A stretch of DNA of 64,000 nt from an uncultured Spirochaetota bacterium. Lineage in GTDB: Bacteria > Spirochaetota > Brevinematia > Brevinematales > JAOACQ01. The stretch covers positions 512,001 through 576,000 of the forward strand of contig CAVYGN010000001.1 in the NCBI GenBank assembly GCA_963768055.1. Direction: 5' to 3'. The notes under the pieces were generated by a model, which saw only the letters and a list, made by a program, of their open reading frames with translations, did no database searches and was not told the origin of the DNA. The position numbers and the translations under genes are program-made. Positions 1 through 64,000 of this stretch are shown one piece after another (the stretch's first letter is position 1; every line of letters starts with the position of its first letter).

Positions 1-996
1 CGGGAACAGAGGACCGGACAAGCCGATAATATCCATCTGGCTGTACATATTAGCGATTAATTTAGATATCATGGCGACGCCGGGAACCAGGTCTGGAAAA
101 TTGACAGAATTATTATTAATAAATCTTGCGAATAATTTCATAAAAGCCGGGTTAAAATAACTCGCATTAAAGCCCAAATGGCCTCCCCATAAAGCGCCTG
201 CCTTAATATAATTGTAACTATCTATATCATTAACCAGAATGGCAGTGATATTACTATAAGCGTTGAGAGTGTAATTGACATATCCGTTACGCCACCTTGC
301 GCTGGCAAGGATCAAAGCCGCGGCTATATCCTGGTTGGCGTCCGAAGCATCGCTGAGGCCTCTTCCATATTTGCACAGCTGAATATAATTCGGATCTTTT
401 GTAACGCCAGGCTGCTTGTCCGCGGTTACGATAGCTCCGGTAGATAAATTGCTGTAAACCGCCCCATGAGGTATGGGAAGTCCAAATTCGCTGATATTAA
501 CGCCGTTGCTGCTGACCATCCAATGCATTAAACCATTGCCACATTGATGAAGCCTGACATATCCATAAAGCCTGTCGAACGTTGCCTGGTCGTCAAAATA
601 AACCGCCAGAAGCATTCCGTAGCCCATCCCTTCCGATACCGTATCATACGCTGTAGCCAGGTCCCTTTGAACCCTCAGGTATCCGCCGGCCCCGCTTGCC
701 GTAACATAGTGCTGCTTCCAATCGGCGTACTCCCCGTTCAGGAACTGTGTTTGATCCGATGACGCGGCGTTAGTCAGACCGTTAGGATACAGAAGGACCG
801 TGTTATTTGCCGGATTATTTATCTGCGCACCCGCGGTCAGATCGCCGGACCGAGTTTTCATCGGCTGATTTCCCGGCATGCCTTTGTTTCCGGTGTTTCC
901 GGACGACGGTTGAAACTGGCAGCTCAGCAAGGCAAGACACAAGACAATGATCCCAGTCAGAGGGATCGGACGGTGTTTTTTGAAATTCTTGTCCAT
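1..996 (-). CDS. Glycoside hydrolase family 8 lipoprotein (CelA-like), 3' end outside window
   Basis: Hand translation from ATG 996 (RBS AAGGAG) is open to the window edge. It shows a lipobox-like LALLSC and GH8 motifs DTVSEGMGYGMLLAVYFDDQATFDRLY, GLMHW, ASDANQDIAAALILA..W and WGG..NASYFNPAF. Absent from the ORF track because there is no stop in the window. Confidence 0.88.
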   Translation of the reverse strand, partial: MDKNFKKHRPIPLTGIIVLCLALLSCQFQPSSGNTGNKGMPGNQPMKTRSGDLTAGAQINNPANNTVLLYPNGLTNAASSDQTQFLNGEYADWKQHYVTASGAGGYLRVQRDLATAYDTVSEGMGYGMLLAVYFDDQATFDRLYGYVRLHQCGNGLMHWMVSSNGVNISEFGLPIPHGAVYSNLSTGAIVTADKQPGVTKDPNYIQLCKYGRGLSDASDANQDIAAALILASARWRNGYVNYTLNAYSNITAILVNDIDSYNYIKAGALWGGHLGFNASYFNPAFMKLFARFINNNSVNFPDLVPGVAMISKLIANMYSQMDIIGLSGPLFP

Positions 997-1068
997 ATCG
1001 AACTCCTTAAAAAAATTAAATAATATTTTATTTTTATTGAGCACTAATTTAACATTTTATTAATCCGG

Positions 1069-1218
1069 CTGTCGACCGAGCCGACAGGACTATACTGTTT
1101 GTCGGGAATAAAAATATGGATAGGAAGTCCGCACCTATCGGCGCGGACTTTTTAATATTTTCCTCAAAAAACACAAAGCATTGATCGATCGGTATTAACG
1201 TATAGGCTCGGTCGACAG
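1069..1218. promoter_or_regulatory. Bidirectional copy of conserved palindrome/promoter element (copy 1)
   Basis: Core AAGTCCGC-N10-GCGGACTT at 1125-1150. Perfect 14-bp inverted pair CTGTCGACCGAGCC (1069-1082) / GGCTCGGTCGACAG (1205-1218). The reverse complement matches the copies at 8227 and 11127. Confidence 0.7.
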
Positions 1219-1306
1219 GATTATCTTCTTTGTTTTATTATGAAGGGTTGAAAATTTTAAGGATGGTAATTTTAAAATGAATGTTTTCTGATTAATGGAG
1301 TCAATT

Positions 1307-2344
1307 ATGAAGACTAAAATATATTTTGTCTCAGGAGCTAAAGGATTTGTAGGTTCAAGATTCATTATTGACAGCCTGAAAAAGGGGTTAAAAATAAAAG
1401 CGCTGGTAAGCAGCATGGACAATATCGGGCAGATATTCGAAGGCTTTGATAAAAACATTGAATTTATCAGAGGAGATCTGCACATACCGGCCAGTTATAT
1501 GTCATCACTGGAAAATTGCGACGCTGTGGTTCATACCGGCGAAAAAGCGGGTTATTGGGGGCGGCGGGAGGAATTTATCACCACGAATGTCATATCCACT
1601 ATGAGATTAGCTCAAATATCAAAGAATATCGGCATTAAGCGATTTATTTATCTCAGCAGTGAGGCCGCTGTCCGTCCGATTAAGTTTAAAATTGTAAATG
1701 ATATAAAGACATTGAGCCCCGGTACTCCTTATCCGGATAAAAAAAATTTCGGGAGATTCTATTACGGGCTTTCAAAAATGCTTGCCGAGAATTCACTGCT
1801 TGCATTGAATGATCATAATTTCGGTGTTACGATTTTAAGACCGCATATGATCTGGGGGAAAGGGAATACTGATTTAAATATCATTCTGACCGGACTTACC
1901 CGAAAAATGCCGTTCATGCTGATCAACGGGAAAAATATGATATATCCGTCCAGTCATATCGACACGGTTGTACATTATATACACCAGGCATTAATGGCTG
2001 ATGCATCTATCGGTAAAGTCTTTCACATTCTGGATGAAGACAATATGACAATGCAGGATTATATTGAAAAAATGATCAGGGCGTTAAACTTCGGCAGACC
2101 GCACTTATTAATTCCTTATCACTTGGGGTATTTTGCCGCAGTAATTTTAGAGTCCGCGGCGAGAATTGTCAGGCTGTTCGATCCGGATTTTATTCCTGCT
2201 TTTGATAGATTTATTATCGACGGATTGGGCAGGAATATGCTCGGAGACATAAAGCAAACAGTCGATATCCTCGGTATACCGCCAAAATTGGAGTTCGATA
2301 AAGCAATAGAAGAATCGGCGGCCTGGTATTGGGAAAATTTATGA
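1307..2344 (+). CDS. NAD-dependent epimerase/dehydratase (extended SDR, 3-beta-HSD-like)
   Basis: GAKGFVG Rossmann motif, YLSS, YGLSK (YxxxK), LRPHMIWG; RBS GGAG before ATG 1307. Confidence 0.85.
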   Translation: MKTKIYFVSGAKGFVGSRFIIDSLKKGLKIKALVSSMDNIGQIFEGFDKNIEFIRGDLHIPASYMSSLENCDAVVHTGEKAGYWGRREEFITTNVISTMRLAQISKNIGIKRFIYLSSEAAVRPIKFKIVNDIKTLSPGTPYPDKKNFGRFYYGLSKMLAENSLLALNDHNFGVTILRPHMIWGKGNTDLNIILTGLTRKMPFMLINGKNMIYPSSHIDTVVHYIHQALMADASIGKVFHILDEDNMTMQDYIEKMIRALNFGRPHLLIPYHLGYFAAVILESAARIVRLFDPDFIPAFDRFIIDGLGRNMLGDIKQTVDILGIPPKLEFDKAIEESAAWYWENL

Positions 2345-2424
2345 GCGGTCTGAAAATTTATTATTATTTGTATTTTGAATTGGATGTAATATATAATATT
2401 TTATCATAAGTACAAGGGAGTGAT

Positions 2425-4767
2425 ATGAGAAATTTCATATCCGGAAAAAAAAGGTATACAATAGCCCTCCAGGTGATCCAGATGGATTACGGCTACGGTT
2501 CCATGCTATGGCAGGGCGCCGCCGACGCCGCCGAGAAGCGCGATGTCAATCTTATACTTTTTCCCGGTCATGCATTGAATACACCGAGAAAATTTGAACG
2601 GCAGAATAATATAATTTACCAGTTTATCAACAATAATAATGTAGATGCTTTCATAATGATTTCCACGCTTCTCGCCAATTTTATTCAGAAAGATGATTTT
2701 AAAAAGTTTTATAAGATTTTCGGATCCCTGCCGGTGATTAATATCGGCGAGCGCATTCAAGGTATTCCCAGCATAATAATCGATAATAAAACAGGAATCA
2801 GGGATTTGGTGGGGCATTTGAGCAATGTTCACCGGTTCAGGAGAATCGCTTTTGTAAAAGGGCTTGAAGGAAATTTTGATTCCAGTGAGCGGTTCCAGGC
2901 TTACAGAGAGGCCCTGGATGAAAATCATTTACCCTTTGATCCGAGTCTTGTCGCCTCTGGAAATTTTACAAGGGCATGCGCTCAAGATTCAATTCAGGAG
3001 CTTTTCGGGAAAAAACATGGAAAGATAGATGCGATCATGTTTTCCAATGATGAAATGGCCATATCATCCATGAGATATTTAAAGGATCAGGGTTATTATA
3101 TCCCCGGAGATTTTGCCATAACCGGATTTGATAATATTGAGGAGATTGAGTTTGAAACGCCTCCGCTTACGACAATCAGGCAGCCCCTCTATGAACTGAC
3201 TAAAAAAGCTGTGGAATTGGCAATTGAAATAATTGAGGGCAAGACAGTTCCGGAATTAATAATTTTTCCTACAAGCACTATAATCAGAGCTTCATGCGGA
3301 TGCCTTTCAAAAACTGTTAATCAGATCAGGCTCATCAATGATCAGACGCCTAATAAAGAAGAAATATCCGCCGGAAATTCCGGATGGCCGTCTAACGATT
3401 CTGTTGTTATGGAGATAAAAAGCCTGCCTGATATTGGTCCCGACATGCCCGAATCGTTTTTTCAGAATATCAGGAAGGCTTATTCCGGATTTTTAGATTA
3501 CGCCGATAAATGCCTGGCAAATGGGGATAATAGTGAATGTTCCATACAATATCTTAAAATTCTCAGCCAGATCCTGTTCAATGAAATTCAAAACGGCAGG
3601 GATGTTTCAATCTGGTACTTAATTGTTATGCGTATTTCAGTGATTTTGACGGCAAATAAGCCTGAATTAAAGCCTTCAGCCCTTATGCTACAGATATCCG
3701 TGATGATCGGTGAAATGCACAAATTAAACCAGGGGTATATCAGGATAAGATATTTCTGGCAGTTTATGACGCTCAGGGATATAACATATGGGATGCTTTC
3801 TAACCAGGACATGGAGGAACTGCTGAATTATCTGGTATCCCAGCTTCCCCGGCTGGGTATTAACACTTGCATCCTGACAATATATGAAAGGGAATGGCAG
3901 CATGGCAGCGGCGATGTATGGGAAATGCCCTGCTGGCATTATGTCAGGCTTTATTTTGATAAAAAAGGAAAAAGAGAGATACGCGGCCTTATTTCCAGGC
4001 CTTTTTCAACCTCAAGGCTTTTACCTGACAGAATATTTGATGATAAAAAACGTTATTCATTTATCGTAATGCCCCTTATTTCAAGGCAAACTCATTTTGG
4101 AAATATCTTTTTTGAAATCGGCCCCAGGGAGGGGTTCATCTATGAATCCCTTGTCTCGCAAATTTCCGTAATATATAAAAGCATTCTGTTGTTCAAGAAA
4201 CGTGAAATTGATGAAAATAACCTGAAAATAGCCCTGTCGGACCTTGAACAATACAATATTCAGCTCAAAGAACTCTCTATAACCGACGAACTTACCGGTC
4301 TGTATAACCGCAGGGGGTTTCTAAGTCTGGCCGGGAATAATCTTGCGCTTGCGAGGCGGATCGGCAAGCAGGGAATCATCGTATTTGCAGATCTGAACGG
4401 GCTTAAAACCATAAATGACACATATGGATATGAAGCCGGCGACTGGGCTATTAAGCAAATCAGTATGATTCTTATTAAAACATTCCGGGAGACCGATATA
4501 ATCGCGCGATTGGGAGGCGATGAGTTTTCGGTATTTATGGTCGGTTCTACCATGGCCCAGATTGGCATTTATCAGAAAAGAATCGAAAAACTTCTTGTAG
4601 AAAGTAACAGTAATTCAAGAAAGCCGTTTAATCTATCTATCAGCATTGGTTCAATTCCATTCCAGGCTGATGAAAACACCGCTATCGAAGACTTGTTGAA
4701 AGAAGCGGACAAAATCCTATGCAATCAAAAAAGGAAAAGAAAAGAGCGGCTGAAATCCAAACAATAA
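2425..4767 (+). CDS. LacI-type sugar-binding-domain diguanylate cyclase (GGDEF)
   Basis: N-terminal LacI/PBP ligand domain (TGFDN, PPLTTIRQP, RASCGC); C-terminal TDELTGLYNRRGF, RETD I-site, RLGGDEF. Confidence 0.9.
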   Translation: MRNFISGKKRYTIALQVIQMDYGYGSMLWQGAADAAEKRDVNLILFPGHALNTPRKFERQNNIIYQFINNNNVDAFIMISTLLANFIQKDDFKKFYKIFGSLPVINIGERIQGIPSIIIDNKTGIRDLVGHLSNVHRFRRIAFVKGLEGNFDSSERFQAYREALDENHLPFDPSLVASGNFTRACAQDSIQELFGKKHGKIDAIMFSNDEMAISSMRYLKDQGYYIPGDFAITGFDNIEEIEFETPPLTTIRQPLYELTKKAVELAIEIIEGKTVPELIIFPTSTIIRASCGCLSKTVNQIRLINDQTPNKEEISAGNSGWPSNDSVVMEIKSLPDIGPDMPESFFQNIRKAYSGFLDYADKCLANGDNSECSIQYLKILSQILFNEIQNGRDVSIWYLIVMRISVILTANKPELKPSALMLQISVMIGEMHKLNQGYIRIRYFWQFMTLRDITYGMLSNQDMEELLNYLVSQLPRLGINTCILTIYEREWQHGSGDVWEMPCWHYVRLYFDKKGKREIRGLISRPFSTSRLLPDRIFDDKKRYSFIVMPLISRQTHFGNIFFEIGPREGFIYESLVSQISVIYKSILLFKKREIDENNLKIALSDLEQYNIQLKELSITDELTGLYNRRGFLSLAGNNLALARRIGKQGIIVFADLNGLKTINDTYGYEAGDWAIKQISMILIKTFRETDIIARLGGDEFSVFMVGSTMAQIGIYQKRIEKLLVESNSNSRKPFNLSISIGSIPFQADENTAIEDLLKEADKILCNQKRKRKERLKSKQ

Positions 4768-4794
4768 CAATATTGGCGTTAATTTATCCATCCG

Positions 4795-7700
4795 TCATTC
4801 GCTCTGCAGTTCTTTCTTCCTGAATTCGGATGGTGTCAGATGCGTGTATTTTTTAAATACTTTGTTGAAAGTCGATTTTGAATTGAATCCGGATTCAAAA
4901 GCGATTTTAAGAATATTAATATTATCCTTCGCGGCCTCCAATAAAAGCTTTTTCGCTTCCTCAACCCTGTAAGTATTAATGAAATCATAAAAATTCAGTC
5001 CCGCGTATTCATTAATAACATATGAAAGATGATTACGGGGAATATTCAATTCATCGGATAATTCGGGCAGCGTCAGGTTTGGCTCCTTAAACACTTCATT
5101 TTTTTCAATATGCTCGAGCAACTTTTTAAAATACAATTCCGACAAATCTTTAGGAAGTTTCGATTTCTGGTATTTATCGGTCTTGCCCTTACTTTTGGAA
5201 TCGGTATTAATCGTCTCGGCTTGTTTTTTTATACGTTCATACTCAAGCACACTTTTTATTGCGTTGCTGATCTGGATGGTCAGCATTTCGAATACTTCCC
5301 TGTCAGAGTTGCTGATTTCAAAAAGCACAAATCCCAGAATATCCTTTTTAAATTCCAGGCTCATGATGATGAAAGGGTTTTCATAAGTAAGATTTTTAAT
5401 GCCTCCCGGTACTATTTGAGAGGTTAAGAACACCGCCTCATCAGCTTTATAGCTGATTTTGGCATAATTCTTATAGGCTATGACCGCTTTTGAATACCGG
5501 GTCGCTTTGTTCTGTTCATTATCCTGGAACAGGCATATATAACAGCTCTTGATGCCCAGTTTGGGAAAATTCTGCAGGATGATATTAGATAGTTTTTCAA
5601 TTTCAAAATATGCGGTAAGGGATTGGGTGATGACGTAAAATTCAAATTCCTTATCTTTATTTCTCATCATTGGATAGCCGTCAAGCATCTGGCCCACATT
5701 GTCTATAATGTTTTTTGCTTTTATTTTAAGTTCGCGGACAAAACGTATTCTTTTCTCATCTTTAAGAACAGAAAGGATATTGTTAAAAATATATAATATA
5801 ACTTCATTCCAGATATCGGAATCCCTTCTGTTCGTAATAACCTCAAAAACAATGTTCTCAAGGGCAATTATAAAATTATTGTCTTTTAATTTTACAATAT
5901 CCTCTACTAATGAATCAATAAGCTTTGAAGCCCATTCCGACCGTAATTTCTCATCGATAATGTTGGAAAACTGCTTATAGAGCAGGTTTTCAACCTCCGG
6001 AATTAGAAACTCTTTATATGAATCCAGATCATCGCTTAATCCGGCGGAATTTCTGATAATATTAACAAAAAGCCCCTCGCTGTGTAAGGAATCAGGGCAT
6101 CCGCAGGAGCGGCGGACAATAAGCCTTGAAGGCAGTTCCGTTTTTTCCTCGGATTTCCGGTCGGACAAAACCGCCAGCAGGGTCTTTAATGACTGATAGC
6201 CCAGGTCAAATAAAGGCTGGTTGACAGTTGTCAGGGGTCTGGCGAGGTATTGGCCTTCCCGGATATTGTCGAATCCTACGACAGCGATATCCTCAGGAAC
6301 CTTGATCCCCTTATAATCCAGTTCCTGAATAATCTGCATCGCGACAAAATCGTTCGAAGCTACCACAGCTTCAAATTCGACTTTTCTTTCCTCAATTAGT
6401 GTAATGACGGCCTTTTTACCCACTTCACCGAAAAACTCGCCGGGAACGATCAGATTATCATCGAGAGGTATTTGAAATTTGTCGAGGGTATCCCTGTAGG
6501 CATTAAATCTGATTCCCGCCTCAGTATTATTTTCCGGTCCCCGTATGAAGGCTATTTTTTTATACTTGTGGATTTCGATAAGGTGCGTAATAAGATCCTG
6601 CATCCCGCAATAATTATCGACAATAACGCTGGGATATCCTTTCACCTTTGGTACCGATGCTTACTATCGGGATATCATGATATGAATCATAGAAACGCGT
6701 TAATTCTTCATTAGTAATATAACTTCCCAGAGTTGATGATATTATAATCATCCCGTCAATTGATTCCGGATCCGCCAGATCAAATACTGCATTTTTTTTG
6801 GTCTGAGAATATTGCGGTGCGTTAATCGCCCCCCCGCTGAAAATAATCAACCTGATGCCATTTTCGACGGCTAATTTCTGAATTCCCGTGAAAATAACTG
6901 ATTCATAGCCGGAGTAAAAACTATCTATGAAGATCCCGATAGTAAAACGGGAGCCTTGATTTCTCCGGGACAAATATTTTAATCTGTACTGCTGGGGAGA
7001 CATATTCGTATAATTCTTGAATGTTTTAATGAATGCGGACTTGGATTCAAAACCCACTTTCGAGTAAATCGAGAGACTGCTTCCGAATTCGTCACTGATT
7101 GATTCGAAAAGCATTTTTTTTGCCGCATCAATTCTGTACCCGTTTATAAAATCATAAAAATTTTTATTGATATATTTATTGAGGACATTTGTCAGTTCCA
7201 TAAGAGGAATATTCAATTGTTTTGAAAGATCAAGGAATGAGAGATTCGGATCAAGGAAAGGTTTTTTCCTGGCCAGGTAACCAAGCAGTTTGACAAGCGT
7301 TCCCTCGTCATTAACTTCCTTATCATTGTTTTTTTTCATTATTTTCGGATTAATTGTATTTGCCACAAAAAATATTTCCGGCTGGGCCCATGCGTTAAAT
7401 CCGATAAGAAATATAGCGAAATAAACGGATAGGGGAAGAAGGTTGCCAATTATATGAAAATTTAAACCGGTAGGGATCAGGATAAAGACAGGGAACATTG
7501 TGAAACAGATTAATCCGAAAACAATAACAAAATGCTTGATCCAGGATAAACTGATCTTATCAATTGAAGAAAATGTCTCTTTAATCTTTTTTTCATGATG
7601 TTTTATTAATATGAGGACTTTGATTAAATAGAAAGTAACCTGCACCATAACAATTGGTAAAAAATAACTAGTAAACGACTGCTTTGTGTTGTAATTGAGG

Positions 7701-8101
7701 TAACCATAAACATCCTGTATTTTCGCTTTCCCGCTTTGAAGAAATAGAGGAAGAAGATAGAAACACATGAAAACAAATGGAACCAGATGGATTAACTCTT
7801 TTGGTTTTAATTTAATGCTGGAAGGCTGTGTTAATACTTTTACATAGAAATAGACCAGAGGCCCTAAAAGGAAAATAAAAACCCTGTCTAAATAAATAAG
7901 ATGCGGTAAGTAAAAATATAAATTCGTATTAAACAAAACTACAAACTGAGAGCCCAGTATACAATCGAAAATAAATAACGATAAAATAAAGTTGGCTTTC
8001 CGGTTCCCGCTGCTTTTTATGATAAGTATTACCGCCAGGATCAAGCTGTTAAATATTCCATCCAGATTTATTATGGAAATTAAATCAAATTTAAGCGTCA
8101 T
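4795..8101 (-). pseudogene. Chimeric regulator (membrane sensor-AraC-LacI ligand domain-AraC), split by a +1 frameshift near 6646
   Basis: ORF 6614-8101 carries a multi-TM region, an AraC HTH and the first part of a LacI domain (ending IPIVSIGTK). ORF 4795-6645 continues (VKGYPSVIVDN..GFDN..PLTTVNQP..RRSCGC) and ends in a second AraC HTH. Removing one base gives a single ~1101 aa ORF. Could be a sequencing error. Confidence 0.75.
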
Positions 8102-8226
8102 TTTATTACCTATAAGCCGGGATAAAGTCAACAAGCATATGCGAATCGAACCTTGTGAGGAATCGATATTATTATATTATAAATTAAGAGGAAAAACAAT
8201 ATTTCAAAATCAAAATGAAAACAACC

Positions 8227-8326
8227 GGAAGTCTTTGCCTATAGGCGCGCACTTTCTTTTTTTATCAAATATCCGGGATAGTATAATCCTGTCGGTGCGG
8301 TCGACGGAAATCCCGGGAAAAGATAA
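8227..8326 (+). promoter_or_regulatory. Conserved palindrome/promoter element (copy 2)
   Basis: GGAAGTCTTTGCCTATAGGCGCGCACTTTC, T-tract, TATAAT (8282-8287), CCTGTCGGTGCGGTCGACGGAAAT; near-identical to 11127-11227. Confidence 0.75.
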
Positions 8327-8377
8327 GATGATGGGATCAAAATAATATCATTCCATAATAAACTCGGAGGTAAGAAA

Positions 8378-9646
8378 ACGGTTAACTTTATAAAGATTAA
8401 AGATACTTTTTGCGTCCTGCCATGGGTGCATTTATTTATCCACAATACCGGAGAACTGAAAGCCTGCCTGGTTTCACAACTATCTTTAGTTAAGGATGAT
8501 AATTCAAGGGAATTTAATGTATCCGATATCGATGACCTGAACGCTATTATGAATTCGAAAATCCTTAAAAAAATCAGGCTCAATATGCTCAAAGGAATAT
8601 GGAATAATACATGCAACAGATGCATGGAACCCGAAAAAGCCGGCGGGTGCATGGAAAGGATCTGGTTTAATAATTTTTTTAAAAATGATATTCTTCGTCT
8701 TTTAAACAATACAAGGGAAGATGGATCGATCGACCCTAAGATATTATTTCTGGATATCAGATTGGGAAACACTTGTAATTTAAGCTGCAAGATGTGTTTT
8801 CCCTATACCAGTAAGAATGTTTTAAAGGATATTGAGAAGATATACCCTGAAAAAAAAGGATATATAAGCCGTTTTAAAGAAATAAAGTGGTTAAAAGACC
8901 CTGTTATCTGGAAGAAGATTTATGGATTAATACCGCATTTAAAGTATGTTTCCCTTGCCGGAGGGGAACCCATGATTATTCCTGAAGCGGCAAATTTTCT
9001 TGAAAAATGTATTACAATGGGCTATTCCCATAATATTGTTGTAAGATATTCCACCAATGTTACAGTGATACGTGAGGGCATAGAAAAGTTGTGGCGGGAA
9101 TTTTCAAAGATAAGGCTGGTATGCAGTATAGATGGATATAATGAAATGAATAATTATGTCCGTTATCCGTCTAATTGGGAGGCGATAAATTCCAACTTGA
9201 AGAAATATGAACGTTATCATAAAGAATATAACCTGGAACTTGTGCAAATAAATACATGCGTTCATGTTATTAATGTTTTTTATCTTAGTGAACTTTATGA
9301 ATATTTAACTTCATGCGAATTTGATTTTATCAGTCCGGCTCCGATGCTTTCCGCGGTGGATAATCCCGAATATCTTAGCTGTAAAATTTTACCCCTGAAA
9401 ATGAAAGAAGAAGTAAAAAATTACCTGATTCAGACAAGGGAAAAATATCGAAATAAAATACCCGGACAATATCTGCAAAATTTAAATTATTTCGATTACA
9501 TTATTGATAATATGTATCTGGAACAAAGAGAAGATTTATTGCCGGTTTTCATTGATTTGAATGATAGATTTGATAAATTGAGGAACCAGGATATTCTTAA
9601 AATAGCCCCGAGATTAAAAGAACTTATGGATAAAAAAAATGGATAA
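8378..9646 (+). CDS. Twitch-domain radical SAM protein (apparent ACG start)
   Basis: GNTCNLSCKMC, AGGEP, SIDG. The N-terminal FCVLPWVH..KAC..CNRC Fe-S motif begins upstream of the track's GTG 8426. GGAGGT lies 6 nt before in-frame ACG 8378. Confidence 0.85.
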   Translation, partial: TVNFIKIKDTFCVLPWVHLFIHNTGELKACLVSQLSLVKDDNSREFNVSDIDDLNAIMNSKILKKIRLNMLKGIWNNTCNRCMEPEKAGGCMERIWFNNFFKNDILRLLNNTREDGSIDPKILFLDIRLGNTCNLSCKMCFPYTSKNVLKDIEKIYPEKKGYISRFKEIKWLKDPVIWKKIYGLIPHLKYVSLAGGEPMIIPEAANFLEKCITMGYSHNIVVRYSTNVTVIREGIEKLWREFSKIRLVCSIDGYNEMNNYVRYPSNWEAINSNLKKYERYHKEYNLELVQINTCVHVINVFYLSELYEYLTSCEFDFISPAPMLSAVDNPEYLSCKILPLKMKEEVKNYLIQTREKYRNKIPGQYLQNLNYFDYIIDNMYLEQREDLLPVFIDLNDRFDKLRNQDILKIAPRLKELMDKKNG

Positions 9647-11084
9647 GAATTTAATTCGATTAGAACATAGCGGGTCTTTTCATAACAAAATATTTATGGT
9701 TAATTGGAATATGACAAATATCTGCAACTTTTCATGCCCCTATTGCAATATTCATGATGGCTCAAGAAAATGGCCGGATTATAAAACGGTTATCAGTTTT
9801 ATTGATAAGATTTGCGCCTATTATATGCGTGAAAAGAAAACGATCTATTTCCAATTAACCGGCGGTGAAATCACTCTTAACCGGGACTTGTTTAAAATAG
9901 CCGATTATTTACATCAAAAGGGATGCTGGGTCGGTTTAATTTCAAATGGCAGCCAGAGTAAAGAATACTGGGAAAAGTTAAAAGACGGGCTCGATTTTAT
10001 TTATCTTTCCTTCCATCCGCAATTTATGAAGAAAGAACATTTTATTAATGTCGTCGAGCTGCTTCATAATGAAGTAACGACGCATGTGAATATAATGATG
10101 GAGTCGAATTCATTTGAAATATGTAAAGATGTCGGCAGGGAAATCAGCGAAAGAATAAATAATATTTCAATGTCTTATCAGCCTCTGGTTAAAGCCCTTG
10201 GAAGTGATTATACATTATTTGACTACACAAGGGAACAACTGGATGAAATTATGAGATTGGAAAAACAAAAGCATATTGCATGTTCCAGGAAAATGAAGAC
10301 TATTCGTGGAACAATGAAAGAAATTTATAATGATGGATTTGAAAATGAAATCAACCAGCCGGAATTACTGGCTGCCGGGAAAAACAATTGGATTGGATGG
10401 AATTGCTGGGCCGGTTTAGAAAGCATTGGAATTAAACAAGAAATAATTTACAGGTCTGTCTGCTGCAGGCAGGATGAAATCGGGAACATAAGAGATGAAA
10501 ATATATCATTCCCATGCGGTCCCGTCGTTTGCAGGACTAATAATTGTACAGACTTTACAACGACAAAAAGAATAAATTTAAAAAACATCTATTATTTCGA
10601 GAATGAAGAAATGAGAAAATTCAAATTGAATTTCCTGGAATTGGATTGGACGGCCGCTTCCGATAGTGTTGAAGGCGGGAAAAGCATTGCAAAAATAACA
10701 GAAGTATCTGGAAAAGGATTGAAAGGGAAATTGATAGTCCGGTTAAGTCAGCTAGGATATTATTATTCTATCATATCCTTCCCATGGAATTTCCAAATTG
10801 ATTTTATCGTTAAAGGGCTGCTGATAAAAATGAATCTGACCAAAGCTAAAATTTTAACTATTCAATGTCCGATTTATTCGGTTAATGATTACGATCATTA
10901 TCAGACACAGATAATCGGTGAGGGTGAACAGGAATATGTAATCGATTTTAATAACCTCCGCCAGCAAGGCTTTGGTGTCAGGACCGAATGGAATGCAACC
11001 GGAATAAAAGAGATCCAATTTATTAATGAGTATTATAAAAATGAAATTGATATTGAGATAAAGGAGATCTATCTATTGTATTAA
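9639..11084 (+). CDS. Radical SAM protein with C-terminal CIA30/CBM11-like domain
   Basis: CNFSCPYC, TGGE, SFHP, Cys-rich CWAG..CCRQ..C..C; C-terminal beta-rich domain (YVIDFNNLRQQGFG..WNATGIKEIQF); paralog of 11605. Confidence 0.8.
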   Translation: MDKNLIRLEHSGSFHNKIFMVNWNMTNICNFSCPYCNIHDGSRKWPDYKTVISFIDKICAYYMREKKTIYFQLTGGEITLNRDLFKIADYLHQKGCWVGLISNGSQSKEYWEKLKDGLDFIYLSFHPQFMKKEHFINVVELLHNEVTTHVNIMMESNSFEICKDVGREISERINNISMSYQPLVKALGSDYTLFDYTREQLDEIMRLEKQKHIACSRKMKTIRGTMKEIYNDGFENEINQPELLAAGKNNWIGWNCWAGLESIGIKQEIIYRSVCCRQDEIGNIRDENISFPCGPVVCRTNNCTDFTTTKRINLKNIYYFENEEMRKFKLNFLELDWTAASDSVEGGKSIAKITEVSGKGLKGKLIVRLSQLGYYYSIISFPWNFQIDFIVKGLLIKMNLTKAKILTIQCPIYSVNDYDHYQTQIIGEGEQEYVIDFNNLRQQGFGVRTEWNATGIKEIQFINEYYKNEIDIEIKEIYLLY

Positions 11085-11126
11085 TGAAACCGAACTTTCA
11101 TTTCGGGAATAATAATAAAAACGACA

Positions 11127-11227
11127 GGAAGTCTTTGCCGATAGGCGCGGACTTCCTTTTTTTATTCAAATATCAGGAAAGGTGTAATCCTGTCGGTGCG
11201 GTCGACGGAAATATTTGGAAAAGATAA
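11127..11227 (+). promoter_or_regulatory. Conserved palindrome/promoter element (copy 3); also terminator-like
   Basis: GGAAGTC TTTGCC GATA GGCGCG GACTTCC, T-tract, TGTAAT, CCTGTCGGTGCGGTCGACGGAAAT. Confidence 0.75.
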
Positions 11228-11297
11228 ACTTAGGTATAAAAAATCATTGTGTGTAAAAAAGTTTATTTATTCAAATTTTACTTTATGGAGGAATGTT

Positions 11298-11564
11298 ATG
11301 GAAAGAAGTTTTGCGATCATGGAAAAAGTTAAAAAGTTATTAGGTGAAGTCGTCGGTAAACCCTCACTTCCCGCTACATTAACCGGCTTGACGGATATTA
11401 TAGCGGATATAGGGCTGAATTCAGTTCAAATGATAAACTTTGTCCTTGTACTGGAAGATGAATTCGCGTTTGAAATAAATTTTGAAAAACTGGATTACTC
11501 AATATTTGAAAGCATCGACACTTTATGCGAATTCATAGGTAACAGTACCGCCAAGGAACAATAA
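11298..11564 (+). CDS. Acyl carrier protein (BtrI-like)
   Basis: 88 aa acidic protein, DIGLNSVQMINFVLVLEDEF phosphopantetheine motif; RBS GGAGG before ATG 11298. Confidence 0.85.
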   Translation: MERSFAIMEKVKKLLGEVVGKPSLPATLTGLTDIIADIGLNSVQMINFVLVLEDEFAFEINFEKLDYSIFESIDTLCEFIGNSTAKEQ

Positions 11565-11604
11565 TCATATCTCACCGGTGTTGATCGGTGTTAAGGAATG
11601 AATA

Positions 11605-12588
11605 ATGAATAAAGGCAAGTTACCATTACATTATGCTCATGAGAATATCAAGCATGCGAATATGCTGGTGGTGGGCTGGCAATACGGCGACAATTGCAAC
11701 CTTAAATGCTCCTATTGTCCGTTATGTTTGCACAGCGGATCAACCAAATGGCTGGAGCTGTCGGTTTCAAAGAAATTTATCGATAAAATTATATCCTATT
11801 ATAAAGACCGCCTGGGTAAAGACATCTATTTTGATTTTTCAGGCGGTGAAATCACCCTGTATCAGGAATTGATCGAATTGGTAAATTATATAAAAGCGAG
11901 GGGATGTTATTCGGGTATTTGCACAAATGGTAAAAGAAGCATCGACTATTGGGAAAAAACAGCCCCTTACCTGGATCACATAAATCTCAGCTATCATCCC
12001 GGATTCAAGTATAAAGATTTATTTTTCCGGGTTGTTCAATATCTTCAAGATAAGGTTTCCTGCCACATTAATATTATGATGCACCCTGATTATTTCGATG
12101 AATGTGAAGAATTGGGGCTGAAAATATCGAATTCAATCCGCAACGCGTCGATCAGCTTTCAGGCTCTGTATATATTGCTCGGCGTCCCGTCTTTAATGAG
12201 TTACTCAAATGATCAATTATCGAGTCTCAAAAAACTGAACAAAGAAACCAGAATATTTTGGGATAAGGAGCCCTTTACATACAGGGGAAGAATGAAAAAG
12301 ACATATATCGATCATACGTCTGACACAATAACGCAGCCCGACATAATAATTAATGAAGAAAACCACTGGAAGTCATGGAAATGCTGGGGCGGGCTGGAAC
12401 AGATTGTAATAAACAAGAAGGAAGAGGTTTTCAGAGCATGGTGCGAGCAGGATAAAATCGGTAAAATCAGGGATGCCGACCTGATATTCCCGGGAAACCC
12501 CGTAATCTGCAAAAAAGACACATGTTCATGCGGTTTTGACGTACTCTGCACTAAAAGTAATATGTCTTCTGGATCAGGTATTTTATGA
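11605..12588 (+). CDS. Radical SAM protein
   Basis: CNLKCSYC, SGGE, SYHP, C-terminal CWGG..C..CKKDTCSC. Confidence 0.85.
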   Translation: MNKGKLPLHYAHENIKHANMLVVGWQYGDNCNLKCSYCPLCLHSGSTKWLELSVSKKFIDKIISYYKDRLGKDIYFDFSGGEITLYQELIELVNYIKARGCYSGICTNGKRSIDYWEKTAPYLDHINLSYHPGFKYKDLFFRVVQYLQDKVSCHINIMMHPDYFDECEELGLKISNSIRNASISFQALYILLGVPSLMSYSNDQLSSLKKLNKETRIFWDKEPFTYRGRMKKTYIDHTSDTITQPDIIINEENHWKSWKCWGGLEQIVINKKEEVFRAWCEQDKIGKIRDADLIFPGNPVICKKDTCSCGFDVLCTKSNMSSGSGIL

Positions 12589-13937
12589 ATGGAAAAACAG
12601 TTGTCATGGGTATGTTTGACTCTGAAAAATTCTGGAGAGATGAGAAATCAACCAAGCTGCCTGAAATCATTGACAACTCATCAAATAATATCGTATCAAC
12701 AATGGATGAATTGTTATTTCCACTATGCGGAAAAGAGGACCTTCTCTTAACCAGGTACAGGTTTCAACCTGAATTAAAAAGTTATCTGGACAGTATTGGT
12801 ATTTCATTTAACAGCAATGAAAAGGATCTTCTGGATGTGAATAAAGAGGCGGCCGATTCTAAAGATAAATGCGTTTTTGAGCTTTTAAACAGTCAGAGGC
12901 AAAATTGTTATTTCAAGAATTTACTTAAAGGTTTTTCCACAATAAACACCTATGCCATTCTCCCAAATACCGCGTCAGCATACAAAAATTGGGGTTTGGG
13001 TGAAATTAAGCCGGCGTATGAAATTGTTAAAAAAGTAAACTCAAAAATTTACTCGCATGAGGTTTGTGAACGTATCGGTATAAAAAATTATGGAATGATC
13101 ATAAATAAAAGCAATGAACTCGAAAAGGCAGCTGTAAGATATGGAAACGGACGGGGATTTTTGATAAAAGACCCATATGGTGTCTCCGGAAAAGGAAACT
13201 TATTAATAAGCTCGCGAAAGATGCTCGGAATTATAGAAAAATATTTGGCCTTCCAGGAAGGAAAAGGGTTATCAACCCGGTTCCTGGTTGAACCGTATCA
13301 TGATAAGGTTCATGACTTTTCCTGCCAGATAATAATCGGCCAAAATGGGAAACATGAGGTTTTATCGGTACAGGACATTTATAATCAGTATTTTTCCTAT
13401 TCCGGTTCAATGAGCGCTGATCGGGAATTTATAGATTTCCTGGATGATAATAATTATTTCAATATTATAAGAAAGACAGCCGGAGAATTAGCCGGAGAAG
13501 GCTATATAGGAAATGTTTGTATTGATTCCATGATTTTACAGAACGGCGAGATTGTGCCAATAGTTGAAATTAATGCCAGGAAATCAATGGGATTGATTAA
13601 TTATTACCTTGACAAGTTCCTCGCCCCTTTTTCAGCAAAAAGTTATTTATCATTCTTCTCTGCCGGTTATAAAAACGATATTAAATTTGATGAAATCCTG
13701 AGTAAGTTCAGGGTAAGCGGTTTATTATTTTGCCCTGAAAAAGGATCCGGCCTTATACCATTATCCTGTAATACTTTGTTTATTAACCGGAATAGAGGGC
13801 AAACATCAGGCAGAGGTTCGTTGTATATGGGAAAATTTTATTTTTCAGCTGCGGCGAACCTGCCCGCAGAAAGACAAAACATAACCGGCGATGCTGATAA
13901 GATTTTAAAATCGCTGAATCTTTCAATATATAATTGA
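12585..13937 (+). CDS. ATP-grasp ligase (BtrJ-like ACP-amino acid ligase)
   Basis: IKDPYGVSGKG, LVEPY, CIDSM, VEINARKSMG ATP-grasp motifs; ACP gene nearby. The BtrJ assignment is from recalled family resemblance. Confidence 0.75.
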   Translation: MNGKTVVMGMFDSEKFWRDEKSTKLPEIIDNSSNNIVSTMDELLFPLCGKEDLLLTRYRFQPELKSYLDSIGISFNSNEKDLLDVNKEAADSKDKCVFELLNSQRQNCYFKNLLKGFSTINTYAILPNTASAYKNWGLGEIKPAYEIVKKVNSKIYSHEVCERIGIKNYGMIINKSNELEKAAVRYGNGRGFLIKDPYGVSGKGNLLISSRKMLGIIEKYLAFQEGKGLSTRFLVEPYHDKVHDFSCQIIIGQNGKHEVLSVQDIYNQYFSYSGSMSADREFIDFLDDNNYFNIIRKTAGELAGEGYIGNVCIDSMILQNGEIVPIVEINARKSMGLINYYLDKFLAPFSAKSYLSFFSAGYKNDIKFDEILSKFRVSGLLFCPEKGSGLIPLSCNTLFINRNRGQTSGRGSLYMGKFYFSAAANLPAERQNITGDADKILKSLNLSIYN

Positions 13938-13948
13938 TGAGGAAACCG

Positions 13949-15589
13949 ATGGAAAACAGATGTGATTTCGATCCGCGCAGGATTAATTTCTGGAATGATA
14001 CTTATAATCTTATTAAGCATTTAAATTATAAAGTATATGTCAATTTCGATTGGTCGACATTCAAGGATAGAAAATTCCCCTTCATAGGCGCCGTGCATAT
14101 AGACAATCTGGCTATGCTGAAAAAGAGCCTTTTGGATAACCAAATCATTATAACGAATATCCAGACACCTCATTATAGGGGGATTTATTTTGAACCCTCC
14201 CCGGAATGTCCCGGGTTGATTATCGCCCCTATGAAGGAGACGGACACATTTAAACAGGATCTCCGAGAACTCAGGTTTTTTGGAAAAGAGCATAATATTG
14301 TAAATTTGAATTTTATGGATGATTTATCAGGCGGGCTTCTATTGAAAAATATCGAGTACATAGTAATCAGTATGGCCGGATTTTACCATAAGGATTTTAT
14401 TGAATTGCAGACAGCAAATACCTCTTTCAAACCTTTTAAAACCGCTTTCTGGTGCGACATCTATTCTTTGATGAAGCAAAAATCACTTGCAGCATATATA
14501 GATTTTGACTGGAAGACATTTGAAAACAGGAAGTTTATAATTATTGGAGCAGTAAAAAATGAAAATTTCGAACATGTAAAAAATAGTTTGACTGATCAAA
14601 AATTTAAAACTGAGCGTATCGAGACTTTTCATTATATTATCCTTTATTTCGAGTTTACCGCGGATTTATTCGGAATATTTATTACCCCCAAGAATGAAAT
14701 GATGGCTATGGATCAGAGTATTATCAATTCAGACCTTGAATTTATCACACTCTCGGAATTAAAAGAAGCCGGCAGAAAAAACGGTATTGAAAATCTGGCA
14801 TCTGTCGATTTGCTATCATGTACACTGATAAAAGGATTATATGAATTGATGATGCGGGAAATTCATGAAATCACTGCCAATAAAATGAGGCTCATTTCAT
14901 ATAAAAACAGCCATATGGAATACATAAAAAATTATCTGGATTATAAAAATAGAAATATTCTCGATCATGAAATACAGGATTACCATATTAAGAAGTTCAG
15001 CGGTCTGTATTACCTCGAAATAAAAATAATTTCGGAATTACTGGAAGACCCTGACATTTCCATACATGATGCCGGTACCAATGTCGCTCACTTTCCACTG
15101 TTATTAAGCGCCTTGTCCGGGGAAGAATTGTTCGGGCTGAATATATCTCAAATTATAGCATCGGATAACATATGGACGGGTGAAATGCCTATTTATGATA
15201 TTTTAAAGGACAATCCGGGGTATAAACAGATACATTTTATAAAACTTGATTTAATCAAAGAAATTCAAAACTCTCCCGGAACAGATGTAATAATTGCCAA
15301 TGATGTTTTAGAACACCTCCCTGACGATGAAACATCTTTTAAGGTATTAAAGGGGCTCTGGAATAAAACCGGAAAGCTTCTGATTGTCCATGTGCCTTTT
15401 GAAAACATACCCAACCCTCAATGGGGGCATTGCATCACTTTTAATGAAGAAAAAATAAAAAATTGGGCAAACCGGCTGCCGGGCGGCAAGTCCCTTCCGC
15501 AACACTTATATGAGGATGAAATGCGGTATTTTATCGGAGGAGGCTTTTTAGTCGTTTCCAGAGAGGATGAACAAACCACCCTTGAATAA
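13949..15589 (+). CDS. Repeat-module protein with C-terminal class I SAM methyltransferase
   Basis: Two ~150 aa FW..Y.L.K..FDW.TF..RK modules, then IHDAGTN, IIASD, DVIIANDVLEHL; RBS GAGGA before ATG 13949. Confidence 0.65.
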   Translation: MENRCDFDPRRINFWNDTYNLIKHLNYKVYVNFDWSTFKDRKFPFIGAVHIDNLAMLKKSLLDNQIIITNIQTPHYRGIYFEPSPECPGLIIAPMKETDTFKQDLRELRFFGKEHNIVNLNFMDDLSGGLLLKNIEYIVISMAGFYHKDFIELQTANTSFKPFKTAFWCDIYSLMKQKSLAAYIDFDWKTFENRKFIIIGAVKNENFEHVKNSLTDQKFKTERIETFHYIILYFEFTADLFGIFITPKNEMMAMDQSIINSDLEFITLSELKEAGRKNGIENLASVDLLSCTLIKGLYELMMREIHEITANKMRLISYKNSHMEYIKNYLDYKNRNILDHEIQDYHIKKFSGLYYLEIKIISELLEDPDISIHDAGTNVAHFPLLLSALSGEELFGLNISQIIASDNIWTGEMPIYDILKDNPGYKQIHFIKLDLIKEIQNSPGTDVIIANDVLEHLPDDETSFKVLKGLWNKTGKLLIVHVPFENIPNPQWGHCITFNEEKIKNWANRLPGGKSLPQHLYEDEMRYFIGGGFLVVSREDEQTTLE

Positions 15590-15605
15590 AAAGGAAGTAT
15601 GAGAG

Positions 15606-17711
15606 ATGGAAAACAGATGCGATTTCGATTCGCAGAGGATTAATTTCTGGAATAATACTTATAATCTTATTAAGCATTTAAGTTACAAAGTATATGTCAA
15701 TTTCGATTGGGCAACATTCAAGGATAGAAAATTCCCCGTCATAGGCGCCGTGCATATAGACAATCTGGCCATGCTAAAAAAGAGCCTTTTGGATAACCAA
15801 ATCTTTATAACGAATATCCTGACACCTCATTACAGGGGGGTTTATTTTGAATCCTCCCCGGAATGCGCCGGGTTGTTTATAGCCCTGACAAAAGAGACGG
15901 ACACATTTAAACAAGATTTCGGTGAACTCAGGGATTTTGGAAGGGAGCATAATATCGATGGACTGGCTTTAATCGATGAATTATCCAAATCACTTCTTCT
16001 GACTAATATCGGCTTTCTATTATATGATATGGCCGGTATCTATAATCAGGACTTCCGGGAGATACAATCTGTTAACGATATAGATCCTTCGAAGATATTT
16101 TTCTGGTACAAAATCTGCGGCGTTATAAAAACAGCGGAAACTTCTGTAAATAATTTCAAGGTCATAATTGACCCCTATTGGAAAACTTTTCAAGATAGAA
16201 AATTCCCGGTCATAGGTACTGTACATATAGATGATTTGAAAGTTTTAAAAAAAAGCCTGTCTGACAATCACCTGCTTGTAAGCGACCTCCGGACCCGTCA
16301 TTATAGGGGAATCTATTTTGAATCCTCCCCGGAATGCGCCGGGTTGTTTATAGCACCTATAAAGGAGACAGATACATTTAAACAAAATCTCGGTGAACTC
16401 AGGGCTTTTGGAATGGAGAATAATATAGAGAGTTTGTATCTGATGGATGAGTTATCTGAAGAAATTTTATTGAATAATATTGAGTATATGTTAAATAGTA
16501 TGGCCGGGATCAGTCATAAGGATTTTATTGAAATACAATCGGGAAATGCCTGTTTCAATCCCTTAAAAACGGCTTTCTGGTGTGACATCTATTCTTTGAT
16601 TAAGCGGAACAAATATTCGGTTTATTTGGATTTTGACTGGCAGACTTTTAAAAAGCGAAAATTACCCGTCGTCGGATCGATAAAAACAAGCGATATTGAA
16701 CTTTTAAGAAATCGACTGGAGGAATTTAAATTTGAAACAAACGTTATTAAGACCTTAAATTATTCGATCCTCTATTTTGAATCTGACAGTGATTTATCCG
16801 GTCTATTTTTATCCTTTAAAGATGAAGCGGCGGATATGGACCTGCGTATTATCGATTCAGACCTTGAGTTTACAATCCTGTCAGAACTAAGAAATGCAGG
16901 CAGGAAGCATCGCCTTGAAAATCTGTTTAACCTGGATTTTTTATCGAGCTCCCTGATTAAGCGGTGCCTGGAACAGAATATTGCGGAAATCCTGGGAATC
17001 CCTCTGGATGAAATCAGGGTCATCACGTATAAAAACAGCCATCTTGAATACATAAGAAATTATCTGGATTACAAAAACAAAAGAAAAGATCCCCGTCATG
17101 ATATTAGCCATAAAAGCAATAAGACACTGGAGGAGAATATCAATTTCTTCAGTGCCGTTTATTACCTGGAAATCGAACTAATATCGGAAATCCTGAAAGG
17201 ACAATCTGTTTCCATGCATGATGTCGGTACGAATGTCGCCCAGTTCCCTCTTTTATTGAGCGCCCTTTCCTGTGAAGAGTTATTCGGGCTGGAAATTTCT
17301 CGAATTATCGCTTCAGATATCGCCTGGACAGGAGAAGGGTATATTAAAAATATCTTAAAGGATAATGAACGGTATAGACCGATCAGTTTTATCAAACTTG
17401 ATTTGATGAACGAAATTCAAAATTCTCCCGTAGCTGATGTAGTCATAGCGAATGATGTTTTGGAACACCTGCCTGATGAAGAGGCCTCTTTTTCGGTATT
17501 ATCAGGGCTCTGGGAAAAAACAGGAAAGCTTATGATAGCCCATGTCCCGATTGAAGACACACCCAATCCGCTATGGGATCATCATGTAACTTTTAATGAA
17601 AAAAAAATACGGAATTGGGTAAACCGGCTGCCGGGGACATCTAAACGATATTACAGCGGTAAAAAGCAGACCCTTACACGTTATGGATTTTTTATTGTTT
17701 CAAAAATATAA
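15606..17711 (+). CDS. Paralogous repeat-module methyltransferase (three modules)
   Basis: Near-identical 5' DNA to 13949; one extra module; MHDVGTN, DVVIANDVLEHL. Confidence 0.65.
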   Translation: MENRCDFDSQRINFWNNTYNLIKHLSYKVYVNFDWATFKDRKFPVIGAVHIDNLAMLKKSLLDNQIFITNILTPHYRGVYFESSPECAGLFIALTKETDTFKQDFGELRDFGREHNIDGLALIDELSKSLLLTNIGFLLYDMAGIYNQDFREIQSVNDIDPSKIFFWYKICGVIKTAETSVNNFKVIIDPYWKTFQDRKFPVIGTVHIDDLKVLKKSLSDNHLLVSDLRTRHYRGIYFESSPECAGLFIAPIKETDTFKQNLGELRAFGMENNIESLYLMDELSEEILLNNIEYMLNSMAGISHKDFIEIQSGNACFNPLKTAFWCDIYSLIKRNKYSVYLDFDWQTFKKRKLPVVGSIKTSDIELLRNRLEEFKFETNVIKTLNYSILYFESDSDLSGLFLSFKDEAADMDLRIIDSDLEFTILSELRNAGRKHRLENLFNLDFLSSSLIKRCLEQNIAEILGIPLDEIRVITYKNSHLEYIRNYLDYKNKRKDPRHDISHKSNKTLEENINFFSAVYYLEIELISEILKGQSVSMHDVGTNVAQFPLLLSALSCEELFGLEISRIIASDIAWTGEGYIKNILKDNERYRPISFIKLDLMNEIQNSPVADVVIANDVLEHLPDEEASFSVLSGLWEKTGKLMIAHVPIEDTPNPLWDHHVTFNEKKIRNWVNRLPGTSKRYYSGKKQTLTRYGFFIVSKI

Positions 17712-17726
17712 ACAAAGGAACATGAC

Positions 17727-18860
17727 ATGAAATACAGCTTTGTGATATCAACCCGCAATAATAACGAGTTTCTAAAAAACACCCTTGAGGCTTTAAATTA
17801 TCAGCATGGTTTCGGACATTATAATGTCATATTGGTTGATGAAGGTTCTTCTGACTATGCTAACGTCAGGGGAACAAACCGCAACTATGAATTGAAATAT
17901 TTTCACATTGAACGCTGCAGAGATTCATTCGGGGCACGGGCCAGGAACTACGGCTGGAAGCAGGCAGACGGGGATATAATTGTCTTTATCGATTCGGACA
18001 TAATAGTCAGGCCGGATTACCTCGATGAACTGGACAGGTGTTTCGGTATGAGCGGCGATATCGCCGTGATAGGGAACATGCTTCTTCCTAAAACCAGGAT
18101 TAAATACAGTGATGTTACAAGCTGCCGCATTTTTAAAAAAAATCATTTTGACAGTAAAAAGACTAATAATCTTGAGTTCAGACATTATTTATTTGAGAAA
18201 ACTTCATATAACATCAACGCCATTATCGATCCATGGATGAAGTTTAACAGCTGCAATGCCGCAATCCCCAAAAAATGGCTCGAAATAATCGGCGGTTTTG
18301 ATGAATCTTTTATCGGACGCGGATTTGAGGATATTGATCTGGGTTATGTTTTATCAGATATGAAACTGCAAATCGTCATCGATCCGAAATTGGAAGTGAT
18401 CCGCCAATATCATGGCAAAAGCAATAATTTTGTAATAAATAATGAGAACATGGAGGAATATGACAGAAACATGGGACTTTTTTTAGCCAAGCATCCTGAT
18501 GCTCTCAAGCTGCTCAGTGAAGCGGCATATATTTTATCGAAGGGGAAAATCTCCTATAAAGAAACGCTATCGGATGATGGCGTGAGGAATATTGTATTGG
18601 ATTTCAAGGAAAAAAAACTATTGGGCGATTTTAAAACCATGATTCTGAAGTCATTGACAAAAAAAAATACACTATTAATTATCCAGGATTATGTTGAAAA
18701 GACTGATCTGGATATCTGGTTACAGTTGCCCAAAGATAATGGAATTATAAAAGCAAGATACTACCCTATGTCGAAAAGGATTGACCAAAAAGAGGCTGAT
18801 AGTTTTCTGAGAAAAAATATTAATACTATGCGTTTTTTGATTCAAGGGAGAGTGGATTGA
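17727..18860 (+). CDS. Glycosyltransferase family 2 (divergent paralog)
   Basis: SFVIST, VDEGSSD, ARN.GW, FIDSD, GGFDESF.G.GFEDIDLG. Confidence 0.85.
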   Translation: MKYSFVISTRNNNEFLKNTLEALNYQHGFGHYNVILVDEGSSDYANVRGTNRNYELKYFHIERCRDSFGARARNYGWKQADGDIIVFIDSDIIVRPDYLDELDRCFGMSGDIAVIGNMLLPKTRIKYSDVTSCRIFKKNHFDSKKTNNLEFRHYLFEKTSYNINAIIDPWMKFNSCNAAIPKKWLEIIGGFDESFIGRGFEDIDLGYVLSDMKLQIVIDPKLEVIRQYHGKSNNFVINNENMEEYDRNMGLFLAKHPDALKLLSEAAYILSKGKISYKETLSDDGVRNIVLDFKEKKLLGDFKTMILKSLTKKNTLLIIQDYVEKTDLDIWLQLPKDNGIIKARYYPMSKRIDQKEADSFLRKNINTMRFLIQGRVD

Positions 18861-18861
18861 A

Positions 18862-19959
18862 ATGACGGATAATACAGTATCGATACTATGCTCCGGAGTC
18901 GCGCTCGGTGTGTATATACCCGCGCTTCTGACTGATTATCAATTGCGGGAGCTCGGCGTGAAAACCGAACTCCTGGTATTGGAGAACTTATTAAAAGAGG
19001 ATAAAAGGAAAATAATAAGGGAAAGCAAAAAGGCTTTCCACGGCAGTTTCAGGGTAGCTCTGGCGGGGCAGAAGATGGCCAGGGACTTAAAACCTAATTT
19101 TGATTCCAGGGCCGTTTATGATTTATTCAAGCTCTGGGATAAAGAAAACCGGAGGCGCTTCATTGTCTTTTCGGGTTTCTGGCTTTCAGTGTTAAAGGAG
19201 TACTGTGGAACGGCCGGTCAGGAAGGCTTATGTATCGAGATAGTCCATATGGACGCCGCCGTTTCGGCATCATGGAAACTCTTCATGGAAGAGAGCAAAG
19301 CCTTTAATAATATATGGATATTCGGCCGGAAGGGTAACAATCTGGCCTATGAAATACCGGTCGGGGGAAAAAAGCCCGAGGCATACGGGGAGAGGCCTGA
19401 CCGGTATGTTATACATGGCGGGGGCTGGGGGATGGGCACTTACCAGGGCAGGATCCCCGAACTTACAGACATGGGATTTAATCTTGATATTGTCGCATAT
19501 TACATAGAAGAGGCGCTGGAAAGGGTAAAGGGCAGAAGGTATTATATGGTGGACCCGGAATGGCAGCCATGGACGGAAAACAGTGAGGGCCGCTATGAAT
19601 TCCCGCCGTTCGGGGAGATCGGGGTAAATATAAATATATCATATAAAAACAAGACGGAATACCATGAACTCTTTGATGTGATAAGGAAGAGCAGGGCGGT
19701 AATTAGCAAGCCCGGGGGGGCGACCCTGATGGATTCTCTGGCTTCGGCCACGCCCTTGGTCATGCTTGAGCCGTTCGGTGATTATGAGAGGAAAAACTCC
19801 GAGTTGTGGGAAGGCCTGGGATACGGGATCCCGTACGAAAAATGGAAGAGTTCGGGATTTTCATCCGTGGTGCTGGAGAAACTGCATAAAAATCTTATGA
19901 AAGCCGGGGGGAAGCTGGTTAATTATCCCCGGGATTATTTCGAGAGGAATTTTAAATGA
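18862..19959 (+). CDS. GT-B fold glycosyltransferase (GT28-C-like)
   Basis: HGGGWGMG, ISKPGGATLMDS, PFGDYERKN (MurG/MGDG-synthase-like C-terminal motifs). Confidence 0.7.
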   Translation: MTDNTVSILCSGVALGVYIPALLTDYQLRELGVKTELLVLENLLKEDKRKIIRESKKAFHGSFRVALAGQKMARDLKPNFDSRAVYDLFKLWDKENRRRFIVFSGFWLSVLKEYCGTAGQEGLCIEIVHMDAAVSASWKLFMEESKAFNNIWIFGRKGNNLAYEIPVGGKKPEAYGERPDRYVIHGGGWGMGTYQGRIPELTDMGFNLDIVAYYIEEALERVKGRRYYMVDPEWQPWTENSEGRYEFPPFGEIGVNINISYKNKTEYHELFDVIRKSRAVISKPGGATLMDSLASATPLVMLEPFGDYERKNSELWEGLGYGIPYEKWKSSGFSSVVLEKLHKNLMKAGGKLVNYPRDYFERNFK

Positions 19960-19974
19960 AGACAGGAGAACCCG

Positions 19975-21147
19975 ATGCAGCCTGAAACAGAAGTAAAGTT
20001 CGACCGCGCGACATTTATGAGGATCAAAAGGACGATCCGGAATATGTCCATAGGAAAAAACAATCTAAAGAGGGACCCCGAGTTTGCTTTGCGCCTTCCC
20101 GATGAAGTAGGGATACAGCTGACAAACCGCTGCAATCTCAGGTGCAAACACTGCTTCCAGTGGAATGACACAGGCTTCCATAACCTCTTTGATGAAAGCG
20201 CCAGGAGCGGTGAACTGGATATAGATATCTTTAAAAAGATACTGGCCGAAACATCGGAAGTAAAATCGAACCTTTACCTCTGGGGGGGCGAGCCGTTGTG
20301 CTACAGCGAATGGGACAGGCTTTCTAACACCCTTGAAAAGGACCCGCGCTGGACGGTTTTATGCACCAACGGGATAGATATTGAAAAGAGGCTTGATCCA
20401 ATCATAAAAATATCCCCGGACCTGGCGATGCTTATCAGCCTGGACGGTTTCAGCGAGGAAAACGACTCTGTCAGGGGAAAGGGGACATACAGGAAAGTCA
20501 TTGACAATATCAGTCTGCTGATCGGGCTTAAAAAGAAAAATGTCTATAAGGGTGAACTTTCCGTTAATTGCGTGATAAGCGTCGCCATGGCCGGAAAGCT
20601 CTATGATTTCGCCGTGATGCTCGAGGAAATAGGGATCAACTCATTGTATTTCTGTTTTCCATGGTATATTTCCGGCAGCACATCGCTCAGGATGAACAGG
20701 TTCTTCAGGGAAAATTTCAGCTGGCTCCGCAGCCTGGATAAAACTCATCCCCCGAGCTGGCATTCCTACAGGTACAATCTTGACGCCGGGGTTCTTGATG
20801 AGCTGACGCAAGATCTTGATAGGATCGGTGGGCGGGTATGGAAGATGAGGCTCCGATACCAGCCGGCACTGGAAACCTGCGAGATAAAAGGGTTTATCAA
20901 CGGCAAAGAAAAACCGGCCCAGGGAAGGTCGCGATGCGTCGGCATTACAAACCGGATGAATGTAATGCCGGACGGAAGGGTTACGGTATGCAAGCTCTTT
21001 CCGGAATTCGAGATAGGAAACCTGAATAAAAACAGCGTAACCGGAATCTGGAACAGTCCCGATTTTAAAAAAGCAAGAGGTATCATCAGCCGGGGTCTGA
21101 TGCCGGTCTGCTCGAAATGCGTCCTTTTATACCTGCATGGAGTCTAA
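19975..21147 (+). CDS. Radical SAM/SPASM-twitch protein
   Basis: CNLRCKHC, WGGEP, SLDG, C..MPDGRVTVC..IGNL..IWNS..CSKC. Confidence 0.9.
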   Translation: MQPETEVKFDRATFMRIKRTIRNMSIGKNNLKRDPEFALRLPDEVGIQLTNRCNLRCKHCFQWNDTGFHNLFDESARSGELDIDIFKKILAETSEVKSNLYLWGGEPLCYSEWDRLSNTLEKDPRWTVLCTNGIDIEKRLDPIIKISPDLAMLISLDGFSEENDSVRGKGTYRKVIDNISLLIGLKKKNVYKGELSVNCVISVAMAGKLYDFAVMLEEIGINSLYFCFPWYISGSTSLRMNRFFRENFSWLRSLDKTHPPSWHSYRYNLDAGVLDELTQDLDRIGGRVWKMRLRYQPALETCEIKGFINGKEKPAQGRSRCVGITNRMNVMPDGRVTVCKLFPEFEIGNLNKNSVTGIWNSPDFKKARGIISRGLMPVCSKCVLLYLHGV

Positions 21148-21160
21148 GAGGAGATATGAT

Positions 21161-22309
21161 ATGAAGTTCAGTTTCGTAATTCCGACTTACAATAATAAGT
21201 ATCTTCTGAACAATACTCTTGAAGCCCTGAATAGCCAGATCTATCCTGGGTCGGGCGAGTATGAGGCTGTCGTAGTGGATGACGGCTCGACAGATGACAC
21301 GCATGATTATATAGAAGGGGTTAATAAAAATTACAGCCTGAAATATTATTACCTTGAGAGGGACAAAAATTCATGCCGTGCGAAGACAAGAAATAAAGGG
21401 TGGAAAAACGCGTCCGGGGAAATCATCGCATTTATAGATTCGGATATTTTAGTCAAACCCGACTATCTATATGAACTGAACAGGTGCTTTTCAATAAACC
21501 GGGATATTCTGGTGCTGGGTAACAGGCTGATGCTGGATAAGCCTGTAACCCCGTCGGAAGTCTCGTCGGGGGAAGTGTTCAAAAAATTCAATTTCGACAA
21601 AAACAAACTGAGCCTGCTTGAATACAGGTATTTTTTATATGAAACGACATCCTACAACGCCAATATGATCATGCTGCCATGGACGCAGGTGTACAGCTGC
21701 AACATGGCTGTCTCAAAGAAATGGCTGGAATCAGCCGGGGGATTCGATGAGAATTTTAAAAGCTGGGGAGTGGAGGATATCGAGCTGGGGTACGCGTTAT
21801 ACGAGAAAAAAGTCGGGATCGTGATCAACTCGAAACTGGAAGTCCTTCACCAGAATCATGGCGACCGCAACGACCTGATCATCAGCGAGGATAAAATCGC
21901 GGGTTACGACAGGAACCTTGAATACTTCTTTGACAAGCATCCGGACGCTGTAAAGATGAGGAAGAAATTCGCGTTCAAGTTCCTGAAGGGGGAAATCTCG
22001 GACGACAAAATGTTCATGGATAAGTCTGTAAATTATATCAAGGTGGATTTCAAAAATAAATACGAGCTCGAATTCATAAAAGACATTGTAATTAAAATGT
22101 CAACCGGGAAGAAGTACATACCGGTCATAAACGACTACAATGAAAAGACAGACCTTGATATCTGGCTTCAACATCAGTCCGGCGATGATTTACGGCGGGC
22201 AAAATATTACCCGATGTCAAAGCGCCTTGACAGGGACAAGATGATGCGATTCCTTAAAATCGAAAAGGAAAGGCAGAAACAGGCAGTCTCAAAGACAATT
22301 GAAAGATAG
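21161..22309 (+). CDS. Glycosyltransferase family 2
   Basis: VIPTYN, VDDGSTD, FIDSD, GGFDENF..WGVEDIELG; RBS GAGGAG before ATG 21161. Confidence 0.9.
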   Translation: MKFSFVIPTYNNKYLLNNTLEALNSQIYPGSGEYEAVVVDDGSTDDTHDYIEGVNKNYSLKYYYLERDKNSCRAKTRNKGWKNASGEIIAFIDSDILVKPDYLYELNRCFSINRDILVLGNRLMLDKPVTPSEVSSGEVFKKFNFDKNKLSLLEYRYFLYETTSYNANMIMLPWTQVYSCNMAVSKKWLESAGGFDENFKSWGVEDIELGYALYEKKVGIVINSKLEVLHQNHGDRNDLIISEDKIAGYDRNLEYFFDKHPDAVKMRKKFAFKFLKGEISDDKMFMDKSVNYIKVDFKNKYELEFIKDIVIKMSTGKKYIPVINDYNEKTDLDIWLQHQSGDDLRRAKYYPMSKRLDRDKMMRFLKIEKERQKQAVSKTIER

Positions 22310-22320
22310 GAAAGGTTTAT

Positions 22321-24099
22321 ATGAAGAATTCTGATTATTCCGAAGAAGCTGTTAAGGGAAAAAAATATTCGATAAAAGAAATGTTCGGAATATTCCTTCC
22401 CCAGTTCAGGAAATATATTAAACCTCACATTGGTCTTTTATTGCAGGCCGTATTTTGTCTTTTTATTTTAAACATGCTCTGGCTGATGCTTCCTTTTTTC
22501 CAAAAGCATTTTATAGATGACGGTCTGATAGGTAAGAATTTTGATCTTCTGCTTAAAATCGTTATCGCTATGATGTTAACTCAGCTTTTAACCGCAACAA
22601 TATTTACCATGTGGGAATATCTCTACAACTTTCTTTCGGGCAGGCTTTGTTATAATGTCGAAAAAGATCTGTATTTTCATATCCTCAAACTGCCCATGTC
22701 GTATTTTGACAGTCACAGGGCGGGAGAGCTTCTGAAAAGGGTGCTGGATTCTTTATCGCTCCTGAATATAATCAATATTTTTCTCTTTGATATACTCAAT
22801 AATTTTTTTGTCATTATCATAGGTATATCAGCCGGATTATTGATAAGCCCTATTCTCGTTTTAATCAGCTTGATCTTTATCCCTATTTCTCTGACAAACA
22901 ATCATTTCCAGGGAAAGGTTTCAAGGAAAAATGAAGAGGAAAGGTGGGATGTCGACAGGGCTTTAAACTCGGAGCAAACGGAAGCCCTGGTAGGCATCAG
23001 GACTATCAAGGCATTCGGAATAGAGTTAAAAGTTTACAGGAAGTATATGCTTTTAAGGCTTAAATACAGGCAGATAGAGTTTAAATTCAAAAGAAAATAT
23101 GTCGGCCTGAATATTGTGAATAATTTTTTTGGAAGCCTTGAAAATTTCCTCATTATGATAACCGCGGGTTTTTTAGTCATCGGAGGGAAATTGACAATAG
23201 GCGACTGGATGGCTTACCAGATAATCATTTCAAGGGTCACTACGCCCCTGAAACAGCTCATAGACGTCAATGTCAAACTGCAGACAAATATAGTTACCTT
23301 AAAACGTCTGGACGACCTGATCCAGGAGCAGGAAGAAAAGCATCTGATGAATAAAGACCTCAGATTGACAAAGGGGACTATTGTATTTAAAGATGTAAGT
23401 TTCAGCTACGCTAATAACAGCAATATATTAAGCGGAATAAACTTTAAAATTGATAAAGGGAAGTCCCTGGCGCTGGTGGGCAGAAGCGGTGTGGGAAAAT
23501 CCACACTGGCAAATCTTATCCTTAACTTTTACCTGCCGACTTCAGGGGAAATCCTGATAGATGATGTGAATATTAGGGAATATAATGTAAGAAACCTCCG
23601 GGATGATATTTCCATGGTCCTGCAGGACACCTACCTGTTTTCAGGGACAATAATGGATAATCTCAAACTCTGCTCGGCGTCAAAAGATTACAGCGAGATT
23701 GAAGAAGCCTGCAGGATAGCATACGCTCATGAATTTATAATCGATCTTCCGAAGGGGTATAATACCGAGGTAGGCGAGCGCGGGACGAAACTCTCGGGAG
23801 GCCAGAAACAGAGAGTGGCGCTGGCCCAGGCGATATTAAAAAAGCCGAAAATCCTTATTTTAGACGAGGCGACCAGTCATCTCGACATCGAGACCGAACA
23901 GAAAGTCCAGGAGGCGTTTCATTATTTAATTCAAAAAAGTACATCCATTATTATTGCCCATCGATTATCCACGATTAAAAATGCTAATATTATAGCGGTG
24001 CTTGAAGAAGGAAGAATAGTTGAAACGGGTACGCATGATGATTTAATAGAAAAAGATTCATATTATAAAAAAATGTATACCAGTTATCTCTCAATTTAA
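22321..24099 (+). CDS. ABC exporter, fused TMD-NBD (no C39 peptidase)
   Basis: TM helices, GRSGVGKS, LSGGQKQR, ILDEATS, AHRLST. Confidence 0.93.
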   Translation: MKNSDYSEEAVKGKKYSIKEMFGIFLPQFRKYIKPHIGLLLQAVFCLFILNMLWLMLPFFQKHFIDDGLIGKNFDLLLKIVIAMMLTQLLTATIFTMWEYLYNFLSGRLCYNVEKDLYFHILKLPMSYFDSHRAGELLKRVLDSLSLLNIINIFLFDILNNFFVIIIGISAGLLISPILVLISLIFIPISLTNNHFQGKVSRKNEEERWDVDRALNSEQTEALVGIRTIKAFGIELKVYRKYMLLRLKYRQIEFKFKRKYVGLNIVNNFFGSLENFLIMITAGFLVIGGKLTIGDWMAYQIIISRVTTPLKQLIDVNVKLQTNIVTLKRLDDLIQEQEEKHLMNKDLRLTKGTIVFKDVSFSYANNSNILSGINFKIDKGKSLALVGRSGVGKSTLANLILNFYLPTSGEILIDDVNIREYNVRNLRDDISMVLQDTYLFSGTIMDNLKLCSASKDYSEIEEACRIAYAHEFIIDLPKGYNTEVGERGTKLSGGQKQRVALAQAILKKPKILILDEATSHLDIETEQKVQEAFHYLIQKSTSIIIAHRLSTIKNANIIAVLEEGRIVETGTHDDLIEKDSYYKKMYTSYLSI

Positions 24100-24112
24100 G
24101 AGGGAAATTATT

Positions 24113-25105
24113 ATGAAGAGAGAACCATTAAAATACCTTAAAGTGATTTTCATAACCGTTATTCTGCTTTTCATCACGGTTTTAACAACTTTTATTCTGA
24201 TCAACAGTATTGATTATGTTGAAGTACGGGGAGAGATCAAACCCCTGGAATTCCAGGACATCACGCCTAAAATATCGGGTATTATTAAGAAATGTTATTT
24301 TAAGGACGGCGATCCTGTCAATGCCGGAAACTTAGTCCTGGAAATGGATTCTAAAGAATACAAGCTTTCGCTGGCTTCTCTCAGCAGCAAAAGAGAATTA
24401 CTGCTTTCCAGGAACAATTTTCTGAAATCCGACATGGAATTATTTTTGATGGAGAGGTCGCTTTTTTTAAATAAATTAAAAAAGGATCTGAATGATCTGA
24501 ATATTAAAAAAAACAATGAGATGATCTCACAAAAAGAATATGACAATGAAATTTACAAACTCGAGGTAGAGGAACTTTCGGGACGTGAAAGATTATTGAC
24601 GTTTGAAAATGATCTGAAGCAATCGGCCAGGGAGATGGATTCTATTTCAGCGGATATTGACACTATTAAAGACAAAATTGACAAATGCAGGGTCGAATCT
24701 CAAATTGACGGCATCATTGTAGACGAAGACAGCAGGATCAAGGAGGGGATATACTATAATTCCGGTGAAATAATTCAAAAGATATTTGGCAACAACTCAG
24801 TCTACGCGGAAGTCTATATTCCGGACAGGAAGGTGATTAAGGTCGAGATCAACCAGAAGGTGAAATTATTTGTAGATGCTATACCTTACAGTAAATATAG
24901 AACATTTGAAGGGAGGCTTGTGAGCCTGAAAGAAACAAAAACAAGGAACCGGACTGAAGGTTATATTGGTAAAGTTTTAATTGATGACCCGTTTTTTAAA
25001 ATAAGAAATATTAACGATGTGCAGACTAAAAAATTGTTTTTCGGGTTAAAACTTAACGCACGCATATATACCGGGAAATGCGGCTTCCTTGATTTTTTAT
25101 ATTAA
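24113..25105 (+). CDS. HlyD-family periplasmic adaptor
   Basis: N-terminal TM, lipoyl-like motif ISGIIK..KDGDPVNAG, coiled coil, SQIDG, PYSKY..FEG. Confidence 0.85.
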   Translation: MKREPLKYLKVIFITVILLFITVLTTFILINSIDYVEVRGEIKPLEFQDITPKISGIIKKCYFKDGDPVNAGNLVLEMDSKEYKLSLASLSSKRELLLSRNNFLKSDMELFLMERSLFLNKLKKDLNDLNIKKNNEMISQKEYDNEIYKLEVEELSGRERLLTFENDLKQSAREMDSISADIDTIKDKIDKCRVESQIDGIIVDEDSRIKEGIYYNSGEIIQKIFGNNSVYAEVYIPDRKVIKVEINQKVKLFVDAIPYSKYRTFEGRLVSLKETKTRNRTEGYIGKVLIDDPFFKIRNINDVQTKKLFFGLKLNARIYTGKCGFLDFLY

Positions 25106-25114
25106 AAGGATTTT

Positions 25115-26464
25115 ATGAGAAGGTTGAAATTAAGTATTATCATCATGATCATTTTCTTTCCCTGTGCTTTCTTCGCATTAGATCTAGAATCAGCTGTTTT
25201 AATGGCCTTAACGAACAGGGAGGATCTGTCTATTATTTCCAATCAAATAATTCTGCAGAAAAAAACAATAGAAAGCAAATTTCATGCCTTATCGCCAGCC
25301 TTTTCACTCGATCTCGGCTACAGCCAGGCGTATTATTCGAATAGTCAAATTTACTCTAACGATCTGAACTCCGGAGTTTCAATGAACTACCCCATTTATG
25401 ACGGCGGATTAAAAAATATTGAAGTGGAGGAGGAAAATGACCGTCTGAAGCTCATGGAACTGGAATACAGGATGAGAAATTCTGATGTTATATGCAGGGT
25501 GAAAAGTTATTTTTACGATATTATTCTCTATCAAACCTTGCTTGAATTGCGTAAAAAAAACCTGGAGCAGTCTCTCCTTGAAAAAAAAAATGCAGAGATT
25601 TTATTTAAGCAAAAGCTTATTGATCCGCTTGCATATAAGTCAGCCGGATATTATTCCGCAGTTTCTGAATTCCAGCTTAAACAGGCACTTAACGAGCTTG
25701 AAGAAAAAAAGGATTTCCTTAAGAATTACATCCTTTATTCCAATTTTGATAAGCTGGAGGGCAATTTACAGCAGGATGAAAGTTTTGACCTTTCTAACAA
25801 GCTGCTAGTGGACTACCGGATCGCCTATCTTCAGATTCAAAAAGAAATGATCAATCTATATTATAAAAAAACAATTGCCTCGCGGGGCTGGAAAATCGAT
25901 CTCTATTCGAGCCTTTACTGGGATTCTCTCCAATCTGATTCGCTGGGCAACTATCCGTATAATTCGGGATTTCAGAATCAGCTTATGCTTGAATTAGGAA
26001 TAAAGGCATATTTCCCGATTTCTGATGACATGTCTCTATCGGTCAAGCCGGGATCGGCTTATTCTCCCGAATTATTCTATAACGGTTTTTCGGCGAAAGG
26101 GTCCCTTCATCTTATGGATGAAAACAACTCCTTCCTTGACAGTCGGAAAGGTTATTGGAATTCAAAAAAGCAAGAGGTGGACTTGGATTACGAAATCAGG
26201 GATCTGGAATCCAAAAGAAATCAGACTCAGGATAAGCTCCAGGAATTAAAACTGGACATTTTCGCTTCTTCAAATAACATGGAATTATCATTAATGAATT
26301 ATGAAAACGTTGAGATACAATATTCGAATAACGGTAAGACCGCCAAAGAGCTGCTGGATGCAAAAATACAGAAAATAGAATCCGAGGTCAGCAATCTTCG
26401 CGCGATTTATAATTATAACTGCCTGGTCTGGAAGGCCCAGTCATTTTATTGGGCGGGGGATTGA
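25115..26464 (+). CDS. TolC-family outer membrane channel
   Basis: Signal peptide, LDLESAVLMAL, NYPIYDGG, ELLDAK; follows ABC + HlyD. Confidence 0.8.
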   Translation: MRRLKLSIIIMIIFFPCAFFALDLESAVLMALTNREDLSIISNQIILQKKTIESKFHALSPAFSLDLGYSQAYYSNSQIYSNDLNSGVSMNYPIYDGGLKNIEVEEENDRLKLMELEYRMRNSDVICRVKSYFYDIILYQTLLELRKKNLEQSLLEKKNAEILFKQKLIDPLAYKSAGYYSAVSEFQLKQALNELEEKKDFLKNYILYSNFDKLEGNLQQDESFDLSNKLLVDYRIAYLQIQKEMINLYYKKTIASRGWKIDLYSSLYWDSLQSDSLGNYPYNSGFQNQLMLELGIKAYFPISDDMSLSVKPGSAYSPELFYNGFSAKGSLHLMDENNSFLDSRKGYWNSKKQEVDLDYEIRDLESKRNQTQDKLQELKLDIFASSNNMELSLMNYENVEIQYSNNGKTAKELLDAKIQKIESEVSNLRAIYNYNCLVWKAQSFYWAGD

Positions 26465-26469
26465 AAATA

Positions 26470-27018
26470 TATGGAGGTAAGCATGGCTGAGATATCAGGC
26501 GGAATGATCACATATTTTGGTAAAGAAAATGATGTAAAGGCATATGTTTCAAGACGGGCCGGGGAAACTTTCAAACCTGCCCTTGTAATCGCCCATGAAA
26601 TATGGGGGCTTAACGGGCATGTCAAGGACCTGGCCGATCAATTCGCTAGACAGGGCTTCACAGTAATCGCTCCCGATCTTTACTCTTCTTCAGCCTTCGA
26701 CGGGATACTGACCGGGCAGGAAATACAATGCTTGCTGGATTTCTCATCGTCGCTGGTCCGTGACAGATTGGCCGTCCCGTCTTACTTGAGTAATGAAATA
26801 TCAAAACTTCCCGGGGAAAAGAGGGGTATGATTCGGAGAATAATCCGGATTTTCAGCGGCGGCATACCCAAATATAAATTACTTTGCGAGCTGTCAAAAG
26901 CGGCGGCTCATCTCGGATCATGGAAATACGCTGCCGCCGGTAAAATCAGGCTGATAAACGTTACACCCGCCGGTTCATACCCGGCATTGATATCATTTGA
27001 GGATTTGGAATTGTTTTA
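26470..27018 (+). repeat. 549-bp direct repeat, identical by eye to 29862-30410
   Basis: Line-by-line comparison found no mismatch; offset 3392 bp. Confidence 0.85.
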
Positions 27019-28144
27019 TAATATCCGTTATGAAGAAAAAAACGCACAGGTGGATTATTTAAACGCGCGAAATCCGATAACACCCGAGCTTCTTGGGCTT
27101 GTAAGAAAGGGAGGAGAAAGGCTCTACTGCACTATCCCCTTCAAGAATCTGGACCTAAATGCTGACGGAATAAATTGCTGCTGCTGGATATTAGATCTGG
27201 AAGAATTCAACAATGTTTCACTGGAAGAGGGGAATGATCTCGCAAAAGCATGGAAGAGCGAGGCCTTTCAAAGGGTCCGCGAATCGATCCGGGACGGTTC
27301 ATATAAGCATTGCCGGCTGGACTGCTGCCCCCTTGCAAGGGGGGAGAGGACAAACCTATTGACCCTTAATGAAATGCGGAACTCTCATCCTGAAATCGCT
27401 GATTTTATTGAAGGCAAAGATCTTGAGTATTCCGGTATGCCGAGTTTTGTCCATATTGCCGTAGATACTACATGCAACCTCAAGTGCCCCTCGTGCAACT
27501 GGTTTCTTCTTCCGAAAATTCCAGGCGGGATTAGATCCGGTATTATTAATTCACTCAAGACTGTCAATAAAGATTTAGAAATAATTTATCTTGCCGGCAT
27601 GGGCGAGCCTTTTTTCAGTCCCGTATATCTTGACTGGATGATGAATTTCCGCAAGGAAGATTTTCCGGCCCTCAAAAAAATAGAAATCAACACAAACGGC
27701 CTGAAGCTGACCCCGGCCCTATGGGAGAAATTACCCGCCGATTTGAAAAGCCTTATCAACACTTTTACCGTATCGATTGACGGGGCAACGGCGGCGACAT
27801 ACGAGAAAAACAGGCCGGGGGGATCTTTCAAAACGCTTCTGGAAAATCTGGCCTTTTTCAAGGAATTGCGCGACGGCGGAAATATCGGGTATCTCAGGGC
27901 GTACTTTGCCTATCAGGAGAATAATTACGGGGAGATGCCGGAAATGATAGAATTGGCGCGCTCTTTCTCATTCGATCTGGTCTTCTTTGAAAGACTGAGG
28001 AATTGGGGGACCTATAAACCCGCGTCATACCGGCGGCGCGATATAGGCAATCCGGAGCACCCCGGCTATAAGTCTTTTCAAACAGTTAAAGATATGATAA
28101 ATAAAATGACCGGTCAGGGCCCGAGGGTCATTTTCACAATTTGA
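26483..28144 (+). CDS. Dienelactone-hydrolase-fragment / twitch radical SAM fusion, copy 1
   Basis: HEIWGLN..APDLY (DLH N-terminal half), YCTIPF..CCC..AWKS..CRLDCCP, CNLKCPSC, GMGEPF, SIDGA. Confidence 0.8.
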   Translation: MAEISGGMITYFGKENDVKAYVSRRAGETFKPALVIAHEIWGLNGHVKDLADQFARQGFTVIAPDLYSSSAFDGILTGQEIQCLLDFSSSLVRDRLAVPSYLSNEISKLPGEKRGMIRRIIRIFSGGIPKYKLLCELSKAAAHLGSWKYAAAGKIRLINVTPAGSYPALISFEDLELFYNIRYEEKNAQVDYLNARNPITPELLGLVRKGGERLYCTIPFKNLDLNADGINCCCWILDLEEFNNVSLEEGNDLAKAWKSEAFQRVRESIRDGSYKHCRLDCCPLARGERTNLLTLNEMRNSHPEIADFIEGKDLEYSGMPSFVHIAVDTTCNLKCPSCNWFLLPKIPGGIRSGIINSLKTVNKDLEIIYLAGMGEPFFSPVYLDWMMNFRKEDFPALKKIEINTNGLKLTPALWEKLPADLKSLINTFTVSIDGATAATYEKNRPGGSFKTLLENLAFFKELRDGGNIGYLRAYFAYQENNYGEMPEMIELARSFSFDLVFFERLRNWGTYKPASYRRRDIGNPEHPGYKSFQTVKDMINKMTGQGPRVIFTI

Positions 28145-28166
28145 GTTGTTTATATAGGCGGTAATT

Positions 28167-29843
28167 ATGGCAAAGATATCCCGTGCAATGATAACATATT
28201 CCGGTAAAGAAAATGATGTAAAGGCATATGTTTCAAGACAGGCCGGGGAAACTTTCAAACCTGCCCTTGTAATCGCCCATGAAATATGGGGGCTTAACGG
28301 GCATGTCAAGGACCTGGCCGATCAATTCGCGAGGCAGGGCTTCACAGCAATAGTTCCCGATCTTTACTCTTCTTCAGCCTTCGACGGGATACTGACCGGG
28401 CAGGAAATACAATGCTTGCTGGATTTCTCATCGTCGCTGGTCCGTGACAGATTGGCCGTCCCGTCTTACTTGAGTAATGAAATATCAAAACTTCCCGGGG
28501 AAAAGAGGGATATAATTCGGAGAATAATCCGGATTTTCAGCAGCGGCGGCATACCCAAACATAAATTACTTTGCGAGCTGTCAAAAGCGGCAACTCATCT
28601 CAGTGCACTGAAATACGCTGCCGCCGGTAAAATCAGGCTGATAAATGTTACACCCGCCGGTTCATACCCGGCCTTGATATCGCCCGGGGATATTGAAATG
28701 TTTTATAGTATCCGCTATGAAGACAGGCATAAAAATGATCAGGAGGAATTATTGAAAGATTTAAACCCGATAACGGCGGAACTGCTCAGTCTTGTAAGAA
28801 AAGGGGAAGAAAAGCTCTACTGCGCTTTTCCCTTTACAAATCTTCACCTCACATCGATTGGAATAAATTGCTGCTGCTGGATTTGGGATATCGAAGGATA
28901 TAACAATATTTCACCGGAAGAGGGGAATGATCTCGCAAAAGCATGGAAGAGCGAGGCCTTTCAGAGGGTCCGTGAATCGATCCGGGACGGTTCATATAAG
29001 CATTGCCGGCTGGACTGCTGCCCCTTTGTCAGGGGGGAGAGGACAAACCTATCGACCCTTAATGAAATGCGGAACTCTCATCCTGAAATCGCTGATTTTA
29101 TTGAAGGCAAAGTTCTTGAGTATTCCGGTATGCCGAGTTTCATCAATATCTCCTTAGACACCGCGTGCAACCTCAAGTGCCCCTCGTGCAACCGGCTTCT
29201 TCTTCCGAAAATACCTTGCGGAACCAAGACTGTAATTATCAATTCACTTAAAACCGTCAATATAAATTTAAAAAAAATATTTCTTGCCGGTATGGGCGAG
29301 CCTTTTTTCAGCCCCGTATATATGGACTGGATGATGAATTTCCGCAGAGAGGATTTTCCAGCCCTCAAAGAAATAGGCATCAATACAAACGGCCTGAAGC
29401 TGACCCCGGCCCTGTGGAAGAAATTACCCGCCGATTTGAAAAGCCTTATCAACTCTCTCACCGTATCGATTGACGGGGCGACAGCGGCGACATACGAGAA
29501 AAACAGGCCGGGGGGATCTTTCAAAACGCTTCTGGAAAACCTGGCCTTTTTCAAGGAATTGCGCGACGGCGGAAATATCGGGCATCTCGGGGCGTATTTT
29601 GCCTATCAGAAGAACAATTACAGGGAGACACTGGAAATGATAGAATTGGCGCGCTCTTTCTCATTCGATCTGGTCTTTTTTGAAAGACTTAAGAATTGGG
29701 GGGCGTACGAACCCGCGTCATACCGGCGGCGCGATATAGGCAATCCAGAGCACCCCGGACATCAAGATTTTCAAGCGGTCAAAAAAAGAATAAATGATTA
29801 TAATAAGATCCATTCAATCCCCCAGATCGTTTTTATGAGCTGA
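28167..29843 (+). CDS. DLH-fragment / radical SAM fusion, copy 2
   Basis: Same architecture as copy 1; CNLKCPSC. Confidence 0.8.
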   Translation: MAKISRAMITYSGKENDVKAYVSRQAGETFKPALVIAHEIWGLNGHVKDLADQFARQGFTAIVPDLYSSSAFDGILTGQEIQCLLDFSSSLVRDRLAVPSYLSNEISKLPGEKRDIIRRIIRIFSSGGIPKHKLLCELSKAATHLSALKYAAAGKIRLINVTPAGSYPALISPGDIEMFYSIRYEDRHKNDQEELLKDLNPITAELLSLVRKGEEKLYCAFPFTNLHLTSIGINCCCWIWDIEGYNNISPEEGNDLAKAWKSEAFQRVRESIRDGSYKHCRLDCCPFVRGERTNLSTLNEMRNSHPEIADFIEGKVLEYSGMPSFINISLDTACNLKCPSCNRLLLPKIPCGTKTVIINSLKTVNINLKKIFLAGMGEPFFSPVYMDWMMNFRREDFPALKEIGINTNGLKLTPALWKKLPADLKSLINSLTVSIDGATAATYEKNRPGGSFKTLLENLAFFKELRDGGNIGHLGAYFAYQKNNYRETLEMIELARSFSFDLVFFERLKNWGAYEPASYRRRDIGNPEHPGHQDFQAVKKRINDYNKIHSIPQIVFMS

Positions 29844-29874
29844 TTTATTGTCTTTGCTGTTTATGGAGGTAAGC

Positions 29875-31545
29875 ATGGCTGAGATATCAGGCGGAATGAT
29901 CACATATTTTGGTAAAGAAAATGATGTAAAGGCATATGTTTCAAGACGGGCCGGGGAAACTTTCAAACCTGCCCTTGTAATCGCCCATGAAATATGGGGG
30001 CTTAACGGGCATGTCAAGGACCTGGCCGATCAATTCGCTAGACAGGGCTTCACAGTAATCGCTCCCGATCTTTACTCTTCTTCAGCCTTCGACGGGATAC
30101 TGACCGGGCAGGAAATACAATGCTTGCTGGATTTCTCATCGTCGCTGGTCCGTGACAGATTGGCCGTCCCGTCTTACTTGAGTAATGAAATATCAAAACT
30201 TCCCGGGGAAAAGAGGGGTATGATTCGGAGAATAATCCGGATTTTCAGCGGCGGCATACCCAAATATAAATTACTTTGCGAGCTGTCAAAAGCGGCGGCT
30301 CATCTCGGATCATGGAAATACGCTGCCGCCGGTAAAATCAGGCTGATAAACGTTACACCCGCCGGTTCATACCCGGCATTGATATCATTTGAGGATTTGG
30401 AATTGTTTTACATTATACGAAATGAAGAAAATAAAAATATTAAAGGCAGAGAAGCGTTTTTGAAAGATTTAAACCCGATAACGGCGGAACTGCTCAGTCT
30501 TGTAAGAAAAGGGGAAGAAAAGCTCTACTGCACTTTTCCCTTTACAAATCTTCACATCACCTCTAATGGAATTTATTGCTGCAGCTGGTTACTGGGAGTG
30601 GAAGGATTTAACAATGTTTCACTGGAAGAGGGGAATGATCTCGCAAAAGCATGGAAGAGCGAGGCATGTCAAAGGGTCCGTGAATCGATCAGGGACGGTT
30701 CATATAAGCATTGCCGGCTGGACTGCTGCCCCTTTGTCAGGGGGGAGAGGACAAACTTATTGACGCTTAATGAAATGCGTAACCATTATCCTGAAATCGC
30801 GGATTTCATTGAAGGCAAAGTTCTTCAGTATCTAAAAATGCCGAGTTTTGTCAATATCTCCTTAGACACCGCGTGCAACCTCAAGTGCCCTTCGTGCAAC
30901 CGGCTTCTTCTTCCGAAAATACCCTTCAGGGCCAAATCAGGTATTATTAATTCACTCAAAACCATTAATAAAGATTTGAAAATAATCTTTATAGCCGGAA
31001 TGGGCGAGCCTTTTTTCAGTCCCGTATATCTTGACTGGATGATGAATTTCCGCAGGGAGGATTTTCCAGCCCTTAAAGAAATAGAAATCAAAACAAACGG
31101 CCTGAAACTGATCCCGGCCCTATGGGAGAAATTACCCGCCGATTTGAGAAGCATTGTCAACTGGTTCACAGTATCGATTGACGGGGCGACAGCGGCGACA
31201 TACGAGAAAAACAGGCCGGGGGGATCTTTCAAAACGCTTCTGGAAAATCTGGCCTTTTTCAAGGAATTGCGCGACAGCGGAAGCATAGGGCGTCTCAAGG
31301 CGTACTATACGTATCAGCTGAACAATTACGGAGAGATGCCGGAAATGATAGAATTGGCAAAACGGTTCTCATTCGATCTTGTCTTCTTTGAAAGACTGAG
31401 GAATTGGGGGGCCTACAAACCCGCGTCATACCGGCGGCGCGATATAGGCAATCCGGAGCACCCCGGCTATAAGTCTTTTCAAACAGTTAAAGATATGATA
31501 AATAAAATGACCGGCCAGGGCCCGAAGATAATATTTACCAATTAA
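29875..31545 (+). CDS. DLH-fragment / radical SAM fusion, copy 3
   Basis: Same architecture; RBS GGAGGT before ATG 29875. Confidence 0.8.
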   Translation: MAEISGGMITYFGKENDVKAYVSRRAGETFKPALVIAHEIWGLNGHVKDLADQFARQGFTVIAPDLYSSSAFDGILTGQEIQCLLDFSSSLVRDRLAVPSYLSNEISKLPGEKRGMIRRIIRIFSGGIPKYKLLCELSKAAAHLGSWKYAAAGKIRLINVTPAGSYPALISFEDLELFYIIRNEENKNIKGREAFLKDLNPITAELLSLVRKGEEKLYCTFPFTNLHITSNGIYCCSWLLGVEGFNNVSLEEGNDLAKAWKSEACQRVRESIRDGSYKHCRLDCCPFVRGERTNLLTLNEMRNHYPEIADFIEGKVLQYLKMPSFVNISLDTACNLKCPSCNRLLLPKIPFRAKSGIINSLKTINKDLKIIFIAGMGEPFFSPVYLDWMMNFRREDFPALKEIEIKTNGLKLIPALWEKLPADLRSIVNWFTVSIDGATAATYEKNRPGGSFKTLLENLAFFKELRDSGSIGRLKAYYTYQLNNYGEMPEMIELAKRFSFDLVFFERLRNWGAYKPASYRRRDIGNPEHPGYKSFQTVKDMINKMTGQGPKIIFTN

Positions 31546-31561
31546 ATTATAAGGAAAAGAT

Positions 31562-34477
31562 ATGAAATACAGTTTTGTGATTCCAACCTTCAATAATAAA
31601 ATATTGTTAAAGAACACGCTTGAAGCGCTGAATTATCAGCCGGGTTACGGCCATTATGAAGTGATAGTCGTTGACGACGGATCATCGGATGACACATATA
31701 AATACATCAAAGGAACGGCCCGGAATTATAATCTAAAATATTATTATCTTGAACGCTGCAGGGATTCCTGCAGGGCCAGGACAAGAAATCATGGATGGAA
31801 AAACGCCGAAGGCGAAATCATCGCTTTCATCGATTCCGATATCATTGTAAAACCGGATTATCTCTCTGAGCTGGACAGGTGTTTTTCAATGGGCAGGGAT
31901 ATTATCGTCATCGGCAACAGGCTTTTACTCAACGATCAGACAGCTTACCTGGATGTAGCTAGCGGTGATATTTTCAAAAAATACCGTTTCGATGGTAATC
32001 TTGATATTCTAGAGTTCAGATACCTGATTTTTCAATTCATGTCTTTTAACGCCGGTTCAATCAACCGGCCCTGGACGCAGGTTTACAGCTGCAACATGGC
32101 GCTTCCTAAAAAATGGCTTGAAAAGACAGGCGGATTCGACGAGAATTTTAAGGGCTGGGGAGTCGAGGATATCGACTTCGGATATTCAATGTTCAGGCAA
32201 AATGTTAAAATTATTATCAGTTCGAAGCTGGAGGTATTGCATCAATTTCATGGGGTCAGGAATGACCTTATTATAAGCAATGAAAACATCGGGAGATATA
32301 ATGAGAATATCAAATATTTCCTGACAAAATATCCGGAAGCGCTCGGGATGTCCAAAGAAAAGGCATATAAATTTTTAAGAGGGGAGGAATCGGAAGACGC
32401 GGCGCCTGAAATCCCGGGATTGAAGTATATCGGTATAGATTTCAGGGAAAAAAAGAGCCTGAAAAGCCTGAAAAAACTGATTTTGAATTCCATGAAAAAA
32501 AAGAATGAGATTGTAGTCGTTAACGATTATGTCGAGGATACAGATCTGGATATCTGGCTTCAGCATTTAGAAGGAAATGTAAATTCTGCCGCCAGATATT
32601 TTCCGATGTCCAAAAGGATCGATATAGAAACCGCAGTGGAATACTTGAAAAATGAAAAGGAAAGGCAGAGGAAAGCCGAGGTTTTAAAAACCGAGGATAC
32701 CCTCCTGCAGAAAATGTACGGGAATGGATGGGAGAGGAGAGTGATCGGCAAGGCCGATCCGATACCAGGCCGTGAAAATTCCCGCTATTCCTGGGTAAAA
32801 ACAAATGTATTTGGTAAGAAAATACTGGAAATAGGATGCTCGTCTGGTTACGGCACGAAATATTTAAAATACATTGGCGGGCTTGATTATTTGGGCATTG
32901 ACTATGACAGGGCTGTTATAGGGTTAGCAGTGAAGGAATTCGGGGAAGAGGGTAAAATCCGCTTTGAAAACCATGATATTCATGAATACCTGTCATACAT
33001 GGAAGCGAACAAAATAAGATACGACACGATAATAGCCCTGGAGATATTGGAACATATTGCTGACGGGTTGGAATTAGCCCAAAAATTAAAGAAATTCTGC
33101 GGCAGGCTGCTGATAAGTATGCCTTACAAAGAAAAGGAGGGATACTGGGGCTGTTACCATCTTATTCATGGCATTGAAGAAACCGATCTGAAGGGCTTTC
33201 ATATTGTTTTTCTGCATGACGACGGAACTCTTTCCGACAGGCCAAGCGGTTCTGAAAGTGATTTAATGCTGGCATCCTGGAAAAAGCAGGATAATAATAT
33301 CAAAATCAAGATTTACGCCGGGCTGGTTTGCCCGAGACGGTCGATCGATTACAAAAAATTGGAAATATACTTCCGTATGAACGGCTGTTATGTTACAGAG
33401 AAACCGGAAGATGCCACTCATATTATCCTTGTTACATGCGGTTTTATAGACAGAAATATCCGGGAATCTTTTGAACTGATCAATATATTGAGAAAATATC
33501 CCGGCAAATTAATTGTAGCCGGCTGCCTCTATGATATTATCAGGGAAAAAGTTACGGATCAATTTGACGGCAGCATACTGACTACCAAACATATGGAGAA
33601 GATAGATGAATTATTCCCTGATTTTGTTTATAAGTGGAAAGATATTCCCGACGCGAACTCTATGCATAATTATGAAGAGATTAACAAGCTGATCGGCAAT
33701 AAGAAAGAAATGACAGAAGAGTTTTTTTACGACAGGAACAAATTCGAGGATTGGGAACATAATTTCCTTATCCGGATAGGGGAAGGCTGTAATTTCAACT
33801 GCACATATTGTTCCCATATAAAGGCTATAGGAAGGCTGCATAGTAAAAGCATGGATGAATGTATCAGGGAATTTAAACTCGGCTACCGGCTCGAGTACAG
33901 GCTTTTCAGGATCACATCAATGGATATCGGGAGTTATGGAACTGATATTAACCTGACGTTTCCGTTTTTATTGAACCGGATGTTATCGGAGGCGGAAGAC
34001 ACCATATTCGTTCTGGAAGATATTAATCCTGTCTGGCTGTTAAAATATGAGAAAGAACTATTGCCGATAATAGAGAGGAAAAGAATTAAAATGATCCAGC
34101 TCCCCACACAGTCCGGAAGCTTGAGAATACTGGAGAAAATGCGGAGATGGCATGATGTTGACAAGCTTATAAAATTATTAAAATCAATAAAAAAAGCCGA
34201 TCCGGATATCCTGTTAGCAACCGAGATCATTATCGGGTTTCCGACAGAAACCAGCCATGATTTTGAAGAAACTTTGAAGTTTTTAAAGCTTGCGCAATTC
34301 AGTTTTTCTTATATTTATCCATATTACGAAAATGAGTATATCGAATCCTATAAAATAACCCCGAAATGTGATAAGAAAACAATTGAAGAAAGGCTGGAAA
34401 AGGCAAAATCATTCTGCGGGAAAAACCGGATAAGCTATTCGATAATGCTTAATAATAATGAAGGAGTTAACAAATGA
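31562..34477 (+). CDS. Triple fusion: GT2 + class I MTase + MiaB/RimO-like methylthiotransferase-type radical SAM
   Basis: VDDGSSD/FIDSD; ILEIGCSSGYG/ALEILEH; UPF0004-like C.RR..D, VTCGF, VAGCL; GCNFNCTYC, QSGS.RIL..MRR, IIIGFPTET; no TRAM domain. Confidence 0.8.
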   Translation: MKYSFVIPTFNNKILLKNTLEALNYQPGYGHYEVIVVDDGSSDDTYKYIKGTARNYNLKYYYLERCRDSCRARTRNHGWKNAEGEIIAFIDSDIIVKPDYLSELDRCFSMGRDIIVIGNRLLLNDQTAYLDVASGDIFKKYRFDGNLDILEFRYLIFQFMSFNAGSINRPWTQVYSCNMALPKKWLEKTGGFDENFKGWGVEDIDFGYSMFRQNVKIIISSKLEVLHQFHGVRNDLIISNENIGRYNENIKYFLTKYPEALGMSKEKAYKFLRGEESEDAAPEIPGLKYIGIDFREKKSLKSLKKLILNSMKKKNEIVVVNDYVEDTDLDIWLQHLEGNVNSAARYFPMSKRIDIETAVEYLKNEKERQRKAEVLKTEDTLLQKMYGNGWERRVIGKADPIPGRENSRYSWVKTNVFGKKILEIGCSSGYGTKYLKYIGGLDYLGIDYDRAVIGLAVKEFGEEGKIRFENHDIHEYLSYMEANKIRYDTIIALEILEHIADGLELAQKLKKFCGRLLISMPYKEKEGYWGCYHLIHGIEETDLKGFHIVFLHDDGTLSDRPSGSESDLMLASWKKQDNNIKIKIYAGLVCPRRSIDYKKLEIYFRMNGCYVTEKPEDATHIILVTCGFIDRNIRESFELINILRKYPGKLIVAGCLYDIIREKVTDQFDGSILTTKHMEKIDELFPDFVYKWKDIPDANSMHNYEEINKLIGNKKEMTEEFFYDRNKFEDWEHNFLIRIGEGCNFNCTYCSHIKAIGRLHSKSMDECIREFKLGYRLEYRLFRITSMDIGSYGTDINLTFPFLLNRMLSEAEDTIFVLEDINPVWLLKYEKELLPIIERKRIKMIQLPTQSGSLRILEKMRRWHDVDKLIKLLKSIKKADPDILLATEIIIGFPTETSHDFEETLKFLKLAQFSFSYIYPYYENEYIESYKITPKCDKKTIEERLEKAKSFCGKNRISYSIMLNNNEGVNK

Positions 34478-34758
34478 GTTCGAGGAAAACGATCGGAGTA
34501 AGTATTAGTAAAAGTTACTTTATCGCCTATATTGAATCGGACGGCATTCATAAAATAACGAGGTACCCCGATAATAAAAATGGTATTAATAGTTTTTTGG
34601 ATGAACTGGATGACAATACGGTTATCGGGATAGAAAGACGCGGCCGGTCCGGCGCTTTTATTAAATCGATCAAGCATCTGATAAAAGAATATATATTGCT
34701 TTGTCATGAAGATTTTATTACTTTTATCAGCCTTACAGACAAAGAAATTAACGAATAG
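34474..34758 (+). pseudogene. IS110-family transposase N-terminal remnant
   Basis: IGVSISK..YPDNKNGI..VIGIERRG resembles IS110 GIDxSK..FxNxxxG..VxxExTG; only 94 aa, first catalytic Asp replaced. Confidence 0.5.
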
Positions 34759-34769
34759 GAGAAGGAGAA

Positions 34770-35471
34770 ATGAAGAATTATGTTTTAATTTTAATCGCGA
34801 TGTTTACAATTAATCCGCTTTTTACTAAGCCGGTTTATTCAGAAGACAAAGACATTAAACTTGAAGATCATCAATCAAGCCTTAATGTGGATTTGATAAC
34901 TGTTCTTCAAAATCGTAAATCGACACGGGGGTTTACCGATAGGGAAATATCATTGAAAGATCTGTCCACAATCCTATGGGCAGCAAATGGGATCAATCGT
35001 TATGATGGAAAAAGAACTGCTCCTTCACTTATGGGCATATATTTTATCCAGATCTATGTAACATCTTCCAATGGAACCTATCACTATGATCCGCCAAGCT
35101 CAACACTGAAATTCTTTTCAGATAAGGACTTAAGAGGGATTCTTGGCCGTCATAGTGTCGGCGGTATGTATGACATTCCAAAAGCAAGCTATGTTCTGAT
35201 TTTGACGGCCAGACTTTATATGGCGCCTATATCGGAACCTTACGGTATTGATAAAGTCAGCAGGATAAATTATGCACACTCTACAGCCGGCTGCATAGCG
35301 GAAAATGTATATATTACTGCTGCTGCCCTTGGAATCGGAACACGAATTGCCGCAAATATCAATTTCAAAGAAATTATTGAAGAATTGAGGCTTGGCGAGG
35401 ATGAAATCCCGCTCTACATAATGCCTCTTGGTTATCCGAATGCATCCGGGTCAGATCATCTATTTAAATAA
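34770..35471 (+). CDS. Nitroreductase (SagB/ThcOx-like) with signal peptide
   Basis: RKSTRGF, LSTILWAANG, RTAPS, GCIAENVY..AAALGIGT, IMPLGYP; hydrophobic N-terminus. Confidence 0.85.
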   Translation: MKNYVLILIAMFTINPLFTKPVYSEDKDIKLEDHQSSLNVDLITVLQNRKSTRGFTDREISLKDLSTILWAANGINRYDGKRTAPSLMGIYFIQIYVTSSNGTYHYDPPSSTLKFFSDKDLRGILGRHSVGGMYDIPKASYVLILTARLYMAPISEPYGIDKVSRINYAHSTAGCIAENVYITAAALGIGTRIAANINFKEIIEELRLGEDEIPLYIMPLGYPNASGSDHLFK

Positions 35472-35562
35472 TACCAGTGAAGAAATAAATGCAGATCAGT
35501 CGGTGACGGATAGCCGGGAATGCAATATTCCGTCTTATGAACAAAGGATGTATTATCCCCGT

Positions 35563-36345
35563 CTACGGCTTCCTGAATGTAATACTATAATATTTTCCAC
35601 CCCAGAGCGATCCGTCCCATTCTAAATCCTTCATTTTTTCAGGTATTAAATTCACCGGTATAGTTACCGCTTTCTTTCTGGTCTTGTAGTTCTTTTCCGC
35701 TAACGGATATTTATCATATAATTCTCTAACGAGTTTCTCCGTTTCATCTGCAATGAGTATTTTAGTACCGGGTTTAGCCACACGGATCATTTCTCTTACG
35801 GCCTTTTCCTTATCATTAAAAAAATTGATGCCCCCATTGTGTAAAACCACATCAAAACATTCATCATAAAAAGGAAGATTTTCAGCGCTGCCGTTAAAGA
35901 GGGATAGATTGTAACCCCATTTTTTATTATTTTTCCGACATCTTTTAAGCATGGATAGGGTGATGTCAAGGCCATAATACTCTGCATTCTTTGGGAGGTA
36001 TTTTAAATCCATCCCCGTTCCGATAGAAACAATCAACACCTTATTTCCCTCTTTTATCTCAAGCTTATCCATCAGATCCCTGCGCATTTTTAAAAGCGAG
36101 TCTTTGATGAAAATCGGCGCTATAATGAGTTCCATAAAATCATATGCAAATGCGATCCAGTGATACATTTTCTCATAGATCCTGTTATCTCCGGTCAAAT
36201 CATCCTTATTTGTAAAAATAGGTATTTTTTTAATAATCGGATATCTCTTGCCGGACTCTAAATTAATAAAATACTTATCCCGGAATAGCTCTAAAGGTTC
36301 TTGTGTAAAAGGATCACAAATCAATTTATTAATATCAGGCTTCAT
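35563..36345 (-). CDS. Class I SAM methyltransferase (UbiE-like) with Trm112-like N-terminus
   Basis: CDP..YPIIKKIP, VSIGTG, GLDIT, AENLPF, EMIRVAKPG. Confidence 0.85.
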   Translation of the reverse strand: MKPDINKLICDPFTQEPLELFRDKYFINLESGKRYPIIKKIPIFTNKDDLTGDNRIYEKMYHWIAFAYDFMELIIAPIFIKDSLLKMRRDLMDKLEIKEGNKVLIVSIGTGMDLKYLPKNAEYYGLDITLSMLKRCRKNNKKWGYNLSLFNGSAENLPFYDECFDVVLHNGGINFFNDKEKAVREMIRVAKPGTKILIADETEKLVRELYDKYPLAEKNYKTRKKAVTIPVNLIPEKMKDLEWDGSLWGGKYYSITFRKP

Positions 36346-36356
36346 AACACCTCCTG

Positions 36357-36896
36357 TTATTTTTTTTTCAAGTAAGACAGCGCCAGCTCACACCAATCCA
36401 GATATGCCTCATAAACTTTCTGGCCGAAACGGATTGTCAATAATACATAGTCGTGGTTTCCATCCCGGTCAGGAATACCGCTGATCTCTTCATTGAAAAG
36501 GTTTAACATTGTTAAATCCTGTTTATGCCTGGATTGGAATTCCCGGATATGCCGGATCAGAATTGCCCTGTCCGACAGATTTCCAAAATATGTTTTTAAT
36601 AGAATTTCATAACGGTTTATTTCAGTTTCAACCGGCTTCTTCAGCCAATCCCGAAGAGTTGTATTTCCATTTTCAGTTATTCTATATGAATATCTTTTTC
36701 TTTTCCCGCTGGCCGGAGCCATTTCCTTAACAATCAACCCTTCTTTTACAAGGCTTTCCAGTTCCGGGTAAATTTGTCCGAAGCTCTCGCTCCAGAAATA
36801 ATTAAACCGGATCCCGATACATTTTTTAATATCATATCCGGAAAGCGGTTTCTCAGTCAAGAGTCCGAGGATGACATATTTTGTTTTTCTTTCCAT
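36357..36896 (-). CDS. PadR-family transcriptional regulator
   Basis: ILGLL..SGYDIKK..FW.ES.GQIYPEL..Y.ITENG; C-terminal YLDWC. Confidence 0.9.
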   Translation of the reverse strand: MERKTKYVILGLLTEKPLSGYDIKKCIGIRFNYFWSESFGQIYPELESLVKEGLIVKEMAPASGKRKRYSYRITENGNTTLRDWLKKPVETEINRYEILLKTYFGNLSDRAILIRHIREFQSRHKQDLTMLNLFNEEISGIPDRDGNHDYVLLTIRFGQKVYEAYLDWCELALSYLKKK

Positions 36897-36906
36897 AAAT
36901 TTCTCC

Positions 36907-36925
36907 ATATATCTATTAGATATAT
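36907..36925. promoter_or_regulatory. Probable PadR operator
   Basis: Perfect ATATATCTA-T-TAGATATAT palindrome next to the padR RBS. Confidence 0.55.
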
Positions 36926-37067
36926 TTTAATAAAAAAAATTTTTTTTGTCAAGAGGTAAAGGAAAAATTTATTTCTATTTTGATAAAAGTGCCGATCAGG
37001 GATAAATGGATTATCCGCATTTTTATCCTGCATCCGATATTTTCGGATTAAAACCGGGAAGAGGGGC

Positions 37068-37985
37068 TTACTTTTTTATGCCGCCGGAAAGGCCCTCGAT
37101 GAAATATCTCTGGAAGACCAGGAAAATAAAGATAGGTATGAGGGAGAACATGAAACCGGTCGCCATTATAAGCTCGGGAACCCTTCCTACGCTGTTGGAA
37201 TTCAAAGCGGCTATCGCTATCGGTATCGTATAAAGATTGGAGCTGTCCAGCATGATGATCGGAATGAGGAAATCGTTCCAGACGCTTCTGAAAGTGAAAA
37301 TAGAAAGGGCCGCCAGAGCGGGTGTGGAAAGGGGAAGTATTATATTCCACCAGATCTTTAAATGGCTTGCCCCGTCGATCTTGGCCGATTCGATAAAGGA
37401 ATACGGCAGTTTTATATAGAACTGCCTCATGAGGAACACTCCTATGGCCGAAACAGACCCCGGCAGAATCAGTCCCAGAAGGTTATTCCTGAGGCGAAGT
37501 GCGATCATCAATTTGTAATAGGGCGAAAGCATTGTGATGGTAGGGAGCATGAAGCTCAGCAATATGAAATAAAAAAATAAATTTTTCAGGGGAAAGCGCA
37601 GGAAAGCGAATGCATAGGCGCAAAGAGAACAGAGCAGGAGGGTGAGCACGGTCGTGCCGGCCGTCACTATGATCGAATTGATGAAAGCGCCTCCAAGGTT
37701 TATTCCATGGGGGGCCAATAAAGCGTTGATGAAATTAGTAAGAGAATAACTGCCGAAATGAGGCCAGCCGTTGCTGAAATCCAGGAATTTCGGGGGTATG
37801 TTGAACATCTCGATTTTCGGACGGAATGACGCGTCGGCGAGCCAGATAAGGGGATAGAGAAATATAAGAGAAAAGGCGGAAAATGCGATCAATCCCAGGG
37901 TCTGGAAGAAGCTGAACCTTATCCGCTTTTTTTTCGAGTTCCTTATAACCCTTTCAAGGGAGTATTCGTAACTTACATCGGCCAT
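37068..37985 (-). CDS. Carbohydrate ABC transporter permease (MalG-like)
   Basis: ESAKIDGAS EAA motif, WNDFL, FQRYFIEG. Confidence 0.92.
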   Translation of the reverse strand: MADVSYEYSLERVIRNSKKKRIRFSFFQTLGLIAFSAFSLIFLYPLIWLADASFRPKIEMFNIPPKFLDFSNGWPHFGSYSLTNFINALLAPHGINLGGAFINSIIVTAGTTVLTLLLCSLCAYAFAFLRFPLKNLFFYFILLSFMLPTITMLSPYYKLMIALRLRNNLLGLILPGSVSAIGVFLMRQFYIKLPYSFIESAKIDGASHLKIWWNIILPLSTPALAALSIFTFRSVWNDFLIPIIMLDSSNLYTIPIAIAALNSNSVGRVPELIMATGFMFSLIPIFIFLVFQRYFIEGLSGGIKK

Positions 37986-37988
37986 AAA

Positions 37989-38984
37989 TTAATCCTCCTC
38001 ACGGCTGGAACCGAGTCCGAGCACTCTTACCTGTATTATGTTTATAACCACTATAATTGCGAAAACGAACCAGCCGGCCGCAGAGGCGAACCCGACCCTG
38101 GCAGGGGAAGCGTCGAAAGCGTAAAAATAAATATACGGCATGAAGGATTTTGCGGCGTTTCCGGCTCCGAAAATTCCAAGGCCGGTCAGAGGGAAAATAA
38201 CGTAAATTATGTCGAATATCAGGAGGCCTCCGACAAGCGAAGTTATCATGACGAAAGCTATGGCGGGTCTCATCAGGGGCAGTGTGATCCTCGAAGCAAT
38301 CTGCACGGGCGAGGCTCCGTCGATCCTTGCCGCTTCGTAAAGGTTGGGGTCGATCGTCTGCAGCTGCGAGAGAAAATAGACCATATGATAACCTGTCCAT
38401 TGCCAGAAAGACACTATGATCAGCAGGGGAACGCAGAGTTCCTTGTTGTGAAGCCAGTCTACCGGTATCAACAGGTGGGTATCGGGGTTGACTTTCAATA
38501 ATCCGAGAAGACCTAGAAAATAGTTTATAGTTCCCTGGTCGGGATTAAAGATCTGGCTGAAAAGCCATGCCGCTATAACCGAACTTATCACGCAGGGTAC
38601 AAAAAAAGCCGTCCTCAATACCGCCTGCAATTTTTTATAAGGCAGGCTATTGAGGATAAAAGCCATAATGAAAGCTGCAGGGACCTGGGTAACGAGACAT
38701 CCCGCTTCGTATTCGACGGTTATCACGACCGACTTCCAGAATTCTCCTCCGGCGATCAATTCCGACCAGATTTGCCTGTAATTTTCCAGACCGATAAAAA
38801 CCGGGGGATTGACACCCGAAGCGTCGGTTAAAGAAAGGTAAAATCCCGAAATAAAGACATATAACTGAAACAAAAGTACCCCGATCAAAAATGGGGCAAT
38901 GAACAGATAACCGTCGATCCCTTCCCTGAAGCCCTTTCTGGCAAAGATATTCCCCCTTTTTAAAACGGACGCCAAATTCGCCAT
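37989..38984 (-). CDS. Carbohydrate ABC transporter permease (MalF-like)
   Basis: YLFIAP, FIGLENY, LYEAARIDGAS, ITLPLMRP. Confidence 0.92.
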   Translation of the reverse strand: MANLASVLKRGNIFARKGFREGIDGYLFIAPFLIGVLLFQLYVFISGFYLSLTDASGVNPPVFIGLENYRQIWSELIAGGEFWKSVVITVEYEAGCLVTQVPAAFIMAFILNSLPYKKLQAVLRTAFFVPCVISSVIAAWLFSQIFNPDQGTINYFLGLLGLLKVNPDTHLLIPVDWLHNKELCVPLLIIVSFWQWTGYHMVYFLSQLQTIDPNLYEAARIDGASPVQIASRITLPLMRPAIAFVMITSLVGGLLIFDIIYVIFPLTGLGIFGAGNAAKSFMPYIYFYAFDASPARVGFASAAGWFVFAIIVVINIIQVRVLGLGSSREED

Positions 38985-39016
38985 CGGATACTCCTAAACT
39001 TTAATAAACCTGTTAT

Positions 39017-39028
39017 GTTAACGTTAAC
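39017..39028. promoter_or_regulatory. LacI-family-like operator
   Basis: Perfect palindrome GTTAACGTTAAC with central CG upstream of the permeases. Confidence 0.5.
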
Positions 39029-39095
39029 GCAGCATGGATATGTTATCACAAAAAATAAATATGGTAAAATATTTTTTGAAATTATTTTTTACAAA

Positions 39096-40583
39096 TCAGC
39101 CTTTCAATTCCCAGCTTGCGGCGAGAAAGGAAAGGGGAGGCATTTCAAAAAAGGCTTTCCCGTTTGCAAAACGGGCTTCGCTAAAAATAACCGGCTTGAT
39201 CATGCCGGGATTTTCAAAGGTATTGGAGTCCTTAGGGTCGTTCCCTGTTAAAAGTTCGGCGTTTTTAAGGCTGCTTATTCCGGCCCCCGATATTTCCATC
39301 TTGACGGTCATTTTTTCGGCCATGCTGCGGTTTATGACGAAGCTGTGCAGGATGCCCCCGGAAAGCACGGCGCTTGCATCCGCGTATGAAGCTTCTATAT
39401 TACTCTTTGTTTGATATGATTGACTTTTTATAATCGGGATAAGGGATAAACCCTCCCGCCTTTTTGAGAACATTTCGAAAACATAATAGGTCGATTGCAG
39501 GAGTATTTCTTTCCCGCGCGTCATAACGGGCGCTATAACATTAACGGCCTGGGACAAATTGGCGATCCTCACGCAATCGGCATGACGTATGAAGCTGTTT
39601 AAAAAGCCGGCGGCCGCCAGGGCGTCTTCAAGGTTGTAAATTTCCTCGAGAAGATGCGGGGCTCTTTCACCCTTTCCGTCGGATATCATATTTTTATACC
39701 AGACATTCCATTCGTCGAAACTAAGATAAATTCTCTTTTTACTCCTCCTCCTGGCCTGGACAAAACGGCAAGTGGCGTCGGTTTCCTCTATCTGCCTGTC
39801 GATCGAACCGGCCGCGGCTAGATATTCCATAGTATCGTTTTCTTTATTCCCCACGTATCGGTGAATGCTGATATAATCTATTTTATCCCCGAGATATTCG
39901 AGAACTTTGCAGTCCCAATCCAGGTAAGTGGGGAGATCGAAAGCGCTGGTCCCGCAGGCCGTCAATTCGATGGAGGGGTCGAGATCCTTCATCATCCCGG
40001 CGGCCTGGCCGGCGAGAACGGCATATTGTTCAGCCGGCGTGTGGCCGATCTGCCAGTGTCCGTCCATTTCATTTCCCAGGCACCATAATTTCACGTTGTG
40101 CGGCTCTGAAAAACCGTTTTCCGTTCTCATGTCGGAAAAGTGCGTACCCCCCGGACTGTTACAGTATTCCAGCCAGTTCCGGGCTTCCTCGGGAGTTCCA
40201 GTCCCCAGATTGACTGTCAGCATGGGGGACCAGTTCATCTTTCTGCATAGCTTAATATATTCGTCGGTGCCGAACTTGTTGGTCTCGACGCTCCTCCATG
40301 CCAGGTCGATCATGGCCCGTCTTTTATCGGCAGGACCCACCCCGTCCAGCCAGTGATAGCCCGATGCGAAGTTGCCGCCCGGGTAGCGCATTACGGTCAT
40401 ATCGAGCTTCTTTAATGCTGCAAGCACGTCTTTGCGGCAGCCTTCGCTGTCCGCAAGAGGGCTTGAGGGGTCGTAAACGCCTTCGTATACGGCCCTTCCC
40501 ATGTGTTCCAGGAATCCGCCGAAAATCCTCGGATCGACCCTGCCTTTTTGAAAATCTGGATGCAGAAAGATATCAGTATTCAT
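39096..40583 (-). CDS. abfA: Alpha-L-arabinofuranosidase GH51
   Basis: FGGFLEHMGRAVYEG, RYPGGNF, WCLGNEMDG.WQIG, SFDEWNVWY. Confidence 0.93.
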   Translation of the reverse strand: MNTDIFLHPDFQKGRVDPRIFGGFLEHMGRAVYEGVYDPSSPLADSEGCRKDVLAALKKLDMTVMRYPGGNFASGYHWLDGVGPADKRRAMIDLAWRSVETNKFGTDEYIKLCRKMNWSPMLTVNLGTGTPEEARNWLEYCNSPGGTHFSDMRTENGFSEPHNVKLWCLGNEMDGHWQIGHTPAEQYAVLAGQAAGMMKDLDPSIELTACGTSAFDLPTYLDWDCKVLEYLGDKIDYISIHRYVGNKENDTMEYLAAAGSIDRQIEETDATCRFVQARRRSKKRIYLSFDEWNVWYKNMISDGKGERAPHLLEEIYNLEDALAAAGFLNSFIRHADCVRIANLSQAVNVIAPVMTRGKEILLQSTYYVFEMFSKRREGLSLIPIIKSQSYQTKSNIEASYADASAVLSGGILHSFVINRSMAEKMTVKMEISGAGISSLKNAELLTGNDPKDSNTFENPGMIKPVIFSEARFANGKAFFEMPPLSFLAASWELKG

Positions 40584-40620
40584 ATAATCCTCCGCCGGAA
40601 CCGGGAGATACTGCGGCCGG

Positions 40621-42267
40621 TCAATTCCCCGCGGATACCTTCATCTCCGCGATGAAAATGCCAGTATCCTGCCAATTTCCGTTTTCAGCCACGACTTCAA
40701 ACGCTGTAATCCTGCTCCAGTCAAAAAGACCTTCAGGAGAGTACCATTTGTCCTTCCATGTCCCCTGCTCCCTGAAGTCTTCAAGCGGAACGGCCACGGT
40801 CTGCCACTCGGAAGTGTTTTTCAGCGATTTCTCGTCAAGAGTAAATCTGATGCGCCATGGAAGTGAAAGAGTGTCGTCCTTCCTTGTTGAAATGAACCGT
40901 ACATCGAGATTCTTAAAGCCGGGTTTTAGTTTAATTTTCATTACAAAATTGTATTTCATTTTCAAAAGGGCCGACAGGTCCTTCATGGGCTTGAAAGAGA
41001 ATCTGAGAACGCCGTATTGATCGAGGTTTTCCATTTTTATAACGGTTTGCCCGTTTTCGGAAACAGTGTCGCAATAGAGGTCTATTACGCCATACTTATA
41101 GAAATCGTCAAGCAGTATTCCCGGGGCGGGATATTGTCTGAATATCGTCAATTCGGAAGTTTCCGGAAGTATCCTGATCTTTTTTTGCGCCGGCTCGCTG
41201 AAGCCCAGCGCCTTCAGCAGAGGGAGGTTCAAATCCGTCTCGAAGACTTCATTGGACCCTTTTTTGAACAGCCCGAACCCGCTGCGGTAATCCCATGATG
41301 TACGCGGGATGGAATATTTCATAAGTATCTTCCGGACGGCTTCATACCAATAAACACGGTCGCTTTCCGGGGAATTTTTCATGTAGACGCCGAATTCTCC
41401 GCAGTACAGGGGCTTTCCGGTTTTGTTCCGGAATTCTACCGCCTTCAGGATCAGCGTCTCTAAAGCCGCGTCGTTCGCTTTATCGGGATAATACCTTAAG
41501 CCCGACGCAACCCACGTATTCAGCAATTCCGAGGGACAGAGAGGCATCCTGTCTTTGCGGTAGGGATAGGGGACATTAGTAAGCGGCGCCAGGGAGGGCG
41601 TCATCCATTCATCTCCCTGGTGGGCAAAGAGCATCGGTTCGTAGAAATGAAATGTATAAATTATATTATCGTCCCCGAAATCCGGCAGAAGATAGAGGGA
41701 ATCTATATCGTCCCAGTTGCAGCCCCCGACGATAACCGCATGTTTTTTATCGATCTCCCTGATCTTCTTCAGGACATTCAGCTCGATCTTACCCCAGGCT
41801 GCCGGATTGATGCCATGCGGCTCGTTAAGGATTTCGTAATAAAGAAAATCCCCCCGGCTTTCATAACGCCCGGCCAGTTGAACCCAGACTTTCGTTAAAA
41901 TATTTTCTATGGACGCGTCGGTGTTTCTGGACGGGTCGAAGCTGTGATTGTCAATTATCAATGATATATTCAGCTCTTCGCAGATATTCACCGCCTCATC
42001 GAGAAACCGGAATAAAAGCGGATCTATTTTATAATCCGGTGCGCCGCCTGTCATCGCGTGAAGGTTGATCGGCAGGCGGATCACGTCGCATCCGAGGCTT
42101 TTCAAATCCTGAAAATCCTTTTTTGTATATTTACTGGACTGGACAGTTCGAGGCGAATTTTCCTGGAACCATTCGGTCAGATTCACCCCTTTTGAAAAAA
42201 TATCTTTCGGATAAAGGGGCAAAGCCGTCAAAAACAAAAGGATAATAAAACATGATTTCCGGGTCAT
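40621..42267 (-). CDS. Secreted GH5 glycoside hydrolase with C-terminal CBM-like domain
   Basis: Signal peptide, IRLPI, IIDNH, YEILNEP, TFHFYEP, YCGEFG, SWDY. Confidence 0.88.
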   Translation of the reverse strand: MTRKSCFIILLFLTALPLYPKDIFSKGVNLTEWFQENSPRTVQSSKYTKKDFQDLKSLGCDVIRLPINLHAMTGGAPDYKIDPLLFRFLDEAVNICEELNISLIIDNHSFDPSRNTDASIENILTKVWVQLAGRYESRGDFLYYEILNEPHGINPAAWGKIELNVLKKIREIDKKHAVIVGGCNWDDIDSLYLLPDFGDDNIIYTFHFYEPMLFAHQGDEWMTPSLAPLTNVPYPYRKDRMPLCPSELLNTWVASGLRYYPDKANDAALETLILKAVEFRNKTGKPLYCGEFGVYMKNSPESDRVYWYEAVRKILMKYSIPRTSWDYRSGFGLFKKGSNEVFETDLNLPLLKALGFSEPAQKKIRILPETSELTIFRQYPAPGILLDDFYKYGVIDLYCDTVSENGQTVIKMENLDQYGVLRFSFKPMKDLSALLKMKYNFVMKIKLKPGFKNLDVRFISTRKDDTLSLPWRIRFTLDEKSLKNTSEWQTVAVPLEDFREQGTWKDKWYSPEGLFDWSRITAFEVVAENGNWQDTGIFIAEMKVSAGN

Positions 42268-42579
42268 GAGAACCTCCTGCAGGGGAAATTATCCGAGATT
42301 TTCCAAATGATTCATCATTTTGCTAATTCCGAAAGTCTTTTCATACAAGCAATGATTTTACCTTGCCCGAAATATTTTGTCAAACCAATTTTTGAGAGTT
42401 TTTCCCGGAGGGTCGTTATCGACCAGTGCCGCGCTGTTCATTGAAATTTTGATACGGAAAAGGAAAATTTGAAATCAGGACCAGAATTCCGGGGTTACCC
42501 AAAAAGAAAAAAACTAAAAGACATTGATGCATTAAATAGGGCCTATTGGAGCGAACGTATCATGTACTGATCGATCGAT

Positions 42580-42990
42580 TTATTCATGAGTCTTATCTCC
42601 TGTTTTTTCATGAGTCGTTTCAGCGATTGAAATTTCAATTTTAATTGGCCTTTTTGCCTTCGTTTTTACTCTCGCCGTTTCCTTCCTTGTGATATGGCCA
42701 ATTATACTCAGCAAAGATATGACTATTCCCGCGGCTATAAAAAATCTTTCGGTTTTGTAACGCGACTCTTCCTTGTCTGCTTCCGTGATTATATGATGCT
42801 CTTTATTGTAAGCCTTGAGCTTTTGTTCAGCCTGGTACTTCTTGTGAAAAGCCTTCAGGTCCTTGTCGTTCATCAATTTTTCAAAATTCGATATTACAGC
42901 CTCTAAATTGGTTCCGGTATTATACTCTTCCGCAGGCCGGGCCGTACTTAGTGCAAATAGAATGAGCAGACTTAAAATGAATACCTTCAT
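42580..42990 (-). CDS. Hypothetical exported/membrane protein
   Basis: Signal-like MKVFILSLLILFALSTA and one TM helix; start uncertain. Confidence 0.5.
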   Translation of the reverse strand: MKVFILSLLILFALSTARPAEEYNTGTNLEAVISNFEKLMNDKDLKAFHKKYQAEQKLKAYNKEHHIITEADKEESRYKTERFFIAAGIVISLLSIIGHITRKETARVKTKAKRPIKIEISIAETTHEKTGDKTHE

Positions 42991-43340
42991 AATTCGAAAC
43001 CTTTTTATTGAGATTAAAAGTTTAAACCAATATTTCCCATTTGACATCTTGTTCTCCCGGAAAAATGTTTTCCAAATCCTAATTGGTACCATTATAACCC
43101 CTCTGTTTTTACCCGTCAATGATATTTATCCGCTCAGTACCGAATTTTTGGTCAATAAATCCTGAAAACCATTGATATTTTCTTCTCTGAACAGCATAAG
43201 CCGACAGTCATCCCTTCGTTCTTTGGCACTGCAACCTGTATACCGCGCATGGATGACAACCTTGGGAATAACTGCCAGAACCGTTGAATTATTGATAAAT
43301 CCTTTGGACAGGATTAGAATAATGGGATTGAGGATATAAA

Positions 43341-44099
43341 ATGCAATTTATTAGACACGCTACATTTGTCTTAATATTAAATAATAAAAAAATATTAGTT
43401 GACCCAATGCTCTCAGATGTTGGAGCATTACCGCCTATTCCATCCAGGGCTAACAGAATGAGAAATCCTTTGATACCATTACCTGTAGAAATAAATTATT
43501 TAATCAAAGATGTTGATGCTATATTGCTTACGCATTATCATTCTGACCACATCGATAAAGCGGCTGAAAAAATTCTGCCGAAAAATATTCTTATATTTTG
43601 CCAACCGGGGGATGATAAAAAACTAAAAGGTAAAGGATTTACAAATGTTCAAACCATTAACGATAAAATAGTATGGGAATCAATTTCATTTAAAAGATTT
43701 CCTGCTAATCATGCCGAAGGTAATTTTCTTAATAAATTAATGGGAAAATCATCCTCATATTATATTCAAAAAGGGACGGAATCATTATTTATAACTGGTG
43801 ATGCGATTTTAGATAAATTATTGATCAATAGTTTAGAAGAAACAAAACCGAATTTAATAATAGCAAATTCCGGTTCTGCCCAGTTTCTTTGGGGTAAACC
43901 GATAACATTGACAGCCGACTCATTAAGAAAAATTAATCAATTGCTGCCTGATGCCAGAATAATAGCGGTTCATATGAATGCGATTAACCATTGTATATTA
44001 TCTAAGGATGAATTAAATAAATTCATAATTAAGGAAAACCTGACAATGAAAATTAATATTCCAGATGAAGGTGATGTAATTGTGCCATTTTCCCGGTAA
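43341..44099 (+). CDS. MBL-fold metallo-hydrolase
   Basis: ILVDPML, THYHSDH, TGD, AVHMNAINH. Confidence 0.9.
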   Translation: MQFIRHATFVLILNNKKILVDPMLSDVGALPPIPSRANRMRNPLIPLPVEINYLIKDVDAILLTHYHSDHIDKAAEKILPKNILIFCQPGDDKKLKGKGFTNVQTINDKIVWESISFKRFPANHAEGNFLNKLMGKSSSYYIQKGTESLFITGDAILDKLLINSLEETKPNLIIANSGSAQFLWGKPITLTADSLRKINQLLPDARIIAVHMNAINHCILSKDELNKFIIKENLTMKINIPDEGDVIVPFSR

Positions 44100-44346
44100 A
44101 ATGCTGCTGCCATTCACCGATAGTTGATGACCATGTTAGTGAAAGCTTTTCCTGATCAGATGTTAATGTACAAAGGATTTTACTGCGGGACAAATCTATT
44201 CTCCCGGTATTTTCCATCCAATCCTATTGCTATTTTGTAATGGCTATCATTCACCTATGCATTCATCTGTTAAATGTTGAATATCAGGATCGGAAATAGT
44301 ATATTAATTATAGGAAGTTTCGAAAAATTCATCAGGAGGTTTCATT

Positions 44347-44970
44347 ATGGAAGAAGAAAAATCCACTGAACAATCACCATCAAATAGAATGAATCCCAAG
44401 GTTGATTTTTATTTTAGTAAAGCCAAAAAGTGGCAGGAAGAATTGGAGAAATTGAGAATGATCGTTCTTGACTGCCGGCTGTACGAAGAATTGAAGTGGG
44501 GCGTTCCCTGTTACTCTTTTCAGAACAGCAACATAGTTTTAATACATGCATTTAAAGAATACTGCGCGGTTTTGTTTTTCAAAGGCGCCTTGTTAAAAGA
44601 TGCCAACGGCATTCTAATCCGGCAAACGGAGAATGTGCGGGCAGCGCGCCAGATTCGGTTCACAAGCGTTCGTGAAATAGTTGAGATGGAAACCATCTTG
44701 AAAGCCTATATTTTTGAAGCCATTGAAGTTGAAAAAGCCGGTTTGGAAGTGAATTTTAAAAAGACTGCAGAATTCACCATTCCTGGAGAATTTCAAAATA
44801 AATTGGATGAAATCCCCGCCTTGAAAACCGCTTTTGATGCACTGACGCCGGGGCGGCAAAGAGCGTACATATTTTATTTTTCTCAACCCAAACAATCCAA
44901 AACACGGGAGACAAGGATTGAAAAATCTATGCAGCAAATCCTCAATGGAAAGGGATTAAATGATCAGTAA
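44347..44970 (+). CDS. YdeI-like protein (DUF1801 + OmdA domain)
   Basis: ELKWGVPCY, FFKGALL, LTPGRQRAY. Confidence 0.88.
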   Translation: MEEEKSTEQSPSNRMNPKVDFYFSKAKKWQEELEKLRMIVLDCRLYEELKWGVPCYSFQNSNIVLIHAFKEYCAVLFFKGALLKDANGILIRQTENVRAARQIRFTSVREIVEMETILKAYIFEAIEVEKAGLEVNFKKTAEFTIPGEFQNKLDEIPALKTAFDALTPGRQRAYIFYFSQPKQSKTRETRIEKSMQQILNGKGLNDQ

Positions 44971-44991
44971 TTATTCAATAAAGGAACTGCC

Positions 44992-45495
44992 ATGATCAAT
45001 AAGTTTCTTCCTCGACGAATCGATAATACATATCGCGGTCATAAACTCGCACTGTGGCTCTTTGCATTGAGTGTGTCCGTGAAAATCTTTCAGTGCCTGA
45101 TGGTTATATTCAACGGTAATTCTACCGCGATTTATGCCGACGGATTTCCCCTTAAAACATTTCCACCCGCTGCCGCACAGACAGTTATTGCACTGTTCGC
45201 GCTCTCGGGTCTTCGTCTCCTGATCATCTCTCTGTTATGTGTGCTCGTATTGGTCAGATATCGCAGTATGATTAGTTTTATGTTTGCATTGCTGGTTTTC
45301 GAATATCTGACCGGACAAATGATTTTCCACTTCGTTCCACTTGTCCGCACGGGAACACCGCCAGGACCCGTCGTAAACTTCATATTTTTTATTTTGTGGG
45401 TTGTTGGCCTCGTGCTATCACTATGGAGTCAAGGCAATCAGGAGGTAAAGGATTTACCGCCTAAAGCAGGCTCTGGAGAAAAGGCAGCCCCATAA
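44992..45495 (+). CDS. Hypothetical membrane protein
   Basis: About four hydrophobic segments; RBS AAGGA. Confidence 0.6.
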   Translation: MINKFLPRRIDNTYRGHKLALWLFALSVSVKIFQCLMVIFNGNSTAIYADGFPLKTFPPAAAQTVIALFALSGLRLLIISLLCVLVLVRYRSMISFMFALLVFEYLTGQMIFHFVPLVRTGTPPGPVVNFIFFILWVVGLVLSLWSQGNQEVKDLPPKAGSGEKAAP

Positions 45496-45518
45496 CAATT
45501 TAACCAAGGTCACTCGCT

Positions 45519-45998
45519 TTAAACTTTTTTAACTATCTCCTCAATACTACAAGAAGGATTTTCCGATAGATATTTCTCCAAAAGTTTTTTCAACCCATCA
45601 AGCATCATCTGCCAGTTTTTCTCTGAATGTTCGCGATCTGCTTCTGTCGGGTTTTTATCTTGTGAAAGAGTAACTTTGGTTTGATTTCCACTCTGTTCAA
45701 GTTCTATTGTAACAATATGGTAATTCTCTTTTATATCAGGGTCGCCAGAAAGAGGACTAAAATGACTGTACTGCAATATCCGTTCTTTTTCCAATTTGAG
45801 AATAAACCCTTTGTCTTCATATGGCTTACCTTGCCATTCACCTCTCCAGAAAATGGGACTGCCGATTTTCCAACCGGTTACTACATCAGTTCCAAACATA
45901 TATTGCTTTATGATTTTCGGTTTGATCAATGATCCCCAAACAACAGCGATCGGAGCATTGATTCTTGCTGATGCTTTTGCAATTAAATCTTTTTTCAT
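45519..45998 (-). CDS. SRPBCC/AHSA1-domain protein
   Basis: INAP...VW..L..P..IKQYMFG..W..GS, NWQMMLDGLK. Confidence 0.85.
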   Translation of the reverse strand: MKKDLIAKASARINAPIAVVWGSLIKPKIIKQYMFGTDVVTGWKIGSPIFWRGEWQGKPYEDKGFILKLEKERILQYSHFSPLSGDPDIKENYHIVTIELEQSGNQTKVTLSQDKNPTEADREHSEKNWQMMLDGLKKLLEKYLSENPSCSIEEIVKKV

Positions 45999-46048
45999 AA
46001 ATACCCTCTTTTTTCAAAATAATAAAAAGAAAATTAATAGTCAATAAA

Positions 46049-46234
46049 GGGCGGTTCTAATAACTAACAATATTGTTAACAATTAGCATTCTAATTGTTT
46101 ATAATCCGCCCAATGGGCCCTGGTGCCTGGACTGGTGCCAGTCTCCAGGACAGGTGTGTTACCTATCCGCCTTGCCTGTATCGGCTTGCCCGATGAAAAG
46201 GCTATGTCCTGTAAGGAGGTTATTAGAAACGCCC
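46049..46234. mobile_element. MITE-like non-autonomous element
   Basis: 16-bp TIR GGGCGGTTCTAATAAC / GTTATTAGAAACGCCC (1 mismatch), flanked on both sides by TAAA; no transposase inside. Confidence 0.6.
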
Positions 46235-46356
46235 TAAATATAATTGCAAAAAAATACCTTGACAAAAAAATAAGCCGGCAATAAATTTCAATATAAGCCG
46301 GCTGGGTAAGCGGCATTATCAAAAATTTTTACCGCTGAAATATTCAGGAGGATTTC

Positions 46357-46542
46357 ATGGGAAAAGTCGTTTTCACTCAGGTCAACGGCGGGCAGCTGCC
46401 CAAACAAGCGCCTAAAGTATTACCTGCCGGAGTACTTGGATTGGACGGGTGGGCAAACAGGCTCCTGGTAGTAATTTATTGCGTGTGGGTAGCAACAATC
46501 GCCCGGCAGGCGATCAGAATACGAAACCAAAAATCTTCGTAG
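46357..46542 (+). pseudogene. DUF998-like membrane protein C-terminal fragment
   Basis: GWANRLLVVIYCVWVATIA. Confidence 0.4.
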
Positions 46543-46574
46543 AAATTGCCGGTTATTGTAATAGGAGGAGAATT

Positions 46575-46964
46575 ATGAGAACGAAACAGAAAATGCCTAA
46601 AAATATAGATGACTATATTGCCGGTTACCCGGAGGATGTTAGAAAAATTCTCCAAAAAATAAGACAGACGATCAGGGAGGCAGCTCCAGGTGCGGAAGAA
46701 ACAATCAAATATGGAATGCCGACTTTCATGCTGAATGGTAACCTGGTTTATTTTGCAGCTTTCAAAAAGCATATCGGGTTTTATCCTCCTGTTTCATCAG
46801 GAAATTCGAAGTTCAAGGAGAAATTATCAGTTTATGAAGGTGCGAAAGGCTCGCTGAAGTTTCCACTGGATAAACCAATTCCATTTGATCTGATCGACAT
46901 AATAGTGAAGTTAAGAGTAAAGGAAAACCTGGAACGAACCAGGCAGGTATCCGGCGCCCCTTGA
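46575..46964 (+). CDS. DUF1801/YdhG-like protein
   Basis: IDDYIA, EETIKYGMPTF, FAAFKKHIGFYP, KGSLKFP; RBS AGGAGG before ATG 46575. Confidence 0.88.
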   Translation: MRTKQKMPKNIDDYIAGYPEDVRKILQKIRQTIREAAPGAEETIKYGMPTFMLNGNLVYFAAFKKHIGFYPPVSSGNSKFKEKLSVYEGAKGSLKFPLDKPIPFDLIDIIVKLRVKENLERTRQVSGAP

Positions 46965-47022
46965 CTTATTTAAAATAAACTACTATTTTTTGTTATAAAA
47001 AAGAGTAAAAAAGGAGGGGTTT

Positions 47023-47886
47023 ATGATCAACAAAGAAGATAAAATTATTTTAGTTACAGGCGCTACGGGCCACCAGGGCGGTGAAGTTGTTCGCAGCCTT
47101 TTAAGGAACGGATGGAAGGTCGACGCCCTTACCAGGGGACGATCCGGGAAGATCGGCGCTTTGAAAGACCTGGGTGCAAGGATTGTTATAGGCGACATGG
47201 AAAATGAGGCCTCGCTGGATGAGGCTATGAAAGGAGTTTACGGCGTATTTTTAATCACTACCCCTATGGAAGGAGGTGCTGACGGCGAGATTAAGAGGGG
47301 AAAGACGGTTACCGATTCGTCCGTAAGAGCGGGTGTTAAGCATCTTATATTTTCTTCGGTCGGTTCGGCAGATAGAAATACAGGAGTTCCTTTTTTTGAA
47401 ACCAAGAGGGAAATCGAGCTTTATATAAAAAGTAAAGGGATTCCATATACCATTTTCAGGCCTGTATCTTTTATGATTAATTTTGAGCAGCCGAATATGC
47501 GGGATTCCATTCTTGCAGGAAAACTAAGGTCATCCTACCCTGAAAATAAAAAAGAACAGTATCTGGCTCTTGAAGACCTCGGGGCGTTTGTCAATATTGC
47601 TTTTGAAAACCCGGATACATATATCGGAAAAGAGATAGAACTGGCCAGTGACGAATTGACCGCGAATCAGATTGCGGATTCGTTTTCGAAGGTTCTCGGG
47701 CAAACAGTCAAGTATGAAAATATACCCCTTGAAGATATAAGGAAACAGATGGGTGAAGCATTTTACAAAATGCAAAAATGGCATATGAATAACAGTTACA
47801 ATGCCGATATAGCGGCGTTAAAGAAAATCTATCCGCAACTAACCTCTTTCGATAGTTACCTGAAGCGTCATGAATGGCATAAATAG
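47023..47886 (+). CDS. NmrA/HSCARG-family NAD(P)-binding protein
   Basis: TGATGHQGG, GVKHLIFSSV, FRPVSFM. Confidence 0.9.
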   Translation: MINKEDKIILVTGATGHQGGEVVRSLLRNGWKVDALTRGRSGKIGALKDLGARIVIGDMENEASLDEAMKGVYGVFLITTPMEGGADGEIKRGKTVTDSSVRAGVKHLIFSSVGSADRNTGVPFFETKREIELYIKSKGIPYTIFRPVSFMINFEQPNMRDSILAGKLRSSYPENKKEQYLALEDLGAFVNIAFENPDTYIGKEIELASDELTANQIADSFSKVLGQTVKYENIPLEDIRKQMGEAFYKMQKWHMNNSYNADIAALKKIYPQLTSFDSYLKRHEWHK

Positions 47887-47895
47887 CGCTTTGTC

Positions 47896-47980
47896 GTGAT
47901 CAATGGTATTTCGCTGGACGGCGTCATACAGTCACCGGCCCGACCCGATGAGGATTTTCGCGGTGATTTCAAGTATGGCG
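47896..47980 (+). pseudogene. Dihydrofolate-reductase-family (RibD_C) 5' fragment
   Basis: ISLDGVIQSPARPDEDFRGDFKYGG, then similarity stops. Confidence 0.55.
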
Positions 47981-48134
47981 GGAGGAGCCTGATCGATAGC
48001 CATCATAATGTAATCAAGTTCTTCTGGAAAATTCTGCCAAAAAACGGCGGGCCGGTTGCCGCCCGCGGCCCGGATAGCCAACTTTTCGATGTCGCGGTAT
48101 ACTCAAGTGGGAGTTCATTATCATGGAGGTTATT

Positions 48135-48314
48135 GTGAAACAAGCCAATATTGGTAAAATCGGCTTTTTCTCGTCTGCTTTATTCCTGATGCTGACGGCA
48201 GTCCTGCATTTGATCGAACCTGAATATGATACTTCAAAGCACCTGATAAGCGACTATGAACTTGGCAAATTCGGCTGGATGATGTCTCTTGCTAAACCGG
48301 AAGGTCGCTTTTAA
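48135..48314 (+). pseudogene. DUF998-like membrane protein N-terminal fragment
   Basis: LHLIEPEYD..HLISDYELGKFGWMM, truncated. Confidence 0.5.
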
Positions 48315-48339
48315 AATTAATATCAAAAAATAAAAGATC

Positions 48340-48372
48340 CGGAGAGAGGGGGACTGCCGGGGATACGAACCC
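48340..48372 (-). other. Degenerate tRNA 3'-end-like (att-like) sequence
   Basis: Minus strand GGGTTCGTATCCCC[GGCAGTCCCC]CTCTCTCCG resembles a tRNA-Ser T-arm/acceptor 3' end with a 10-nt insert; no 5' half. Confidence 0.4.
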
Positions 48373-48682
48373 GAATTTACTTTGTTGTAACTTCAACTTC
48401 GGTAAAGAATTATAAATTCATACAATTTTCGAGGGTCACTCATGGCGTAACCAAAACGTACCCAATTTATAACCACTAAATTTATACTAATTTCTTATAA
48501 AAAAGATAACTTTTATATAAGATTTCATCTTAAATTATTATAAATAATATCGAATTAAAATGCACATATATTGACGATATTTTCCGGAACAAATTCTTTT
48601 AGAAATATAACCTTTGGCAGCCCATTACAAGTTTATCTATCCATAAATTGTATCAATGATCTTATAAATATTAATACCTTAC

Positions 48683-48711
48683 TTGACAATAATCTATAAA
48701 ATTTTTATGAT
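48683..48711 (+). promoter_or_regulatory. Sigma70 promoter for hicBA
   Basis: TTGACA-N17-TATGAT. Confidence 0.6.
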
Positions 48712-48729
48712 AAAATCGAGGTATTCATT

Positions 48730-48939
48730 ATGATTAGAAATTTAATTTTGGATTACTGGATTGATGGCGGCTGGTATGTCGGAAGACTGAAAGAAATTCC
48801 AGGAGTTTTCAGCCAGGGGAAAACTCTGAAAGAGCTGGAAGAAAACATTATCGATGCTTATAAATTAATTCTTGAAGATAATAAGGATGATGATTTTCAT
48901 GAGAATATTCATGAAATAGAGCTAGAGGTTTCCATTTGA
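48730..48939 (+). CDS. hicB: HicB-family antitoxin
   Basis: WYVG..EIPGVFSQGKTLKELEENI.DA. Confidence 0.88.
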   Translation: MIRNLILDYWIDGGWYVGRLKEIPGVFSQGKTLKELEENIIDAYKLILEDNKDDDFHENIHEIELEVSI

Positions 48940-49111
48940 AACGAAACCGTTTCATCAAAGAACTTGAAGATGCCGGTTGCATTCTTAAAAGGCATGGCGG
49001 CCGTCACGACTTATTTCAAAATATTTCAAACGGAAAATAGCTCCAATTCCAAGACATGCTGAAATAAAAGAAAGTTTATGCAGGCTGATAAGGAAGCAGC
49101 TTGGTATTTAA
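48936..49111 (+). pseudogene. hicA: HicA toxin, frameshifted (1 A missing near 49035)
   Basis: TTG start, KR..L..GC.L.RHGGRHD..NGK* then APIPRHAEI..L..IRKQLGI* in another frame. Confidence 0.8.
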
Positions 49112-49272
49112 TCATATTGAAATACTTCATTCGCCAGCCGCTGAACAGCCTGTTTGAAAAACGCAAGCACAATTTAATTCACATTTAATGCCAATGTCGC
49201 ACTTTTACTCTATAAGCCATTATTGACAATACATATCATATAAGGTATATTAAATTCATACGGAGGACAGCT

Positions 49273-49509
49273 ATGCTTGTTTTACATGGAGTATATAATA
49301 AAGGAAAAGTTGAAATTACAGAACCTGTCCCGGAAGGTTTAAAGGGCCCGGTAGACCTGATTATCAAGCAAAATCCTGAAAAGAAAAAACATCTTGTAAT
49401 AAAACAATTTGATGAATTGAACAGGGAAATGCTGAAGCTTAATATCACCTTAAAAAAGGGACAGGATATCGACAGGATTGCGGATGAGGCTTTTAATGGT
49501 TTACCTTGA
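49273..49509 (+). CDS. Probable antitoxin
   Basis: 78 aa, GVYNKGKV N-terminus, overlaps the PIN gene; promoter TTGACA-N17-TATATT at 49223-49251. Confidence 0.6.
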   Translation: MLVLHGVYNKGKVEITEPVPEGLKGPVDLIIKQNPEKKKHLVIKQFDELNREMLKLNITLKKGQDIDRIADEAFNGLP

Positions 49510-49900
49510 TTCAAATATACTGATATATAGTTTTGTCCATGAAGATGAAAATAAACAGGCCAAATCCATAAAGCTTATTAAAGACCTGATGCAGCAGAAT
49601 GAATTGCTGATTTCTCCTTTAGTAATTCAGGAAAGCGCTTATGTAATGTCAAGATTGGGAGTAAATAAAGAGCTGATATCCCAAAACATTGATTTGTACT
49701 CTGAATTTTGCCTAATACCCATCGAAGCCAGGTCAATTCTGGCAGCTAAAGACCTGGCATATAAAACAGACTCTTACCGCAGTTTTAATGATGCTCTCCA
49801 TGTAGTTCTCGCCGAATTGTTTTGTGATAAATTAATTACTTTTGATAAGGGTTTCAAGAGTTTTGCTTCTTTCACTCCTTTGAATATTGAGATATTATAA
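49496..49900 (+). CDS. PIN-domain (VapC-like) toxin
   Basis: YLDSNILIY, VIQE, SFNDALH, ITFDKGF. Confidence 0.88.
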   Translation: MVYLDSNILIYSFVHEDENKQAKSIKLIKDLMQQNELLISPLVIQESAYVMSRLGVNKELISQNIDLYSEFCLIPIEARSILAAKDLAYKTDSYRSFNDALHVVLAELFCDKLITFDKGFKSFASFTPLNIEIL

Positions 49901-49996
49901 TCTAACTTGCCCGTTTTCCTATAATTCATGCCAATGTCTATTTTCCTTGTTTGACATTTATCCTTTTTAAATGATAAAATAATCAAGGAGAATAAT

Positions 49997-50251
49997 ATGT
50001 CTTATCAATTGACAGTGGATTACCCTGAAAATTTACCCGACATACTTCAGGAATCCAGGGAAGAATTTGAAAAAGAAGCAAAACTGGCGCTTTTTATCAA
50101 ATTGTTCGAGATGAAAAAAATATCATCCGGTATGGCTGCACAATACTTAGGAATAAACCGTGCCGGTTTTTTAGCCAATTTATCCCGTTTCGGAGTATCC
50201 ATGATCGATTTAACAACCCTTGAATTATCAGAAGATATTAAAAATGCCTGA
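49997..50251 (+). CDS. UPF0175-family predicted antitoxin
   Basis: KLFEMKKISSGMAAQYLGI.R..F; promoter TTGACA..TGnTAAAAT at 49951-49980. Confidence 0.85.
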   Translation: MSYQLTVDYPENLPDILQESREEFEKEAKLALFIKLFEMKKISSGMAAQYLGINRAGFLANLSRFGVSMIDLTTLELSEDIKNA

Positions 50252-50300
50252 AACTTCTATTGTCATAAATACAGGTCCGCTGGTTGCACTAGCAGCAGCC
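50244..50300 (+). pseudogene. DUF3368 PIN-like toxin 5' remnant
   Basis: MPETSIVINTGPLVAL overlapping the UPF0175 stop, then lost. Confidence 0.55.
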
Positions 50301-50326
50301 GTTATCCGTGAATCTGGTGAATCATT

Positions 50327-50596
50327 ATGCAAAAAGCTCATTTGAAAATCGATATACCGAATGATATTTTAATATTGCTGGATGAAACCGAATCCGATTT
50401 TATTCTGGATATGAAACATTATACAGCCGCATTTCTATTCCAGAAGGGCAAATTAACCATCGGGAAAGCAGCAGAATTAGCGGGAATGTCCCGGATTGAA
50501 TTTGAGCAGTTTCTGGGTAATAATCGCCTGCCAATTTCAAATTTAACCATTGATGATATTCATAACGATCTCGACCTTTTGGAAAATATAAATTAA
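50327..50596 (+). CDS. UPF0175-family predicted antitoxin
   Basis: LFQKGKLTIGKAAELAGMSR.EF. Confidence 0.85.
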   Translation: MQKAHLKIDIPNDILILLDETESDFILDMKHYTAAFLFQKGKLTIGKAAELAGMSRIEFEQFLGNNRLPISNLTIDDIHNDLDLLENIN

Positions 50597-50619
50597 TGAG
50601 CACCAATAGCTTAGATTGA

Positions 50620-50680
50620 AAGAATTTGAAAAAGAAGCAAAACCGGCGCTTTTTATAAATTTATTAGAGATGAAAAATAT
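50620..50680 (+). repeat. Degenerate copy of 50061-50122 (third UPF0175 remnant)
   Basis: AAGAATTTGAAAAAGAAGCAAAAC(C/T)GGCGCTTTTTAT shared. Confidence 0.7.
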
Positions 50681-51035
50681 TTTGAGAATAAGGCTACTCA
50701 TAAATCATTTTCTTCAAAATTATTTTCAAAATCTTGAGAGATCAAGAAAACATATCTTTCCAGTAAATATTCAGAACGTTGATAACGTAACGTCTTATAT
50801 TCAGAAGGAATATAGTTTTTCAATCCGGTAAGCGGGTTAAAGAGACAGCAGGCGCGTGCGATCATGTCGGTTTACGGAAACACTCATACCGGCGCGATGA
50901 AGATGCGGTAATTAAGTTAATCTGTGAAATTAATGATTTTTATTCTCTATTGTCTTTTTTGCATGGGGAAAATATAATTAATCCGGTAAAATTCATTTGG
51001 CATACATGCAATGAAAAGTTAAACCGGAGATATAA

Positions 51036-52583
51036 ATGGCAAAGTCCAACGAAAATTATTTAAGAGAAGAACCTCTTGAAAAACAGCTCTGGAAAGCTGC
51101 TGATAAACTCAGGAAAAACATCGATGCTGCGGAATACAAACATATTGTTCTGGGATTGATTTTCCTGAAATATATCTCGGATGCTTTTGAGGAGCTGCAC
51201 TCAAAATTAAAAAGCGGCAAGGGAGAATATGCCGGAGCCGATCTGGAAGATAAAGACGAATACAAGGCTGAAAATGTTTTCTTTGTTCCCGAAATCGCCC
51301 GCTGGCCTTATATACAGGGGAAGGCAAAACTGCCTGCAATCGGGAAAAATGTAGATGATGCGATGGATGCAATTGAAAAAGAAAATGCCTCTTTGAAAAA
51401 TGTTCTTCCAAAGGTGTATGCCCGCGGGAATCTTGACCCGACCAGCCTCGGCGGTTTGATCGATCTGGTCGGGAATATTGCTCTAGGCGATGCTAAAGCC
51501 CGGAGCGCTGATGTTCTCGGGCATGTGTTTGAATACTTCCTTGGTGAATTTGCCCTGGCGGAAGGTAAGCAGGGCGGACAATTCTATACCCCCGGAAGTA
51601 TTGTCGAATTGCTTGTGAACATGCTTGAACCTTATAAGGGGCGGGTTTTTGACCCATGCTGCGGTTCGGGCGGGATGTTTGTACAGTCGGAAAAACTGGT
51701 GCAGGAACACCGGGGCAAAGTTAACGACATTTCGATTTACGGGCAGGAAAGCAACCAGACTACCTGGCGTCTTGCAAAAATGAACCTTGCGATTCGCGGG
51801 ATCGACAGTTCCCAGGTAAAATGGAATAACGAAGGCTCTTTTCTGAACGACGCTCACAAGGATCTGAAAGCAGATTTTGTCATAGCCAATCCGCCTTTTA
51901 ACGATAGCGATTGGAGCGGGGATCTCTTGCGAAAAGACGGCAGATGGAAATACGGTGTGCCTCCCGCCGGTAATGCAAACTATGCATGGATACAGCACTT
52001 CTTATATCATTTAAGTCCGGGCGGCATTGCCGGATTCGTCCTGGCAAAAGGTTCCCTGACTTCCAAAAGTTCCGGTGAAGGCGATATACGCAAAGCCTTA
52101 ATTGAAGCGCGTTTTGTTGACTGCATTGTGAACCTTCCGGCAAAGCTTTTTCTGAATACCCAGATACCAGCGTGTCTCTGGTTTTTAAGCCGTAATAAAG
52201 CTAATGGCGGATACCGTAACCGGACTGATGAAATACTGTTTATCGACGCACGTAATGTTGGGCACCTGATCAATCGAAGGACAAAGGAACTTTCAAATGA
52301 AGATATTCAAAAAATCTCCGGTACGTATCATTCATGGAGAAGTATGAGCGGAAAATATCAAGATATAAAAGGCTTCTGCAATTCCGCCTCGATCGAGAGG
52401 GTAAAGGAACTGGATTATGTCCTGACGCCGGGACGGTATGTCGGACTTCCCGATGATGAGGATGATTTCGACTTTAACGAACGATTTACCGGCCTGAAAG
52501 CGGAATTTGAAGCGCAGTTGACGGAAGAAGAAAGACTTAACAAGGCGATTAAAGAAAACCTGGCAAAGATAATCATTAAATAG
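51036..52583 (+). CDS. hsdM: Type I R-M methyltransferase subunit
   Basis: LWKAADKLR, GQFYTP, DPCCGSGGMF, ANPPFN. Confidence 0.96.
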   Translation: MAKSNENYLREEPLEKQLWKAADKLRKNIDAAEYKHIVLGLIFLKYISDAFEELHSKLKSGKGEYAGADLEDKDEYKAENVFFVPEIARWPYIQGKAKLPAIGKNVDDAMDAIEKENASLKNVLPKVYARGNLDPTSLGGLIDLVGNIALGDAKARSADVLGHVFEYFLGEFALAEGKQGGQFYTPGSIVELLVNMLEPYKGRVFDPCCGSGGMFVQSEKLVQEHRGKVNDISIYGQESNQTTWRLAKMNLAIRGIDSSQVKWNNEGSFLNDAHKDLKADFVIANPPFNDSDWSGDLLRKDGRWKYGVPPAGNANYAWIQHFLYHLSPGGIAGFVLAKGSLTSKSSGEGDIRKALIEARFVDCIVNLPAKLFLNTQIPACLWFLSRNKANGGYRNRTDEILFIDARNVGHLINRRTKELSNEDIQKISGTYHSWRSMSGKYQDIKGFCNSASIERVKELDYVLTPGRYVGLPDDEDDFDFNERFTGLKAEFEAQLTEEERLNKAIKENLAKIIIK

Positions 52584-52597
52584 TATGGTTATTCAGT

Positions 52598-52667
52598 AAA
52601 GTAATATATAATTTTTCTTATTTTACTTTGGGCAGATAAAGTAAAATATGAAATGTCTTAATTTACT
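52598..52667. promoter_or_regulatory. Two tandem palindromic operator-like sites upstream of fic
   Basis: AAAGTAA..TTACT inverted repeats at 52598-52629 and 52638-52667, 40-bp period. Confidence 0.5.
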
Positions 52668-52679
52668 CGGGAGCGGTTT

Positions 52680-53810
52680 GTGGAAATCAAGGATTATAAT
52701 GCCGGTTCTTACAAAAAAGGTTATGAGTATCAATATTTCCTGCCTGAAAAAATAAACCATTCATATTCCTGGACTGATGAAACAATAAACACGCTACTTG
52801 AAAAGGCTTCTTTAAAAATAGGAGAATTAAACTCTTTTTCAAGATTTATTCCGGATACGGACATGTTTATCAAAATGCATATTTTCAAGGAAGCCGTATA
52901 TTCCAGCAGGATTGAAGGGACAAGGACCAATATTGAAGAAGCGTTGATTGAAGAAAAGGAAATTGATCCTGAAAAGAGGGACGATTGGCAAGAAGTTAAT
53001 AATTATGTTCTGGCGATGAATCAGGCGATAGATGAACTTAAAAACATACCGCTTTCAAACAGATTGATCAGGAATACCCATAAAATTCTCTTGTCAAGCG
53101 TCAGGGGGGAACATAAAAATCCGGGAGAATTCAGGCGTTCCCAAAACTGGATCGGGGGAGCAAGCATAGAGGATGCGGTTTTTATTCCGCCCGCTCAAAA
53201 CGAATTGCCGGAATTGCTTACCGACCTTGAAAAATTTCTTAATAATAAAGAAATCCAGCTACCCCATCTTGTCCGTATCGCAATAACACATTACCAGTTT
53301 GAAACAATTCACCCTTTCCTTGATGGGAATGGAAGAATCGGCAGATTAATGATCACCCTTTATCTTGTTTCAAACGGCGTCCTGGAAAAACCTCTTTTAT
53401 ACCTTTCCGATTTTTTTGAAAAAAATAAACCGTTGTATTATGAAAATTTGACAATCGTCCGTACGAATAATAATCTTGGCCAGTGGATTAAATTTTTCCT
53501 GACCGGTATTATCCAGACAGCTGAAAATTCAGTAACAACATTAAAGAAAATCATGGATTTGAAATCATCGATTGAAAAAGACAGCATTCTCAATATGGGC
53601 AAACGTTCGAAACAGGGTCTGGAATTTCTGCATCAATTGTTTAAAAAACCCATAGTTTCAATTAAAGATGTTCAGATCATGACAGGCCTCTCATCCAAAG
53701 CTGCAAACGATCTGGTCAAGGCATTCATAGAAAATAAAATCCTTATCGAATCGACCGGTTATCATAGAAACAGGATTTTTATATTTGACAATTATGTAAA
53801 AATGTTTTGA
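52680..53810 (+). CDS. Fic-family protein
   Basis: SSRIEGT, HPFLDGNGRIGR. Confidence 0.93.
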   Translation: MEIKDYNAGSYKKGYEYQYFLPEKINHSYSWTDETINTLLEKASLKIGELNSFSRFIPDTDMFIKMHIFKEAVYSSRIEGTRTNIEEALIEEKEIDPEKRDDWQEVNNYVLAMNQAIDELKNIPLSNRLIRNTHKILLSSVRGEHKNPGEFRRSQNWIGGASIEDAVFIPPAQNELPELLTDLEKFLNNKEIQLPHLVRIAITHYQFETIHPFLDGNGRIGRLMITLYLVSNGVLEKPLLYLSDFFEKNKPLYYENLTIVRTNNNLGQWIKFFLTGIIQTAENSVTTLKKIMDLKSSIEKDSILNMGKRSKQGLEFLHQLFKKPIVSIKDVQIMTGLSSKAANDLVKAFIENKILIESTGYHRNRIFIFDNYVKMF

Positions 53811-53939
53811 TTGGGAAGCTTTAATGCGAGAGAGGAAGGATTGAAATGGGTAAAATATCGGAATTTTTACACATACCCGGCGGCAAATTGGTAAATAACA
53901 GCAGTTTTTACCCCGTTTTGCACTATCGAGGGTGCCGGT

Positions 53940-55118
53940 ATGAATGAGTGGAAGGAATGTAAACTGGGGGATGTGGTTAACTCAAATGTAGTAAGTATTA
54001 CAACAGCCTATCCCCACAGGTTAATTAAATATTTAGACACTGGATCAATTACTTGTGGTAAATTGGACTCGTATCAAATAATTCCAATAGAGCAAGCTCC
54101 GAGTAGAGCAAAACGACTCGTCAAAGATGGTGATATTATTTATTCTACAGTACGTCCGATTCAACAACATTATGGTTATATAAAAAATCCTCCTGAAAAC
54201 CTAGTTGTTTCAACTGGATTCTCTGTTATTGAAACAAAGAGAGACATTGCTGATTCTTTGTTTATTTATTATTTGATATCTTCAAAAGAAATTGTGGGGT
54301 TTCTTGACACTATCGCTGAAGGTTCAACTTCTGCATATCCGTCTTTAAAGCCATCAGATATAGAACAACTCGACATCCTCCTTCCTCCTCTCCCCGAACA
54401 GCGTGCCATCGCCTTGGTACTTTCCAGTCTCGATGATAAAATCGACCTGCTAAACCGGCAGAACAAAACGCTGGAAGCTATGGCCGAAGCGCTCTTCCGG
54501 CAGTGGTTTGTGGAGGAAGCGGATGAAGGGTGGGAGGAGAAAGTAATTACTGAATTATTTGAAATAAGAGATGGTACACATGATTCACCAAAGCAGAAAG
54601 AAACAGGAAAACCATTAATAACATCAAGGCATATTCTAGAAAATAGGCTTGATTTTGAAAACGCTTACTTAATATCTGATGAAGATTTTCATGATGTTAA
54701 TCGAAGAAGTAAAGTGGATACAAATGATATTTTATTTTCAATGATTGGAACTTTGGGGCTGCTTTATCTTGAACAATCGACAGAAATAAATTATGCAATA
54801 AAAAACATTGGGTTATTTAAAACATCACAAAATCCAAAATGGTTATACTATACCTTTTTATGGTTAAAATCACCTTTTGGACAAGATTTTATATATGAAC
54901 AAAGGAGTGGAAGTACACAAGAGTATATTTCTCTTTGTGGCCTAAGAAGTATTGTGTTTAGAATACCACCTCATAATTTCTTAGATAAATTTAATTCAAT
55001 TGTTGAAAATTTATTTGATAAAAGAAAGAATAACTGCAATCAAATCCACACCCTGGAAAAACTACGAGATACTCTGCTGCCTAAGCTGATGAGCGGAGAA
55101 GTAAGAGTGAAAGCCTGA
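53940..55118 (+). CDS. hsdS: Type I R-M specificity subunit
   Basis: Two TRDs, PPLPEQRAI..LDDKIDL, LRDTLLPKLMSGE. Confidence 0.95.
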   Translation: MNEWKECKLGDVVNSNVVSITTAYPHRLIKYLDTGSITCGKLDSYQIIPIEQAPSRAKRLVKDGDIIYSTVRPIQQHYGYIKNPPENLVVSTGFSVIETKRDIADSLFIYYLISSKEIVGFLDTIAEGSTSAYPSLKPSDIEQLDILLPPLPEQRAIALVLSSLDDKIDLLNRQNKTLEAMAEALFRQWFVEEADEGWEEKVITELFEIRDGTHDSPKQKETGKPLITSRHILENRLDFENAYLISDEDFHDVNRRSKVDTNDILFSMIGTLGLLYLEQSTEINYAIKNIGLFKTSQNPKWLYYTFLWLKSPFGQDFIYEQRSGSTQEYISLCGLRSIVFRIPPHNFLDKFNSIVENLFDKRKNNCNQIHTLEKLRDTLLPKLMSGEVRVKA

Positions 55119-55165
55119 TTTGTAATATGGTTGATTAGTTATTTCATTAAAAAGGAGTTTTACCG

Positions 55166-55516
55166 ATGCTGCCTTCTATTAACCGTTCCGCTCTGATTAT
55201 TACAGCAAAACAGGGCTTTTTTAACAAACTTGCTGAGATTTCTGGCGAAGAAGCCATGAAAGAGGAAAAACCCGAATCGTTTGATGAATCAACGGTTTAT
55301 TTGATACCAGTTGATTTATTCGACGATGAAGCGGTATGGGAATATCTGGAAAACAACTACATGCCGATATTAAAGTGTGAAATTGAAAGCTGGTATAATT
55401 TGCCTCTGGAATGGGCTGAAAAAGTTACTTTTAAACAGTTTAAGTCCTGGTTTACGATCAGTTATCAAAGCATGGTTCATGATACCCTTGATAACGAACT
55501 TGATTATGATGATTAA
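55166..55516 (+). CDS. Hypothetical acidic protein
   Basis: RBS AAGGAG, co-oriented within the hsd operon. Confidence 0.7.
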   Translation: MLPSINRSALIITAKQGFFNKLAEISGEEAMKEEKPESFDESTVYLIPVDLFDDEAVWEYLENNYMPILKCEIESWYNLPLEWAEKVTFKQFKSWFTISYQSMVHDTLDNELDYDD

Positions 55517-55525
55517 GGGAAAAAG

Positions 55526-58500
55526 ATGCTAAATATAATCACCGAATCCGAGATCGAACAGCATGCTATCGACCTTCTCGAAAAACAGGATTACCGGTTT
55601 GTCTTCGGCCCACATATCGCTCCTGACGACGATTACGCTGGAAAGTTGCCTTTTGAATTGGCAAAACGCCTCTCTTTTTCGGATGTGATCCTTATTGACC
55701 GGATTGAAAAAGCTGTTGCCCGTATCAATCCTGAAATTCCGCCTGATGCCCGTGAAGACGCCGTAAAACAAATACAGCGCCTCAATTCCCCCGATCTCAT
55801 AACCAATAATGAAACTTTTCATAGAATGCTCAGCGAAGGTGTAAAAGTATCCTATCAGAAAGACGGCAATGGCAGGGGCGACCTGGTCTGGCTTATAGAT
55901 TTCACTAAACCGGAGAACAATGATTTTATGGCTGTAAACCAGTTCACCGTTATTGAAAGCAATGTTAATAAACGCCCCGATATCGTCCTGTTTGTCAACG
56001 GCCTGCCACTGGTTGTCATAGAACTTAAAAACCCGGCGGACGAAAATGCGACTATACATGCTGCTTTCCGGCAGCTCCAAACCTATAAACTGTTTATTTC
56101 AAATCTATTTACGTATAACGCATTTATGATAATTTCCGATGGCCTGGAAGCGAGGGCCGGGACAGTATCATCAGATTTTAACCGTTTCATGGCCTGGAAA
56201 ACGGCGGATGGCAAGACGGAATCTTCGGGGCTTGTCAGCCAGCTGGAAATAATGATTATGGGAATGTTGAATAAACAAACATTGCTCGATTTGATCCGGC
56301 ATTTTATAGTGTTTGAGAAATCGAAGAAGGAAGATCCGAAATCCGGCCTGATTGTTGTAGAAAACATTAAGAAGCTTGCTGCTTACCACCAGTACTATGC
56401 CGTAAACCGAGCGGTTGAATCGACCCTCCGGGCTTCAACCGGCGACCGCAAGGGCGGTGTTGTCTGGCATACCCAGGGTTCCGGGAAATCATTATCGATG
56501 GTATTTTACACAGGGAAGATCGTTCTCGCGATGGACAACCCGACTATCGTTGTAATAACCGACCGGAACGACCTGGACGACCAGCTGTTTGACACTTTTG
56601 CCGCCTGCCGCCAGCTGCTGCGCCAGGACCCGGTGCAGGCGGAAAGCCGGGAACAGCTCAAGGACCTTCTGAAAACCCGGTCGGGCGGCGTGGTATTTAC
56701 AACCATTCAGAAATTCCAGCCGGCCGAAGGCAATGTCTATGAAACGCTTTCAAACAGAAATAATATTATTGTAATTGCGGATGAAGCTCACAGGACGCAG
56801 TACGGGTTTAAGGCTAAAACGATTGACGATAAAGACGAAAACGGCGAAGTGATCGGGAAAAAGACCGTTTATGGTTTTGCAAAATATATGCGGGATGCCC
56901 TGCCTAATGCCACCTACCTTGGCTTTACAGGTACGCCTATTGAAAAAGCCGATGTAAATACACCGGCGGTTTTCGGGGATTACGTGGATATTTACGATAT
57001 CGCCCAGGCGGTGCTGGACGGAGCGACTGTCCGTATTTACTATGAAAGCCGCCTTGCTAAAATCGGTTTGAGCGAAGAGGGGAAAAAGCTGGTTAACGAA
57101 CTGGATGCGGATCTCCCTGAAGAAGAAATGAACGAATCTCAGAAAGCCAAGTCAAAATGGACCAGGCTTGAAGCTCTGATCGGAAGTAAAGACCGGGTTA
57201 AACACCTTGCGGAAGATATAGTAATGCATTTTGAAGCCCGAAGGACAGCGTTTAACGGTAAGGGAATGATCGTTACAATGTCACGGAGGATTGCTGCGGA
57301 ACTCTACAGCGAGATTGTAAAGCTAAGGCCGGATTGGCACAGCGACGATTTGAAAAAAGGCTTGATAAAAGTTGTCATGACTTCCGCTTCCTCGGACGGA
57401 CCGGAAATATCGAGACATTATACATCCAAAGAGCAGCGCCGTATGCTCGCCGAACGCATGAAAAACCCTGAAGATTCCCTGGAACTGGTTATTGTGCGGG
57501 ATATGTGGCTAACGGGATTCGATGCTCCGTGCTTGAAAACGCTCTATATCGATAAACCGATGAAAGGCCATACCCTGATGCAGGCTATCGCCCGTGTTAA
57601 CCGGGTATACGGCCAGGTTGAAGGCGGCCTGATAGTCGATTACCTGGGAATAGCTTCCGATCTTAAGGAAGCGTTGGCCTTTTATTCCGATAGCGGCGGC
57701 AAGGGCGATCCGGCGCTGGACCAGGAGGAGGCCGTCCGGATGATGCTTGAAAAGCTTGAAATAGTTTCCCAGATGTTTAACGGGTTCCAATATGAGGATT
57801 ATTTTGCAGCGGACACAAGGCAGAAACTATCGCTTATTCTGGCCGCTGAAGAGCATATTCTCGGCCTGGATAACGGGAAGAAACGGTTTATCGACGAAGT
57901 GACGGCCCTGTCAAAAGCTTTTGCGCTGGCCGTACCGCATAAACAGGCTATGAATGCAAAGGATGAAGTAGGCTTCTTCCAGGCTGTTAAATCCAGGCTT
58001 GTCAAGTTTGATAATACCGGCAGCGGAACAACAAACGAAGATATTGAAACGGCGATCCGCCAGGTAATTGACAGAGCCCTGGTTACCGAGAAAGTTATAG
58101 ATGTTTATGAGGCGGCAGGGATCGGAAAGCCGGATATTTCCGTTTTATCCGAAGATTTTCTTCTCGAAGTGAAGAATATGGCCCATAAAAATCTAGCCCT
58201 TGAAGTCTTGAATAAACTGCTAAGCGATGAAATTAATACGAGGGTCAGGAAGAACCTGGTGCAGGGAAGAACCCTGATGGAAATGCTTGAAAGTTCCATC
58301 AAAAAATACCAGATAAAATACTGACCGCAGCCGAAGTTATTGATGAGCTCATAAAACTTTCAAAGGAAATTCATGAAATGGATAAAGAGCCGAAGGAAAT
58401 GGGTTTGTCCGAATATGAATATGCTTTTTATACGGCGATTGCCGATAACGAAAGCGCAAGGGAGGTCATGCAAAAGGATAAATTAAGGGAGCTCGCAGTT

Positions 58501-58695
58501 GTTCTTTATCAAAAAGTTAAAGAAAACGCTTCAATCGATTGGACCATCAAGGAAAGTGTTAAGGCGAAACTGAAAGTGATAGTCAAACGTATTCTGCGCC
58601 AGTACGGTTATCCGCCCGATATGCAGATGCTTGCAACAGAAACGGTATTAAAACAGGCCGAGCTGATTGCTGAAGAATTGACAAATGACAAATAA
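55526..58695 (+). pseudogene. hsdR: Type I restriction subunit, frameshifted near 58313
   Basis: PD..IELK nuclease, HTQGSGKS, DEAH, MWLTGFD, QAIARVNR. Adding 1 A (CAG AAT AAA ATA CTG) joins ORF 58378-58695 (DWT..YGYPPD) into ~1056 aa. Confidence 0.9.
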
Positions 58696-58735
58696 ACGCA
58701 ACACGGCAGCTTGTTTTAAGTAAATTGGAGTTTCA

Positions 58736-60448
58736 ATGAAAATATTTAAAAGGGTTATATCCTATGCGCTTCATTACCGTTTCCTTTTTTTTGTCAGCTT
58801 CTTTTTCGCTTTTTTTCTCGCTTTTGTGAAAGTATTGGGCGCTCTGCAGGTAGGAAACTTTTTTTCTGAAAATTTTATCGGAGCGAATTTTGAAAAAATC
58901 AATATCATCAGTGTTTTAATTTTAGTCCTGCTCGGTATTGCTTACGCAGGATTGCAATACCTTATCTTTCTTTCATCCAATTCACTGGCGGTCAGCGTGA
59001 TGCATGATATCCGCAAGGATGTCTTCTCCAAGCTGATCGATCTTCCTCTATCTTACTATAAAAAAAATAGAACAGGGGATATTTTATCGAGGATTTTAAA
59101 CGATATTGGGACCATCGAAATCTTTTTTATGAATATTATGGTGGACTTGCTTCTGCAGCCTTTGACATTTGTCCTGATTATCTGTTTGATGTTTTATATG
59201 AATACCAGGATTTCAATATACTTTTTTTCTATCGTCCCGATACTGGCACTGATTCTGGCCGGGCTGGGATCCCTGGTACAAAAACTCAGTGCGAACCTTC
59301 AGAAAAACATTTCCAGTATTACTTCGAATATCCAGGAAACCGTTTACGGTATTGAAGTAATAAAAGGTTTTGGCGTAGAAAGCGATATCCGTGAAAAATT
59401 CCTGACAGCCAATGACAGGCATTTGAAATCCGGGAAAAGAGAGCTGAGGGTTCGCTTGCTGGGGACTCCCGTATCCATGCTTATCGGAGTGATTGAGGTC
59501 ATTATTATTCTAGTAATGGGAGCTTTAAGCGTGAAAAATGGTCTAGCAACCAGCAGTCAAATTGTGAATTTTCTATTTCTAGTGGCTGTTCTTGCCGAAC
59601 CGCTCAGCAGGATGAATGAGCTGGTGATGATTCCAAGAAAACTCTATTCCGCCGCCCAGAGGGTCTTTGAGATTATTGACTCAAAAGAGCATGAAGATTT
59701 TTCGAAGCCGGATATTGGAATGGTAAAAGGGAGGATTGAGTTTAAAAGTCTGAACTTTGAATACGATCCCGGATTTTCTACCCTGACAAATATCGACCTG
59801 GTTATTGAAGAAGGCGAAACTGTAGCGATTATCGGCCCGAGCGGCGCCGGAAAATCATCCCTCATTTCGCTTATACCGGGTTTTTATATGCCCGCTCCAG
59901 GATCAATTTTTATTGATGGAAAAGACGTCTGCGGTTACAGTCCGCTTTCCATTAGAAAACAGATAGGCCTGGTTACGCAGGAGAACATCCTGTTTTCCGG
60001 AACCATTTTTGATAATATCAAATTTTCCAATATCAACGCTTCGGAAACCGATGTGTTATCTGCGGCAGCCCTGGCAAACGCTCATCAGTTTATTTCCAGG
60101 CTGAAAGATGGTTATCAAACCATCCTGGGTGATAGAGGAGTAACGATTTCAGGAGGAGAAAAACAGAGAATAGCCCTGGCCCGTGCGATTTTAAGAAAAC
60201 CAAGGATACTGATACTGGATGAAGCGACAAGCTCGCTCGACGTTGAATCGGAAAAACTCATCCGAACCGCGATGAACAATATTTTAGGAAAACAAACCAC
60301 CATTATTGTTACACATAAACTTTCGACCATCGCTTATGCCGATAAAATTGTGGTTATGGAAGAGGGTAAAATTAAGGAAATCGGTGATCACCGTTCCCTG
60401 GTAGAAAAAAACGGGCTCTATAAAAGGCTGATCGGCATTCAGGTTTAA
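58736..60448 (+). CDS. MsbA-like ABC exporter
   Basis: TMD, GPSGAGKS, ISGGEKQR, ILDEATS. Confidence 0.9.
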   Translation: MKIFKRVISYALHYRFLFFVSFFFAFFLAFVKVLGALQVGNFFSENFIGANFEKINIISVLILVLLGIAYAGLQYLIFLSSNSLAVSVMHDIRKDVFSKLIDLPLSYYKKNRTGDILSRILNDIGTIEIFFMNIMVDLLLQPLTFVLIICLMFYMNTRISIYFFSIVPILALILAGLGSLVQKLSANLQKNISSITSNIQETVYGIEVIKGFGVESDIREKFLTANDRHLKSGKRELRVRLLGTPVSMLIGVIEVIIILVMGALSVKNGLATSSQIVNFLFLVAVLAEPLSRMNELVMIPRKLYSAAQRVFEIIDSKEHEDFSKPDIGMVKGRIEFKSLNFEYDPGFSTLTNIDLVIEEGETVAIIGPSGAGKSSLISLIPGFYMPAPGSIFIDGKDVCGYSPLSIRKQIGLVTQENILFSGTIFDNIKFSNINASETDVLSAAALANAHQFISRLKDGYQTILGDRGVTISGGEKQRIALARAILRKPRILILDEATSSLDVESEKLIRTAMNNILGKQTTIIVTHKLSTIAYADKIVVMEEGKIKEIGDHRSLVEKNGLYKRLIGIQV

Positions 60449-60475
60449 ACGGCGCGGCCGGTCAGGAATATTATT

Positions 60476-61051
60476 TCATCCTTTTAATAAATGGTAACCC
60501 CAGGCTGTTATGAGAATGACCGCAATAACTGAAAGTACAATATATGCTTTACCCCTTGGCTTCGGGATTCTTACGGGTAAGATAAATAAGACGGATAATG
60601 CCAGCATTATTCCATAAAAAAGCCAATCAAATACGGATTTTGCTAAAAAATACTTTGCAAGGAACAGAATGGGCAGGATGAGTGCGGCATATGTTACAGG
60701 AAGACCGATAAATTCTTTGGGGTTATAAGGTCTTGACTGGAAAACCGCTAATCGCCAAATGGCGCAAAAAGTATAAATTATTGAGATGAGAATACTGAAA
60801 ATAAGCGTATCAGTCAAAGAAATAAGTATCACAATCGGGAAAACGCCAAAACTGACGACATCAACCAGACTATCCAGTTCCTTCCCAATATTGTTTTCTG
60901 ACGATTTCATTCGCCTGGCGACTACACCATCAAACAGATCGGCTATTCCGGCGAGTATTAAGCAAATAATAGAAAGAACCCAATTCATTTTTAACAAAGC
61001 GATACCTGAAATTGAAAATCCCAATCCTGCTAAAGTTATTATATTTGCCAT
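60476..61051 (-). CDS. CDP-alcohol phosphatidyltransferase (PssA-like)
   Basis: DLFDGVVAR..GKELDSLVDVVSFG, RLA.F, FIGLP; start may be 61075. Confidence 0.88.
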   Translation of the reverse strand: MANIITLAGLGFSISGIALLKMNWVLSIICLILAGIADLFDGVVARRMKSSENNIGKELDSLVDVVSFGVFPIVILISLTDTLIFSILISIIYTFCAIWRLAVFQSRPYNPKEFIGLPVTYAALILPILFLAKYFLAKSVFDWLFYGIMLALSVLFILPVRIPKPRGKAYIVLSVIAVILITAWGYHLLKG

Positions 61052-61055
61052 ACCT

Positions 61056-61373
61056 TTAACTCTTTCCTGATTCATATTCACGTGCTTCAATCTCAAATGG
61101 AATTTCAGCATATGCTTTCCTGGCATCTTTAAAACGGATGAAATTCCTGAAAAAATGGAAAAGGTATTTCATGACAACAATAAATGTGCCGTAGGCCTTA
61201 AATTGAGCGATATGCAGATACTCGTGTTTCGGCACTATTTGGCATTGTTCTGAACAATAGAGCGTTTTTCCAAAAGCAATATACTTAGGACCGAATAATT
61301 TGGGCAACCAATGATTTTCCTTTACCTTAAAATCTATATTGGTCTGCAGATCAAGATTATATTTTGAGTTCAT
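61056..61373 (-). CDS. Small HExxH (zincin-like) protein
   Basis: HEYLHIAQ, IPFEIEAR. Confidence 0.65.
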   Translation of the reverse strand: MNSKYNLDLQTNIDFKVKENHWLPKLFGPKYIAFGKTLYCSEQCQIVPKHEYLHIAQFKAYGTFIVVMKYLFHFFRNFIRFKDARKAYAEIPFEIEAREYESGKS

Positions 61374-61374
61374 A

Positions 61375-62637
61375 CTATTCTCTCCCCGATTCTTTCATTT
61401 TAATCTTTTTATACATATCGCTCTCCCCGATTTCAAAAAGAGACGGCCAGATTTTATATGTCATTTCTTTTGGCAAAGGCACAATTTTACTTTTCTCAAT
61501 ATGATTCCTGAAATGATGCACGATACACTCCCGTACCGGAAAACGGCACATCCTTGTAAACGAATCCCAGATTACGGAGAATCTCTCATTTTTCACATTC
61601 CCGATCCCGGCTTTTAACAGAACGCATGGCGTCACAAATCCTTCCGAATCTATATATACATTTTGTCCGGCCGTTGCCATGCATCCGAAATTATAACTTT
61701 CCTCATTATACCATGGCATAACAATCGATATTTTTCTACCGGATCTGTTTTGCTTCTTATAATAGTCGATCAGTTCTTTTTTATTGCTTTCAGTAAGGTA
61801 AAAATTTGTATCATTAGTTTTTATAGCATTTCCAACCGGACGTATTTCATTGATCTGAATAGAGTGAGCGCCAAGCGATTCTGCAAAATCAACAACCTTA
61901 TATATTTCTTTCGTTATAACCATATCACTTGTAGTGCAACTGACAACAGAAACATAAAATCCGAGTTTAACCGATTCCTTTATTGTAAAAATGGCCGATT
62001 CATATGCTTTATCATTATGCCTTCGTTTATTATGTACAGATGCATCATAATGATCCAGGCTTACACATATTCCATTCAGCCCCGCTTCCCGCAGAGCGGC
62101 CAGTTTTTCACATGTTGCTCCGATACCTGAGGTAAATATACGGGTATCCAGGCGCTTGCTCGAATAACGCACCATCTCAGCCAGGTCATCAAATCGCATC
62201 AAAGGCTCACCGCCGACGAAGAAAACGATGAAAAACTCCTTATCGATGATGTCGTCTATTGTATTTTTTAGTATTTCCAGCGATAAATCATTTTCTTTTA
62301 TCTGTGTATTCTGGACATGACAGTGATCGCAGCAGCATAGACATTGGTTTGTTATGGATATTTGAGCGTAATTCGGTTTCAACGGATAGCGGTCAACGCT
62401 GTTATTTTCAAGCATCTTATTGAAAAATGATCCGGGAAAATAGGGCATAAACGGGTTTGAGAAAAACTTATTTCCTACGGAGATATATTTTGCATCGTTT
62501 AATTTAGAGGCAATGAGAAATTGTTTTCGAAGTGTGAATAATAATCCGGAAAAAGGCGACTTACCGAGAATAAAAGATAAACAATTGTATCGAAGGATAT
62601 AGAAAAAGATACGGATTTTAATGATATACTGCTTCAT
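61375..62637 (-). CDS. Radical SAM/SPASM-twitch protein
   Basis: CLCCCDHC (CxxxCxxC), GGEP, SLD, GC..YIDSEG.VTPC..GNV..IW. Confidence 0.88.
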   Translation of the reverse strand: MKQYIIKIRIFFYILRYNCLSFILGKSPFSGLLFTLRKQFLIASKLNDAKYISVGNKFFSNPFMPYFPGSFFNKMLENNSVDRYPLKPNYAQISITNQCLCCCDHCHVQNTQIKENDLSLEILKNTIDDIIDKEFFIVFFVGGEPLMRFDDLAEMVRYSSKRLDTRIFTSGIGATCEKLAALREAGLNGICVSLDHYDASVHNKRRHNDKAYESAIFTIKESVKLGFYVSVVSCTTSDMVITKEIYKVVDFAESLGAHSIQINEIRPVGNAIKTNDTNFYLTESNKKELIDYYKKQNRSGRKISIVMPWYNEESYNFGCMATAGQNVYIDSEGFVTPCVLLKAGIGNVKNERFSVIWDSFTRMCRFPVRECIVHHFRNHIEKSKIVPLPKEMTYKIWPSLFEIGESDMYKKIKMKESGRE

Positions 62638-63434
62638 AAGTTACCTCTATTTTCTATTAAGAAAGTAAATATAATATAGATCACCGGCGAGAGAAGAATC
62701 ATGCTATCAAGTCTATCAAGCATCCCGCCTTGCGGGCCGAGAATATTGGAAAAGTCCTTTATCCTCAATTGACGTTTTATTGCACTTACAAGAAGGTCGC
62801 CAGCAGTTGCACATATAAATACGGTGATCATGATCGTTACCGCATTTAGTAATGTCATTTCGCCAGATAGAAAAAGCAGGAAATAAGTCGTTGCGGCGAT
62901 GAAAGCGAAGAAAAAACCGCCGATCAGGCCGCTTATTGTTTTTCGAGGGCTGATTGATGGAATAAGGAAGGGGCCGCCGAAATTCGTTCCTACAACCTGT
63001 GAATATGCATCGGCTATTGCGAGTATTAAAAATATGTATAATAACTTTGTCCCGTCGATAACATATGATAGCCGGATAAAACATAACGGCAGCAGAATGA
63101 GAAGAATTAAAATTACTATTGATAATAATATTTTTCTATGGAGCGGAAGCGAGCTTTTTTTTATCTGCACCGCGAATTCAACCGCTGCAATGAGCGTCAG
63201 GAGAATAAGCAGGATATAAAAACAATATTCACAAAAGATGATTGCAGAGAAAATCGCGGCCTGAAACAGAACAAATCCGACAAACTTCTTTCGAACTCCT
63301 GTTTTCGAATCCTGCAATAAAGCGGTTTTATTTGAACCAAATATTTTTTTGAGAATCGTATCAATGACGAGCGCACTGACAGACCAGACTGAGATGTATA
63401 GATAAAAAGTTAAAATGTCATGTATGCTATGCAT
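62634..63434 (-). CDS. cdsA: Phosphatidate cytidylyltransferase
   Basis: ISPRKT.SG.IGG, GDL..S.IKR...IKDFS, GGMLDRLDS; ATG 63434 overlaps the upstream stop. Confidence 0.88.
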   Translation of the reverse strand: MHSIHDILTFYLYISVWSVSALVIDTILKKIFGSNKTALLQDSKTGVRKKFVGFVLFQAAIFSAIIFCEYCFYILLILLTLIAAVEFAVQIKKSSLPLHRKILLSIVILILLILLPLCFIRLSYVIDGTKLLYIFLILAIADAYSQVVGTNFGGPFLIPSISPRKTISGLIGGFFFAFIAATTYFLLFLSGEMTLLNAVTIMITVFICATAGDLLVSAIKRQLRIKDFSNILGPQGGMLDRLDSMILLSPVIYIIFTFLIENRGNL

Positions 63435-63999
63435 TGAAACCCGCCGGAACACGTAATTGTAATGACGATTTATGGCAGCGAATTTTCCATAAATTATTAG
63501 GCGGTAAGTCCTCTCCGTCTCCAAACGCAGGCACAGCATCTTTGTAGGTAATAGTAATTTCTTCCACTTCATTGCGAATAAGCCATTGATCTTTGTTATA
63601 TAGTATGCCAAGTTTAAGTTTAACCAGCGATTTGAGAAGTGACAGACCGTGAGGATTACTAAATACGACAACATGAAATTTCCCGTCGTTTGGTATCGTT
63701 TGCGGCGCGAGTACGATTTGCTTGCCGAGATTCGGCTGGTTTGTGAATATTATCGCGAGGTGTTTTATATCTTTCCTGTCATTGTCTATGATAAGCGATG
63801 CGTGAAGAGGGATAGGACATTTAAATATAGAATGCCAGCAAAGCAGTACGGAATATAGCGCGCCTTGTGTGGCCCTGTATAACAATTCCCCGATCTTCGA
63901 TAATTTGATGCGATTAGCGCTATCGGCAATATTGTATCCGATGCCGAATCCGCCGCCGGTAAGAATGTGCCTGCCGTTTGCGCTAACTGTATCATAACC
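63427..63999 (-). CDS. Diacylglycerol/lipid kinase family protein, 5' end outside window
   Basis: Frame open to the edge: D.VSANGRH..GGFG, NQP.LG, AP....DGKF, GDGE. Confidence 0.8.
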   Translation of the reverse strand, partial: GYDTVSANGRHILTGGGFGIGYNIADSANRIKLSKIGELLYRATQGALYSVLLCWHSIFKCPIPLHASLIIDNDRKDIKHLAIIFTNQPNLGKQIVLAPQTIPNDGKFHVVVFSNPHGLSLLKSLVKLKLGILYNKDQWLIRNEVEEITITYKDAVPAFGDGEDLPPNNLWKIRCHKSSLQLRVPAGFNA

Positions 64000-64000
64000 G

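Follow-up and report, generated by a model that had tools for sequence, protein, structure and literature searches.

A radical SAM-rich gene cluster around a conserved ACP/ATP-grasp cassette in an uncultured Spirochaetota bacterium: candidate pathway for a secreted glycoconjugate

What might be made by a run of genes that combines many radical SAM enzymes with glycosyltransferases, methyltransferases, an acyl carrier protein (ACP), an ATP-grasp ligase and an exporter? Such a run occupies positions 8426–35471 of the 64,000-nt stretch of Spirochaetota DNA analysed here (the window), as 20 consecutive co-oriented ORFs on the forward strand (Table 1; genes are designated by their start coordinates). 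Neighbouring ORFs overlap by 4–11 nt or lie 1–40 nt apart, with the sole exception of a 111-nt gap upstream of the ACP ORF (213 nt to its likely true start, 11298), and no intrinsic terminator stands out between the cluster genes. The ORF listing, the Pfam and NCBIfam searches and a structural model bear out the domain counts of the preliminary description, namely eight radical SAM, four glycosyltransferase (here resolved as three GT2 and one GT-B) and three methyltransferase domains, besides the ACP, the ATP-grasp ligase, the ABC/HlyD/TolC genes and a nitroreductase. As it had also stated, family searches (Pfam, NCBIfam) of the window found no PKS, NRPS, aminotransferase or sugar-phosphate cyclase (cyclitol synthase) domain, and no RiPP precursor-peptide gene was found there. 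The cluster start that it gave, 8378, has to be corrected, the first start in the ORF listing being a GTG at 8426.

The 20-gene cluster is more than a chance assembly, because 16 of the 20 genes occur in unchanged order, with 62–88% identity, in another genome of the same genus (G003), where a 17th, the 8426 ortholog, lies nearby in inverted orientation, about 9 kb upstream of the ACP gene. More specifically, the order is fully kept from the ACP gene to the gene for the 94-aa protein, the downstream flank being different, and the exporter genes are placed mid-cluster, between enzyme genes. The G003 locus has no ortholog of 9639, and no nitroreductase homolog is found in the 40-kb G003 region. 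Given the displaced 8426 ortholog and these two absences, the pathway may be shorter than the span first described.

The divergent regulator is split in the window into two overlapping ORFs (4795–6645 and 6614–8134); its G003 counterpart, a single 1111-aa ORF 72–76% identical to them, likewise adjoins the cluster. Both putative transcription units of the window are preceded by a copy of a repeat element in which an inverted repeat (AAGTC...GACTT) and a T-run are accompanied by a TATAAT-like box and by a conserved GC-rich hairpin of 20 nt. The two copies are 87% identical, with no third one in the genome, and G003 contains two more alignable copies, located 5' of the 8426 ortholog and of the unit formed by the regulator and the cluster. 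No Rfam family matches the repeat at gathering score; it is probably a shared promoter/operator or leader. The region is probably one biosynthetic island consisting of two co-regulated transcription units.

Table 1. Features of the cluster and its upstream region, in window coordinates
Position	Strand	Feature	Basis or remark
4795..8134	-	Divergent AraC-type regulator	Pfam: HTH_18 and periplasmic-binding-like domains; TM-like segments; membrane N-terminus
8227..8345	+	Repeat copy 1, ~100 nt	Promoter/operator-like
8426..9646	+	Radical SAM, N_Twi_rSAM family (N-terminal Cys-rich domain and twitch)	NF033640, 311.8 bits (cut-off 170)
9639..11084	+	Radical SAM, paralog of 11605 over residues 1-311	Pfam Radical_SAM, 53.8 bits
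11127..11227	+	Repeat copy 2	Promoter/operator-like; 5' of ACP gene
11298..11564	+	Dedicated ACP, ~88 aa	PP-binding, 27.8 bits; listed ORF start 11196
11605..12588	+	Radical SAM with Cys-rich C-terminus	Pfam, 39.7 bits; 78% identical in G003
12585..13937	+	PGM1-like ATP-grasp ligase, cassette signature enzyme	Family profile, hhalign
13934..15589	+	Two copies of a ~150-170-aa repeat domain and class I methyltransferase	BLASTP against 15606 (repeats); protein atlas
15606..17711	+	Three copies of the 13934 repeat domain and class I methyltransferase	BLASTP; weak MftM-like match; paralog of 13934
17727..18860	+	Soluble GT2, ~140-aa C-terminal extension	Pfam; paralog of 21137 and of 31562 N-terminus
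18862..19959	+	GT-B fold glycosyltransferase (GT1/GT28-like), second conserved cassette enzyme	Model, Foldseek
19975..21147	+	Radical SAM/SPASM, third conserved cassette enzyme	Pfam Radical_SAM 57.0 bits, SPASM 46.6 bits
21137..22309	+	Soluble GT2	Pfam, 87 bits
22321-24099	+	ABC half-transporter without peptidase domain	Pfam, NCBIfam
24113-25105	+	HlyD-type adaptor	Pfam, NCBIfam
25115-26464	+	TolC-type outer-membrane channel (OEP)	Pfam, NCBIfam
26471..31545	+	Three tandem paralogs (26471-28144, 28167-29843, 29848-31545)	DLH-like N-terminus, then N_Twi-like radical SAM module
31562..34477	+	GT2, class I methyltransferase and MiaB/RimO-like methylthiotransferase	Pfam, NCBIfam
34474..34758	+	94-aa protein, no family	66% identical in G003
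34770..35471	+	Nitroreductase-family protein	Pfam, 59.9 bits

Four of these genes, encoding the ACP, the ATP-grasp ligase, the GT-B glycosyltransferase and the radical SAM/SPASM enzyme, form a core cassette that recurs far outside the genus. The ATP-grasp ligase has 432 homologs, and 457 related loci were found in a collection holding one genome per species, mostly in Paenibacillus, Clostridium, cyanobacteria and methanotrophs. In the best 80 of these 457 loci, the ATP-grasp gene is preceded within 500 nt by an ACP homolog in 52 and followed within 600 nt by a GT-B homolog in 76; a radical SAM/SPASM homolog of at least 40% identity is present in 69, and the four genes are found together in 58. 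In relatives, the neighbours of the cassette include BtrH_N-like (14 loci), PLP decarboxylase (13), luciferase-like monooxygenase (4) and second ACP (14) genes, an AMP-binding (adenylating) enzyme at 18 loci, ABC ATPases in 57 and ABC-2 permease pairs in 50, as well as genes for NDP-sugar enzymes, for a sulfotransferase accompanied by APS kinase and for a polysaccharide pyruvyl transferase, KAS III-like genes and AMP-binding plus ACP genes. No curated Pfam or NCBIfam family covers the cassette ATP-grasp or GT-B protein, and full-text literature searches found no published description of the cassette, which is widespread across bacteria and apparently unstudied. Of the earlier proposal of an undescribed system, the absence of a description stands as far as the full-text searches and the curated family libraries go, which yielded no characterised cluster with this gene set; the core, however, is not unique to this genome. 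That genes of the cluster co-occur elsewhere is confirmed both by these loci and by the synteny in G003.

What is rare is not the core but the fusions added in this genus, a nearly unique expansion comprising tandem radical SAM fusions, a triple fusion, repeat-domain methyltransferases and a tripartite exporter. No counterpart of the add-on genes of the window, including that for the 94-aa protein, was found among the 80 related loci. The distribution within the phylum is patchy (3 of 400 other sampled genomes), and a locus from a Spirochaetaceae metagenome-assembled genome (L021) flanks the cassette with add-ons of the same kinds.

Among the cassette proteins, 12585 has no Pfam match at E ≤ 0.001. 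Its assignment as an ATP-grasp ligase is based on (i) an hhalign match of its family profile (99.7% probability, 412 columns) to a PreAtp-grasp/ATP-grasp/PGM1_C protein; (ii) the residues E328, N330 and R332, invariant in the family, which form an E-x-N-x-R motif; (iii) a PDB profile match (E 1.2e-6) to 8ynd, named an ATP-grasp peptide ligase. G39, S42 and Q44 of the ACP are invariant in an alignment of nine homologs, and the genome encodes one PPTase. Most of the related loci lack an adenylating enzyme, so that the ATP-grasp protein would be the only candidate ACP loader there; its adjacency to the ACP gene and the analogy with butirosin biosynthesis are consistent with this role. PGM1-type ligases, though, form amide bonds to peptides, and 12585 may therefore not load the ACP at all. 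The glycosyltransferase 18862 has no Pfam match either; its model, built from a 15-sequence alignment (pLDDT 90.3), displays a GT-B fold, the top Foldseek matches (E ~1e-9) being UGT109A1, MurG, CalG3 and LanGT2. The radical SAM/SPASM enzyme 19975 reaches the cut-off of no equivalog, and its nearest named relatives, all far below cut-off, are mostly peptide or protein maturases.

Each of the eight radical SAM domains (8426, 9639, 11605, 19975, 26471, 28167, 29848 and the C-terminus of 31562) contains exactly one CX3CX2C motif, at residue 117 in 8426, the G003 ortholog of which is 82% identical. 9639, which is 38% identical to an L021 gene, ends with a 170-aa domain showing a weak CIA30-like match (E 0.03); 11605, without an NCBIfam equivalog, is 39% identical to the L021 gene immediately 5' of the ACP gene. 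In the tandem fusions, the radical SAM domain of 26471 scores just below the Pfam cut-off (28.3 versus 29.5 bits), but the protein is 82–87% identical to its two paralogs, both of which pass. Their dienelactone-hydrolase (DLH)-like domain is degenerate, the match spanning only positions 2–54 of the 217-position profile, with no nucleophile motif seen. The three paralogs display a gene-conversion pattern with one divergent segment, and their sole full-length relative among 1.84 billion representatives lies in G003. Note that, in 40 multidomain proteins, the N_Twi-like module is associated with GT2 (4), sulfotransferase (2), methyltransferase (2) and LysM (2) domains. These fusions fit a sugar substrate, which these enzymes may oxidise or epimerise.

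The remaining glycosyltransferases are GT2s: 17727, devoid of TM-like segments, 21137, with chondroitin synthase as best PDB match (E 9e-22), and the N-terminus of 31562. The latter protein also carries the one clear methyltransferase domain (residues ~418–521), those of 13934 and 15606 being weak. For 13934, the nearest protein-atlas clusters consist of class I methyltransferases throughout (score 0.96), and a poor structure model gives a tentative nucleotidyltransferase-like fold match at Z 5–7; residues 1–490 of 15606 have no protein-atlas match. MftM-like matches at both C-termini (E 5e-7 and 1e-4, respectively) are far below cut-off. The two orthologs are fused in G003 as one 1247-aa ORF. 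Cys590, Cys626, Cys655 and the CX3CX2C motif at 743 of 31562 are all kept in G003, the only other place where the complete triple fusion was found; in two metagenome proteins, this methylthiotransferase module is attached to an FkbM methyltransferase.

The exporter genes are 70–88% identical in G003. Scores of the ABC protein against MsbA, HepA, glucan exporters and bacteriocin exporters (342–380 bits for the last) are all below cut-off. As to the 3' end of the cluster, the nitroreductase-family protein has a SagB-like score of 43.7 bits, under the cut-off of 78.4, and is doubtful as a pathway member.

From this gene content, with its folds, motifs, synteny and co-occurrence, we infer the substrates and reactions of a route to a secreted low-molecular-weight glycoconjugate, with an ACP-primed acyl or aminoacyl aglycone that is glycosylated, radically tailored, methylated and exported; we give this reading about an even chance. 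The ACP, made holo by the single PPTase, would receive an amino acid or another carboxylic acid from the ATP-grasp ligase, following the logic of BtrJ and BtrI in butirosin side-chain synthesis. The GT-B enzyme would add the first sugar, the radical SAM/SPASM enzyme would remodel the carrier-bound aglycone or this sugar, and the three paralogous soluble GT2s would lengthen a short sugar chain. Oxidation, epimerisation, deoxygenation or C–C/C–S chemistry could be contributed by the four N_Twi-type and two 11605-type radical SAM enzymes, the three tandem fusions possibly retaining three distinct specificity segments; the three methyltransferase domains would methylate the product, and a methylthio group may be introduced by the MiaB/RimO-like domain, which lacks TRAM, before the pump moves the product across both membranes. 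No cluster enzyme has TM-like segments, and Pfam and NCBIfam searches of the window detected neither a polyprenyl-phosphate transferase nor a flippase or polymerase domain; we count both observations for a soluble, non-polymer route. No product-releasing thioesterase or transferase is recognisable in the cluster, which also contains no NDP-sugar synthesis genes. An exported, heavily modified glycoconjugate outside the standard classes had been proposed at the outset; co-occurrence and synteny, the lack of a characterised counterpart in the searches, the butirosin-like neighbours and the fusions of the twitch-type module support this idea, and no result obtained here contradicts it.

The cluster could instead tailor and export a cell-envelope glycolipid or polysaccharide rather than a diffusible small molecule: the ACP would provide an acyl chain, the glycosyltransferases would build a head group or repeat unit, and the pump would place the product in or beyond the outer membrane, as the cyanobacterial heterocyst glycolipid exporter does. 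The GT2s do resemble polysaccharide enzymes (EpsD-like, 83–115 bits, besides the chondroitin synthase match), the ABC protein has scores against MsbA, HepA and glucan exporters, LysM fusions of the N_Twi-like module exist, and relatives of the cassette hold polysaccharide pyruvyl transferase, sulfotransferase, KAS III-like and AMP-binding plus ACP genes. However, the cluster lacks a polyprenyl-phosphate priming transferase, Wzx, Wzy, Wzm and Wzt, Pfam and NCBIfam searches of the window detect neither an acyltransferase nor a fatty-acid synthase, the glycosyltransferases are all devoid of TM-like segments, every ABC family score is under cut-off, and the patchy distribution is more in keeping with an accessory metabolite than with a constituent of the envelope. 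Altogether, we regard an envelope product as rather unlikely.

Peptide chemistry must also be weighed. If 12585 were a PGM1-type peptide ligase and the radical SAM/SPASM and SagB-like proteins were peptide maturases, the cluster could mature a glycosylated and cross-linked RiPP or peptide scaffold, as the peptide maturases that are the nearest named families of several radical SAM proteins, the grouping of 12585 with PGM1-like ligases, the 8ynd match, the bacteriocin-exporter scores and the conserved 94-aa protein at the 3' end would suggest; RimO-type methylthiotransferases, moreover, act on a protein. Against this, gene spacing is too tight for an unannotated precursor, no family of small ORFs (18–59 aa) crosses genera in the 80 loci (the largest, in 8 loci, is confined to Paenibacillus), and Pfam and NCBIfam reveal no RRE/PqqD, C39 peptidase or other leader-processing domain, these negatives being tempered by the high variability of precursors, which may sit elsewhere in the genome. 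As all RiPP equivalog scores are far below cut-off and the SagB-like gene is absent in G003, this scenario appears distinctly improbable. Finally, the span might be a mosaic of independent head-to-tail operons (the cassette, an efflux pump and unrelated radical SAM genes) with no single product, in line with the displaced or missing 8426, 9639 and nitroreductase genes in G003, the exporter type unlike that of most relatives and the add-ons absent from the 80 loci. The order kept from the ACP to the 94-aa gene despite a different flank, the gaps of at most 40 nt without standout terminator, the exporter lying midway among enzymes, the repeat linking the first unit to the second and the similar surroundings of the cassette in L021 all make a mosaic very unlikely.

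How does the proposed glycoconjugate pathway compare with known systems? Adjacent ABC_membrane plus ABC_tran, HlyD and OEP genes are shared with the tripartite exporters of type I secretion and with DevBCA-HgdD, a glycolipid exporter of the ABC/membrane-fusion protein/TolC type, but the ABC protein of the window has no C39 peptidase domain and reaches no family cut-off, and ABC-2 transporters take the place of this exporter in most cassette relatives. With MiaB, RimO and MtaB, 31562 shares a UPF0004 domain with three conserved cysteines and a CX3CX2C radical SAM core, TIGR00089 aligning over positions 9–354 of 429; it differs by a score of 175.8 against a cut-off of 251 and by the lack of a TRAM domain, which in known methylthiotransferases binds the RNA or protein substrate. 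The fusion of this module to a GT2 and to a methyltransferase makes tRNA or a ribosomal protein an improbable substrate.

In mycofactocin biosynthesis, MftF (GT2), MftM (methyltransferase) and MftC (radical SAM/SPASM) function in glycosylation and methylation. The soluble GT2s of the window match MftF (60–78 bits), the methyltransferase tails weakly match MftM, a radical SAM/SPASM enzyme is present, and the idea of a small redox-tailored aglycone with a methylated sugar chain is common to both; the scores, however, are far under the cut-offs (MftF 280, MftM 200, MftC 265), the MftA precursor, MftB, MftD and MftE are missing, and the ACP and ATP-grasp ligase replace the ribosomal peptide. As for butirosin, its AHBA side chain reportedly involves the ACP BtrI, the ATP-grasp ligase BtrJ, BtrK, BtrO/V, BtrH and BtrG. 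The window differs in that it contains no decarboxylase, monooxygenase, BtrH-like transferase, 2-deoxy-scyllo-inosose synthase or aminotransferase, has eight radical SAM domains and four glycosyltransferases, and encodes an ATP-grasp protein of a separate family, 22–24% identical to the PGM1-like ligase of Paenibacillus loci. Both nevertheless place a dedicated ACP beside an ATP-grasp ligase, with no adenylation domain, within a sugar-tailoring cluster that includes a twitch/SPASM-type radical SAM enzyme. The butirosin analogy drawn in the preliminary description gains indirect support from the cassette relatives, which adjoin BtrH_N-like, PLP decarboxylase and luciferase-like monooxygenase genes.

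The cluster comprises 20 successive open reading frames (ORFs) on the + strand, spanning positions 8426–35471 and named here by their start coordinates. Adjoining ORFs overlap by 4–11 nt or lie 1–40 nt apart; the sole larger gap precedes the carrier protein (ACP) gene and measures 111 nt to its listed start and 213 nt to its likely start. The preliminary description had counted eight radical SAM, four glycosyltransferase and three methyltransferase domains, an ACP, an ATP-grasp ligase, an ABC–HlyD–TolC exporter and a nitroreductase. All these counts are borne out by the ORF listing, Pfam and NCBIfam searches, the motif count (one CX3CX2C motif in each of the eight radical SAM domains), the profile of 12585 and the model of 18862. 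The absence of PKS, NRPS, aminotransferase and cyclitol synthase that it had noted also holds, since neither Pfam nor NCBIfam detects a PKS, NRPS, aminotransferase or cyclase domain in the cluster proteins. Five of these proteins (12585, 18862, 13934, 15606 and 34474) have no Pfam match at E ≤ 0.001, the threshold at which hits were counted, and for the 94-residue product of 34474 no family was found in Pfam, NCBIfam or a further profile search. Among the cluster proteins, only those of the exporter have TM-like segments; the one other case is the hydrophobic first β-strand of 18862, which according to the model lies within the N-terminal Rossmann-like domain. Protein 8426 is a member of the N_Twi_rSAM family (NF033640; 311.8 bits, curated cut-off 170). 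A sequence search of the PDB returned a single weak match for 8426 and none for 19975.

Features of the cluster and its upstream region (window positions)
Feature	Position	Strand	Assignment
Radical SAM domains (n = 8)	8426, 9639, 11605, 19975 (+SPASM), 26471, 28167, 29848, C-terminus of 31562	+	Pfam/NCBIfam
GT2 domains (n = 3)	17727, 21137, N-terminus of 31562	+	Pfam/NCBIfam
Carrier protein (ACP)	listed start 11196, likely start 11298	+	Pfam PP-binding
ABC half-transporter, HlyD adaptor, TolC-like channel	22321–26464	+	Pfam, all three adjacent
Nitroreductase	34770	+	Pfam/NCBIfam
Repeat-domain proteins 13934 and 15606 (five repeat copies)	13934–17711	+	
Tandem radical SAM fusions 26471, 28167, 29848	26471–31545	+	
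Putative control element, copy before 8426	8227–8345		
Putative control element, copy before ACP gene	11127–11227		
AraC-type regulator (overlapping ORFs 4795–6645 and 6614–8134)	4795–8134	−	

In a second genome of the genus (G003), the gene order from the ACP gene to the 94-residue protein gene is the same as in the window, with 62–88% identity. There, the ortholog of 8426 is inverted and lies about 9 kb upstream, the orthologs of 13934 and 15606 form a single 1247-residue ORF, the 40 kb examined hold no counterpart of 9639 or of the nitroreductase, and the downstream flank is unlike that of the window. This comparison sets the secure pathway core at 11298–34758; 8426 and 9639 are probable members of the pathway, and the membership of nitroreductase 34770 is doubtful. 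Among 40 related genomes, the three-copy radical SAM fusion occurs in one (G003) and the ATP-grasp in two (G003, 66% identity, and G006, 39%); the ATP-grasp family is present in three of 400 other genomes sampled evenly across the phylum.

An element of about 100 nt precedes both 8426 and the ACP gene; its two copies are 87% identical and are the only ones in the genome. G003 has shorter copies (about 18521–18700 and 12786–12960 in its locus, L019), one upstream of the 8426 ortholog and the other upstream of a regulator gene leading into the ACP gene. All four copies share an inverted repeat (AAGTC...GACTT), a T-run, a TATAAT-like box and a GC-rich 20-nt hairpin. Rfam at gathering scores has no match in the window, the best hit of a permissive search of 8100–8500 (RT-18, 18 bits, E 1.4) was taken as chance, and the folding z-scores of the element are −0.85 and −2.2. 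A riboswitch was dropped, as no Rfam family fits; when aligned, the four copies look more like an inverted-repeat operator with a −10 box. The element is thus probably a promoter/operator module placing both units under one control, which supports counting 8426–11084 within the system. Predicted promoter-like sites stay near the shuffled level (57 against 61.6 in the first stretch, 28 against 25.6 in the second); for terminator-like sites the first stretch has 27 against 16.2 (sd 3.6), each a short stem of low stability, and the second has 11 against 12.1. Neither set of counts is informative about how the genes are grouped into operons. The AraC-type regulator gene, split into two overlapping ORFs in the window, is a single 1111-residue ORF in G003, and the split stems from a frameshift (pseudogene) or from a mistake in the assembly.

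Four genes of the cluster, encoding the ACP, the ATP-grasp 12585, the glycosyltransferase 18862 and the rSAM/SPASM protein 19975, form a cassette. The ACP matches PP-binding with 27.8 bits and its phosphopantetheine-attachment residue, Ser42, is invariant in nine homologs; the one PPTase of the genome is encoded outside the cluster. The gene of 12585, which may acylate the carrier, adjoins that of the ACP. The Pfam match of 12585 itself is sub-threshold (ATP-grasp_3, 18.7 bits, below 23.2). Its family profile aligns with a Paenibacillus protein containing Pfam PreAtp-grasp, ATP-grasp and PGM1_C (hhalign 99.7%, 412 columns) and matches PDB 8ynd, named an ATP-grasp peptide ligase (E 1.2e-6), and residues E328, N330 and R332 are invariant across 21 homologs. 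Judged by these profiles, 12585 is a PGM1-like ATP-grasp ligase. Among 21 members of the family, four display a weak match to DUF3182 and three a match to CPSase_L_D2; a portion of PMC4431377 places BtrJ-like enzymes and carbamoyl-phosphate synthases in one ATP-grasp clade, to which DUF3182 shows affinity. The model of 18862 (pLDDT 90.3) consists of two Rossmann-like domains, as in solved GT-B enzymes. A Foldseek search of the PDB retrieves 338 structures at E ≤ 0.001, foremost UGT109A1, MurG and CalG3 (TM 0.54–0.61), with E values of about 1e-9 for these three and LanGT2; 18862 is therefore assigned, from its predicted fold, to the GT-B glycosyltransferases, GT1/GT28-like. No curated family in Pfam or NCBIfam covers the cassette ATP-grasp or GT-B, NCBIfam has no model for either, Paenibacillus copies included, and 19975 and its relatives reach no NCBIfam equivalog cut-off.

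Among 6311 candidates scored, 432 are ATP-grasp homologs at E ≤ 0.001, and a scan of one genome per species found relatives encoded at 457 places, the best 80 of which were kept for neighbourhood analysis. Paenibacillus accounts for 51 of these 80 loci; the others belong to Clostridium and other Bacillota, Nostoc and other cyanobacteria, Methylococcaceae, Thiothrix, Anaerolineales and Spirochaetota. Within this set of 80, an ACP homolog lies at most 500 nt upstream of the ATP-grasp on the same strand at 52 loci, an 18862 homolog at most 600 nt downstream at 76, a 19975 homolog (at least 40% identity over at least half the length) is present at 69, and the full four-gene cassette at 58, all of which are lower bounds because contig ends cut some loci and tblastn easily misses the short ACP. 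We then clustered all ORFs of the 80 loci and ran Pfam on representatives. The companions are an ABC ATPase (57 loci), paired ABC-2 permeases (50), a 353-residue protein without assigned function (28), a GFO/IDH/MocA oxidoreductase (25), a class I methyltransferase and an AMP-binding enzyme (18 each), an FkbM methyltransferase (17), a second ACP, an NAD-dependent sugar epimerase/dehydratase and a BtrH_N-like protein (14 each) and a PLP decarboxylase (13), with occasional KAS III-like proteins, UDP-glucose dehydrogenase, nucleotidyl transferase, luciferase-like monooxygenase, sulfotransferase with APS kinase, and pyruvyl transferase. At one Paenibacillus jamilae locus (L051, 2971–15133) and eight similar loci, all from the Paenibacillus polymyxa group, cassette genes are interspersed with butirosin-like ones (a second, PGM1-like ATP-grasp, a second ACP, a BtrH_N-like protein, a GFO/IDH/MocA oxidoreductase and a PLP decarboxylase), a close parallel, in culturable strains, to the butirosin side-chain gene set.

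In a FastTree phylogeny of 80 ATP-grasp sequences, from which 15 of the 94 clustered proteins were dropped as less than 33% identical or shorter than 380 residues, the window and G003 sequences fall into one group with those of L021 (a Spirochaetaceae MAG) and L020 (a Bacillota MAG), with a support of 1.0, and this group adjoins a Clostridium/Bacillota clade. Tree and patchy phylum distribution fit horizontal spread in either direction. L021, the closest related locus, carries three N_Twi-like radical SAM genes and, next to its ACP, two 11605-like genes, together with an FkbM fusion, two GT2 genes, a B12-type radical SAM enzyme and an ABC-2 exporter; by their domain assignments, its additions to the cassette are of the same kinds as those of the window's genus.

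The latter include the three tandem fusions, each combining an N-terminal domain of roughly 200 residues with an N_Twi-like radical SAM module that scores 60–70 bits against NF033640, below the cut-off of 170, so that the fusions are related to N_Twi_rSAM, not members of it. The N-terminal domain matches positions 2–54 of the 217 of the dienelactone hydrolase profile (PF01738), i.e. its first quarter, and no nucleophile-elbow motif was noticed in the alignment by eye; a complete α/β-hydrolase was rejected on these two grounds. When 1.84 billion representatives were searched exhaustively, the sole full-length relative beyond the window came from G003: of the best 150 matches, the other 148 align only from residue about 185–325, most of them from 205–219, with a single exception among them that begins at residue 98. 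The radical SAM module, on the other hand, is common (453 matches at E ≤ 1e-30), and among 40 multidomain carriers scanned it is joined to GT2 in four, to a sulfotransferase, a methyltransferase or LysM in two each, partners that link it to carbohydrate chemistry. Outside the window, the genome has two more genes for N_Twi-like radical SAM proteins (C2:1249049–1250122, 77 bits, and C2:1606336–1606956, 76 bits, both below cut-off); the product of the former shares 32% identity with the fusions over their radical SAM portion. The tandem paralogs are homogenised within each genome, window and G003; in the window, copies 1 and 3 are 100% identical over alignment columns 1–150 and 98% over the next 50. 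Columns 201–250 are the most divergent segment (55–76%) and the only one to retain one-to-one orthology with G003 (72, 68 and 67%). From this pattern we infer an old triplication followed by gene conversion, with selection for three specificities; since conversion would have spared this one segment, it may hold substrate specificity.

Protein 31562 combines a GT2, a class I methyltransferase and a MiaB/RimO-like module with the UPF0004 cysteines Cys590, Cys626 and Cys655 and a CX3CX2C motif at 743, all conserved in G003, the only other place where this triple fusion was found. The module scores 175.8 against TIGR00089 (cut-off 251), the alignment stopping at model position 354 of 429, and Pfam and NCBIfam detect no TRAM domain. 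Two metagenome proteins carry a methylthiotransferase module of this type (51–53% identity) fused to an FkbM methyltransferase. The paralogs 13934 and 15606 contain two and three copies, respectively, of a domain of about 150–170 residues without known family, followed by a class I methyltransferase. The model of 13934 is of low quality, with a mean pLDDT of 54 that rises to about 80 within the repeats, and a wide structural search returned nucleotidyltransferase-fold proteins at Z 5–7, a weak resemblance in a range common for the tool, so that no fold is assigned; the protein atlas gave no usable match for residues 1–490 of 15606. Elsewhere among the 80 loci, only the methyltransferase tail occurs, in L055. 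Finally, the ABC/HlyD/TolC exporter, syntenic in G003, stands in place of the ABC-2 transporters of the relatives, which accords with the presence of an outer membrane in such a cell.

The observed gene content, folds, motifs, synteny and co-occurrence can be read together as a carrier-primed glycoconjugate pathway, a reading that we regard, as a whole, as evenly balanced between right and wrong. The ACP and ATP-grasp are consistently adjacent, and most loci lack an adenylating enzyme, which suggests that the ligase loads or extends an acid on the carrier. BtrJ acts in this way on BtrI in butirosin side-chain synthesis. By analogy, 12585 would load or extend a carboxylic or amino acid on the ACP; a first sugar would come from the GT-B enzyme, and remodelling of the carrier-bound unit would fall to the rSAM/SPASM protein. 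Next, the sugar chain would be lengthened by the three soluble GT2 paralogs, edited by radical SAM enzymes of the N_Twi and 11605 types and methylated by the three methyltransferase domains. A methylthio group might be contributed by the methylthiotransferase module that lacks TRAM, and the finished product would leave through the tripartite pump. Several points weaken this reading: the cluster proteins include no recognisable release enzyme, the cluster holds no NDP-sugar genes, and PGM1-type ligases are known for peptide ligation.

If the product were instead an envelope glycolipid or polysaccharide, an alternative that we consider unlikely, the polysaccharide-like GT2s, the MsbA/HepA-like ABC protein and some of the genes neighbouring the cassette in its relatives would fit, but priming, flipping and polymerising genes are absent according to Pfam and NCBIfam, and the enzymes are soluble. 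A RiPP-type pathway is less probable still: several of the radical SAM proteins look like peptide maturases and the ATP-grasp is akin to PGM1, yet the gene spacing leaves no room for a precursor within the cluster (one could be encoded elsewhere in the genome), the 80 loci contain no cross-genus small-ORF family, and leader-handling domains are absent (no RRE/PqqD or C39 domain in the cluster proteins by Pfam and NCBIfam, the ABC protein beginning with its membrane domain). Synteny in G003, the position of the exporter among the enzymes and the putative control element common to both units make a mosaic of unrelated operons the least credible of these explanations, and a very improbable one.

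The analysis turns one odd cluster into a testable family, with 457 ligase loci, many of them in culturable Paenibacillus and Clostridium. If the logic of the carrier-primed pathway is true, it constitutes an extra route to glycosylated metabolites, overlooked by standard genome-mining rules because it involves no PKS, NRPS or RiPP precursor, and the N_Twi-type radical SAM and MiaB/RimO methylthiotransferase families gain new substrates. In its boldest and more tentative form, which we think rather less likely to hold than to fail, the cassette would mark out a class of natural products that is both new and widespread, in which an oligosaccharide is built on a carrier-tethered aglycone and rewritten by radical chemistry; the spirochaete methylthiotransferase would be the first whose substrate is a sugar or small molecule instead of tRNA or a ribosomal protein, and the three fusions would each edit a different sugar.

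Outside the cluster, the window contains a type I restriction-modification system (HsdM, HsdS and HsdR, 51036–58324), with a Fic-domain gene between hsdM and hsdS. Further on, an rSAM/SPASM gene (NirJ2-like, 120 bits, below cut-off) lies between genes for a CDP-alcohol phosphatidyltransferase (serine-type) and a cytidylyltransferase (60476–63674, − strand), adjoined by an MsbA-like ABC transporter gene (58736–60448, + strand), an arrangement that may represent an operon for lipid head groups in which one step is catalysed by a radical SAM enzyme.

Compared with known systems, an aminoglycoside/aminocyclitol cluster is rejected, as no sugar-phosphate cyclase or aminotransferase match was found in Pfam or NCBIfam. 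So are the mycofactocin system, the best scores being 47.7 bits for MftC (cut-off 265), 78.1 for MftF (280) and 29.2 for MftM (200), and a classical polysaccharide locus, since Pfam and NCBIfam detect no polyprenyl-phosphate priming transferase, flippase, polymerase or Wzm/Wzt. A full-text literature search (titles and abstract openings, subscription journals lying outside its scope) found no description of the cassette, of N_Twi function or of a glycosyltransferase–methylthiotransferase fusion. Thus, the enzyme superfamilies are all known, whereas their combination, the cassette and the fusions are without description in the libraries and literature searched. As in the butirosin side-chain pathway, the window has a dedicated carrier protein, its attachment serine and an adjacent ATP-grasp, but the PLP decarboxylase, flavin monooxygenase and BtrH-type transferase of that pathway are absent from the 20 proteins and present in some relatives only. 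Protein 31562 shares the UPF0004 cysteine triad and the CX3CX2C motif with MiaB/RimO, from which it differs in lacking TRAM and in scoring below cut-off, and all three genes of tripartite ABC/MFP/OMF exporters are present side by side. Altogether, the window system resembles the side-chain logic of butirosin, the sugar decoration of mycofactocin, MiaB/RimO and the tripartite exporters, but by the tests that define them it is none of these systems in full.

Follow-up and report, generated by a model that had tools for sequence, protein, structure and literature searches.

A tandem triplet of mosaic radical SAM genes in which two old twitch-cassette types appear to persist through gene conversion

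Introduction

How can neighboring gene copies overwrite one another and still stay different? The question is raised by three consecutive radical SAM genes in the 64,000-nucleotide stretch of DNA from an uncultured Spirochaetota bacterium that we analyzed (the window). An earlier note on this DNA described the three genes as mosaics of one another with many differences in predicted beta-strands, and proposed that recombination or gene conversion, together with selection on the substrate pocket, had made them a variable tailoring array. Gene conversion between bacterial paralogs is noted for biosynthetic clusters in a passage of PMC9205934, which cites Santoyo and Romero 2005. We show here that the mosaic triplet is real and that gene conversion is supported, while a diversifying "variable array" is not.

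Results

The triplet comprises three intact ORFs in tandem on the forward strand (557, 558 and 565 aa in the ORF list), with spacers of only 22 and 19 nt. Copy 1 (c1, 26471–28144, identified from the ORF list, Pfam and upstream sequence) carries a type-A twitch cassette, copy 2 (c2, 28167–29843, from the ORF list, Pfam and alignment) a hybrid twitch hairpin, and copy 3 (c3, 29863–31545, from the ORF list, Pfam and type-diagnostic sites) a type-B cassette, the types being described below. The likely true start of c1 is the ATG at 26483, which is preceded by GGAGGT, and the database gene call (P0001) is 553 aa long; the c3 frame is open from a TTG at 29848, its likely start is the ATG at 29875, and its gene call (P0002) has 556 aa. 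All the peptides on which the first description had relied are present in the translations: LKDLNPITAELLSLVRKGEEKLYC and NISLDTACNL in c2 and c3, and the sets HIAVD/NISLD, EIIYLAG/KKIFLAG/KIIFIAG, IEINT/IGINT/IEIKT, TFTVS/SLTVS/WFTVS and YLRAYF/HLGAYF/RLKAYY.

Judged by sequence, the copies are intact paralogs of one rare, uncharacterized radical SAM architecture, in which a dienelactone-hydrolase (DLH) remnant is followed by a BtrN-like twitch domain and a CX3CX2C radical SAM core. The cluster motif CNLKCPSC lies at 27473–27496 in c1, 29166–29189 in c2 and 30874–30897 in c3, and its cysteines (C331, C335, C338) are invariant in 90/90 aligned relatives. N-terminal to it, the aligned relatives conserve four further cysteines, C216, C233, C277 and C282, the last two of which belong to the motif CRLDCC (27311–27328, 29004–29021 and 30712–30729 in c1, c2 and c3) and are invariant in 90/90; this set of four is compatible with a predicted auxiliary [4Fe-4S] cluster. 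The Pfam Radical_SAM profile (PF04055, gathering threshold 29.5 bits) scores 28.3, 37.7 and 34.7 bits in c1, c2 and c3, and an AlphaFold2 model (10-residue block means of pLDDT 83–99 from aa 190, above 90 for most of aa 200–553) shows six alternating strands and helices forming a partial (beta/alpha)6 barrel. Foldseek matched viperin, SuiB, SkfB, DesII, BlsE and NifB at probability 1.00; these are generic radical SAM cores (TM about 0.3 of the query), with no close characterized homolog among them. Of the 50 positions at which 85 distant relatives show at least 80% conservation, the copies retain 47 (46 in c3); all three deviate at residues 375, 386 and 476, and c3 deviates in addition at the type-specific residue 234.

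The best or second-best NCBIfam match of all three copies is NF033640 (N_Twi_rSAM), which has the same domain order, with a Cys-rich twitch-like domain N-terminal to the CX3CX2C core, and which is also matched by 89/90 aligned family members. The copies score 70.0 (c1), 60.7 (c2) and 65.6 bits (c3), short of the curated cut-off of 170, and differ from NF033640 in having a DLH remnant of 185 aa added at the N-terminus; the gene cluster opens with a true member (8426–9646, 311.8 bits by NCBIfam). A profile search for radical SAM cores with an N-terminal twitch domain returned 1273 representative clusters at E≤1e-30. For no member of NF033640 or of the c1–c3 group did our literature search find a known reaction, in the portions of the texts that it covered. 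A structural point of comparison is BtrN, the twitch-domain radical SAM dehydrogenase of butirosin biosynthesis (PDB 4M7T; whole-protein profile match E = 3.9e-11, at low identity), to which the family profile aligns in two parts: the N-terminal Cys-rich region to BtrN residues 181–259, the twitch domain, and the core to residues 19–126. The order is therefore permuted, since the twitch domain is C-terminal in BtrN and N-terminal in c1–c3. According to PMC9012708, BtrN oxidizes an aminocyclitol and holds an auxiliary cluster with four Cys ligands, a number that the four conserved Cys of c1–c3 match.

The N-terminal domain is most likely a non-catalytic remnant. The Pfam DLH profile (PF01738) matches residues about 20–75 with 39–40 bits (39.3 in c1), above the gathering score of 21, and covers profile positions 2–54 of 217 only; DLH chains in the PDB (e.g. 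1DIN, 9BLD) match residues 32–78, or at most 7–102. The part of DLH that holds the nucleophile and its triad partners has no similarity in c1–c3, inspection of aa 1–190 of the alignment by eye found no Gly-x-Ser/Cys-x-Gly motif, and beyond about residue 78 the model becomes helical, with low confidence in that region. What is present is thus not a complete alpha/beta-hydrolase domain with a nucleophile-His-acid triad.

To compare the copies quantitatively, we extended exact matches and scored informative sites. The identity of 549 bp claimed for the 5' ends of c1 and c3 is exact: 26470–27018, which takes in the c1 ribosome-binding site and start codon along with its entire DLH-remnant domain, equals 29862–30410, both on the forward strand. 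The DNA upstream of the c3 tract is the end of c2 and is unlike that upstream of c1. There are 35 differences between c1 and c2 in these 183 codons, and simple arithmetic from this divergence gives a chance of about 1e-16 for the absence of any c1–c3 difference. Synonymous divergence within these codons is 0 for c1–c3 and 0.119 for c1–c2, and along the gene the c1–c3 value goes from 0 (aa 1–183) to 1.22 (aa 184–262).

A gap-free codon alignment contains 115 informative sites at which c3 agrees with c1 against c2 and 75 at which it agrees with c2 against c1, and these are not randomly ordered. A c1-like run of 37 sites over nt 18–572 is followed by the c2-like middle that had been proposed for this copy, with runs of 19 and 10 sites (nt 603–703) and of 12 sites (nt 994–1066), and c3 becomes c1-like again toward its 3' end, as likewise described, with 31 sites over nt 1558–1672. 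Within this last run lies a 98-bp exact match between 28016–28113 in c1 and 31417–31514 in c3 (forward strand). The maximum descent for c3, 41, was reached in 0/20000 permutations, and c2 is a mosaic as well (2/20000 and 26/20000 permutations). Of the 1692 columns of the nucleotide alignment, 79 set c3 apart from the other two copies, and at 19 more no two copies agree. Recombination or gene conversion, as the earlier note had proposed, is thus upheld by a significant mosaic, by the change of dS from 0 to 1.22 in a single pair of genes, and by a second genome that behaves alike, though in another part of the gene.

That second genome is the only other one, among the databases searched, that encodes this architecture; it has two copies (P0004 and P0005), which were compared with c1–c3 at the protein level. 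Outside aa 191–262 the segment identities group the copies by genome. Inside this segment the grouping is reversed: identities across genomes are 73% (c1–P0004) and 76% (c3–P0005), compared with 63% (c1–c3) and 66% (P0004–P0005) within genomes. P0004 and P0005 are 100% identical in the C-terminal alignment columns 421–563, 94% identical in columns 331–420, and only 66% identical in the twitch segment. We call the two forms of the segment types A and B. The type-A cassette of c1 (27038–27232, P0001 aa 186–250; defined by identities, tree, AU tests and the alignment to BtrN) consists of the linker helix and the first half of the twitch domain, including the predicted ligands Cys216 and Cys233; the type-B cassette of c3, assigned by identities and tree, spans 30430–30633. 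At the 25 sites in aa 186–262 where P0004 and P0005 differ, which we took as type-diagnostic, the counts for A and B are 14 and 2 in c1, and 3 and 15 in c3; c2 has 7 A, 5 B and 13 neither. On these sites the c2 cassette (28725–28925; all three are on the forward strand) is a B/A hybrid, the first half of its hairpin being type B (HLTS) and the second type A (GINCCCWI.D).

Trees of the two parts of the protein disagree in the same way. In the twitch segment, c3 and P0005 form a clade with support 97/95, although the segment is short (65 columns) and with more, longer-branched outgroups support falls to 45/88 and 62/97; in the rest of the protein P0004 and P0005 are united with support 99/99. 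AU tests, whose p-values are post hoc in that the type groups were named after the identity table had been seen, reject the clades P0004+P0005 (p = 0.0077) and c1+c2+c3 (p = 0.0044) for the twitch segment, and c1+P0004 (p = 3.8e-62) and c3+P0005 (p = 1.3e-9) for the rest.

A second element follows the types. The barrel strand beta-1, which precedes the cluster loop and was located by alignment and AlphaFold2 strands, reads FVHIA in c1 (27446–27460, forward strand), FINIS in c2 (29139–29153) and FVNIS in c3 (30847–30861). Across genomes, H.AVD is shared by c1 and P0004 and NIS.D by c2, c3 and P0005, and residues 324, 326 and 327, private to c1 within the triplet, are common to the other genome. 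Copy c2 lies outside a clean A/B scheme, having a hybrid hairpin but a type-B beta-1; it is also the most derived copy, with 54 private residues, of which 8 occur in the other genome.

The age of the types can be gauged from a single-copy neighbor, the gene for a 971-aa protein directly downstream of c3 (31562–34477, forward strand), which fuses a GT2 glycosyltransferase, a SAM methyltransferase and a MiaB-like radical SAM methylthiotransferase. Its ortholog P0208, which the second genome carries on the contig of P0004 and P0005, is 79% identical, so the A/B split, at 63–66%, is deeper than the split of the genomes. Like general concerted evolution, the locus shows exact tracts, a supported mosaic, and within-genome paralogs closer than orthologs over most of their length; unlike it, a defined internal cassette escapes homogenization in two genomes and keeps types that cross species. 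By all these comparisons, recurrent gene conversion homogenizes the remaining sequence, and the two cassette types, both old, have survived it. In the portions of the literature that our search covered, we found no report of tandem radical SAM genes with such a conversion-escaping cassette.

Discussion

The reading that we favor, with a probability of about 0.7, is that old A and B paralogs undergo recurrent conversion outside the twitch/beta-1 cassette, and that the cassette probably sets their specificity, perhaps on the sugars of a glycoconjugate. At least two paralogs, told apart by strand beta-1 and the front half of the twitch domain, would have existed before the split from the sole known relative. 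Homologous recombination between the tandem copies, presumably non-reciprocal gene conversion with possibly one unequal crossover that created the middle copy, would then have repeatedly overwritten the rest of the genes, so that the N-domain and most of the barrel became genome-specific while the twitch/beta-1 cassette stayed type-specific. By analogy with BtrN, and from the position of the strand, the cassette may adjoin the active site and set a preference for substrate or site. The three enzymes might catalyze related radical reactions, e.g. a BtrN-like oxidation or an epimerization, on different sugars or positions of one glycoconjugate, which would be built by the GT2 transferases of the cluster and exported by its ABC/HlyD/OEP pump.

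The sugar substrate is suggested by the surrounding genes and by two related loci. Besides the triplet, the window encodes GT2 enzymes, an exporter and more radical SAM proteins, and the glycosylation/export cluster has nine radical SAM domains. Glycosyltransferases are neighbors at both related loci: a pair of GT2 genes together with a PIG-L deacetylase at L001, and at L002 a pair of GT7-like genes together with a carbamoyltransferase and a polysaccharide deacetylase. Relatives are fused to an FkbM methyltransferase, GT2 or LysM. A different substrate can be argued from the same neighborhood: the copies could be maturases of peptides (RiPPs), with the cassette recognizing different precursor peptides or residues. 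Sub-threshold matches to the WgkB, StsB and mycofactocin radical SAM models, SuiB and SkfB among the Foldseek matches, and a nearby SagB-like nitroreductase domain (43.7 bits against a cut-off of 78.4) point this way, as does the unit directly upstream of c1 (22321–26464, forward strand; Pfam and NCBIfam), in which an MsbA/HlyB-like ABC exporter is accompanied by an HlyD-like adaptor and an outer-membrane efflux protein. However, by Pfam this ABC protein has no peptidase domain, both related loci and the fusion partners are glycan-related, and the twitch domain matches that of the sugar-type enzyme BtrN. The tightly packed cluster also showed no plausible precursor gene and no Cys- or Gly-rich small ORF, which is weak evidence; of its only two small ORFs, one encodes a 122-aa carrier protein and the other, 94 aa long (34474–34758), has no family match. 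We therefore regard peptide maturation as unlikely.

The persistence of the cassette could in principle be passive, sequence divergence itself blocking recombination, and selection would then not be required. Taken to its limit, this becomes neutral concerted evolution of redundant copies that serve dosage, with cassette divergence merely a barrier to homologous recombination. Conversion requires long identical stretches, and in the cassette dS is saturated (1.2–1.5) and exact matches are short. But a 72-bp exact match between c2 and c3 (28752–28823 = 30460–30531) lies inside the c3 cassette, so the region is not inaccessible to conversion. Moreover, both types are intact in two genomes with an A–B dN/dS of 0.15–0.16, whereas a redundant copy would be expected to have decayed or vanished since a split that left the neighboring ortholog at about 79%. 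We consider the purely neutral account improbable.

Could the differences instead be the product of diversifying selection, with positive selection on pocket residues and recombination together generating variable tailoring specificities? The placement of differences in strands, on which the earlier proposal was built, holds in part. Predicted strands of the AlphaFold2 model are about 1.8-fold richer in variable residues (aa 186–553: 28/62 strand residues vary versus 78/306 others, Fisher p = 0.003), and in the six barrel strands 16/36 vary versus 49/200 in the rest of the core (p = 0.024). This enrichment is modest, and divergence peaks in the N-terminal twitch segment rather than in a barrel strand. 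Further points in favor are that dN is 0.15–0.19 in strands versus 0.07–0.13 in the rest of the core, that the variable residues of beta-3 and beta-5 occupy alternate, same-face positions, that variable residues fall at family-hypervariable positions (mean entropy 3.03 vs 2.26 bits, p = 2.6e-10), and that c2 has a hybrid hairpin. Against this, the strand excess is weaker at family-variable positions (entropy cut-off 2.0, p = 0.009; 2.5, p = 0.059; 3.0, p = 0.062), and dN/dS stays below 1 in every partition: 0.15–0.53 in every segment and pair, 0.35–0.46 in barrel strands, and 0.15–0.61 in the twitch hairpin, the maximum being that of c2–c3. We therefore found no positive selection, in a set of three sequences that gives site models no power, and all copies appear to remain under purifying selection. 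The strongest differences are, moreover, two old types shared with another genome. The proposed selection on the pocket is thus unsupported as an account of a "variable" array, diversifying selection is quite improbable, and the pattern fits maintained, differentiated paralogs rather than a generator of diversity.

More speculatively, and as something of a long shot, the array might be a natural cassette-shuffling system for enzyme specificity, in which recombination moves or splices twitch/beta-1 cassettes. If so, c2, flanked by A and B in the way expected after an unequal crossover, would be a living A/B hybrid. New sugar-modifying specificities would arise in this manner and make the glycoconjugate that is exported or shown at the surface differ from strain to strain, so that the array would be the metabolic counterpart of antigenic-variation cassettes. 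An assembly artefact, either a strain chimera or a mis-joined repeat, is very hard to credit: exact repeats of more than 500 bp lying 3.4 kb apart are difficult for short-read assemblers, but the three ORFs are intact and distinct, the mosaic tracts alternate many times rather than switching once, the source contig spans 1.8 Mb, and the two copies of an independent genome show the same kind of homogenization.

If differentiated paralogs are indeed maintained here, the locus is a clean bacterial case of concerted evolution in which an internal cassette has stayed protected across a genome split, and it marks a large glycosylation and export cluster. N-terminal-twitch radical SAM proteins are a large group. 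Because conversion has erased most of the differences between the copies, those that remain form a short list of candidate specificity determinants, namely the front half of the twitch domain, beta-1 and a handful of same-face residues in strands. The locus thereby offers a natural experiment for this family, in which the candidate determinants are open to direct swap and assay.

Tandem organization and mosaic structure of the triplet

The array consists of three consecutive radical SAM reading frames on the plus strand, c1 (26471-28144), c2 (28167-29843) and c3 (29848/29863-31545), all free of stops and frameshifts in the ORF listing. A direct-repeat search recovers three-copy repeat families that span the whole unit at a spacing of 1684-1708 bp, and every peptide quoted in the earlier note is present in the translations. 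Exact-match extension confirms that c1 and c3 are identical over 549 bp (26470-27018 and 29862-30410). The identity begins 1 nt ahead of the first ATG and 13 nt ahead of the second; a GGAGGT precedes this second ATG, at which the database gene calls (553, 558 and 556 aa) start. Upstream of this tract c1 and c3 have nothing in common, because c1 follows an efflux gene and c3 follows c2. Across these 183 codons, 35 positions distinguish c1 from c2; the identity of c1 and c3 is therefore not simple conservation. Inside c1 (27586-27861), c2 (29078-29554) and c3 (30825-31298) the minus strand has ORFs of 91, 158 and 157 aa, respectively, that resemble one another; we take these as spurious, recurring since the DNA repeats.

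When the three genes were scored on a gap-free codon alignment, c3 agreed with c1 at 115 informative sites and with c2 at 75, and these sites fall in runs, as the earlier note had described: c3 is c1-like at nt 18-572, c2-like at nt 603-703 and 994-1066, and c1-like again at nt 1558-1672. By a 3SEQ-style statistic, the maximum descent of 41 was reached in none of 20000 permutations, and c2 is also a mosaic (2/20000 and 26/20000). The c1-c3 synonymous divergence (dS, Nei-Gojobori) is 0 over aa 1-183, 1.22 over aa 184-262, 0.31 over aa 263-325, 0.44 over aa 326-420, 0.25 over aa 421-520 and 0.21 in the tail. Such unequal coalescence depths inside one gene pair are the signature of repeated recombination between copies. 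The permutation mosaic, the segment dS and the cross-genome comparison described below give good support to the proposal of recombination or gene conversion. A mis-assembly that produced the triplet as an artefact is unlikely: the ORFs are intact and distinct, the tracts alternate many times, the source contig is 1.8 Mb long, and a second genome offers a parallel case.

Base composition follows the same division. The GC3 of the unconverted twitch cassette, the lowest within each triplet gene, is 0.36-0.45, as against 0.49-0.59 in the converted parts; GC-biased conversion as the source of this contrast is suggestive only, being confounded by amino-acid content. Across the cluster, GC3 is patchy (0.58-0.61 at 18862-22309, ∼0.51 in the triplet at 26471-31545, and 0.34-0.47 elsewhere), a pattern for which GC-biased conversion or a mixed origin may be responsible.

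Two cassette types shared between genomes

We compared the triplet, at the protein level, with P0004 and P0005, two proteins of the same architecture encoded on one 2.74-Mb contig of a second genome, which holds two array copies within the length range searched. Segment identities among these five full-length proteins group them by genome everywhere except in alignment columns 191-262: here c1 is 73% identical to P0004 and c3 76% identical to P0005, while identities within each genome are only 63% (c1-c3) and 66% (P0004-P0005). P0004 and P0005 are nevertheless 94% identical over columns 331-420 and 100% identical over columns 421-563. The twitch cassette (aa 186-250) thus comes in a type A version, in c1 and P0004, and a type B version, in c3 and P0005. 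Of the 25 type-diagnostic sites, defined by a difference between P0004 and P0005 within aa 186-262, c1 shares 14 with P0004 and 2 with P0005, c3 shares 15 with P0005 and 3 with P0004, and c2 is mixed, sharing 7 with P0004 and 5 with P0005. Strand beta-1 behaves like the cassette: c1 and P0004 have H.AVD, and c2, c3 and P0005 have NIS.D.

Phylogenetic analysis with three outgroups gives the same picture. In the twitch segment, c3 and P0005 group together (support 97/95), and AU tests, in which the groups were named only after the identity table had been seen, reject P0004+P0005 (p = 0.0077) and c1+c2+c3 (p = 0.0044). For the rest of the protein, P0004 and P0005 group together (99/99), and AU tests of groups chosen in the same way reject c1+P0004 (p = 3.8e-62) and c3+P0005 (p = 1.3e-9). 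Support in this short segment, the twitch segment, is weak (45/88 and 62/97) when eight outgroups, long branches among them, are used.

A single-copy neighbour of the array, a 971-aa fusion, is 79% identical between the two genomes, and the split between types A and B is therefore older than the split between the genomes. On our reading, two old cassette types persist, with the remainder of the gene homogenized recurrently and independently in each genome. The types also differ at residue 234 (27179-27184 and 30580-30585 encode residues 233-234): type A (c1, c2 and P0004) has the Cys that 80% of 85 distant relatives have, and type B (c3 and P0005) has Ser; this change directly adjoins the ligand Cys233, and hence the presumed auxiliary cluster.

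How did the middle copy arise? The array runs in the order A (c1), hybrid (c2), B (c3), and the first half of the c2 hairpin is type B and the second half type A. Speculatively, an unequal crossover between B and A could have generated a three-copy array, since a B/A hairpin in the middle copy is the product expected of such an event. Two observations argue against a simple crossover: c2 is type B in beta-1, and it is the most derived copy, with a divergent tail and 54 private residues, only 8 of which are shared with the other genome. A crossover origin would need later conversions to fit c2.

Selection and strand variability

The earlier note had further proposed that such recombination, together with selection on the substrate pocket, gives a variable tailoring array, with many differences located in predicted beta-strands. 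The remark on strands holds statistically, judged by AlphaFold2 secondary structure only, with 106 variable sites in aa 186-553, and the variable sites coincide with those at which the family as a whole varies most. In beta-3 (399, 401, 403) and beta-5 (470, 472) they alternate along the strand, so that by barrel-strand geometry the residues share one face; from the polarity of these residues we infer that the shared face points into the barrel.

The proposed diversification itself is unsupported. In every segment and pair dN/dS lies within 0.15-0.53; by region it is 0.35-0.46 for the 36 barrel-strand codons, 0.24-0.35 for the rest of the core and 0.15-0.61 for the twitch hairpin. No signal of positive selection was found in any of these partitions for any pair of copies, the maximum of 0.61 being below 1. 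Among the 50 positions with at least 80% conservation across the 85 distant relatives, all three copies depart at the same three (375, 386 and 476), which leaves 47 retained; c3 departs further at the type-specific residue 234. Given these retained positions and dN/dS below 1, every copy looks functional and under constraint. The array is better described as concerted evolution around a protected specificity cassette.

Protein architecture and relatives

The N-terminal domain of c1-c3 matches the start of the dienelactone hydrolase (DLH) family in Pfam (39-40 bits, profile positions 2-54 of 217), and a Radical_SAM domain is also detected. In PDB comparisons the DLH similarity is over by residue 102 at the latest, and past the match the AlphaFold2 model is helical and of low confidence (pLDDT <50 at residues 1-46 and most of 142-185). 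From the limit of the match and the model, we read this domain as a non-catalytic DLH remnant. The model as a whole has a mean pLDDT of 81.6, and its 10-residue block means lie at 83-99 from aa 190 onward and exceed 90 over most of aa 200-553; Foldseek returned only generic radical SAM cores (TM ∼0.3 of the query).

Between the remnant and the core lies a Cys-rich region. In a profile of 90 family members this region aligns with BtrN residues 181-259, the twitch domain of this butirosin dehydrogenase, and the core aligns with BtrN residues 19-126, viperins, SkfB, MoaA and NifB. The conserved cysteines are C216, C233, C277 and C282, together with C331, C335 and C338 of the CX3CX2C motif. According to PMC9012708, BtrN oxidizes an aminocyclitol, and its twitch domain, with a four-Cys auxiliary [4Fe-4S] cluster, is C-terminal. 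In contrast, the twitch domain of c1-c3 is N-terminal, as in NCBIfam NF033640. The copies score 60.7-70 bits against this model, below its cut-off of 170 bits, and are therefore not filed as members.

The combination of both domains is restricted. Of 7997 candidates scored in a word-indexed search, 46 proteins passed E≤0.001, and only five of these carry both domains: c1, c2, c3, P0004 (69%) and P0005 (66%). These five were also the only matches to the 190-aa N-domain among 207 fetched proteins (phmmer); a near-length search with this domain alone gave 0 of 130 candidates at E≤0.001, and an Atlas search with it reached DLH clusters at 0.88, at lead level only. In an exhaustive profile search 19267 representatives passed E≤0.001 and 1273 passed E≤1e-30. 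Many of them are fused to other domains, which in the examined relatives are FkbM methyltransferase, GT2 and LysM. A phage link was considered and rejected: an Atlas search with the core gave radical SAM clusters common in phages (0.98), and tblastn against a phage collection gave no match. Our literature searches found no description of this architecture or of such an array. The c1-c3 clade of N-twitch radical SAM enzymes is rare and uncharacterized.

Gene neighbourhood and likely role

The triplet lies in a co-directional plus-strand block (8426-35471) containing nine radical SAM domains in total. The block opens with a true NF033640 N-terminal-twitch member (8426-9646; 311.8 bits against the cut-off of 170), followed by two radical SAM genes flanking a carrier protein. 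After a weak ATP-grasp gene come two genes whose products have MftM-like methyltransferase ends, then two GT2 genes with an unknown gene and a radical SAM/SPASM gene, in this order, between them, and then an ABC exporter, an HlyD-like adaptor, an OEP and the triplet. Next comes the 971-aa protein (31562-34477), an unusual three-part fusion of GT2, class I SAM methyltransferase and MiaB/RimO-like methylthiotransferase (UPF0004 + Radical_SAM), with a 79% ortholog in the foreign genome that also encodes P0004 and P0005. Its N-terminal part (31562-32750) shares 59% identity over 375 aa with the stand-alone GT2 at 21137-22309; this pair, a second duplicated module, brackets the exporter genes and the triplet. 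The block closes with a 94-aa ORF and a nitroreductase-family protein (34770-35471) with a hydrophobic, signal-like N-terminus, odd for a cytoplasmic flavoenzyme, and a SagB-type match of 43.7 bits, below the threshold of 78.4.

Elsewhere in the window, a Type I restriction-modification locus (51036-58695) has hsdM and hsdS separated by a Fic-domain gene (52680-53810). Its hsdR is split within the C-terminal domain: a 932-aa ORF stops at profile position 208 of 329, and positions 231-328 lie on a separate 105-aa ORF (58378-58695), so hsdR may be broken or frameshifted. On the minus strand (60476-63674), a CDP-alcohol phosphatidyltransferase, a radical SAM/SPASM protein and a cytidylyltransferase-family protein stand in a row and may form a lipid head-group modification set. 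The window has no tRNA genes or Rfam matches, and its promoter-like (29 vs 27.2 shuffled) and terminator-like sites (9 vs 12.4) do not exceed the shuffled expectation; two terminator-like matches inside c1 and c2, on the AGMGEPFF codons, are probably chance.

A family-alignment scan of genome contigs found four distant related loci, two of them (L003, L004) short partial matches; neither the source genome of the window nor that of P0004 and P0005 was among the hits. At L001 the neighbours are two GT2 genes, a PIG-L deacetylase and another radical SAM gene (5666-7348, minus), in which an N-terminal SPASM domain (aa 166-229) precedes Radical_SAM (aa 275-402). At L002 an FkbM fusion is accompanied by two GT7-like genes, a carbamoyltransferase and a polysaccharide deacetylase, and also by a second member of the family (4702-6411, minus; 569 aa), again with the auxiliary-cluster domain ahead of the core. 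Carrying more than one copy may be common in this radical SAM group.

Both examined related loci are thus glycan-type, and the ORF listing and family matches revealed no precursor-peptide candidate in the block. From this gene context, sugar or glycoconjugate substrates are favoured over peptides, at odds of roughly two to one, and the nearest analogy for the reaction would be a BtrN-like two-electron oxidation or epimerization.
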